The notes under the pieces were generated by a model. The model searched no databases and was not told where the DNA came from. It saw nothing but the letters and a program-made list of their open reading frames with translations. Positions 1 to 35,625 of a stretch of 35,625 bases of DNA are shown piece after piece (the stretch's first letter is position 1; every line of letters begins with the position of its first letter). The position numbers and the translations under genes were made by a program. The stretch comes from a virus (lineage: Duplodnaviria; Caudoviricetes), in IMG/VR virus record IMGVR_UViG_3300011444_000008, positions 1-35,625 of that record. One strand, 5' to 3'.

Positions 1-123
1 CCAACGCTCAGGTTTAGCAGCAATCATGTCTGTGTGTTCCATGACCTTTTGCATCTCTGCCCGCTTTATAGACTGCAAAAATTCTGCGTAATCGCTGTCT
101 ATTCCCTCGTCTAAATGGTTGGC
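1..123. repeat. Terminal direct repeat / circular assembly overlap, copy 1
   Basis: Bases 1-123 are identical to 35503-35625, and an ORF reads through the junction. Confidence 0.97.
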
Positions 124-297
124 TCCGGTCTCCATCCAATAGAACAAAGTGCGCTCAGATATGCCGTTGGCTTCTGCTGCAAGTTGATAGGGTGCACGCC
201 TAGATATGGCCGTTATAATGTCGGCTCTACGCTCAGGTGTGAACTTAGATGGTCGCCCAACTGGGTCTGGGTCTGGTTTAATAGCATTCCTGGCCAT
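1..297 (-). CDS. terS: Terminase small subunit, 5' part (joins 35502..35383 across the junction; 138 aa in total)
   Basis: Manual translation MARNAIKPDPDPVGRPSKFTPERR...AAEANGISERTLFYW...WQADAWLLERRW shows the GRPSK, HTH and WxAxAWLLERR motifs typical of TerS; upstream of terL in transcription order. Confidence 0.85.
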   Translation of the reverse strand, partial: MARNAIKPDPDPVGRPSKFTPERRADIITAISRRAPYQLAAEANGISERTLFYWMETGANHLDEGIDSDYAEFLQSIKRAEMQKVMEHTDMIAAKPERW

Positions 298-341
298 AGT
301 CACTAATCCTTTAGTGTGTGTGGTGTAGATACCAAAATATC

Positions 342-560
342 TTACTTCTTTTTGTCCTTCAATACGAGCATCACGATAAACATTACACACGCTTCAAAGC
401 CATCAGCGGAAGCCAATAGCCCGTGTAATTCGTTAGCATCAATGTTGCCATCACTTAAGGCTTTTACAAGGTTTGTTATGAACGTAATAGAACACAAAAT
501 AGTAGGAACAGAAAGTACCATGTGCGGTTTTTTCTTAAAATAACTCTTCACCTTGCGCAT
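342..560 (-). CDS. Holin-like small membrane protein
   Basis: 72 aa, two hydrophobic segments, basic N- and C-termini, adjacent to the endolysin; GAGG SD before ATG 560. Confidence 0.55.
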   Translation of the reverse strand: MRKVKSYFKKKPHMVLSVPTILCSITFITNLVKALSDGNIDANELHGLLASADGFEACVMFIVMLVLKDKKK

Positions 561-572
561 ACACACCTCGAA

Positions 573-983
573 CTAGGGTATTAATTCAAAATGCACGGTG
601 TCATTAAAAGTCTGGTCGTTAATGTCTTTGTCACCGTCCCAATCACCACCGTAACGCACGTCATGAGTCATTTTACCGTCATTCTTTAACATCTGGGCTA
701 TGCCTAGCACATATCCACCAAACCAGTACATGCGCTTAGTGTTAATCCAGTCAATAGGATAAGGAGCGACATCAACAGCCAGTGACGGGCTTTGGTTATG
801 TTTGCCATTAGGCCATTTAAGTTTGGAGTTTCCCGCAGCGAACGCCTTGTTTTGGTCTGCTTCATTTCTGAATCCTTCAATAACGGTGCAGTCAAAGTAT
901 TTGATTACTTCACGGAATAGGGTTTGTAAGTCGGGGTGACAGGTGAATAGTTTTTGTTGTGAAGCGGTGCTGAATTTTGGCAT
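573..983 (-). CDS. Endolysin, L-Ala-D-Glu peptidase (Peptidase M15 family)
   Basis: CHPDLQ...EGFR..Q, KHN...SLAVDVAP, YGGDW and DTVHFEL zinc-peptidase motifs. Confidence 0.92.
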   Translation of the reverse strand: MPKFSTASQQKLFTCHPDLQTLFREVIKYFDCTVIEGFRNEADQNKAFAAGNSKLKWPNGKHNQSPSLAVDVAPYPIDWINTKRMYWFGGYVLGIAQMLKNDGKMTHDVRYGGDWDGDKDINDQTFNDTVHFELIP

Positions 984-1013
984 GTCGTAATCCTTTACGA
1001 ATATTTTATTTTA

Positions 1014-1024
1014 AATATAGCACA
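1014..1024 (-). promoter_or_regulatory. Putative late/lysis promoter, extended -10 TGTGCTATATT
   Basis: About 30 nt upstream of the endolysin start; no recognisable -35. Confidence 0.4.
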
Positions 1025-1029
1025 GGATT

Positions 1030-1067
1030 AAAAACTAGCTCGAAGATTTTGCAATGCCCGAGCTAGT
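1030..1067 (-). terminator. Intrinsic terminator-like hairpin after the replication/nuclease operon
   Basis: ACTAGCTCG/CGAGCTAGT inverted repeat followed by a T run on the minus strand. Confidence 0.55.
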
Positions 1068-1117
1068 CCACCAACAAGGAAGCAATCATGAAAAACGGAA
1101 GTTAATAATAAATGAAA

Positions 1118-1510
1118 TCAGGAGAGGAGATAACGCTCGATGATTTCCTTACCATCAACCCAACCATAGCAGAATTGGCCATCAAATCCCACTGTTTTCA
1201 TGCGCTCAATCCATATTATTTGCTGTGTCCATGACTCCGCCTTTCTAGCTGATGGCGGGTACTTCATCGCACGCTTAACCTCTAACCAAAGACCTGCGTA
1301 TTTGCCACTTTGGCTAGGGTATGGAATAAACAAATCACTCACACCTGGGCGTAATCCTTGCAACTTCAAATTCCACGTTTGCGCCTCTGTTCGTTTCCCC
1401 TCATTGTTATTCTTACAAAAGAAATCCTTAAGTTGTGGATGAAGACTCAACCACTTTACCAGCCACCTTTGTTCCTGGTTCTCGGTGGGTATTGTTATGC
1501 GTTTGGTCAT
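1118..1510 (-). CDS. VRR-NUC domain nuclease (PD-(D/E)xK)
   Basis: TENQEQ...NEGKR...GLRPGVSDL...GLWLEVKR...Q..W motifs; GAGG SD favours start 1510. Confidence 0.88.
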   Translation of the reverse strand: MTKRITIPTENQEQRWLVKWLSLHPQLKDFFCKNNNEGKRTEAQTWNLKLQGLRPGVSDLFIPYPSQSGKYAGLWLEVKRAMKYPPSARKAESWTQQIIWIERMKTVGFDGQFCYGWVDGKEIIERYLLS

Positions 1511-1575
1511 CCTTAACCTCGTCATTACCATATAAAACTTTCATCAGTTCCAGCATTTCCTTGCTGTCACGCATA

Positions 1576-1740
1576 TTAACTATCTTTTTTTTCATTCTTT
1601 TTTGCTTCCTCTTGCTCTTGGTAACGCCTCTCAAATATTTCAGCGGCTTCATTGATACTCATGCTCATGGGTAAAAATCCTTTCACGCACGAAAGCCATG
1701 CTACAAATTTGGTGGCTTTCTCTCCTTGTAACTTCATCAT
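1576..1740 (-). CDS. Hypothetical protein, 54 aa (MMKLQGEKATKF...)
   Basis: Manual translation; ATGA overlap with the upstream stop codon. Confidence 0.5.
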   Translation of the reverse strand: MMKLQGEKATKFVAWLSCVKGFLPMSMSINEAAEIFERRYQEQEEAKKNEKKDS

Positions 1741-1952
1741 TTCAGCTTCCTTTCTGGATAGTATTTTAATTGCTCGACCATCTCTTCATAACAGCGAATG
1801 GCCTCCTCTATTTTCTCCTCTGGATGGGCTTCTAACACTTCCCTACAATGTTGCCGTAAGAATTCAATGTCATCACCGCCATGACCATCAGAAACTTTTT
1901 TTATCAGACCACATAAATAATTCTTGCGGGCTATCCATAGTCCACGATTCAT
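1737..1952 (-). CDS. Hypothetical protein
   Basis: 71 aa ORF coupled by a stop/start overlap to the preceding gene. Confidence 0.65.
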   Translation of the reverse strand: MNRGLWIARKNYLCGLIKKVSDGHGGDDIEFLRQHCREVLEAHPEEKIEEAIRCYEEMVEQLKYYPERKLK

Positions 1953-2863
1953 TAGTCATGCGCCCAATTTTTATATACTTTTACAGGTCGCCCTGAATTA
2001 CTCCTTTGCGGTTCGTCTTTCTGTACACGCTGGTTATCAGGTACATAACCCTCTTTAAGTAACCAAGCCTTTTGGTCACGCATGTTTAAAAACTTGTTGC
2101 GAGCCATTAAGTAAACGGGCGGTAGTATCATCGTCTCTGTTTCTGGAATGCCCATCAAGTACGCCTTGTACTCATCAAACACGACCTGGTCGAACTCCTT
2201 ATGCCCCTGTTTAATTTTGTTCTCGTCAAACTCTTTGTAAGTCTTTCCACCACCTGCAATCTTCTTGTCTCTAAGGATTTCCTGGCATTTGGCCATACAT
2301 TCCTTAAAGGACTTCATCTCATTATTGGTGGGGATTTTCTCTGGTGGTGGTAGCGATTTTGGTTTTGCATTAAAGGACTCTAGTTGCGCCCATGACTTCT
2401 CAGGCTCAACATAAAAGTTTGAACGTGATTCGCTGTAATGCTCTTTGACCTTCCGTTCAATCTCATCACTTTTGCCATTAGTTAGAGTCCACGAACCTAT
2501 TTTGTCATACACCATTTTTACCAGTGGATGGCTAAAGTCACGGGCTACCATTAGGCGAATTACTTCTTGCGGGCTTGGAACACCGGACTCTTTCATACAC
2601 AGGTCTACGAGTTGGCCTAAGGTTGGCGGGAACTCTTTAAACTCTGTGAGCGTCTTGTTTACCGCTGCGCGTACCTGTTCAATGGAGAACTTGCTTAACT
2701 CAATCAGCCAATCCTCCATGATGAATTCCCAATCTTCATCACAGGTTGCCCGACTCGTCCACAAATTACCGTATCTACCCCTAAAGCGTGCAAATAATCT
2801 CGCTATTAACGATTCATCAACGCAATGGGTCAACTGTGTTACCTGTGCTGTGGTCATATACAT
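1952..2863 (-). CDS. Replication protein P-like helicase loader
   Basis: N-terminal LFARFRGRYGNLW...W...L...FPPTLGQ pattern of the lambda-P/gp39 loader family; directly after the initiator. Confidence 0.7.
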   Translation of the reverse strand: MYMTTAQVTQLTHCVDESLIARLFARFRGRYGNLWTSRATCDEDWEFIMEDWLIELSKFSIEQVRAAVNKTLTEFKEFPPTLGQLVDLCMKESGVPSPQEVIRLMVARDFSHPLVKMVYDKIGSWTLTNGKSDEIERKVKEHYSESRSNFYVEPEKSWAQLESFNAKPKSLPPPEKIPTNNEMKSFKECMAKCQEILRDKKIAGGGKTYKEFDENKIKQGHKEFDQVVFDEYKAYLMGIPETETMILPPVYLMARNKFLNMRDQKAWLLKEGYVPDNQRVQKDEPQRSNSGRPVKVYKNWAHD

Positions 2864-3671
2864 TGCCCTTATTCAAATGCTTATTGATTACCCGTGATAA
2901 CGCATCACCGCCCTTGCTCTTAGTACTGGTGTACTTAGGTTGAGTGGTAATTGTGTCAGTCCAGCGTTCGTTTTGTAGGTAGCTTGAAGGGTGGGGAATG
3001 TATTGCTCATCAGCCCAAGCACTGTCATTGACTTGGCGATTGCTTACGTCATTACAGATAAGGACAGCTATTTTATTTAGCTTCTTCTTGTCCCATATCT
3101 TCTTGGCTCGTATCTTGTTTTTCTTTACGGGGTATATATTCCAAAATTCATTAAAAGCACATGGCTCGCTTTCGTGTGTGACGTCAGTCGCACTTATATT
3201 ATTTATGTTTATATCTTTATCTTTCTTTTCTTTCTCTCTTTCTTTTTTATAGTCCTGGTTTTCCGGTTCCGGCGTTTCCGCTTCCGGCTTTTCGGGAACC
3301 GGTGCACATTCTTGCACACTACCCTCTAAAACCGTTACTGGGCTTATGTATTCCATGCCGTCAAGGACTGTGTAACTGGTGCTTACGTGCCTGTGCATCT
3401 TGTCATATTGCACATGTCGCACAATGAGTTTGCACTCAATCATATAGTTAAGAACTGAATAGATTTTTTCCTTTCCGACCTTAAAGTGCTTTCTTAATTG
3501 CGTGGGATTTAATTGCCAGTTATCCGATTGGCTTTGCAGGTATGCCCATACGGCAATGGCTTCCATGTTGGTACAGGTCTGTAGAACCTTATTGTATAGC
3601 TGGGTGAATGGTGCGCGTTTAACTGTCAGTTTACCTTCTTCAAACGTAGGTTTGCATTTTTGTACGCTCAT
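2817..3671 (-). CDS. Replication initiator (lambda O-like, N-terminal HTH, C-terminal FNEFWNIYP..HPSSYL..ERW domain)
   Basis: Motifs plus internal iterons and an A-rich tract. Confidence 0.85.
   Translation of the reverse strand: MSVQKCKPTFEEGKLTVKRAPFTQLYNKVLQTCTNMEAIAVWAYLQSQSDNWQLNPTQLRKHFKVGKEKIYSVLNYMIECKLIVRHVQYDKMHRHVSTSYTVLDGMEYISPVTVLEGSVQECAPVPEKPEAETPEPENQDYKKEREKEKKDKDININNISATDVTHESEPCAFNEFWNIYPVKKNKIRAKKIWDKKKLNKIAVLICNDVSNRQVNDSAWADEQYIPHPSSYLQNERWTDTITTQPKYTSTKSKGGDALSRVINKHLNKGNVYDHSTGNTVDPLR
3196..3302. repeat. Putative replication origin inside rep: three 15-bp iterons plus an adjacent A/T-rich tract
   Basis: Minus strand CCGGTTCCCGAAAAG, CCGGAAGCGGAAACG, CCGGAACCGGAAAAC, followed by a strongly strand-biased A-rich run. 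Confidence 0.7.
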
Positions 3672-3673
3672 GG

Positions 3674-3787
3674 TTAATTCCCTTTAACTGTGTGAAGAGC
3701 ACGTCTTGTGCATTCTAATACTATAGGCGCGGAATGAATGGAATGGAACGGAATAGGTAAAGAACAGTTGCGAATGTATGGAGTCAT
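3674..3787 (-). CDS. Putative 37-aa leader peptide upstream of rep
   Basis: MTPYIRNCSLPIPFHSIHSAPIVLECTRRALHTVKGN*; GAGG 11 nt upstream; stop ends 2 nt before the rep ATG. Confidence 0.4.
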   Translation of the reverse strand: MTPYIRNCSLPIPFHSIHSAPIVLECTRRALHTVKGN

Positions 3788-3796
3788 GACTATAAT
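3768..3796 (+). promoter_or_regulatory. Sigma70 promoter oriented antisense to the rep leader
   Basis: TTGCGA-17 nt-TATAAT. Confidence 0.7.
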
Positions 3797-3802
3797 TGCC
3801 TC

Positions 3803-3935
3803 ATGTGTATGGACGCACGTAGCCGTTTTAATGCCAAACTCTGGCGTCCGGTTTTAATAGTAAGCATGATTGATAATCTTGGCGGAAAGGCAATCACGCG
3901 CATTCGTTTTCAAAAGTTCCAGCAGCTTGGAACAT
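3803..3935 (+). ncRNA. Putative counter-transcribed antisense RNA (ends approximate)
   Basis: Downstream of the promoter; stems GGACGC/GCGTCC, GCATGATTG..TC-TTGGCG-GA..CAATCACGC and GTTCCA/TGGAAC. Confidence 0.45.
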
Positions 3936-4018
3936 GAAGTAACTAGCTGCTAACCCTCTTTCAAACTTCATTTGCACAATCCTAATATAAAACTCTCAAA
4001 CATAAAAGTCTTTTTTAA

Positions 4019-4082
4019 ATATCATGATATCTTTTTTTCAAAAAATGCTTGCGTCAATTATTTTTATTTGATACATTGATAT
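4019..4082 (+). promoter_or_regulatory. Early rightward sigma70 promoter with candidate operators
   Basis: TTGCGT(4049)-17 nt-TACATT(4072) with an extended TG; palindrome ATATCATGATAT at 4019-4030 and repeated TGATA boxes. Confidence 0.55.
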
Positions 4083-4118
4083 CTGTTGCGAACAAATACA
4101 CAAATACAAGGCGTAATC

Positions 4119-4319
4119 ATGGGAAGAAAGAAAATAAGAACGGAAGATGAGAAAGCATTTCATCTTAGAATGCCCAGGGACACTTGGTTGTTGCTTAAAA
4201 AGGCTTCCTTAATAAAGGAAATGACAATGGGTGAAGTTGTGGTGGAATTGGTAGAAAAACAGCGTACAAAATTAGCAAAAAGGTTTGATGAAATTGGAGA
4301 TGTAGGAAATATGGAGTAA
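4119..4319 (+). CDS. Arc/CopG-like ribbon-helix-helix regulator
   Basis: KAFHLRMPRDTWLLLKKAS...TMGEVVVELV matches the RHH pattern; ATG 4119 preferred. Confidence 0.7.
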   Translation: MGRKKIRTEDEKAFHLRMPRDTWLLLKKASLIKEMTMGEVVVELVEKQRTKLAKRFDEIGDVGNME

Positions 4320-4399
4320 AGCGTTAATGATACAAAAATAAGTCTGAGGATATAGGTTACGACCCTACACCCTCGGTTGTTCAAACAAAACTTTAATAG

Positions 4400-4942
4400 G
4401 TGAATTATATGAACGTTATTAGTTTAGCGCACGCACGCGCACAAAATCAACACCAAGAACCATCATGGAGTGATGACCCGTTCGATTTTAAGGGTTTAGT
4501 TACAGGAGTAACGAAGGTGTCAGACCACGAACGTAATCTTAGGGATTATGCTTTGGAGATGGTTGCAAGCTTTGGAAAATTCAAAAGCGACCATTACGAG
4601 CTTAACCTCGACATGCTCTCAACGCCATACCAGCTTGAATTTGCACGACTCTATATAGAATCTATAGACCGTGAAATTGAATGGGCTTGCTATGGTGATG
4701 ACCAAACACTCAATAGCGATTTTCTTTGTGCCATGCTTGCCATGCTTAAGGACTCAAATCCTAAGACACGCGCCAAGTTCGCACAAGTCACCACTGTAAA
4801 CATCCTCACTTACTACAAAGACACTCTCGAAGAGCTTCTTACTACTGCTTGCGAAGATTTCTATAACAACGAAATGGAGAACGCAGGGTACCAGTGCAAC
4901 CAAGATATGGAACACGGGGACTTCTATTGGAGTAAGCGCTAA
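4400..4942 (+). CDS. Hypothetical protein
   Basis: Long ORF in the early operon. Confidence 0.75.
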   Translation: MNYMNVISLAHARAQNQHQEPSWSDDPFDFKGLVTGVTKVSDHERNLRDYALEMVASFGKFKSDHYELNLDMLSTPYQLEFARLYIESIDREIEWACYGDDQTLNSDFLCAMLAMLKDSNPKTRAKFAQVTTVNILTYYKDTLEELLTTACEDFYNNEMENAGYQCNQDMEHGDFYWSKR

Positions 4943-5145
4943 TGAATGTCCACGTAATCAATGGCGACAAGGCGCATACCTACATTGACCATGACAGAGC
5001 TTATTGGAACCTTGAACCTTGGGTTGCTACTTGGGACGGCTACGATGGCGCACCAATTGACTTTGAAACGCCAAGCCGTGACCCAATTGGTCTTGGGTGT
5101 ACCGAGCAAGAGGCATTGGATGACTTAGTGGAGAAATCAGAATGA
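4942..5145 (+). CDS. Hypothetical protein (YDGAP..IG.G.TEQEA early phage type)
   Basis: Coupled ORF. Confidence 0.7.
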   Translation: MNVHVINGDKAHTYIDHDRAYWNLEPWVATWDGYDGAPIDFETPSRDPIGLGCTEQEALDDLVEKSE

Positions 5146-5354
5146 TTGAGACATTCAGTAAGTATGAGTACGAAATCTTCGAGTACCCAGACGATGATTA
5201 CCCGATGCAAAAATATTATTACTACCGGATTTATAACGATAGTGAGCAAGGGTACATAGAGTCAGACAGCAACATGTTTGAAGGGGCGCAAGAGGCACGT
5301 TTTGCAGCCGTGGGGCATATATTGCAGCTAATTAAAGAGGGGTTTGGCAAATGA
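5142..5354 (+). CDS. Hypothetical protein
   Basis: ATGA-coupled ORF with a GGAG SD. Confidence 0.65.
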   Translation: MIETFSKYEYEIFEYPDDDYPMQKYYYYRIYNDSEQGYIESDSNMFEGAQEARFAAVGHILQLIKEGFGK

Positions 5355-5616
5355 TTAAAGACTACATAACGCCAGCGGAGCGATTGAATTTCAAGAGGGG
5401 CAAGACGTGGAAAGAACTACTTTGGAACAAGTCAGGGTTTGGGTACAACATCGAATTGACTACTGGGAAAATGTTGTTGAAGCACACCCCAATGACTTCG
5501 AGACGTTTACAGACATTGGTGAAACATGGCGAACAGGTCTTGAAAGAGGTGAAGACAAGGGAATGCTGGACGCCCTCCACATGGTCATGGAATGTATAAA
5601 TGGTCAGCGTAGATGA
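5351..5616 (+). CDS. Hypothetical protein; frame ambiguous (5351..5599 or 5407..5616)
   Basis: Two overlapping same-strand ORFs. Confidence 0.45.
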
Positions 5617-5707
5617 ACACTTTATGCGCCTGGATGACGGGCGTATAGCGGGTTTATCTAAGTCCTTAAATGGACATAATTAATGTAACTAAGTTGGAGA
5701 AGTAAAA

Positions 5708-6553
5708 ATGGCGTTAAAAGCAAAAAAACCTTTAGTATCTGAGTGCAGAATGAAAGCATTGTTTTATGGTTCTGCTGGTGTCGGCAAAACGTATGCTGCG
5801 ATTCAGTTCCCCAAGCCCTATATCATTGACACTGAGGGTTCAACCAACAAGCCACAGTATGTACGCTTGATTGAAAAGTCAGACGGTGCCGTACTTATGA
5901 CAGTTGATTTTGATGAAATGATTAACGAAGTACGTGAACTTCTAACCACGAAACACGACTATAAAACGCTAATTATTGACTCGCTAACCCTGTCATACAA
6001 TGACCTTTTAGAGAAAGCAGAGCGCAAGGTTGGAACGGACTTTGGTAGGCATTATGGTGAAGCAAACAAGCGTATGAAGCAACTATTAAATTTGCTGTTC
6101 CGCTTAGACATGAACGTCATTATTACTTCTCATAGCAAAAATGAGTACGGACAGAATTTAGCAGTTTTAGGGCAAACGTTCGACTGTTACAAGAAATTAG
6201 ATTACCTTTTTGACCTGGTGTTTGAAATCCAGAAGCGCGGAACGCATAGAGTTGGGCTTGTTAAGAAGTCCCGCTTTGAAACATTCCAGGACACTGACAC
6301 GTTCCCATTCTCTTATGAAGAGATTGCAGACCGTTATGGTCGTGCGGTAATTGAGCGGGAAGCAGTAGCCCAGGAATTAGCTACACCTGACCAGATTAAA
6401 GAGATTGAGAGGCTTGTTGAGTTGCTCAAGGTAAGCGAAGAGACCACGCAAAAATGGCTGGATAAAGCCAATTCTGATGCCTGGTCAGACATGCAAAAAG
6501 ATTCGATTCAAAAGTGTATCGATTTCATGAAGTCTAAAATACAAGGAGAGTAA
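5708..6553 (+). CDS. Sak4-like AAA ATPase / single-strand annealing protein (AAA_24)
   Basis: Walker A GSAGVGKT, IIDTEG, Walker B LIIDSLT; followed by an SSB-like gene. Confidence 0.85.
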   Translation: MALKAKKPLVSECRMKALFYGSAGVGKTYAAIQFPKPYIIDTEGSTNKPQYVRLIEKSDGAVLMTVDFDEMINEVRELLTTKHDYKTLIIDSLTLSYNDLLEKAERKVGTDFGRHYGEANKRMKQLLNLLFRLDMNVIITSHSKNEYGQNLAVLGQTFDCYKKLDYLFDLVFEIQKRGTHRVGLVKKSRFETFQDTDTFPFSYEEIADRYGRAVIEREAVAQELATPDQIKEIERLVELLKVSEETTQKWLDKANSDAWSDMQKDSIQKCIDFMKSKIQGE

Positions 6554-6556
6554 ACA

Positions 6557-7054
6557 ATGTTTCAATATGATGTTTTAACAGAACAGGAAGCTATGGCCGA
6601 AAGGTTCCAGTTAATGAAGGAAGGTGTCTATGAAGGGGTTATTACCTCTTCACAAGATACTAAATCATCAACGGGTAATCCCATGATGGACATGACCGTA
6701 ACCGTTTATGACGAGAACGGCAAGCCCCATGATGTACGTGACTTCCTGGTGTTTACAAAGACAATGATGTGGAAAGTAATTCACTTTTGCGACTCAGCAG
6801 GTTTATTAAAAGAGTACGAAGAGGGCAAGCTTTGTTCTCAAATAGCAATTGATAAGCGTGTCATGGTAAAGGTTGCAGTTGAAGAAGGTAGCGAAATCCC
6901 ACAAGATAAGTTAAAAGGTAAACCGCTTGGGAGTAAATACCCAGATAAAAACAAAATTGGTGAGTATATCAAAAAGGCAGACCAAGGCCAAAGCGCCCCA
7001 ACTGGTGACAATCCGCCACCGTTTGTTGATGATGATATTCCGCCCTTTCTATAA
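6557..7054 (+). CDS. Phage ssDNA-binding protein (DUF669-like)
   Basis: EGVYEGVI...SSTGNPM motif and acidic DDDIPPF tail; typical Sak4 partner. Confidence 0.75.
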   Translation: MFQYDVLTEQEAMAERFQLMKEGVYEGVITSSQDTKSSTGNPMMDMTVTVYDENGKPHDVRDFLVFTKTMMWKVIHFCDSAGLLKEYEEGKLCSQIAIDKRVMVKVAVEEGSEIPQDKLKGKPLGSKYPDKNKIGEYIKKADQGQSAPTGDNPPPFVDDDIPPFL

Positions 7055-7194
7055 GGTAGAGCATGGGATATTTAAAAGGTTTTGGAGTAAGCGCACCGGT
7101 TATGGTTTTCCAACATCACTTCCCACTTCAATGGTGGGAATGTGCGCTCTTAAGTTTTGGGATAACTGCAATAATTATCTAGGGAGTCAAACTA

Positions 7195-7569
7195 ATGAAC
7201 TTTTGCGAAGCAATGGATTTGCTTAAGAATGGGGCGAAAGTCACCAGGGGCGTATGGAAAGGAAGCCTATTTTTCTCAATGGAAGGTGAAGAGGTTTTGG
7301 CCTATCAGCCTAGATTTTTAGATTACACCTATGATGAAAGCATCATGGTTTCGGATGGGTGGCAAGTTGAGGATGAATCGCAGGAGTATACATTTTGCGA
7401 AATTATACCGTTTTTAAATGATGGTAAAAAAGCGCGATTGGCAGAATGGAAAGACTCTTTTATCTTTTTGGATAGGAGTTCAGGCAAGCTTGTTTTGCAT
7501 ATGATGGATAGCTTTCCTTTTGTACCAGAGTTTGAATCGTTTATGGCCACTGACTGGGTTGAAGAATGA
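7195..7569 (+). CDS. Tad2/DUF2829-like protein with two tandem repeats
   Basis: MNFCEAMDLLKNGAKVTRGVW...SDGW and YTFCEIIPFLNDGKKARLAEW...ATDW. Confidence 0.7.
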   Translation: MNFCEAMDLLKNGAKVTRGVWKGSLFFSMEGEEVLAYQPRFLDYTYDESIMVSDGWQVEDESQEYTFCEIIPFLNDGKKARLAEWKDSFIFLDRSSGKLVLHMMDSFPFVPEFESFMATDWVEE

Positions 7570-7742
7570 TACCATTTAAAGACAGAACGTTTTGCGCATC
7601 ACCCAAATGTAAAAATGAGTGCGGGCGCAAGATGACCAAGAAAGAAGAAGAGCAATTGGAGAAAATGAACGAAACCCATTGGGTTAGTGTTATGCAGGGA
7701 TATTTTTGTGGCGAACCAGAAGAGGACGAACTAAATGATTGA
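7566..7742 (+). CDS. Small Cys-containing protein, 58 aa (MIPFKDRTFCASPKCKNECGR...)
   Basis: Manual translation; overlaps both neighbours by 4-8 nt. Confidence 0.6.
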   Translation: MIPFKDRTFCASPKCKNECGRKMTKKEEEQLEKMNETHWVSVMQGYFCGEPEEDELND

Positions 7743-8031
7743 TTGTAAGGAATGCTCAGAGTACGTAAACGGACTTTTCAATCGCGGTGAAATTACTAAG
7801 GATGAAATAGAGAAAGTTACGCTGGATAGGCATATACTAAAAGGCTGCACTAAAAAAGTCGATCCCTTTGCAGATTGGTTAGAATTTGCCATATTGAATC
7901 AAAAAGAACTACAATTAGAAAACACGGAGCCATATCAGTTCCCAGAGTGGAACAAAGGTTATCTTGAAGCGCTGGTGGACGCAAAAGAACGTTACACGGC
8001 TGCTACCCTCACGAATGAGGGAACCAGGTAA
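7735..8031 (+). CDS. Hypothetical protein
   Basis: ORF with a GAGG SD. Confidence 0.65.
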   Translation: MIDCKECSEYVNGLFNRGEITKDEIEKVTLDRHILKGCTKKVDPFADWLEFAILNQKELQLENTEPYQFPEWNKGYLEALVDAKERYTAATLTNEGTR

Positions 8032-8038
8032 ACGAGCA

Positions 8039-8113
8039 AAGCCCTCAAAGCCTCTGTAAATCCTATCTGCTGTCGAAGTAAAGTAGGTACGCTCAAGATG
8101 AGGGCTTCTTTTT
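8039..8113 (+). terminator. Structured element / terminator between convergent genes
   Basis: AAGCCCTCA...TGAGGGCTT stem followed by CTTTTT, enclosing an inner hairpin. Confidence 0.45.
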
Positions 8114-8448
8114 CACTCTAACCTAATCAATACCGGATTAAAACTATTTGCCGTAAATATGCAGTACCCATTACTATGAGGCACGCAATTATTAATTTTG
8201 TAGCCAGTAGTATTTAACCTTATTCCTGCGTTCGGGAAATTGGTTGTGTTAGTAGTCCGCGTTTTTATGTACAAATCCAAACCAGTTGCCGTATAGTTTT
8301 GGCACGACATTTGCGCCACACCATTAAGACATAAAGTAATTGGTAAAGATAATCCTTTATTTTCGGATTGAACATCGAACAGCAAGCCACCGCAATGCGC
8401 TGCACCAGAACCCAACGCCAATATTGCTGCTAGTAGTTTTATTTTCAT
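8113..8448 (-). CDS. Secreted disulfide-containing protein (moron) resembling the N-terminal domain of Legionella secreted proteins
   Basis: Signal peptide; GLLF..ITLCLNG..SCQNY..AGI..NT.GY..C..NGYC.F pattern; opposite strand to its neighbours. Confidence 0.7.
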   Translation of the reverse strand: MKIKLLAAILALGSGAAHCGGLLFDVQSENKGLSLPITLCLNGVAQMSCQNYTATGLDLYIKTRTTNTTNFPNAGIRLNTTGYKINNCVPHSNGYCIFTANSFNPVLIRLE

Positions 8449-8500
8449 CTATGATTTATCCTTAGTTGATATTTTAATACCGCACCACAAGGATATATCA

Positions 8501-8884
8501 ATGAGCCAAGCATGGGAATGCCCACGTTGCGGTCGAATGAACGCCCCGTTTAATCCTACCTGTTTTTGTGACCCAAATGACGGAGATTATCAGAACTCCG
8601 CGAAAACTCCGCCACCTCCGCAAAGTTCCGAGCATGTAATGGACTCCTTTAATTACCTCATGGGTGGCGAGCCTATACCAGCAACAAAAGAATCAGGAGA
8701 GGAGTTTTTAAAACGAAAGTACGAAGCCGCTAAAAAACTGGCTGAATGGGTGAATAAATTGGATAGAACAAAGGTTTATTTGCCACAATTTCCATGCAGT
8801 ATTTGTGGCGCGAAGCATTGGGCTGGTTTCGATTGCGCCACACTTACTCAAAATACATTGCCACCAAACGGAGAATTTATTTAG
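8501..8884 (+). CDS. Zinc-ribbon protein (WECPRCG..NAP)
   Basis: Cys motifs at both ends. Confidence 0.7.
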   Translation: MSQAWECPRCGRMNAPFNPTCFCDPNDGDYQNSAKTPPPPQSSEHVMDSFNYLMGGEPIPATKESGEEFLKRKYEAAKKLAEWVNKLDRTKVYLPQFPCSICGAKHWAGFDCATLTQNTLPPNGEFI

Positions 8885-8920
8885 AGATAAACGGACTTTC
8901 ACAACAATAAGGAGATTGTA

Positions 8921-9271
8921 ATGAGTATAGAAGCATTGTATTCATGCGTAAGCCACAACCAGCGTAAAATGATTGAAACTCTTATGGAGAACCCAGAGGG
9001 TCTAAGGTCTGATGAACTGGCGGAGATAACGGGTGTTAGCAATAAAAGTGGAACACTAACGCCTGATGTTCGTGAATTGCTCTTAGAGCATGGACTTGAA
9101 TTATCCATCAAGCGCGAAAAGGGAAAGTCTGTATGGGTGTTACGGCAAGTACCCACTGAAATAACGCTAAACCGTAAAAAAATAATCAAGCTACAGCGTG
9201 GCCTTGAGCAAATTATCCAAGGTTGCGAAGCTATTCAGGGACTTTTAGCACATAAAACACAAGGAGTGTAA
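8921..9271 (+). CDS. Winged-helix DNA-binding protein
   Basis: GLRSDELAEITGVS HTH-like segment; AAGGAG SD. Confidence 0.6.
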   Translation: MSIEALYSCVSHNQRKMIETLMENPEGLRSDELAEITGVSNKSGTLTPDVRELLLEHGLELSIKREKGKSVWVLRQVPTEITLNRKKIIKLQRGLEQIIQGCEAIQGLLAHKTQGV

Positions 9272-9272
9272 C

Positions 9273-9881
9273 GTGAGATTACCAAAATCAATTGAAGCGG
9301 AAAAGGCTGTATTGGGCGGATTGTTATTAGACAGTAAGATTTTTGAAGCCATCAGGGAAAAGATTTGCACCGAAGACTTTGCCCAAAAAGAACACCGCTC
9401 TATATACCACGTAATGGGTTTGTTATGGGATGAGCATAAAAGTTTTGAACCAGGGCTAATTGGCATTCGCTTGCAACCACTAGAAGAATATATTTTTTGT
9501 CTTGCCAATGATTGTGCCTCAACCAAAAACATAATGGCCTATGTAGACATAGTGCGCGAGAAGTCAGTACAAAGACAGCTTATTAGTGTTGCGTCCGAAA
9601 TAGCACAAAGTGCGCTGAAACCTGGGCACAAAGATTTCAAAGAAATTTTAGACGAAGCCGAAGCCAAGGTTATGAGTATTGCCGATGATAGCGAAGTTCA
9701 AATATGCCCTGCACAAATGAGGCTAACATTCTTCTTAAGAGACCTTGCCGAAGAAATAGCAGACGCCGACCTTGATGAAGAGTATTTACGTGAGACCATT
9801 GTTGAGGTAAATAAAGCGCTAGTTTGTACGCTAGAACATTTTGAAGAAAATCATTATGAGATTGAACAAGAGGAGTCATGA
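9273..9881 (+). CDS. DnaB N-terminal-domain protein lacking the helicase ATPase domain
   Basis: PKSIEAEKAVLGGLLLD...DF..EHRSIY...STKNIMAYVDIVREKS..RQLI; no Walker motifs. Confidence 0.85.
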   Translation: MRLPKSIEAEKAVLGGLLLDSKIFEAIREKICTEDFAQKEHRSIYHVMGLLWDEHKSFEPGLIGIRLQPLEEYIFCLANDCASTKNIMAYVDIVREKSVQRQLISVASEIAQSALKPGHKDFKEILDEAEAKVMSIADDSEVQICPAQMRLTFFLRDLAEEIADADLDEEYLRETIVEVNKALVCTLEHFEENHYEIEQEES

Positions 9882-10243
9882 GTGGGAATAGTCCATTTTT
9901 TAGAAGTTTTAATTTGTGGGGTTTGCTTAAGCATTCCCCTTTCATCCGCAATGCGACTTGGGTCGTTCGAGGCTGGCCTATTTGGCGGTGGCTTCAATCT
10001 ACTTCTTTATTTAATTTTCCCAGGTTAACCATGACAGATGAATTTTTTACATGCGAAACATGTGACCAAACATTTAAAAAAATAATGTCTGATGAAGAAT
10101 CGCGAGAACAAGACAAGGGTTCACCGTGGTTAATCGAAGGAATGCCTCAAGGCGTTATCTGTGAGGACTGCTTTGCTAAGTTCAAAGTCTGGTTCGCAAC
10201 ACTTACCGAAGAAGACCACAAGCGCTATAGGGGCGAAGCATGA
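9878..10243 (+). CDS. Hypothetical zinc-finger protein (start may be 10031)
   Basis: CETC...CEDC. Confidence 0.6.
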   Translation: MSGNSPFFRSFNLWGLLKHSPFIRNATWVVRGWPIWRWLQSTSLFNFPRLTMTDEFFTCETCDQTFKKIMSDEESREQDKGSPWLIEGMPQGVICEDCFAKFKVWFATLTEEDHKRYRGEA

Positions 10244-10422
10244 CAAAGAGAAGTAAAATAGTAAGTGCTGTATTTATAGTTCTAATTGCGGTCATATTAA
10301 ATATAGATACCCTAATGCATTGGGATATTCATTTTTATGTTTCTCACCTAATACATTGCATTGTAGAAGGAGTAATCATTTTAATGTTCGCCAGGGAATT
10401 AAGGGGCGAAACTTGGATGTAA
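10240..10422 (+). CDS. Small two-TM membrane protein
   Basis: Two hydrophobic stretches; ATGA coupling. Confidence 0.6.
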   Translation: MTKRSKIVSAVFIVLIAVILNIDTLMHWDIHFYVSHLIHCIVEGVIILMFARELRGETWM

Positions 10423-10423
10423 T

Positions 10424-10524
10424 TAAGGTACACCTTATCCATCAGTCAAGAACCAGTCAAGAAAACACCTGTCTTTAATTATTTTTCCCACCTTACTTGA
10501 CAATGTATAATAAGGTGGTATCAT
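10424..10524 (+). promoter_or_regulatory. Sigma70 promoter embedded in inverted and direct repeats (operator or res-like)
   Basis: TTGACA(10497)-16 nt-TATCAT(10519) with an extended TG; CCACCTTA/TAAGGTGG flank the -35; TAAGGT-AC-ACCTTA at 10424; CAGTCAAGAA x2. Confidence 0.65.
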
Positions 10525-10533
10525 ACGTTCCAT

Positions 10534-10684
10534 AGAGTGTCATTTGAGAGGGGAACCGCTAAGAGTTAACCACTCAAGGTAAGTCATGCTGTCACAATAC
10601 TACCGCTTCCTAACGGTGCAGTTTGATAAAAGGTATAGGGGTTGACTTGGGTGGTTCCCAAGTACCCCGCTCAAATGACATTTT
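10534..10684 (+). ncRNA. Structured ncRNA unit 1
   Basis: 15-bp closing stem AGAGTGTCATTTGAG/CTCAAATGACATTTT (2 GU pairs) plus an inner GGGGT..ACTTGGG/CCCAAGT.ACCCC hairpin. Confidence 0.65.
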
Positions 10685-10685
10685 A

Positions 10686-10826
10686 TGGGATTGAAGCCAC
10701 TCGGAAGGGTGGGGCGTACGATACTGGCCGGAGCGCTAAGAATAGGTGGCCTAATTAACCACTGATAAAGAGTGAATGCAGCGTACCTCCTTTTTCTTGC
10801 AGGATAATAACTGCCAATCCCGCCCA
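10686..10826 (+). ncRNA. Structured ncRNA unit 2, acceptor-like stem ending C-CCA
   Basis: TGGGATTG/CAATCCCG; inner CCACTC-GGAA-GGGTGG, GTACG/CGTAC and GCAG/CTGC. Confidence 0.6.
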
Positions 10827-10830
10827 TTAT

Positions 10831-10936
10831 GACAGCAGCGGTGAAAATCCGCACGGGGAAGTGGTAAAAGCGAGACTGCAAAATCCACAAGAGAGCATAC
10901 AAACGACCAGGACACCTGAATGCATTGCTGTCACCA
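10831..10936 (+). ncRNA. Structured ncRNA unit 3, tRNA-like 7-bp acceptor stem plus A-CCA
   Basis: GACAGCA/TGCTGTC-A-CCA; inner GCGG-TGAAAAT-CCGC hairpin. Confidence 0.65.
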
Positions 10937-10960
10937 AATACCAATTTAGGATTTATTAGT

Positions 10961-11179
10961 ATGTTCAAAAAGAAAGTTCCCGAACAGCCCTTAGAATTTA
11001 TCATGCTAGACCAAGAAGATTTTACCTGTCTTGTTCGTGGCGGAGTTTTGCATGTTGGAAATTTAAGAATCGCATTAAAAGATATTGGGTTTCATGTCAT
11101 GGACGAAGCCATCACAAAGGCTGACAACGGCATAGACCATTACAAAGACCACGTTAAGGTAAGGAATTGCATTGTATGA
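10961..11179 (+). CDS. Hypothetical protein
   Basis: ATG 10961 after an AGGA SD. Confidence 0.6.
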   Translation: MFKKKVPEQPLEFIMLDQEDFTCLVRGGVLHVGNLRIALKDIGFHVMDEAITKADNGIDHYKDHVKVRNCIV

Positions 11180-11358
11180 GTGACCAATATTTAGAATATA
11201 CGCCTCACCAATATAATTTAAAGATATGCCCAGGCTGCCTTAAAAATACAGAGCGAGACATATTCCAATTGCCAAAGGGTGAAAAACATAATGGCGGTCG
11301 ATTAATAGAAGCAATAACTTGCCATAAATGCAAAATAATTTATGAGGTGTTCAGTTGA
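11176..11358 (+). CDS. Small zinc-ribbon protein
   Basis: CPGC...CHKC; ATGA coupling. Confidence 0.6.
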   Translation: MSDQYLEYTPHQYNLKICPGCLKNTERDIFQLPKGEKHNGGRLIEAITCHKCKIIYEVFS

Positions 11359-11750
11359 TGAATGAAGTAAAGGTTAAATGGCCTCTCATAGCCAAAGAAT
11401 GGGATAAAACCTATTTCAACTATATTGACCTGGGCAATTACACAATGTTCCGCATGTCCTTATATAGAACTGGGCAGCCAAGATTAGGTTTGTACGTGTC
11501 GGTTGAAGATAAAGGCTCGTTCTTTTTCTCCTTTGAGAATAGGCTGCATAAAGATTACGTGGCTGAGAAACTATTTTTGCAAGGTGACTCAGGGCAAATG
11601 GCTGACTTTCTAAATGCTCAACTTGGAAAAGAGGGTGAGCAACAAGGCCACTATTACGAGCAGGTCATTAAAGACGTTGAGCCATATGGCAAGATTGGAG
11701 AGGGTAAATACATGCCGTGGAGTCCAGAGATAATTAGGGGCGAAGAATGA
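11355..11750 (+). CDS. Hypothetical protein
   Basis: Coupled ORF, GAGG SD. Confidence 0.7.
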   Translation: MMNEVKVKWPLIAKEWDKTYFNYIDLGNYTMFRMSLYRTGQPRLGLYVSVEDKGSFFFSFENRLHKDYVAEKLFLQGDSGQMADFLNAQLGKEGEQQGHYYEQVIKDVEPYGKIGEGKYMPWSPEIIRGEE

Positions 11751-11995
11751 TTGAAACTATTTGTTTGGTGCTTCATTACATTAATGATGCGCTGCGAATT
11801 GCTAACCCTTTTTTATTTTTTGGTGCAACATGCATTTGGATTTCTTTAAAAATGAGAATGGAAAAAGAATTGGGTCGCATGTATTTAAGATGTTTTGCAT
11901 TAGAGAAGCAAATTGATTACCTGGTTAATAACGAAAAAGTAGACGCTGAATTCATTCGCTACATGCAAGGAATACATAATGAATATAAACGATGA
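11747..11995 (+). CDS. Hypothetical membrane protein
   Basis: Coupled ORF with a hydrophobic N-terminal half. Confidence 0.6.
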   Translation: MIETICLVLHYINDALRIANPFLFFGATCIWISLKMRMEKELGRMYLRCFALEKQIDYLVNNEKVDAEFIRYMQGIHNEYKR

Positions 11996-12167
11996 TGACT
12001 TCATAAAAGAGCGGCTTTTGTTAATCCTTGGTTTCGGAACGTCCCTTGTATTGGAGCTTAGAAGGTACGCGCCAAAAGACCGAGATAAAGATATTTTATG
12101 GTTTATCCAGGCTATGGAGAATGTTGTTTACCAGAATAAGCCTTTACCTCCATTCCCAGAGAGATAA
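11979..12167 (+). CDS. Hypothetical protein
   Basis: AAGGA SD, operon context. Confidence 0.6.
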   Translation: MNINDDDFIKERLLLILGFGTSLVLELRRYAPKDRDKDILWFIQAMENVVYQNKPLPPFPER

Positions 12168-12386
12168 ATGAACGACTTCACAAAATCAGAGCTTTCAATT
12201 ATTCATCTTGCAGTCGTTAGAGACATGAATCAATTCGCTCATATATTAAAGACGTCCCCTTCTATGATTGAATTGAGAGACAAATTAGAGGCCATGATTG
12301 ATAACTATTGCGACCATACCGAAGAGTATGAAGACTTTAACTATAGTCCTATGCGCTGTAAAGAGTGCAAGGAGATAACGGGGTAA
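12168..12386 (+). CDS. Hypothetical protein (MNDFTK.EL type)
   Basis: Abuts the previous stop codon. Confidence 0.65.
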   Translation: MNDFTKSELSIIHLAVVRDMNQFAHILKTSPSMIELRDKLEAMIDNYCDHTEEYEDFNYSPMRCKECKEITG

Positions 12387-12388
12387 GA

Positions 12389-12967
12389 ATGAGCCATCAG
12401 TTAATTGGCTATGTACGTGTATCATCACAAGGACAAAATACTGCCAGACAATTACAAGGGATTGAATTAGACATGGAATTTATCGATAAGGTTACAGGAA
12501 GTAATCTTGACCGTGAGAAGCTACAAGAGTGCGTTGCTTATGCGAGAAAAGGCGATACGGTTATTATTGACAGCATAGACCGTTTGGCACGAAACTTGCG
12601 CGACCTTCAAGAAATACTGGAAACCCTTACCAAAAAAGGGGTAATCGTTAAGTTTATTAAGGAAAACCTTACCTTTACGGGCAATGACGATGCAATGTCT
12701 ACCCTCATGCTTCAAATGATGGGCGCGTTTGCTGAATTTGAACGTACAATGATTAAGTCCAGGCAAAAAGAGGGTATAACCCAGGCCAGGCTTGCAGGAA
12801 AGCACCTTGGTCGACCCTTTAAAGTTGACAATAAATTTAGAAAAGTTGTCAAAGACAAGCTAGAAAGTTGTCAATCCATCCGAAGTATTGCCAAGGATAT
12901 GAACGTTTCCAGGGCGACCATATATAAAGTAAAGGAGCAAATTAATGACCAAGGAATGCAAACATGA
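12389..12967 (+). CDS. Small serine recombinase (resolvase/invertase family)
   Basis: GYVRVSS..Q...Q catalytic motif, DRLARN, FAEFER..I..RQ.EG, GRP and C-terminal HTH (VSRATIYK). Confidence 0.95.
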   Translation: MSHQLIGYVRVSSQGQNTARQLQGIELDMEFIDKVTGSNLDREKLQECVAYARKGDTVIIDSIDRLARNLRDLQEILETLTKKGVIVKFIKENLTFTGNDDAMSTLMLQMMGAFAEFERTMIKSRQKEGITQARLAGKHLGRPFKVDNKFRKVVKDKLESCQSIRSIAKDMNVSRATIYKVKEQINDQGMQT

Positions 12968-13133
12968 GTTTCACGCAATCAATCCTTTCCAAAGGATATG
13001 CTGTAATTGTAATAAGGTTGTTAATGTAGCTCATCTTAAAGTAATGTCTGAAAAAGAATTTACAGAGCAGTACACACAAAACCCTAAATGTGGGCCAATT
13101 ATATTTGATGATGCGCCAGACCTTACTAAATGA
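12945..13133 (+). CDS. Hypothetical protein (CxH...CxxC)
   Basis: AAGGAG SD. Confidence 0.55.
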   Translation: MTKECKHEFHAINPFQRICCNCNKVVNVAHLKVMSEKEFTEQYTQNPKCGPIIFDDAPDLTK

Positions 13134-13372
13134 GAGACATAAATAAAATGCGCCTTGGCGTATTACGTGAACTTAAGAATGTTCACAAGTTCCTGGATAA
13201 TATGGAGCGCAGCGTTAAAACCCGTAATCCCGAAGCCATTCAAAGGGCTTATATGTTCCTAGTACACCTTGTTCGTGAAATGAATGAAGGTTGTTTAACC
13301 CCTGACAATGTGGCGCTTGATGTTCAGCTAGCACAGTTGTTGGGTGAAAATCAAGGAAACGGAATCGATTGA
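13130..13372 (+). CDS. Hypothetical protein
   Basis: ATGA coupling. Confidence 0.65.
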   Translation: MRDINKMRLGVLRELKNVHKFLDNMERSVKTRNPEAIQRAYMFLVHLVREMNEGCLTPDNVALDVQLAQLLGENQGNGID

Positions 13373-13407
13373 GTTTTTCCGGAAATTGTAAAAATTAATC
13401 ATTACGC

Positions 13408-13436
13408 TTGCACACGAGATCCCTTTTTCGTACTAT
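13408..13436 (+). promoter_or_regulatory. Sigma70 promoter for the WGR cassette
   Basis: TTGCAC-17 nt-TACTAT. Confidence 0.55.
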
Positions 13437-13460
13437 GCAAATTTTTTAAGCGAGAATACA

Positions 13461-13595
13461 TTGCGTTTTTACGTTGATGGTCATGAGCTGGATGTTCAAG
13501 ACCCAACTTTCTTTATGGACGAAGAGGAATATACAGAAATCAAACAAACTTTAGATGAGATGTTGAGTACCTATGCTGATATACCAGTGGCTTAA
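13461..13595 (+). CDS. Small acidic protein, 44 aa (TTG start)
   Basis: MRFYVDGHELDVQDPTFFMDEEEY...; fills the gap between the promoter and the WGR gene. Confidence 0.4.
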   Translation: MRFYVDGHELDVQDPTFFMDEEEYTEIKQTLDEMLSTYADIPVA

Positions 13596-13800
13596 CCGCG
13601 CAAAAGACCGATTCTATCAAATAACAGTCAAACAAAATGGACTTACTAATATTGTCCTCGATTACCATTGGGGTAGCTGTAATTCAAATCGCGGTGGTGC
13701 TAAAAGCATTTCATTGTGTTCCGAAGAGGAAGCGCAAAAAACGATTGACCAAATGATGAAGAGGCGCAAAAGCCGTGGGTACGAACTTATTGCGCCCTAG
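13573..13800 (+). CDS. WGR-domain protein
   Basis: RFYQI...HWGS....G...EEEA...KRRKSRGY. Confidence 0.75.
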   Translation: MLIYQWLNRAKDRFYQITVKQNGLTNIVLDYHWGSCNSNRGGAKSISLCSEEEAQKTIDQMMKRRKSRGYELIAP

Positions 13801-13803
13801 CAG

Positions 13804-14007
13804 TTAGGCTGCTTCTTGTTCCGATACAGGCTCACTTGCTACTTCTTCGCTTGCTTCTGCTTCTGGTTCAGGATTTAATAATTGATGCAGAAGTTGTTCC
13901 ATTACAGATATTGCGCCCAAGACTTGATGGTAGCTATGCAATGCCTGGTCTCTTCTTTGAATGAAAACAGATAAATCTTTTTTTAATTGCTCAATTGTTA
14001 AGGACAT
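13804..14007 (-). CDS. Small coiled-coil protein after the tail fibre (possible chaperone)
   Basis: Gene position; GGAG SD before ATG 14007. Confidence 0.55.
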   Translation of the reverse strand: MSLTIEQLKKDLSVFIQRRDQALHSYHQVLGAISVMEQLLHQLLNPEPEAEASEEVASEPVSEQEAA

Positions 14008-14030
14008 TAAAACCACTCCGTTAGTTAAAT

Positions 14031-16313
14031 TTAAATATATTCCGTTACAACAATTCCACCCGCAACACCTGCTTTACCAGTATTAGCATTTGACGCAGCA
14101 GAAGCTTGAGAATACACGTAACTTCCACCTCCGCCAACCCCATATCCGCCACCAAAATAATTTGATTGCGCAGAACCAGCAGTGGTTGAGCCTACCGTAG
14201 TAAACAGCCTTGTAAATATTCCCGTGTCATCAGGCATAGACATAAGGTTAGTAGAGTTTTGCGCCAAAGCAACAATAAACAAACTGCTTACACTTGTATT
14301 ACTACTAGAATTTGAACGGCCTCTGATGTTTAAAAGAACCTGTCCTGTCCCTACTGTATTTGATGTGGCCAAGTTTCCTTGAACAAAGTTATTAGCAGTG
14401 GCATTTTGAAGAGCAGAACCTAGGCCACCACCAGCAGTCCAGTTTCCAAAGGTAGTATTACCCCCATTTCCTCCGGCAGTCGGAGTTGATGCTCCGGCAG
14501 TACCAGCAGCGCCAGCACCATATGACAATGACGCCCCTACCTGTGCAGCAGTCATCATGAATTTTAAATAACTTCCTGCTGACCCAGACGCACTAGATGC
14601 AACTGTTCCAGCCGTACAAGATACCCCACCAGACCCACCACCACCACCACACATTTCAACTATAATAAATTTCATGCCTGATGTAGGAGTATAAGTTCCT
14701 GAGCTTGAGGTTAATACTTGAATGTTGCCTGTAGATACACCACTGCTTGTTGGGGTAGCCCATGTGCCGTCACCCCTCCAAAACGTAGAGCTACTTGCTG
14801 ATGTTCCGCTATTTAAATTAGTAACGGGAAGATTCCCTGTGACCCCGTTACTTAAATCAACCTGCGCCCAAGCTGGGTTATTGCTTGTGCCTGTATTTGA
14901 TAGATATCTTGTAGCGCTCGTATTTTTTGCTAAAGCAGTAATTGTATTTGCGGCACTTCCATACAATATATCACCTTGCACAATTGACCCAAGACCAGTT
15001 CCCCCTCGTGTAACACCTAGTGTTCCAGTCCACCCAAGAGTTAATGACACCGCTTGCAGTAATGAAGTTGCAGGTGTGCCACCAAGTGTTACGGTTACGT
15101 TTGTGTCATCAGTTTTGGTTAAAGCAGCCGGAGTTATTCCATTGCTTGGTGTCGCCCATGTTCCGTCACCACGCCAGAACGTAGTTGCTGATGCAGCAGT
15201 TCCGCTGTTTAAATGCGTTACCGCCAAATTTCCAGACACATAGGTCGCAAGGTCGATTGGTGTAGCGTTCCAAGTACCTGTCGTTACAGTTCCAAGGGTA
15301 GTAATAGAGGTTTGACCGACATAGCCCGCATCGATGTCAATTACAGGTGTAGTACCTCCGGTTGAGGTGATGCGATTCAATGTACCAGAAACACTGGTTA
15401 CGGTTCCACCGCTTCCGGCAGGAGTTGCCCAAGTGCCGTCCCCTCTCCAAAAGGTGGTCGCTGATGCGCTCGTGCCACTGTTTAGATGGGTGACTGCAAG
15501 GTTCCCTGAAACGTAGGTTGCCAAATCAATAGGTGTTGCGTTCCAGGTTCCGGTGGTTATGGTTCCAAGCGTTGTTATTGAAGTCTGTCCAACATACGTT
15601 GCTGCTATATCAATCACAGGTGTTGTACCACCCGTTGATGTTATCCGGTTTAAAGTGCCTGAGACACTTGTAACCCCTGTTCCTGCTGGCGTTGCCCACG
15701 TACCATCACCGCGCCAGAATGTTGTAGCACTGGCACTTGTACCAGAGTTCAAATGAGTTACGGCTAAGTTACCACTTACATAAGTGGCTAAGTCTATCGG
15801 TGTGGCGTTCCATGTCCCTGTAGTAATGGTGCCTAATGTAGTGATTGAGCTTTGACCCACGTAGGTTGCAGCAATATCGATGATGGGGTTAATGCCACCT
15901 GTTGAAGTAATTTTGTTTGTCGTACCTGAAACGCTCTTTACGCTTCCGGCATCAAGACCGTCTACGTAATTCTTTATAGATAGCGCTGTTGCTAGATTGG
16001 TTGCTGTAGCTGTGGCCATTGTATTGTCATTGATAATGGCGTTAACAGCGGTTGTTCCCTGGATATTAAATGTTCCAGGTAGATTTAGGGTTGAAGATAG
16101 AGAGAGAACCGGATTTGTAGGGTCTGTATTGTCTACATTAATCTGGTTAGTTGTCCCTACTACGGAATCAACCTGTCCGGCAGTAACTAAGTCTAATACT
16201 TGCTGTATGGTTATTTTTCTCGTGACTGGGCCTGGCAATTGGTCTGCCGGAAATACGTCCGATGGCTGTGCCGATGCCGCTGGTGGCAGTGCAGTAATTT
16301 CTATCCCTGGCAT
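14031..16313 (-). CDS. Tail fibre with three tandem ~85-aa repeats and a C-terminal glycine-rich domain
   Basis: Thr/Gly-rich; repeated [11 protein letters not shown]; [19 protein letters not shown] domain. Confidence 0.8.
15147..15941 (-). repeat. Three intragenic tandem repeats (period about 267-273 bp)
   Basis: Near-identical amino-acid repeats with divergent codons. Confidence 0.9.
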
Positions 16314-16459
16314 TATTCTTCCTCCTGGACTAATATTCTTTGCCCTGTATTAGTGAGGATGTCTTCCCCATTCTGGGTTATGAGCCAAAATTCCTCCACG
16401 ACCACTTCGGAAGCAGCATAAGCAAGAATAATGATTAATCCACCATATACGCCTGGCAT
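16313..16459 (-). CDS. Small tail accessory protein, 48 aa
   Basis: Manual translation ...[24 protein letters not shown]; stop overlaps the tail-fibre ATG. Confidence 0.65.
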
Positions 16460-16473
16460 CTATAATTCCCTTT

Positions 16474-16499
16474 AAAAAAGGGGGAATTCATTTCCCCCT
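16474..16499 (-). terminator. Intrinsic terminator
   Basis: AGGGGGAA/TTCCCCCT stem followed by a T run on the minus strand. Confidence 0.8.
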
Positions 16500-16505
16500 A
16501 TTAGA

Positions 16506-17402
16506 TTAAGCAGCAGCGCGTATTAACTGATAGTTGATAACGCAATCAGCACCAGGGTCAGCACTGAAAGTAACGGTCAATGTATTTGCAGTCACTACGG
16601 CCTGTAATACAGTCACGTTATTTGTACCATTATCAACCACCTGAACAAATGCGCGGTCAGTTGCAGCAACGGCACCTGTTACAGTGATTGCTTCGGCAGC
16701 AGCGCCACCAGTGGTTGTTACTTGGCCGCCAAATTTGATTACATGGCTTGGAGTAATACCAGCAGCTAGCTTGGCAAGTGTTACGTTAGCGTTCAGGATT
16801 TTGGTAGTAGTTACCGCATCAGCCGCCAATTTAGCAGCACTTACCGCTAAGGCTCCGATGGTTAATACACCAGTGTTTGACATGGTGGCATCACCAGACA
16901 TGGTTACACCAGTAGCCACGTTGGAAGCGTTACCTACAAATATGTTTCCAGAGGCAAGCGTGTCACTTAGTCCACCAGTATTTACGGCACCTGCCACAAA
17001 GAAGAATGTGTCAACACCAATAAATTGTGGTAAAGGCTCAACCAGTGAGTAAATAGCGCCTTGATTGACGGTGCCAGCACCAACGATGGTGAACTGTCCG
17101 GCTTTCAATTGCTCTATGTTTTGTTGGTCATCAGCACGTTGAAGAACCACGGTAGACGCGATTAACTTAACAACGTAGATACCATTTTGATAAGCAGTGG
17201 TTTGGTTTTGCAATAAGACTCTATCGCCAACTCGTAATACAACGCTATCAACAGTTAAAGAAGAAGCAGCAACGGTTAAAGTTGCGCCTACGCCATTGTT
17301 GGATGGGCCATTTGAGTATGTACCTGCCACGTTAGAGGTTGCGGCCACTCGCACAGGCGAGAGGTCATTCATTAAAACTGTTTGTCCTAAGCTTACGGTC
17401 AT
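16506..17402 (-). CDS. Virion structural / fibre-like protein
   Basis: GDRVLLQNQT..QNGIYVV motif; Ala/Thr/Val-rich. Confidence 0.7.
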   Translation of the reverse strand: MTVSLGQTVLMNDLSPVRVAATSNVAGTYSNGPSNNGVGATLTVAASSLTVDSVVLRVGDRVLLQNQTTAYQNGIYVVKLIASTVVLQRADDQQNIEQLKAGQFTIVGAGTVNQGAIYSLVEPLPQFIGVDTFFFVAGAVNTGGLSDTLASGNIFVGNASNVATGVTMSGDATMSNTGVLTIGALAVSAAKLAADAVTTTKILNANVTLAKLAAGITPSHVIKFGGQVTTTGGAAAEAITVTGAVAATDRAFVQVVDNGTNNVTVLQAVVTANTLTVTFSADPGADCVINYQLIRAAA

Positions 17403-17449
17403 TTTAAATTCCTTTTAAAATTGTTAGTAATATTACCCTTTGAAGTTAG

Positions 17450-17752
17450 CTAACTTCCCCATACCAGACCAGTTGCAGTGGTTCCTGCGCTATTAATTCT
17501 CATAGAGAAAATAGGGTGCCATACACCAGCAGCCAGGCCGATAAGAGTCTGTTCCGTGCCGTCCCATTTAGTATAGGACACGTCACCTGCGTTGCCACAA
17601 TACAACCAACGCGCAAATTCTACAGAGCCATTTGGCCCATAATAAGAATCGACAACCGCGCTTCCTGTACGCGCAACGCCCGACATAACCCGTGTTGGGC
17701 CTGTATAGGCATTTGGGTCAAGTGGTGGAATAACTGATAATTGTACGGCCAT
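17450..17752 (-). CDS. Small virion (spike base/decoration-like) protein
   Basis: LYCG.AGDV...GVWHPI...RINS.GTTAT; AAGGAG SD. Confidence 0.6.
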   Translation of the reverse strand: MAVQLSVIPPLDPNAYTGPTRVMSGVARTGSAVVDSYYGPNGSVEFARWLYCGNAGDVSYTKWDGTEQTLIGLAAGVWHPIFSMRINSAGTTATGLVWGS

Positions 17753-17767
17753 CAAATAATCTCCTTG

Positions 17768-19387
17768 TTAAAGTTTTATGTAGAAGTTCATGTACGCGCC
17801 AGGCTGCATAGCTGATGTCGTAAATGGTGTTGAAGTTCCAGGCCCATTTCCAGTTGCAGCAGAAATAGCTTGTCTCAAAGTTCCTTGCGCATAACCAAAC
17901 CCATTTACACCGACCAGATTGTTGTATGTGTAGGTGTGTGAATGTGGCGGAAGGTTTGCTGCAACAAGAGTCGTAGCATAGGCTTCCGTACCACTCCACT
18001 GCCCAAGTGCTGTTGCGGTTAATCCTGCACCTGCTCCGGCCTCGGCCAAAACCCTACCTAAAGCACGGGGTAGTGTTAAAGTCTTCCCAGCAATAAAGTC
18101 ATTGGTTGCACTTCCTGTACGGCCACCTGATACGGGCGCCCAGGTATTGATTACTGCGTCATAAACTGTCTTATAAAGCTGGAATGTATCTTGATTTGCT
18201 CGTGTGGTTGCACCTGAACCCGCATTACCAATCGAGCCGTCATTCATTGGAACCCATCCGCCAGGTGCGGTAATTAAATAGCCTGGGCGAACATCACCAG
18301 TTCTTGGCGTGGTATTAATCGAATCAATTTGGTCGTAAGAATCAAATTCCAATTCTGGGTCAATATCACCTAGGAATAATGCGGGCTTAATAAAGTAAAC
18401 GTCACAAGGAATTCCTAATGGCATTTCAATTTGAATATAAAGAGCATCATCGTTAGTGGTTTGCCCTGGCGTTCCTAATGATTTACCTGCAACTGATGGA
18501 ATGGCAAAGTTAAATGGGAACCAATTCCATGTTGTGGTTAGGCTTGCAGTACCAATTAAAGTTCGCACTTCTGCACTGGCAGCGGTTCCAGAACCAAAGT
18601 ATTGCCGTACATAAATATTTATATCGGCAGGAGTTGCCGCAACCGCTGCCCAAAATCCAAAGGTCATCGATTGGTTCGATAAATTCTTAACCTTTTGGGT
18701 TATAGGAAACTGGAAGGATTTATAAGTTTCACCTGCGGGACTGTTCGTACATTGATAACGTACATAATCAACAGGTGTAACGTCCCCTGTTAATGGGTAA
18801 CTTGCCAAGGGGAACAAGGGGAAATAAATATTGTCGGCAGCATTCGTATTACTTTTAACAAATCGAATATCAGAACCAAGTACGCCATTTGTTCCAACTA
18901 CAGGAACGCTTGTTGCAGGAGTAAACCCCTTATGGTTCGATGGCGCAATAACCAAATTGGTTGCTAGGGATAGATTAGGCAAAATACTGCCCGCTATATC
19001 ATCAATATGGTTAATGAATTGGTTATTAGTAATGTAATTTACGATGGGAATGTAACTTGTAACGATTCCACCACCACCTGAACCTGGTGGATAAAAGTTA
19101 TCTACCGTCCAAAGTAAGTTATTCTGTGAGTCGTAAGCTTCAAGATAATAAGTGTCTTCTAAATCGTCACTATCTACCGCCCAATAGAATGGGCCTTGCG
19201 TACCGTTCAAATCAAAAAGAATAGGGTTAGTCCAAGGAATTGTCCCCGCTGGGTCTTGATAAACAGTTTTCTTCTCAGTCTTATTTAAAGAGCGATACGT
19301 GTATAGCTTCGCTCCGCCAGCCACGCCACCGCTATTATCTATGATGACCCACTTTGGAGTAGGTGCAAGCAAGTAACTTATCGTCAT
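17768..19387 (-). CDS. Tail fibre/spike with an N-terminal virion-attachment domain and a C-terminal tail-collar domain
   Basis: GAKLYTY...VYQD...TNPI N-terminus; TGDV..APGGW, LPPHSHT, MQP...NFYIKL C-terminus. Confidence 0.8.
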   Translation of the reverse strand: MTISYLLAPTPKWVIIDNSGGVAGGAKLYTYRSLNKTEKKTVYQDPAGTIPWTNPILFDLNGTQGPFYWAVDSDDLEDTYYLEAYDSQNNLLWTVDNFYPPGSGGGGIVTSYIPIVNYITNNQFINHIDDIAGSILPNLSLATNLVIAPSNHKGFTPATSVPVVGTNGVLGSDIRFVKSNTNAADNIYFPLFPLASYPLTGDVTPVDYVRYQCTNSPAGETYKSFQFPITQKVKNLSNQSMTFGFWAAVAATPADINIYVRQYFGSGTAASAEVRTLIGTASLTTTWNWFPFNFAIPSVAGKSLGTPGQTTNDDALYIQIEMPLGIPCDVYFIKPALFLGDIDPELEFDSYDQIDSINTTPRTGDVRPGYLITAPGGWVPMNDGSIGNAGSGATTRANQDTFQLYKTVYDAVINTWAPVSGGRTGSATNDFIAGKTLTLPRALGRVLAEAGAGAGLTATALGQWSGTEAYATTLVAANLPPHSHTYTYNNLVGVNGFGYAQGTLRQAISAATGNGPGTSTPFTTSAMQPGAYMNFYIKL

Positions 19388-19506
19388 ATTCACATTCCTT
19401 GTGAAATTATTACTTATTCTAAAGCATTTTCATTAATATAAATAATGCTTGTTTTTTATCCATTCAATCAACTACAATGGTCTTTTATAAACCAATCGAG
19501 AATATT

Positions 19507-19584
19507 ATGATTAGCTTATTAATTCTTGGCTTTCTTGCTTACAACATCATCCAAATGTTTATACAAAAAGACGTTGAATTTTAA
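19507..19584 (+). CDS. 25-aa hydrophobic peptide with its own promoter
   Basis: MISLLILGFLAYNIIQMFIQKDVEF; TTGTTT(19449)-18 nt-TACAAT; stop overlaps the convergent stop (TTAA). Confidence 0.5.
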   Translation: MISLLILGFLAYNIIQMFIQKDVEF

Positions 19585-20495
19585 TCCTTTGCTGTAACCA
19601 GCCTCTTAACCAAATCAATCAAGGCATTTTTGGGCATCATATAAGCCCCTGCTGCAACACCTAGCGCATTTCTGTAAGGCTTAAACTTCGCATATCGTCT
19701 ATATTCATCCTGGCCTTTTTTAAGAAGATTTGAAATATCCTCATGGCCTAAATCCTGTAAGCCTTTATGCATATCTGACAATAGCTTGTTTCGGGTAGCC
19801 ATACCAGCACGACCATGCGACCTTTCGGCTGCTGAGAATAAAGAGCGAGCATAATCGGATGAATGCTTTCCTAGGTCTGATTGAAGCTTAAACAATTCAT
19901 TGTAGTCGCCATAGCCAGCACCTTCCAGCATATTTTTATAGGCTGATGTCTTGGGCAGGAATTGGGCTGCGTCTTCAATCAAATCAGGATTGACATTAAG
20001 CGTTCCAATGTTACGCCCTTTTGCCAGGTCTTTGGCTTTGACTAGACTTTTACTAGCCCCTTTTCGGGTTAAATGTGGTAATAATTTCATTCCACGCAGC
20101 GCATTAACGCCACCAATAACATCGGGCGCATATTCAATGCCTTTCTGTAATACATTATCTAATGTAGAGCCTTTGCCTTTTTGACCCCAAGTCTCGGCAT
20201 AGCTTTGTTCATCATAGGGTAAGTAATCTGCTAAATGACTACTATTGCCATTTTGAAACTCTTTTGCGCCTAGCATTCTGCCAATACCACTACCCACATA
20301 ATCTACACCTGACGCAATATCATGGGGCAAATTATGAAGATTTCGTCCGGCATGAGTTAGGCCAATGAGTACGTCCCTGGGTATTCTTTTCCAGGCGCTT
20401 TCTTGGTCATCCTCTTGAGGTGCTACACTCCAATCGGATTGCATAGGAGCGCTTTGTCTTTGTGGTACTTCGTTTACGACTTCCCAATCAGACAT
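19581..20495 (-). CDS. Putative DNA ejection / internal virion protein
   Basis: Third gene of the post-nozzle trio; ATG 20495 overlaps the upstream end. Confidence 0.6.
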   Translation of the reverse strand: MSDWEVVNEVPQRQSAPMQSDWSVAPQEDDQESAWKRIPRDVLIGLTHAGRNLHNLPHDIASGVDYVGSGIGRMLGAKEFQNGNSSHLADYLPYDEQSYAETWGQKGKGSTLDNVLQKGIEYAPDVIGGVNALRGMKLLPHLTRKGASKSLVKAKDLAKGRNIGTLNVNPDLIEDAAQFLPKTSAYKNMLEGAGYGDYNELFKLQSDLGKHSSDYARSLFSAAERSHGRAGMATRNKLLSDMHKGLQDLGHEDISNLLKKGQDEYRRYAKFKPYRNALGVAAGAYMMPKNALIDLVKRLVTAKD

Positions 20496-21834
20496 TTGGA
20501 ACCCCCATTTTCCTGGCCTCTTCAAGAGTGACTTCTTTGGTTACACCTGTTTTGTTGTTTGTAATGGTAATTTTTCTTTGTAGGCGTTTTTTGGTTGCGT
20601 CCTCAATAGATTTAACATTAACCATTTTGTTTGCTTGCCTTACTGCATCAGATTCGTTATAGCCTTTTTGCAATAATTCAGAGACTATTTGATTCTTTTG
20701 CTCTGCGATATCATGAAGGGCTGTGGCTGATTGCAGTTTTCCAATAGCTGACTCAATTGTGTCATGAGGTGTAATTTTTTGACGTTGGGCTAAATCAAAT
20801 TCACGAACCAAAGGTTTACCACTAAATCCCTGCACTGTAGACGCAATGAAACTTTCGCCCGTAGATAAGAAATCACCAATCAATTCTTTTTGTTCAGGCG
20901 TTCCCATAACTTTTAGGTAATCAAGCTGTTTGTTTTGGAAGCCAGGTATCGTATTTCTCATATTGGCAAACACTGGATTTTTAACAATACCTGTCATCCT
21001 ATCCAAAACGGCACCGGAATTGCTTAACCCTAACTGACTTTCACCAATTTGTTTTAATGCAGCAGCGCGATACTTGCCCTCTTCTTCAAGCTGTTTCACG
21101 GTTCCTTTGTACTCACCTGTATTTTGAGCATAGCTTTTAGGAGGTATGCCTTTTGTCAGTTCAAGTTTCATGCTGCCATCAGGTGTATTAACATCCTCTT
21201 CGTAAACAGGTTCACCTTTGGCGTTATACCATTGCTCACCTTCAAGGGTTACACCGTCTTTAGGGCGATTACCCATAGGTGGTGCCGATGGTGCTGATTG
21301 CTGACCAGCACCATTTGGCATCTGCATTTGTTGCTGAGGTGCTTGCTGTTGTGGCATTTGGCCTTGTGGTTGTCCTTGTCCTGGCATTTGCATTTGACCC
21401 ATGCCAGGCTGACCTTGACCACCAAAGATACCCTTTAATTTATCAGCAAAGAAGTTAGACAAGGAGTTACCCATTTTTTCGCCTGGGCCTTGTTGCTGTT
21501 GTTGCATTTGCGCAAATACATTGTTAGGCCCACCTTGTCCCATTCCGGCGTTAACTGCTTTTTGAAGGGCTGCTTTTGCCTGGTCACTTCCCATATTTGC
21601 AATAGCTGAGTCATTGCCTAAGAGTTTTGCAAGGAATTGTGGCCCCATTAAATTGGCGTAAGCAAGTTTGCTGGCTGCCTCGGCACTAAGTGTTGTTGGT
21701 AAATATTGTTTCTTAATGTCGTTAATTTTACGCAAAATCATTTCATTGCTAAGTTTATTCATTCCGCCCATAGCAGTAACAAGACCGCCACCTGGGCCAA
21801 CGTCAGGAATAACTCTTGGTAATGGTAGAGACAT
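20488..21834 (-). CDS. Putative DNA ejection protein (P22 gp20 position)
   Basis: Q/G/M-rich low-complexity region; gene order. Confidence 0.6.
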   Translation of the reverse strand: MSLPLPRVIPDVGPGGGLVTAMGGMNKLSNEMILRKINDIKKQYLPTTLSAEAASKLAYANLMGPQFLAKLLGNDSAIANMGSDQAKAALQKAVNAGMGQGGPNNVFAQMQQQQQGPGEKMGNSLSNFFADKLKGIFGGQGQPGMGQMQMPGQGQPQGQMPQQQAPQQQMQMPNGAGQQSAPSAPPMGNRPKDGVTLEGEQWYNAKGEPVYEEDVNTPDGSMKLELTKGIPPKSYAQNTGEYKGTVKQLEEEGKYRAAALKQIGESQLGLSNSGAVLDRMTGIVKNPVFANMRNTIPGFQNKQLDYLKVMGTPEQKELIGDFLSTGESFIASTVQGFSGKPLVREFDLAQRQKITPHDTIESAIGKLQSATALHDIAEQKNQIVSELLQKGYNESDAVRQANKMVNVKSIEDATKKRLQRKITITNNKTGVTKEVTLEEARKMGVPNV

Positions 21835-21845
21835 AATCTATATCC

Positions 21846-22451
21846 TTATAAAAAGCTGCCAATAATTCCGCCAACTCCGCCAAGCATATTCCACCAGTCA
21901 TTTTGTTTTCCGGCCTCTTTGCCATAAGCAGCATCGCCCATCTTTCCACCCATTTGATTGAACATATCCATTAATTTATTAGCAGAGTTTTGTCCGCCCT
22001 GCATTAAATTATTCTGTCCTTGTCCGTATTGGGTGTTAATGCCAAGTGCATTTTGCAACCAGGAGTCCATACCTTGCTGAGAAATGTTTCCAGCATTTTG
22101 TTGCATTTGCTGCATTAAAGCGGAACTTCCCATTGTACCATTGGCTGAACCTGCATTAATGCCCGCATTTTGCGCCTGACCTTGTAAATAGGAATTATAG
22201 GGGCTTTGTTGGTATTGACCCATCAGGTTATTTATAAATTGGCCTGGGTCTTTTTGTCCTTTAAGCCATTCCTGATAATTTCCAAGACCTTCTTTACCTG
22301 CGTCAAGATAGGGTTGTTGTACGCCCTGTCCCATTTGCATGTATTTTTGATATTCCTGCATAGCTTTATCATAAGGCTTGCCGGAGTCGCCAAACATGCC
22401 ACCCAATAGGCCGCCAAGGCCACTTCCAAACATGCTAGAGTCAAAAGCCAT
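21846..22451 (-). CDS. DNA transfer / pilot protein (P22 gp7-like)
   Basis: Gly-rich hydrophobic ends; QPYLDAG..GL, QQSPY, G..GSSA motifs. Confidence 0.7.
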   Translation of the reverse strand: MAFDSSMFGSGLGGLLGGMFGDSGKPYDKAMQEYQKYMQMGQGVQQPYLDAGKEGLGNYQEWLKGQKDPGQFINNLMGQYQQSPYNSYLQGQAQNAGINAGSANGTMGSSALMQQMQQNAGNISQQGMDSWLQNALGINTQYGQGQNNLMQGGQNSANKLMDMFNQMGGKMGDAAYGKEAGKQNDWWNMLGGVGGIIGSFL

Positions 22452-22467
22452 AGTCATTCATCCTTGT

Positions 22468-22731
22468 CTATACGAAGTTAACCCAAGTACCATTCTCATA
22501 ACCCTGGAACTTGTTTAACGTCGTGTTATAAATTGCAAATCCATTTTGCACATTCTGTAATGCGTTGCGTTCTGCTGTCGTAATCCTTGGGAATTGAATC
22601 CCATTTTGTGTCAAATAACCCTGCAATGTTTCAACGAAAGTTGCCATGAAATCTGACCAAACACCGCTTAAATAATCCCCGTCCTTTGTTACTGGGTCAT
22701 ACGTTGGGAAGTTGTCAAAATTACGCGCCAT
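22468..22731 (-). CDS. Small tail protein
   Basis: TTAERNAL..G..IYNTT.NKFQGY..GTW motif. Confidence 0.65.
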   Translation of the reverse strand: MARNFDNFPTYDPVTKDGDYLSGVWSDFMATFVETLQGYLTQNGIQFPRITTAERNALQNVQNGFAIYNTTLNKFQGYENGTWVNFV

Positions 22732-22734
22732 ATA

Positions 22735-24792
22735 TTACTCCGGTAACTGCTCAAATACCCATGCTGCACCCAACACAACAAATGGAGTCTTATTAAAGAA
22801 CTCAATCTTTGGCGTGTACCCTTGGCCTCTAGGTGTTGTCCCTAGTTTTCTCCAAACACTTCTAAAGGTTCTCTGGCCAATATTCCCCATAGGTGCTTTA
22901 GTTAAATTACCGTAGGTCTGGCCACCATCTTTTGATATAGATAGAAAAATAACAGGCGCTATTTCATCAATTACTTTAGGCACTAGGTCAATTGTATTTA
23001 CCCCACTTCCAGCGGTAGTTATGTCAATTGATATGCCATCGAAAGCGTCTTGTTGTGTGAGAGCAAGTCTTATTGATGCTGGAATTCCTGCATTTAATCG
23101 GATAATGTAATACGTAGTATTTTTTGCTAGTGGTGCGGGTAATGCGCCATTGCTATCAAGGCGTACTGCTTCCCCTGTTTGCCAAAACTCTGTAAAGTCT
23201 GCCACTGTAATAATGTCTGTTGCTGCAACGGCTGTGAACGTAGAGGTAATATCCAAAAATATTTCCGCGCCTTGCAATACGTCAAGCTGGAAGCGGTCAA
23301 TTCTTAGGCGCGTATATCCTTCGGGTGACATTTGTCGTCCAATTCTCATGCGTCTGATGGCCTCACCTGCGTTTGTAGATACCTGGTCATTCACCCTGTA
23401 AAATATTGGTGCATTGTAAGAGCCGTAATAATTAACACCATCAAAATAAGCGTGAGTTTGGGCGGGGTGCCTATCGCCATTTAAAATCTCCTCTTCATGC
23501 CACTTTGGAGATTCTTGTGTGCTCATAGAGACATTGAGTACGAAGGTATGGTTCGCCAAAGTAAAATTTAGCCTGTAAAAGATTAGTCCATTCTCTTTAA
23601 TTAGTATGCCCCTGGCATCTTCGACACCGCTTGCGGGATCTGCTGCGTATTGGGCAAGCTGATAATCCAAAGCTCGGTTACTGACCGGGATAGATTCGGT
23701 TCCTCGAACTTCCATCACCCCTGCAAGACCATCTTTATCTTGAGCCAAGAAAAACATGCGGTCAAAACCTACGGCCACACTGCCTATTGCGGGTGTTCCT
23801 ACTTCCATAAGAAGCGAATTATTGCGTCTAAAAGGTAAATTCGTGCCAACCCCTGCGTTTTCCCATACTTCCGTATAATTCTGAGAGAAGAAGAATATGC
23901 GCCTGTGAAGGGTTCTACAGGCAACAATTGTGCCAGGGTGTGAGGTAATCTGACCAAGTTGAACCTGACCAAAGACACTAATTGTATTGGTTGGAGCGCC
24001 ATTGGTTGTAAGGTCTATAGCGGTTCCTGCAATTGCATTGGCGTAGGTTGTTGCAAGTTTAATTGTTCCTGGGTTTTGTCCAGGCAAGCCCACTCGAATA
24101 ACATAATAAGTTTGTGGTGGGCCAACCGCCAAAGGTGCTGGCAATGTTCCGGTAGTTGTAAAGGTAACAGGAACGCCAGTAGCAAAGTTTGCATTACTAA
24201 TGCTCAATGTGAGTATGTCGGTCGTTGAATCGGCTGTGAATGTTGCTTGCGCTCCACTCCAAACCATCCCTTGATTGTATGAACTCAATTGGAACTCATT
24301 TGTCCCACCATGAGCGACCACGAAGAAGCCATCTAAATAACATACATCAACGGGTGCCGCTGGAAATCCGGTATCAGTAATTGGTTCAAACGTACTGGCG
24401 TTGGTGTCCCAAATATAACCCGCTTGACCATCAACAAAAATTACTTGAAAGGTGTTTGCATCAATTCCCACATAACCAGCACTTGTTCCGATAGTCCCGA
24501 TAAGAGTATTAATAAGATTGCCTGTGGTGCCTGTAGTTCGATATACAGAAGTTCCATATACTTGGTAAATGGCACCGTTAAATACAAAAGTTTGTCGAGC
24601 GCCTCCAGTTTCAGCGCCAAAAGGTAGCATCGTATCAACCAAACCCGCTGTTGGAAGCATTGACTTAGGTCTTTTGCCTTGTGGGTCAAGATACTCAAAC
24701 ATGTTAACAGTGCGTTCCGCATTAATCGTACTCACACGTTGATTGTCGTAACTGCCTACTATGTCATAATCTTTTGCATCATTATTAGCCAT
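22735..24792 (-). CDS. Tail nozzle / packaged-DNA stabilisation protein (P22 gp10-like) with two inserted domains
   Basis: VDG..GYI, YLDGFFV, TEVWENAG, LSISKDGGQTY, WRKLG motifs. Confidence 0.85.
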   Translation of the reverse strand: MANNDAKDYDIVGSYDNQRVSTINAERTVNMFEYLDPQGKRPKSMLPTAGLVDTMLPFGAETGGARQTFVFNGAIYQVYGTSVYRTTGTTGNLINTLIGTIGTSAGYVGIDANTFQVIFVDGQAGYIWDTNASTFEPITDTGFPAAPVDVCYLDGFFVVAHGGTNEFQLSSYNQGMVWSGAQATFTADSTTDILTLSISNANFATGVPVTFTTTGTLPAPLAVGPPQTYYVIRVGLPGQNPGTIKLATTYANAIAGTAIDLTTNGAPTNTISVFGQVQLGQITSHPGTIVACRTLHRRIFFFSQNYTEVWENAGVGTNLPFRRNNSLLMEVGTPAIGSVAVGFDRMFFLAQDKDGLAGVMEVRGTESIPVSNRALDYQLAQYAADPASGVEDARGILIKENGLIFYRLNFTLANHTFVLNVSMSTQESPKWHEEEILNGDRHPAQTHAYFDGVNYYGSYNAPIFYRVNDQVSTNAGEAIRRMRIGRQMSPEGYTRLRIDRFQLDVLQGAEIFLDITSTFTAVAATDIITVADFTEFWQTGEAVRLDSNGALPAPLAKNTTYYIIRLNAGIPASIRLALTQQDAFDGISIDITTAGSGVNTIDLVPKVIDEIAPVIFLSISKDGGQTYGNLTKAPMGNIGQRTFRSVWRKLGTTPRGQGYTPKIEFFNKTPFVVLGAAWVFEQLPE

Positions 24793-24794
24793 AA

Positions 24795-25529
24795 TTAGTA
24801 CGCCAATATGTTTTGCCAGTAGAACGGTTCAGGTCTATCAAGAATGGCTGATGGCCTGATGGTTAAATCCGTTTCGTTGGCATTTTTAATGATGTTCATA
24901 TATTCCTGGTAGGTGTCCTCATTTTGTTGAGGCCAGTTACCCGATGGGTAATACGCAAGGAATCTTCGGCTTAATGTGAACTTTAATAATCCGTAATAAA
25001 AGGGTGGCATTTGTCCTAAATTTCCATTCGCAACCACACTATTCATCATGCTTTTGACTTGCAATTCGCATGGGTAGGGCTGGTCTGGTGATGGATATAG
25101 GGTAATAAAGCTTTCAGCAGCTTGTTTATCTAAAAAGATAAATCCTGGACGGGTATTAAGTGGGGTTAAACGAGTAACTCCGTAATACTGGGCTTTGTTA
25201 ATAATTTGCAAAGGGTAAATGATGCCCTGTCCTGCGCTTGGCACGGTATAATTGGCCATGCTCAGGTCTACAATTCGGTTGGTTACAACATCGGCTGGCA
25301 CCATATCTGAGAGTGAATAGGTACGCTGCGCTACGACCATGTCAAAAGTAACAGTGGTTAGGTAGGGTATATAGATACTGTCAGAATCATACATAGCCAG
25401 AATTTCATTGATTAATTCTAACCCTGTAGACAGCATAAACGAGTCAGGAGTTTCATTTGTACCCAGTTCACCAAGTAGGTAAAGAGAGCTTGTAATTAAC
25501 TCATTGACCGTCTTTACGACTTGGGACAT
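24795..25529 (-). CDS. Head-to-tail adaptor (P22 gp4-like)
   Basis: T..ELI..SL..LG......P......GL..IN motif; position before the nozzle. Confidence 0.75.
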   Translation of the reverse strand: MSQVVKTVNELITSSLYLLGELGTNETPDSFMLSTGLELINEILAMYDSDSIYIPYLTTVTFDMVVAQRTYSLSDMVPADVVTNRIVDLSMANYTVPSAGQGIIYPLQIINKAQYYGVTRLTPLNTRPGFIFLDKQAAESFITLYPSPDQPYPCELQVKSMMNSVVANGNLGQMPPFYYGLLKFTLSRRFLAYYPSGNWPQQNEDTYQEYMNIIKNANETDLTIRPSAILDRPEPFYWQNILAY

Positions 25530-25558
25530 GGCGACCTCCTCATGATGAAAAAAGCGAG

Positions 25559-25590
25559 TAAAATCGACACATCACAAGGACATGTCGATT
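25559..25590 (-). terminator. Terminator-like hairpin after the capsid genes
   Basis: AATCGACA/TGTCGATT stem with a short T run. Confidence 0.5.
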
Positions 25591-25598
25591 GCATCAAC

Positions 25599-25802
25599 TT
25601 ATTTCAATGGGAATGCGTCATCTAAGCCCGCGCACAATTTACGGCCAGCAGCTTGCGCTTTCTCGCCATCGTTGCTCATAAAGGCATTAAATTCGAGCAT
25701 TTCTTTAGGTGCGCCTGGACGATTACCCATACGAGTTTTCATTTTGGCTTGCTCTTTTCTAACGAATGCATTGTTAGATTGAACCATTTTGTTGTCTTTC
25801 AT
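25599..25802 (-). CDS. Hypothetical small protein
   Basis: AAGGAG SD, ATGA coupling. Confidence 0.65.
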   Translation of the reverse strand: MKDNKMVQSNNAFVRKEQAKMKTRMGNRPGAPKEMLEFNAFMSNDGEKAQAAGRKLCAGLDDAFPLK

Positions 25803-26008
25803 TTGGATTTCTCCTTTTGTTTGTCCTTGGCAGCATCGGCTTTCGCTTTGTCGGCCTTTTCCTTTTTAATGTCAGTCTCAACTTTGATGCGGTACTCCTT
25901 TGCCTCCGCTGGACTGTCAAACCAAACACCCGTTGCTCTCAGGCGTTCTGCCTCATCTTCTTCAACCACTCTCATGGCATCAATCGGGTGAAAAACACAA
26001 GTAAGCAT
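25799..26008 (-). CDS. Small post-capsid protein (G.WFDSP motif)
   Basis: Start reassigned to ATG 26008 with an AAGGAG SD. Confidence 0.65.
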   Translation of the reverse strand: MLTCVFHPIDAMRVVEEDEAERLRATGVWFDSPAEAKEYRIKVETDIKKEKADKAKADAAKDKQKEKSK

Positions 26009-26021
26009 CGGGTGTTCTCCT

Positions 26022-27233
26022 TTAAGACAGTACTTTGACTGCATACTGTGCATGCCACTTGAAGCCACAAAGTAAATCGATACGCATATAGTTTTGGTAG
26101 CCCAAGATGTCGCCTGTTTGAGTAACAGCAAGAGACAATCCAGTTTCAGGGTCAACCGCAACAGACGCATAAGGTACTTGCAGTTTATAAAGAGGCGGAC
26201 AAACGATATCCAAACCACGGCTTGGGTAAGCCACGTTACAGTTGTAAGAGCCTACCAAAGTAACAGGAGCGTTATTAGGTATAGGGTTACTTACGTTTCT
26301 GTTCGGGTTTTGAGTATCAGAGATAATGATAGGAGCAACTTGTACTGATAAGTTACCACCGCCATCAGAACTTGCATTGGCAGTTACTACCCACTGCATA
26401 TCCTGACCAGTAGCAGCACGACCTACGGGGTTAACAGACTGTACGCCCTCGATAGAGAACACATCACCAACTACGAAGTAGTCAGCTATAGAGACTGTCG
26501 CGCCATCCATAAGGATTGTGTTACCAGAAGCTACCGCACCATTAACCAACAGCGCATCAGATGAATACAGGCGTGGGCCAGCACCAGCTACGTGATGTTT
26601 AATATTCTGAGATTGGAATATATCGAAATACGATAAGTGACCAATTGCAGAAGAACGCACGATGTCTTCGTTAAATACAGGAGTGAAGTTATTAAGCAGC
26701 GCACCTTTTAAGCTAGAACCATCTCGTACAGTCATTGCCATGTAAGCATCAGATGCAATATTCACACCTTGCTCAAGCAATTTAGCACCAGCAGTATCTA
26801 CAGTGGTGAACGAGTTAATAGCCACACCAGCAGTACCAGTGAAGAAGTTAAGCTCTTGTTCAGCAGCTTGCGCAATGTCTTTTTCCATCTGGGTAATTAC
26901 TTCCTGTATTGCAGGAGCAATAAACAGACGTGAAAAGTCCTCAATCCGCAAAGACAAGTCTTGGATTGTGTAGGCAATCAACGCATGGTATTGATGCGCG
27001 ATAACAATTGTCTCAACAGTTTCTATGATTGACTGTGGAGTTGCCACGCTACCATCACCAACGATGAAATGGTTTTGTCTACGAACTTGTAATGTATCGC
27101 CAATCTTATAACCAGAAGACACGAAGTCATCTTGGTAAATACGAGAAGCCGTCATTACAAACGGTGCATTGTTGGCAAACATTGCCAACGCAGTGTTACT
27201 GACTAAGTCAGTAGTAATAAATTGGTTAGCCAT
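26022..27233 (-). CDS. Major capsid protein, P22 gp5 type
   Basis: MANQFIT.., KIGDTLQVR, F..FQSQN, GDVFSIEGV.SVNP, RIDLLCG motifs. Confidence 0.92.
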   Translation of the reverse strand: MANQFITTDLVSNTALAMFANNAPFVMTASRIYQDDFVSSGYKIGDTLQVRRQNHFIVGDGSVATPQSIIETVETIVIAHQYHALIAYTIQDLSLRIEDFSRLFIAPAIQEVITQMEKDIAQAAEQELNFFTGTAGVAINSFTTVDTAGAKLLEQGVNIASDAYMAMTVRDGSSLKGALLNNFTPVFNEDIVRSSAIGHLSYFDIFQSQNIKHHVAGAGPRLYSSDALLVNGAVASGNTILMDGATVSIADYFVVGDVFSIEGVQSVNPVGRAATGQDMQWVVTANASSDGGGNLSVQVAPIIISDTQNPNRNVSNPIPNNAPVTLVGSYNCNVAYPSRGLDIVCPPLYKLQVPYASVAVDPETGLSLAVTQTGDILGYQNYMRIDLLCGFKWHAQYAVKVLS

Positions 27234-27242
27234 CCTGGGTCT

Positions 27243-27308
27243 CCATTTAATCCTTTAAATGGGTACACAGACTGACAAGGGTCTCATTGAGTTTTAATCC
27301 TTTAAAAC
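27243..27308 (-). promoter_or_regulatory. Two AGGA-loop hairpins in the capsid leader (CsrA-type sites)
   Basis: GTTTTAA-AGGA-TTAAAAC and CCATTTAA-AGGA-TTAAATGG. Confidence 0.6.
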
Positions 27309-27314
27309 CCTACA

Positions 27315-28112
27315 TCACTTCCATGTACCAGCCTTCATCCGCGCCCTGATAACAGAGGGCGGAGTCTTACCTGTAACGTCTTGGGAAGCGACTGGGTTTG
27401 CTCTAACAGAACCTAATGGAGCAGAACGGTTTCCCGATTGCTTTGTTCCATTGTTTCCCATCAGAGAAAACGACAGTTTGTTCACTTCCCTTGCCTGGTC
27501 TAGGGGATGGAGTTTAGAGATTCTTTGCAACTCAGAACGATTTTTGCCTAGGCGATACGCAACTTCTGCTGGGTTTTCAACGAGTAACAGCGCGTCCCGC
27601 ACTGCGTCAGAAAAGGGAGCATCGCCCTCTCTTACGACATCGTCAAAATCCTCGTACTTGTCAGAGGCACGGTCAAACTCATCATTCAAGCGCTGATATT
27701 GCTTTTGAACATGGGCATGGCTTTGCGCCTCTTTAGCTTGGCGCTCTTCGTGTTCCCTCATTCCAAGAGCCATGCGTACTGCACGTGATATGCGTTCCTC
27801 TTCATTCGCACCAGGAGCCGGAGGCTGTCCAGGCGAATCATAAGCGGTTTGTTGATGGTGAGGATTAGCAGAGTCGCTCATCACTGATTGCATATGCGTT
27901 AAACGCTCATGCAAACTGCGAATTTCCCTAGCGTGTTTCTTCGCTTGCATTCCCAAACGCTTCTTTACGCTAATGGGGTCGTCCTCTTGTGCAAGTCCCT
28001 GGTCGTCCTGAACACCCTGTTCTTCGGCATCACCTGGGCCTACCCCGCCATTCTCAACATCTTCATTATCGCCACTTAAAGCTTCGGCTTGTTCGTTTTG
28101 GTCTTCGTCCAT
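27315..28112 (-). CDS. Scaffolding protein
   Basis: Acidic N-terminus, coiled coil, KYEDFDDVV, AEVAYRLGKN; lies between portal and coat. Confidence 0.85.
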   Translation of the reverse strand: MDEDQNEQAEALSGDNEDVENGGVGPGDAEEQGVQDDQGLAQEDDPISVKKRLGMQAKKHAREIRSLHERLTHMQSVMSDSANPHHQQTAYDSPGQPPAPGANEEERISRAVRMALGMREHEERQAKEAQSHAHVQKQYQRLNDEFDRASDKYEDFDDVVREGDAPFSDAVRDALLLVENPAEVAYRLGKNRSELQRISKLHPLDQAREVNKLSFSLMGNNGTKQSGNRSAPLGSVRANPVASQDVTGKTPPSVIRARMKAGTWK

Positions 28113-28202
28113 GATTTCTCTATCTCCATATCGACACTTCTTGTGCCCTAGACCTTACGGTAGGCCTGAGACCCAGAGGGAATCCTTCCCTCGATAGTTA
28201 AA

Positions 28203-28209
28203 AGTATAG
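28203..28209 (-). promoter_or_regulatory. Putative -10 element CTATACT for scaffold/capsid
   Basis: RpoS-type -10 consensus about 90 nt upstream of the scaffold ATG. Confidence 0.4.
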
Positions 28210-28327
28210 TCCTCGTATAGAAGCCTTTAAACCCCGTATATAGGATTTGGAAAATAGTTTGTGGTTTATCAGGGGTTATCAGAGATAATTGAATAGCGAG
28301 CCGATTTAGCCCGCTACGTAAAGGTTT

Positions 28328-30523
28328 TTATCTTTCTTTGGATGGGGATTTGTGAATGCTTGACAAAACTTGCGCCAATTTGGCACTAAAGTCTTTATCG
28401 GCTTTGTCATAATCCAATTCAACCTTTTGATGCTCAAGTCCTAGTTTCTGGCGCTCAAGATGTCTCTTGTCTGCCATTTCCTGGGACTTCATTATCATTT
28501 CGGCCTGTTCGAGCAAGTGCTTTTCTTTGCGAATCTTCAACTCTTCGGCACGCTCCATGAGTTGTTGCTCTTCAAGGTGCATTTTTTGCTCATTCATCAT
28601 CATTTGTTGCTGTTGCGCTTTCATTTGCGCTTGCATCATTTGTTCTTGAGGGCTTGGTGGTTGGGGTGGTAGTTTCTTACCTTCCTCTTCGGCAATAATC
28701 TGAGGTGGAACCAGAGATTTAAAGCGGGAAGCAATCTGTGGCATAAACTGTACGTCCAAGTTTTTCGCCCAAAGGTCAGCAATAAGCGGAAAGGTCTGCG
28801 GATTTGCCTGTATTGTCTGTTGGAAAAATTCAAGTGCAATGTCTTTTTGCACCGCAAAACTCGGCCCTGTATCGATTTCAACATCATAATCACCTGTATC
28901 AAGTACATTATCTCGGATGGGTTCACCATTTTCAGACTGCCCAGTGACCTTGTTTAATGTAATGGGTTCACTGCGTCCATCAGCTTTAGAAACAATCATG
29001 TGTCGCTCATGTTCTCCGGCAATTATGGGCAAGAGGTCATTTACAACCCGTCCGCCCTGCTCAACTGCTTGGTTTAAGTTATCAAACCACACGTAAGCCG
29101 ACATTGACCCTTCCATTTTGCGCTCACGCCTGGCTTTGCCGGACATATCACGACCTTGGAGTGCTTCATTTTCAGAGAAGCCCAGTATTTCACGCATGTC
29201 TTGCGAACCACGTTGGAATTGTTGCAAAAGGGTAGGCGATAGTTCCCATGCTGGCATTTTTTGCGGCAATGCCCCTGTTTTGGGGTCGGGTTTCGCTGTA
29301 AGAATACCCGCCTGTAATTCAGGGTTACGCCACACTTGCTCATTACCGACAATGTTATCGGGTGTGCCAAGCCATTGCTCACGTCTACGGTTCTTAATCT
29401 CTGCTGCAATCTCAGAACCTACATAGTTAATGAATTTCTGCGCGTCCTTTGCTTCATGAATGAACGAACGGGTGTATTGCTTACCATTAATGTAATTGGA
29501 ATCACCGTCAACAAATACGATAGGCAGGTATTTTGATGGCCAGTCGGTGAACTCGATAATTTGATTCTGGGTTAATATGTACTGGCGAATTATATAGTCT
29601 TTAGAATTTCGCTCACCAACAATGGTTGGGATGTCGCGCAATATAATATCCCCAACGACTTGTGAGGATTTGGCTATTTCCTCCTTAATCTTGTACTCTT
29701 TTTGTCTCTCGTCCCATTCTTCTTGGGTGACTGACTCGCCATTGGATAAAAGCAGTAGCTTAATAGGGAACCATTCTTTACGGGTATACTTGCAAACCAC
29801 TATGGTATCGCGGGTTTCCCATTGGAAATCCAGCAATGACCTTGGGTCTGAGTAACTAACAGGGTTCATTACATGCGGGTAAGTCGCATAAAATTCTTCT
29901 TTGGTATACAGGTATTGTCGCGAACAAAAGTTACCATCCCCTTTGTGGGGCATCATAGCTGTAGGGTCAAATGATGTTCGACTAGCATCAGGGATTAATT
30001 CATAGCGTATGGTTTGGTTAAATGACAGTGGGTTTTCGTAGTCCAGGCATATCTCGAACGCACCATAACCCATCATCAATGCTGACCTAAACGCTGTTTG
30101 ATAAACTAAATCATTCTGGCTTTTGTACGATATGGTTCTAACTAAGTCAGCACGTAAGTCGATTTGCTTTTGATTTGCTTTGCCATTGAGAGAGCGTACC
30201 ATAAGGTCTGGCTTGTTCTTTCGCTGTTCCCCTGCAATCTTCTTGGTGACATCGTAAAGTTTATTGAATGTCATGGCGGGTTTAAACAGGCGTGAGAACT
30301 CAGACCTTTCTACTGCTGACCACTGGTCACGCAATAAGAAGTTCATGTCATCACGTCCGCGCACAACGTTTTCATCGAAGTACCCATCCCAAAGGACTAG
30401 GTCTTCGCGTGCTCTTTTTAGTACTTCAGCCTCATCGATTCCAGCGTCTTCTAGTCGTGACTGTAGACGCTCGTTGATTTCCTCAACATCTTCAATGGGC
30501 ATTTGTTCAGCAATAATTTCCAT
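28328..30523 (-). CDS. Portal protein, P22 gp1 type
   Basis: DQW, P..TFN.L, AKDAQ..INY, SGKA, YDV.IDTGPSF motifs and a long C-terminal coiled-coil barrel. Confidence 0.92.
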   Translation of the reverse strand: MEIIAEQMPIEDVEEINERLQSRLEDAGIDEAEVLKRAREDLVLWDGYFDENVVRGRDDMNFLLRDQWSAVERSEFSRLFKPAMTFNKLYDVTKKIAGEQRKNKPDLMVRSLNGKANQKQIDLRADLVRTISYKSQNDLVYQTAFRSALMMGYGAFEICLDYENPLSFNQTIRYELIPDASRTSFDPTAMMPHKGDGNFCSRQYLYTKEEFYATYPHVMNPVSYSDPRSLLDFQWETRDTIVVCKYTRKEWFPIKLLLLSNGESVTQEEWDERQKEYKIKEEIAKSSQVVGDIILRDIPTIVGERNSKDYIIRQYILTQNQIIEFTDWPSKYLPIVFVDGDSNYINGKQYTRSFIHEAKDAQKFINYVGSEIAAEIKNRRREQWLGTPDNIVGNEQVWRNPELQAGILTAKPDPKTGALPQKMPAWELSPTLLQQFQRGSQDMREILGFSENEALQGRDMSGKARRERKMEGSMSAYVWFDNLNQAVEQGGRVVNDLLPIIAGEHERHMIVSKADGRSEPITLNKVTGQSENGEPIRDNVLDTGDYDVEIDTGPSFAVQKDIALEFFQQTIQANPQTFPLIADLWAKNLDVQFMPQIASRFKSLVPPQIIAEEEGKKLPPQPPSPQEQMMQAQMKAQQQQMMMNEQKMHLEEQQLMERAEELKIRKEKHLLEQAEMIMKSQEMADKRHLERQKLGLEHQKVELDYDKADKDFSAKLAQVLSSIHKSPSKER

Positions 30524-30623
30524 GCCAATTCCCCGTCCGTTGGGTTAAATACCTTGTCCTTAAGTAGCGACTTTAACAATTCCATGTCAAAGTCGCCTTT
30601 TAACGCCCTAATCTAAGTGTGTT

Positions 30624-30869
30624 TTAAGCAGCTTCTGCAACTTCTGCGTCAACAGCTTCTTTGGGTAATTCAAATTCTTGCCAGTCATCAGAGATTAAGT
30701 CTTCAACTGAGAATATAAAATTACCTGCATTTGTAGATGGGGTAATCACTACTTTCCACACATGAGTCATACCAGGCATAAGAGATAAATAACCCTCGCT
30801 GATGTCCCATGCTTTACGATGCATTTGTTTACCTGCCTGTAAATTCGCTAAAGCTTCTTGCAATAACAT
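30624..30869 (-). CDS. Tad2/DUF2829-like single-domain protein
   Basis: EALANLQAGKQMHRKAW...SVEDLISDDWQ. Confidence 0.7.
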   Translation of the reverse strand: MLLQEALANLQAGKQMHRKAWDISEGYLSLMPGMTHVWKVVITPSTNAGNFIFSVEDLISDDWQEFELPKEAVDAEVAEAA

Positions 30870-30881
30870 ACTTCTATCTCC

Positions 30882-31142
30882 TTATGGATTAACGGTTAAT
30901 TGGCATGAGCCATTTGTAAATACGGGCTTATAGGTCTGATGACCATCGGAAGCAACAGTAAATACAAAGTCGGTATCAAGCAAAGCAATGCTTTGTGTTT
31001 TTAAATAGTTGTCGAGATAACCCGCTGCGCTTACTTCGGCTAGCGTGTTGGTTGGGCAATATAAACGGCATAGTCTAGGGGTGACATCGTTGTTTTCCCC
31101 TGCAAAACTGCATATTAAAGTGATTTGTGATTGACGTGACAT
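30882..31142 (-). CDS. Hypothetical protein (possibly virion-associated)
   Basis: T.AEV.AAGYLD motif; GGAG SD. Confidence 0.6.
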   Translation of the reverse strand: MSRQSQITLICSFAGENNDVTPRLCRLYCPTNTLAEVSAAGYLDNYLKTQSIALLDTDFVFTVASDGHQTYKPVFTNGSCQLTVNP

Positions 31143-31153
31143 TTCTAGCTCCC

Positions 31154-31309
31154 TTAGTTTTTACCTACAAGTTTTAAGATTTTGCCACCATGTCGTCTTG
31201 TCATAGCAGCAACCACCATATTAAATTGTTTCTCGCACTCGGTACACCTATCTCTATTGTTTAGGTTCGTTACAAATCGACCGCAATACTTACATCTAAC
31301 ATTACTCAT
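31154..31309 (-). CDS. Small zinc-finger protein, 51 aa
   Basis: Manual translation MSNVRCKYCGR...CTECEK; ATGA coupling. Confidence 0.55.
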   Translation of the reverse strand: MSNVRCKYCGRFVTNLNNRDRCTECEKQFNMVVAAMTRRHGGKILKLVGKN

Positions 31310-31791
31310 CTTACATTCCACTTACTTGTTATAATTCTTTGGCCACTATAACCCATCCTTTCGGCCAAGTTCCTTTGCTTCTCTTTTATCAATTGCTCTT
31401 CTCTAATCAGTAATTTCACTCGATACTCTTCAAGTTTCACCAACTCTTTTTGTCGGTTATCTTCGCGTTCCTGTATCTCGCGCTCTAATTCTTCTAGCCT
31501 TATTTTCTCACTAGCAACAAGCCTAATTCTGTCTTTATCTCGTTTCGCATCTTCTTCTTTACGCTCTCTCAATGAACGTTCCTCTCTTGATTCCCAGCAC
31601 CTTAAGCCTTGTTCTCGCTCTAATCTTTCCTTGAGTACACAATACTCGTAACTTGGTTCTTTTCCTGGTTCAATCCAATCTGAGAGGCATGTATTGCCGT
31701 TCAGGGTAGTTAGCTTGTCAATGTTAAGCTTGCCTGTTTCTAAATCTTTATGTCTGTAATCGAATAAGTACTCGTGGTGCGAGTGGTTCAT
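31306..31791 (-). CDS. Coiled-coil hypothetical protein
   Basis: E/R/K-rich coupled ORF. Confidence 0.65.
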   Translation of the reverse strand: MNHSHHEYLFDYRHKDLETGKLNIDKLTTLNGNTCLSDWIEPGKEPSYEYCVLKERLEREQGLRCWESREERSLRERKEEDAKRDKDRIRLVASEKIRLEELEREIQEREDNRQKELVKLEEYRVKLLIREEQLIKEKQRNLAERMGYSGQRIITSKWNVR

Positions 31792-32027
31792 TCTTCATTT
31801 ATCTCCTGAGCATGAACCACCAGGTCAAAAGAAACCATGTATTCACCTGTGAGACCTGACTTTGATAATTGCATAGCAGCCCTATCGATTAATTCATGCA
31901 AACAAGGCGTAACAATAGCTTCTTTCATTGCAAAGAATGCCTTGGTTCCTTGTTCTTCCCCACTTGGCGAAATCCTTGTAATCACATTGCACTTATCAAT
32001 TAATTTGGCGTGACCTTTAAATCTCAT
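31788..32027 (-). CDS. Hypothetical protein
   Basis: Coupled to the terL stop. Confidence 0.6.
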   Translation of the reverse strand: MRFKGHAKLIDKCNVITRISPSGEEQGTKAFFAMKEAIVTPCLHELIDRAAMQLSKSGLTGEYMVSFDLVVHAQEINEE

Positions 32028-33586
32028 TAAAATATCCTCATTACAGGGTTAAACATGTTTTCATACTTGTTGCTCTCTACTTTGTCATTTGTTATGCGGT
32101 CACTTGCAAGCTCTAAGCATCCATAGCCCAGGCCGTCCATAGCATGTGAGTACACATTTTTGTTTGGTTTATCTTTGTATCGTTCCTCGCCACCTACTGC
32201 AACTCGTGCGTAGACGTAGCCTTTAACAAACCCTTTGAATAGAGTTGGGCATTGTTTCTTATCGAGTAAAAATCCTGGCTTGCCATCGACCATTCGGTTT
32301 AGGAAGTAGCGGACGGAGCCTAGGCGTGGGTCAATGTCGTTGGTTCTTGCTGAGTGCGTGGGAATGCCTAGGGTATTTAGTTCACCGATACAGGACATTT
32401 CCTCTACGATTTCATTTCGTGCGTTCCCTGCGGGATCTGCTACAGACATGCCTATTTTACAATAGGGAAAGTCTTTGGCTATTTGTGGAATGACAATTGA
32501 TTCGGCAAAGCTTCTGATGCCCATACCATCGGCAATATATTCTTTGAGTATAAGTAACTGGCCTCTAGGGGATAGCTGCATTACGACACACGCAGGGGTT
32601 AAACCAAAGTCCCAACCTAGAACAAGATGCTCTCCTTGAATAGCTGCCAGAGAATCAACAGCGTGAAAATCGGGATTAAATTCTGGATAAACTCGTTTAC
32701 CAAACCCAACAGCGCCATACTCACCAAGACAAAACACCTTAATAAACTCTTGAGACTGTCCTTGGGCGAGCTTCTCGTAGTAATCGCTAGGCAAATGAGC
32801 AAAGTTATCACACGCTGGATTTCGTACCCACTTGTCATCTTCATCCTTAAGTAAACCAGGTGGTTGTTTAAATAACCTGTGACCCTCGTATGTGTTTTCC
32901 TCAAAGTCTTTGAATATCCAATGGTCATCTTCTGGCGGGTTGGTGTCTGCAATGATGCCAGACCAATACGGTTCATGACAAAATGCCTTTGAAGGGTAGC
33001 GATTCACCCGTCCTTTCATGTGGGCAAGTGCTGCCTTTGGGACTTCGGATAACTCGTTAATGTAGCAGCCTGTTAGCTCTAAGGATTTAATCTTGCGCAC
33101 ATCTTCTGGTCTATCAAGTGCTATGAATAATAGCTCAAGCTCTACAATGCCAAATCCATCATTAAAGCTATGTTCGTACATCAATATAGGCTTTTGTCTT
33201 TTGCGTACATCGCCTAAATCTTCGAACCAACTAAGCCAAGTTGCTAGGGTTGTTGTGGCAAGCTCGCCAGAAGTATTTCGCACAATTCCCCACCGGCTTC
33301 GTCTTCTACCGTTATGCCAACGTGGAACTGCGCAAGCTCTTCTAACAATTTCTGCTGCTGCCCATGTACTCTTTCCGCTACCATAAGGCCCCATAATGAC
33401 ACGCACAAAGCTATCATCGATATGAGCAATATCACCAGTCGCAGTTGGAATATAGATTTTATCCTGGTCTTTAGCATGTATCGTCATCCTTGTATCGTTG
33501 ATAGTAATTTGCTTCTCTATGCCTTTTCTGCGCGAGTCTTCAATTGCTGCAATTCGTTTGGCCATAGCTGATGCGCTTAACGTCAT
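32027..33586 (-). CDS. terL: Terminase large subunit
   Basis: Walker A GPYGSGKS, Walker B CYINE, DTNPP motif, nuclease GWDFG and SHAMD. Confidence 0.95.
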   Translation of the reverse strand: MTLSASAMAKRIAAIEDSRRKGIEKQITINDTRMTIHAKDQDKIYIPTATGDIAHIDDSFVRVIMGPYGSGKSTWAAAEIVRRACAVPRWHNGRRRSRWGIVRNTSGELATTTLATWLSWFEDLGDVRKRQKPILMYEHSFNDGFGIVELELLFIALDRPEDVRKIKSLELTGCYINELSEVPKAALAHMKGRVNRYPSKAFCHEPYWSGIIADTNPPEDDHWIFKDFEENTYEGHRLFKQPPGLLKDEDDKWVRNPACDNFAHLPSDYYEKLAQGQSQEFIKVFCLGEYGAVGFGKRVYPEFNPDFHAVDSLAAIQGEHLVLGWDFGLTPACVVMQLSPRGQLLILKEYIADGMGIRSFAESIVIPQIAKDFPYCKIGMSVADPAGNARNEIVEEMSCIGELNTLGIPTHSARTNDIDPRLGSVRYFLNRMVDGKPGFLLDKKQCPTLFKGFVKGYVYARVAVGGEERYKDKPNKNVYSHAMDGLGYGCLELASDRITNDKVESNKYENMFNPVMRIF

Positions 33587-33777
33587 TTCTCTAAAATCCT
33601 TTTAGGCGGTGTGGTTTTGTAGGGTGAACGCTCGTAGGTTTCCCGCATATGCTCTTGGGTATTGAAGCGCACACCGCACTTGACGCACTCGCGTCTTCGG
33701 TACACTTGGTTGTTCCTATCATCCTTTTTCGTGTCAACAACCAGGGAATCGGGATAGCCACAATTGCGACATTGCAC
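33583..33777 (-). CDS. NrdR-like zinc-ribbon protein (no ATP cone)
   Basis: MQCRNCG..S.VVDT...RRRECVKCG.RFNTQE. Confidence 0.8.
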   Translation of the reverse strand: MQCRNCGYPDSLVVDTKKDDRNNQVYRRRECVKCGVRFNTQEHMRETYERSPYKTTPPKRILEK

Positions 33778-33962
33778 TATTTTCTTACCCCTCGTAAAGT
33801 TCGACTCATTGACACCTTTAATGATGGCGTGTGTCTCTCTTTGGGCTTGCGTGTTTGATGCTCGAAGTCGTTCTTATGCGCGTAAGATTCATAGGCAGGT
33901 GCTGTTTCGGCTGCTTTCTTCTTCTTGACTTTTTCTATCCAAGTGTTTCTGATTACGGCCAT
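33777..33962 (-). CDS. Small basic protein
   Basis: Coupled ORF, K/R-rich. Confidence 0.55.
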   Translation of the reverse strand: MAVIRNTWIEKVKKKKAAETAPAYESYAHKNDFEHQTRKPKERHTPSLKVSMSRTLRGVRK

Positions 33963-34076
33963 TTCCTATGTCCTTATTCTTACGCTCCATCCTGCGAGCA
34001 TTACGTGCCGATATAAATGGGCTGCGCACTTTGTAACTACCGCAACCCATCTTGAACCCGTTAGTTCCCGACCCGT

Positions 34077-34253
34077 TCATTTCTTCATTTTACCTAGTGT
34101 TTCAGCTAACCTTGCTCGCTGTCCTAGCTTGCCTGGTGCCTTAGATGCTTTATCTAAAGTCTTCTTGGGTATCTTCTTATCTTTGGGAATGCCTAGCTCT
34201 TTGTGTAATGCGCCAGGCTTCTTGATGGCTTTAGCTATGAAGTCCTTAGCCAT
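34077..34253 (-). CDS. Small basic phage protein, 58 aa (AIKKPGALHKELG...GQRARLAETL)
   Basis: Manual translation; a motif I recall from uncultured phages; GGAG SD. Confidence 0.75.
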   Translation of the reverse strand: MAKDFIAKAIKKPGALHKELGIPKDKKIPKKTLDKASKAPGKLGQRARLAETLGKMKK

Positions 34254-34434
34254 TGTCTTTGTCTCCTATAACGCCATCACCGTTTAAATCAGCTTGTAGC
34301 TTTTCCTCTGCCCACTCTAAGGCCTCGTTAGCTAGCTTCTTCAATAGGTTTAATAGGAATGATGCAAGTTCAGGTTCAAGGGATTTAAGCTCACGCTCTA
34401 GTACAGGTTGTAACATAGATGAAAATAATGACAT
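34246..34434 (-). CDS. Hypothetical protein with a DLNGDG (EF-hand-like) C-terminus
   Basis: AAGGA SD before ATG 34434. Confidence 0.65.
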   Translation of the reverse strand: MSLFSSMLQPVLERELKSLEPELASFLLNLLKKLANEALEWAEEKLQADLNGDGVIGDKDNG

Positions 34435-34444
34435 GGCTATATCC

Positions 34445-34615
34445 TTATAACGATTCAATCATGTGGTCGATTTCAATAATTGCGCCCTTCATGTTCGCAA
34501 TTTCCTTTTTGATGACCTTTACCCTCTCTTGAAGCAATTCAAGCTCAGACATACTTCTGATTTGTGTCTCGGTTAAAGAGTCCCTTCTGTTTTGCAATAC
34601 ATCCAATGTAATCAC
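34445..34615 (-). CDS. Small coiled-coil protein, 56 aa (GTG start)
   Basis: Manual translation; AAGGAG SD. Confidence 0.6.
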   Translation of the reverse strand: MITLDVLQNRRDSLTETQIRSMSELELLQERVKVIKKEIANMKGAIIEIDHMIESL

Positions 34616-34642
34616 GTAACACTCCTTGTTATGAAGAGCGCA

Positions 34643-34936
34643 TCATGCGCCCTGTCTCTTCGCCTCTCTCTTGGCTGCTATCATTTCCGCAACCTTCCTG
34701 GCTTCGGGATAATGTTTGTTATCATCGAATAACACCACGCGCCCTTGTTCAAAGTAATCAGTCATCATATCGGACTCATTGATATAACCATCCTGGAGCA
34801 CATGGCGTAAGTTTCTACACCAGTCACGCGCATAAATGGTTACACATTTACGCTTATCAATCCGCCCATCCATGTGGTAACTAACCTTCGCTTTAAACAA
34901 GTCATTCGCAACGTAATACTGTCTGAACTTAATCAT
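34643..34936 (-). CDS. Hypothetical protein (N.SD.MTDYFE motif)
   Basis: GAGG SD before ATG 34936. Confidence 0.7.
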   Translation of the reverse strand: MIKFRQYYVANDLFKAKVSYHMDGRIDKRKCVTIYARDWCRNLRHVLQDGYINESDMMTDYFEQGRVVLFDDNKHYPEARKVAEMIAAKREAKRQGA

Positions 34937-35019
34937 TAGTAATACCTCACAATTGCGTAAAGACCTACTACACCCAGCGAACAGCCTATGGTTAAGAACA
35001 ACATCAACACATTCAACAT
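34936..35019 (-). CDS. 27-aa hydrophobic peptide
   Basis: MLNVLMLFLTIGCSLGVVGLYAIVRYY; GAGG SD; TAATG coupling to the next gene. Confidence 0.55.
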   Translation of the reverse strand: MLNVLMLFLTIGCSLGVVGLYAIVRYY

Positions 35020-35057
35020 TTAACACCTCACGTTTACAACAATTAACAACATGAGGG

Positions 35058-35087
35058 CATTATTACAGATACCTAGATACCTGTCAA
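35058..35087 (-). promoter_or_regulatory. Sigma70 promoter with a tandem AGGTATCT repeat in the spacer
   Basis: TTGACA at 35087-35082; -10 region TAATAAT. Confidence 0.6.
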
Positions 35088-35103
35088 CATAAATATCCAG
35101 GTA

Positions 35104-35274
35104 TTAATAACCTTTCTTCTTTCCGTAGTTTGCTTTGCTTTGAGCGGGTAGATTGCGACAAGCGCCAGCCTCTTTGAATGTGCGAACCTCTTGCTTTTGT
35201 TCTCGGTCAAGGTACACGTTGTTACGAGTAGACAAGTAGCCGTCTGGCTTATCAGATACGTATTTAGCGCCCAT
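35104..35274 (-). CDS. Small basic protein, 56 aa
   Basis: Manual translation MGAKYVSDKPDG...; TAATG coupling. Confidence 0.55.
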   Translation of the reverse strand: MGAKYVSDKPDGYLSTRNNVYLDREQKQEVRTFKEAGACRNLPAQSKANYGKKKGY

Positions 35275-35390
35275 TATTTTTCCCCTTTAGGTTTCGGAAC
35301 GTTCAATTTCTTTTTGACTGGGACGTGCAAATGCTTCTCATGCTTCCCGTAGATGTCCTTCTCTGGTGTCTTGCTTGGCTTCTTATTCAT
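35274..35390 (-). CDS. Small Lys-rich protein, 38 aa
   Basis: Manual translation; overlaps the terS end; GAGG SD. Confidence 0.5.
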   Translation of the reverse strand: MNKKPSKTPEKDIYGKHEKHLHVPVKKKLNVPKPKGEK

Positions 35391-35502
35391 GCTTGCCCTC
35401 TGTAGTCTCAAGCCGTGATAGGCGCTCGTTAACCTCATTAAGCAGTGCGCTTGAACCGAAGAACTTGTGCCATCTTCGTTCTAATAGCCAAGCATCTGCT
35501 TG
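35383..35502 (-). CDS. terS: Terminase small subunit, 3' part
   Basis: Continues the 297..1 frame across the circular junction. Confidence 0.85.
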   Translation of the reverse strand, partial: QADAWLLERRWHKFFGSSALLNEVNERLSRLETTEGKHE

Positions 35503-35625
35503 CCAACGCTCAGGTTTAGCAGCAATCATGTCTGTGTGTTCCATGACCTTTTGCATCTCTGCCCGCTTTATAGACTGCAAAAATTCTGCGTAATCGCTGT
35601 CTATTCCCTCGTCTAAATGGTTGGC
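35503..35625. repeat. Terminal direct repeat / circular assembly overlap, copy 2
   Basis: Identical to 1-123. Confidence 0.97.

Follow-up and report, generated by a model that had tools for sequence, protein, structure and literature searches.

In phage late programmes, timing is usually imposed by phage transcription factors. Operators and sponges of the Csr/Rsm type, as described for RsmE-hcnA and RsmZ SL1–4 in PMC4005645, present A(N)GGAX in penta- or hexaloops on short stems, with variable N and X and with overlap of the ribosome binding site (RBS). Host CsrA can also act on an extrachromosomal element, repressing the ColE7 lysis gene cel via an upstream stem-loop and a site at its Shine-Dalgarno sequence (SD; PMC2896534). 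Links between the CsrA family and phage life cycles come from homologues encoded by phages, namely PTXU04 gp28 (PMC11879866), gp47 of the Bcep22-like phage JC1 (PMC9144972), RsmM (PMC7366521) and VvAW1 gp26, and from the host csrA of Salmonella, which acts on prophage release via cI up-regulation (PMC12371270). What CsrA does in the life cycles of phages has nevertheless been described as largely untested (PMC11879866). In Legionella pneumophila, the CsrA/RsmX-Y-Z system likewise relies on A(N)GGA motifs, and CsrA can also activate or stabilise RNAs (PMC5338858). The phages of Legionella, among them the short-tailed LME-1, are described as barely sampled (PMC12407071). Our literature search found no description of a leader hairpin set such as the one analysed here.

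GGA-loop hairpins are enriched in the leaders of a P22-like phage

The stretch of DNA that was analysed (35,625 nt; referred to as the window) corresponds to a complete P22-like podophage, with P22-type coat and portal proteins over cut-off (PF11651 and PF16510) and PHROG matches to head closure and DNA ejection functions (P22-like gp4/gp10-like and ejection genes). The clade to which it belongs comprises at least 80 close contigs. The original prediction listed 11 GGA-loop hairpins on the minus strand, and every one of these stems and loops was confirmed in place. Among all perfect hairpins with a stem of at least 6 bp (n = 50), minus-strand GGA was the commonest loop trimer (10/50). Defining leaders as –100..–4 under uniform gene calls and deriving the expectation from flank shuffles, we found 11 of 58 leader A(N)GGA sites on a stem of at least 5 bp versus 1.0 expected (Poisson 1e-8), compared with 4/303 leader sites in a 400-kb portion of a Legionella chromosome, so that the anticipated enrichment over both shuffled and host leaders was borne out. 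Such sites were absent from the antisense strand (0/58 in the late region, 0/32 in the early region and 0/16 at the left end) and from the leaders of four other P22-like phages (VvAW1, P26218, BA3 and P22; 0/150 in total and 0/44 for P22 alone). Among the relatives of the phage, 29/30 carried 3–14 of them, with at most 1.0 expected.

The hairpins were proposed to mark late genes. Late-gene leaders indeed carry them, but not exclusively, as two early genes have one at their RBS, namely the O-like replication initiator (3673..3688, minus strand; AGGGAA loop; 2/7 leaders) and an HTH gene (8904..8919, plus strand; AAGGAG loop; 2/2 leaders). Within the window alone, late and other genes did not differ significantly (8/33 vs 3/25, p = 0.32). 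What looked like another early hairpin, before the WGR gene (14/20), belongs to the coding part of an ORF further upstream; it was therefore excluded from the late/early counts.

Six sites are conserved across the clade

Apart from the upstream capsid hairpin, conservation was counted with the strict definition unless a looser one is named. Six sites, located at terS, scaffold, capsid (two) and tail (two), were conserved across 30 relatives. The terS leader hairpin (301..316, minus strand; 23/27 leaders) displays an ANGGAX hexaloop that is the only SD of this gene, which starts at 297 and crosses the terminal repeat. The loop also coincides with the SD in the leader of virion-298, a 298-aa virion gene (17401..17421, minus strand; 21/31), where the 3′ arm extends to the start codon, and in that of the tail spike/fibre gene (19389..19405, minus strand; AGGAA pentaloop; 21/31). 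Of the envisaged regulon of packaging, capsid, tail and lysis genes, the hairpins of terS, scaffold, capsid and tail were conserved, whereas membership of lysis was not supported: the endolysin hairpin (985..1000, minus strand), whose loop again is the SD, is lineage-specific (5/26 leaders). On the same strand, small late-strand genes have leader hairpins at 34436..34451 (7/12 leaders) and 34617..34631 (2/9 leaders, poorly conserved), and the leader hairpin of ejection-448 (448 aa; 21837..21852) is weak and poorly conserved (6/27).

Some structures had been overlooked in the original prediction, namely a terL leader hairpin (33591..33605, minus strand), which lies within the upstream gene and is poorly conserved (3/31), a short hairpin at the portal RBS (30532..30544, minus strand) and the remaining scaffold leader structure discussed below. 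The short portal hairpin has an ACGGA loop on a stem of 3 bp, lengthened to 4–7 bp in some relatives, and a stem of at least 4 bp was present in 15/31 under a looser definition. The long stem further upstream of portal (30567..30596, minus strand) did not qualify as a conserved site with GGA or as a regulon member, because its loop carried GGA in only 5/14 leaders in which the stem was found; it probably represents a different element.

Scaffold and capsid leaders combine distant loops with a separate SD

The capsid leader contains a start-proximal hairpin (27243..27262, minus strand; 28/31) with an ANGGAX hexaloop ca. 21 nt before the start codon, the 3′ arm of which buries the first two G residues of a separate GGAG SD, and an upstream hairpin (27291..27308, minus strand; 20/31) with its loop ca. 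67 nt before the start. In the scaffold leader, hairpin P1 (28176..28192, minus strand; 24/29 leaders) exposes an AGGAX loop ca. 72 nt before the start and ca. 55 nt from the SD. A separate downstream SD was found in 24/25 scaffold leaders and in 20/20 and 28/28 leaders for the capsid loops, in keeping with the prediction that some sites are too remote to serve as SD. Stem covariation, as predicted, was found among the relatives, with two-sided changes at 6/6 pairs of scaffold P1 and 3/7 pairs of the capsid stem. The capsid stem was 99% paired; it should be noted that one alignment (A2) was built from leaders chosen for having a stem, which inflates the pairing in it.

Directly downstream of P1, the P2 element (28150..28175, minus strand) consists of a GGY linker and a hairpin with an RCCG loop. 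P2 was 93.9% paired, and a 3-bp helix between linker and loop was 100% paired (UA 43, UG 12, CG 4), suggesting that linker and P2 loop can form a pseudoknot, even though RNAalifold proposed an alternative pairing for the linker that competes with it. This pseudoknot-like element is uncatalogued, with no match in Rfam. A third stem, P3 (28133..28147, minus strand), lies just 5′ of the SD, its pairing in relatives being judged by eye.

A –10-like hexamer (28203..28208, minus strand) precedes P1 as part of a predicted scaffold/capsid promoter, and a TAnnnT hexamer ended 7–11 nt before P1 in 22/25 leaders. P1 lies where an internal transcript is predicted to begin. Upstream of this promoter lies a NrdR-box-like palindrome (28231..28246), with at least 5/6 key positions in 21/29 cases compared with 14/271 background windows; at the other late genes, the palindrome profile turned up nothing convincing. 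All 31 genomes also encode a NrdR-like zinc ribbon without ATP cone (PF22811; 33583..33777, minus strand), which, together with the palindrome, runs counter to the initial claim that no late-activator candidate is present. We regard this protein as a candidate late transcription regulator and the palindrome as a candidate site for a late regulator. One cluster of zinc-ribbon look-alikes was 15% Ogr_Delta.

The loops follow the Csr/Rsm form

Across the GGA-loop stems at eight sites, hexaloops read ANGGAX in 86/91 cases and pentaloops AGGAX in 72/81, so that the A(N)GGAX rule expected of these loops agrees with the Csr/Rsm form given in PMC4005645. Leaders regulated by CsrA have their site at or close to the RBS, frequently accompanied by another GGA. 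Here, the loop is itself the SD at terS, tail spike, virion-298 and ejection-203 and is joined by a separate SD at capsid, scaffold P1 being the distant one. Closing pairs are mostly A-U (28/28 at capsid), unlike the C-G pairs of RsmE structures, where C-G is a high-affinity preference and not a requirement.

One may ask whether a protein reader is needed at all, as hairpins might simply display or damp an SD and protect 5′ ends, with AGGA being a plain SD. The loop is the SD at five sites, and a separate SD was found in none of the leaders of terS (0/24), tail spike (0/24), virion-298 (0/23) and ejection-203 (0/10); moreover, the AU-rich stems are weak. However, GGA is also conserved in the three non-SD loops, and N at the capsid site varies (A 14, C 9, U 5), a change to C or U weakening SD pairing. 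Furthermore, AGGA-SD genes of other P22-like phages and of the host lack such stems. We therefore hold this explanation to be very improbable, notwithstanding the relative G031, in which the stems at scaffold and capsid are retained although none of the scored core sites has a GGA loop, indicating that the stems serve some purpose in themselves.

A quick portal tree nested G031 within the clade, and its coordinated loss of GGA loops counts in favour of host CsrA as the reader, though it is a single event. The same genome bears on whether a phage protein reads the loops, either free scaffolding protein (cf. the translational autoregulation of P22) or an RNA-binding protein not recognised as such. 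In favour of such a reader, SSB, Sak4 and VRR-NUC are absent from G031, and the scaffold has a conserved basic stretch, yet this stretch is unchanged in G031 in spite of the missing loops, and the G475-type scaffolds shown lack it although their capsid leaders have the loop. That P22 itself has none of these sites, that the loops are not GGAU tetraloops, N being variable opposite a constant U, that the sites reach terS, tail and some early genes, and that no CsrA-like family was conspicuous among the small conserved ORFs of the phage likewise argue against a phage reader, which we consider quite improbable. For a P22-type scaffold autoregulation, the P2/pseudoknot element, retained in G031, would be a candidate operator.

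Host CsrA as the likely reader

As predicted, no CsrA paralogue was detected in the phage or its relatives (PF02599 matched in 0/37, being the window and 36 relatives), nor a phage-encoded csrA module; in a second, more distant clade, csrA was present in 1/18. Within the window, an Rfam scan gave no match at E ≤ 1, and neither an exact LetA-box-like motif nor a sponge sRNA of the CsrB/RsmY/RsmZ type, i.e. a stand-alone array of GGA hairpins with a terminator, was found. A relaxed LetA-box-like pattern was not above control in host genomes.

Syntenic related prophages were found in G477 and G475, both of which exceed the Legionella LetS cut-off and contain four and seven CsrA-family matches, respectively. 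Their portal proteins are only 24–28% identical to that of the phage. The second clade, around a Legionella prophage with a 24% identical capsid, shares the capsid architecture in 21/30 distinct leaders, compared with 0/12 leaders of its more distant relatives; over whole loci, however, hairpin density differed little between the groups, at 19 hairpins per 198 kb and 12 per 154 kb. Rsm-like RNA candidates in G477 and G475, below the Rfam cut-off, have A-U or U-A closing pairs in 7/13 loops. These distant prophages in Legionella genomes make a host from the Legionella family likely, as the original prediction supposed, and this, together with the lack of csrA in the phage and its relatives, points to host CsrA as the likely reader. 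The host search with phage DNA covered one bacterial family, three genomes of which remained without score. Close relatives also occur in assemblies labelled as unrelated taxa, CRISPR spacers yielded no host, blastn of two 7.9-kb stretches gave no match to plasmids, and searches via DnaB-N, resolvase, WGR and ParA did not resolve the host.

On this basis, it is somewhat probable that the conserved hairpins ahead of the terS, scaffold, capsid and tail genes are binding sites for host CsrA, which would delay translation of virion proteins. Bound to the phage leaders, CsrA would restrain this translation until it is drawn off, either by Rsm RNAs of the host or by the sheer quantity of late mRNA. 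Where the loop is the only SD (terS, tail spike, virion-298 and ejection-203), a protein sitting on it would keep the ribosome out. On the capsid leader, which has another loop further upstream, it would clamp the stem that buries part of the SD; and at scaffold P1, given its distance from the SD, the effect of binding would be the least clear. The A-U closing pairs differ from the C-G pairs of RsmE.

Binding of CsrA might also serve another end than repression, with late mRNA acting as a CsrA sponge or with CsrA protecting the 5′ ends of late transcripts, in which case the effect would fall on host phase or mRNA stability. The position of P1, at a predicted 5′ end and far from the SD, would suit this, as would the two loops of the capsid leader, a density of perfect-stem sites far above that of host leaders (11/58 vs 4/303), the resemblance of the phage sites to the host Rsm-like RNA hairpins, and the stabilisation and anti-termination of some RNAs by Legionella CsrA (PMC5338858). 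Nevertheless, binding to loops that are the only SD should block initiation, and no 120-nt window held more than five A(N)GGA motifs, which leaves this explanation unlikely.

Delayed translation by host CsrA could be part of a wider and, taken with all its parts, doubtful scenario, in which a Legionella-family phage clade leaves it to the replicative-to-transmissive switch of its host to decide when virions are assembled. High-affinity CsrA hairpins would silence packaging, head and tail proteins during replication in the protist host, whereupon accumulated late mRNA would titrate CsrA, thereby releasing itself for translation and driving the host toward the exit state, while the pseudoknot element and the NrdR-derived regulator might tune the scaffold-capsid transcript. 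The clade in question would be widespread and uncultured. If true, conserved operators for a global translational regulator of the host would couple the making of virions to the life stage of the bacterium. The clade offers concrete short RNAs, with G031 as a natural negative control.

Comparison with known systems

LME-1, likewise a short-tailed phage of Legionella, was not among the solved-structure matches of the phage capsid or portal, and csrA is absent from the main text of its description (PMC12407071). In Salmonella, host CsrA similarly affects a phage life cycle (PMC12371270), though the abstract of that work makes no reference to operators in virion-gene leaders. With the phage-encoded homologues, the protein resides on the phage and no phage mRNA targets are named in the sections that describe them, whereas here the sites reside on the phage and no such gene was found. 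The Legionella pneumophila system resembles the phage set in its motifs, probably in the host family and in the loops of the candidate Rsm-like RNAs, but its CsrA targets are chromosomal, and phages do not figure in the main text of PMC5338858. Compared with RsmE-hcnA and RsmZ (PMC4005645), the phage hairpins share loop size, short stems, variable N and X and RBS overlap, yet differ in their mostly A-U closing pair and in being candidate sites on virion genes of a phage. Finally, ColE7 cel (PMC2896534) is a single plasmid gene with a lysis function, whereas in this phage, in which the endolysin site is not conserved, the candidate sites for host CsrA are spread over a multi-gene virion-assembly set.

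GGA-loop hairpins in the leaders of the phage and its relatives

The window represents a complete circular phage genome with a terminal repeat of 123 bp. It has genes for a terminase, for a coat and portal of the P22 type, for head closure and for ejection, and further encodes lambda-like O/P, Sak4 and SSB as well as a serine resolvase. Its portal matched those of cultured phages at only ~26–27%. Of 210 related stretches in IMG/VR, those with a capsid identity of 79–99% (80) were retained, and 30 of these were fetched whole or nearly whole as the set of relatives. The resolvase gene (12365–12967, plus strand) was matched in 10 of these 30, and no tyrosine integrase was recognised in the window. 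Two genes with a Tad2-like (Thoeris anti-defence) domain are also present (7195–7569, plus strand; 30624–30869, minus strand).

All 11 hairpins of the original prediction were found in the sequence as stated. With a hairpin defined as an A(N)GGAX loop on a stem of at least 5 bp (G-U allowed) at –100 to –4, and with a single gene caller throughout, 11 of the 58 leader sites in the window fell on a hairpin (1.0 expected), and 29 of the 30 relatives each carried 3–14 such sites, the exception being the lineage G031 (1/37). A 400-kb control stretch of the Legionella chromosome G477 yielded 4/303 sites (3.1 expected), none were found in the control phages VvAW1 (0/47), P26218 (0/39), BA3 (0/20) and P22 (0/44), and scanning the antisense strands for A(N)GGA hairpins returned zero.

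The proposed late bias was not significant in the window alone (8/33 sites in late-gene leaders versus 3/25 in others, p=0.32). Across the relatives, among gene families with at least 10 leaders each (WGR excluded), the hairpin occurred in at least half of the leaders for 7/24 late and 0/11 early families, and the late hairpin fraction exceeded the early one in 27/29 genomes, which are related rather than independent. The conserved core comprised terS, scaffold, capsid (two sites), tail spike, virion-298, ejection-203 (both named by length in amino acids) and one small gene. Ejection-203, with hairpins in 11/20 leaders, lacks one in the window, and the hairpins of endolysin (5/26 leaders), ejection-448 (6/27) and terL (3/31) and the GGA of the long portal stem (5/14) were not conserved. 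Two small late ORFs, conserved in 31/31 (25799–26008, minus strand) and 30/31 genomes (16313–16459, minus strand), lie outside the leader set scored.

Stem covariation and relation to the Shine-Dalgarno sequence

For the scaffold leader, 83 loci with a scaffold match gave 73 stem-anchored and 60 distinct sequences, and a final alignment of 59 rows after removal of two mis-anchored rows and addition of the window (one distant row is misaligned). Its P1 hairpin (28176–28192, minus strand) displayed two-sided changes at 6/6 pairs and 95% paired cells, a value inflated by the choice of leaders through a stem search; slid controls lowered pairing to 29–55%. For the capsid hairpin, the window was aligned with 42 of 68 distinct leaders, a set from which near-duplicates and the eight remotest leaders had been removed. 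This hairpin was 99% paired with both-side changes at 3/7 pairs; pairing around a conserved loop, as originally proposed, was borne out at both sites. In capsid leaders L026, L035, L045, L049 and L072, the upstream hairpin is replaced by short repeats containing GTTGACAA.

Among GGA-loop stems at eight sites, 86/91 hexaloops read ANGGAX and 72/81 pentaloops AGGAX, next to nine longer loops; at the capsid hairpin the variable N was A (14), C (9) or U (5). Because scaffold P1 and both capsid loops are each followed by a separate Shine-Dalgarno (SD) sequence, SD selection cannot explain these loops. The leaders of terS, tail spike, virion-298 and ejection-203 have no SD other than the loop. The non-SD position claimed earlier held for the scaffold and upstream capsid sites.

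Candidate readers of the loops

These hairpins are a real, conserved cis-regulatory set that resembles, and probably is, a Csr regulon. The most likely reader is host CsrA, which would bind the loops and block translation initiation, although we infer both binding and sign. At terS, tail spike, virion-298 and ejection-203 this block would be direct, with loop and SD coinciding, while at the capsid bound CsrA would, according to the predicted fold, clamp the stem burying the SD. The block would be lifted when CsrA is sequestered by Rsm RNAs, as in the transmissive switch of Legionella (PMC5338858).

Scaffold P1 begins just past a conserved –10-like hexamer, which would also fit a late mRNA that acts as a CsrA sponge or is stabilised by CsrA. 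A precedent for stabilisation is the protection of the 5′ end of flhDC mRNA by CsrA. The scaffold protein itself has become a less probable reader, given that the loops adhere to ANGGAX or AGGAX with a varying N at the capsid, that P22 has no such sites, and that the conserved basic stretch of the scaffold protein is intact in G031 despite the lost GGA loops. This lineage (capsid identity 87%), which a quick portal tree places within the main clade, has kept the scaffold and capsid stems and carries a GGA loop at no core site scored; in its early module RecE/RecT replaces Sak4/SSB (L135–L136). Such a pattern fits the loss of a common trans-acting reader, but represents a single event.

As originally stated, no phage CsrA paralogue was found: a PF02599 search of the window and 36 phage relatives gave no match, and none of the small conserved ORFs screened stood out as a CsrA-like family.

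Further scaffold-leader elements and a candidate late regulator

On the 3′ side of P1 (28133–28175, minus strand), a GGY linker is followed by P2, an RCCG-loop hairpin (within 28150–28175), and then by a stem before the SD. Linker and loop can pair as a 3-bp pseudoknot that covaries (100% paired; UA 43, UG 12, CG 4); RNAalifold favours a different partner for the linker. This conserved element, without a match in Rfam, is retained in G031, including P2, and some relatives carry an additional RCCG-loop hairpin. It is a candidate site of scaffold autoregulation.

A palindrome at 28231–28246, 5′ of the predicted scaffold promoter, matched at least 5/6 key NrdR-box positions (taken from PMC13584703) in 21/29 genomes, versus 14/271 background windows; of the promoters searched, only that of the scaffold had such a box. 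An NrdR-like zinc-ribbon gene (33583–33777) is present in 31/31 genomes, with no departure at conserved columns in G031, and one look-alike cluster (15% Ogr_Delta) provides a lead only. Contrary to the earlier view that no late activator is phage-encoded, zinc-ribbon protein and palindrome form a candidate late regulator and its site.

Host

We consider a host of the Legionella family likely. The bacterial genomes searched with phage DNA belonged to one DotA-bearing family (203 scored), among which G477 and G475 contained syntenic prophages (portal 24–28%; Sak4 of the G477 prophage 66%). Both genomes are above the Legionella LetS cut-off and have several CsrA-family genes, and hairpins occupied 6/30 and 3/35 sites in their prophage late leaders (0.7 and 0.4 expected). 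These P22-like prophages correspond to L182–L184 (G477) and L186–L187 (G475), one lying within a single 3.31-Mb contig. Moreover, an accessory protein of one relative matched only two Legionella lytica plasmids, an IS66 gene had its best match in L. israelensis, and 1/39 homologues of another accessory protein was labelled Legionella sp. Against such a host, no CRISPR spacer match to the phage was found, and close relatives also occurred in assemblies labelled Planctomycetota, Sulfuricurvum, Bacillota, unclassified gammaproteobacterium and Mangrovimonas, probably reflecting co-assembly. A Legionella-family assembly contains, on a contig of 2.7 kb, an orphan scaffold-leader copy (L189, 351–418; 83% identical). 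Beside it lie an inverted repeat and an accessory pair of two genes, a pair that phage relatives also carry.

At least 79 viral loci were related to the G475 capsid. The loop-plus-SD layout appeared in 21/30 distinct leaders of this second clade versus 0/12 in more distant members, but whole-locus hairpin density was nearly alike in both. One of 18 second-clade records encodes its own CsrA (L310, 1450–1680, minus strand; G500).

Comparison with known Csr systems

The phage loops take the A(N)GGAX form that Csr/Rsm targets follow (PMC4005645), except in their closing pairs, which are mostly A-U. This objection is softened by candidate Rsm-like RNAs in Legionella genomes (below the Rfam cut-off), in which 7/13 GGA loops are closed by A-U or U-A. 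A conserved RsmY-like candidate, equally below that cut-off, is found in three Legionella genomes (L311, L312 and L313). Literature searches, which covered few subscription papers, listed no description of CsrA operators on phage virion-gene leaders. The closest published cases are ColE7 cel (PMC2896534), phage-borne csrA genes (PMC11879866, PMC9144972, PMC7366521), the csrA-cI effect in Salmonella (PMC12371270) and CsrA acting on host flagellin leaders (10.1101/2025.07.22.666180).
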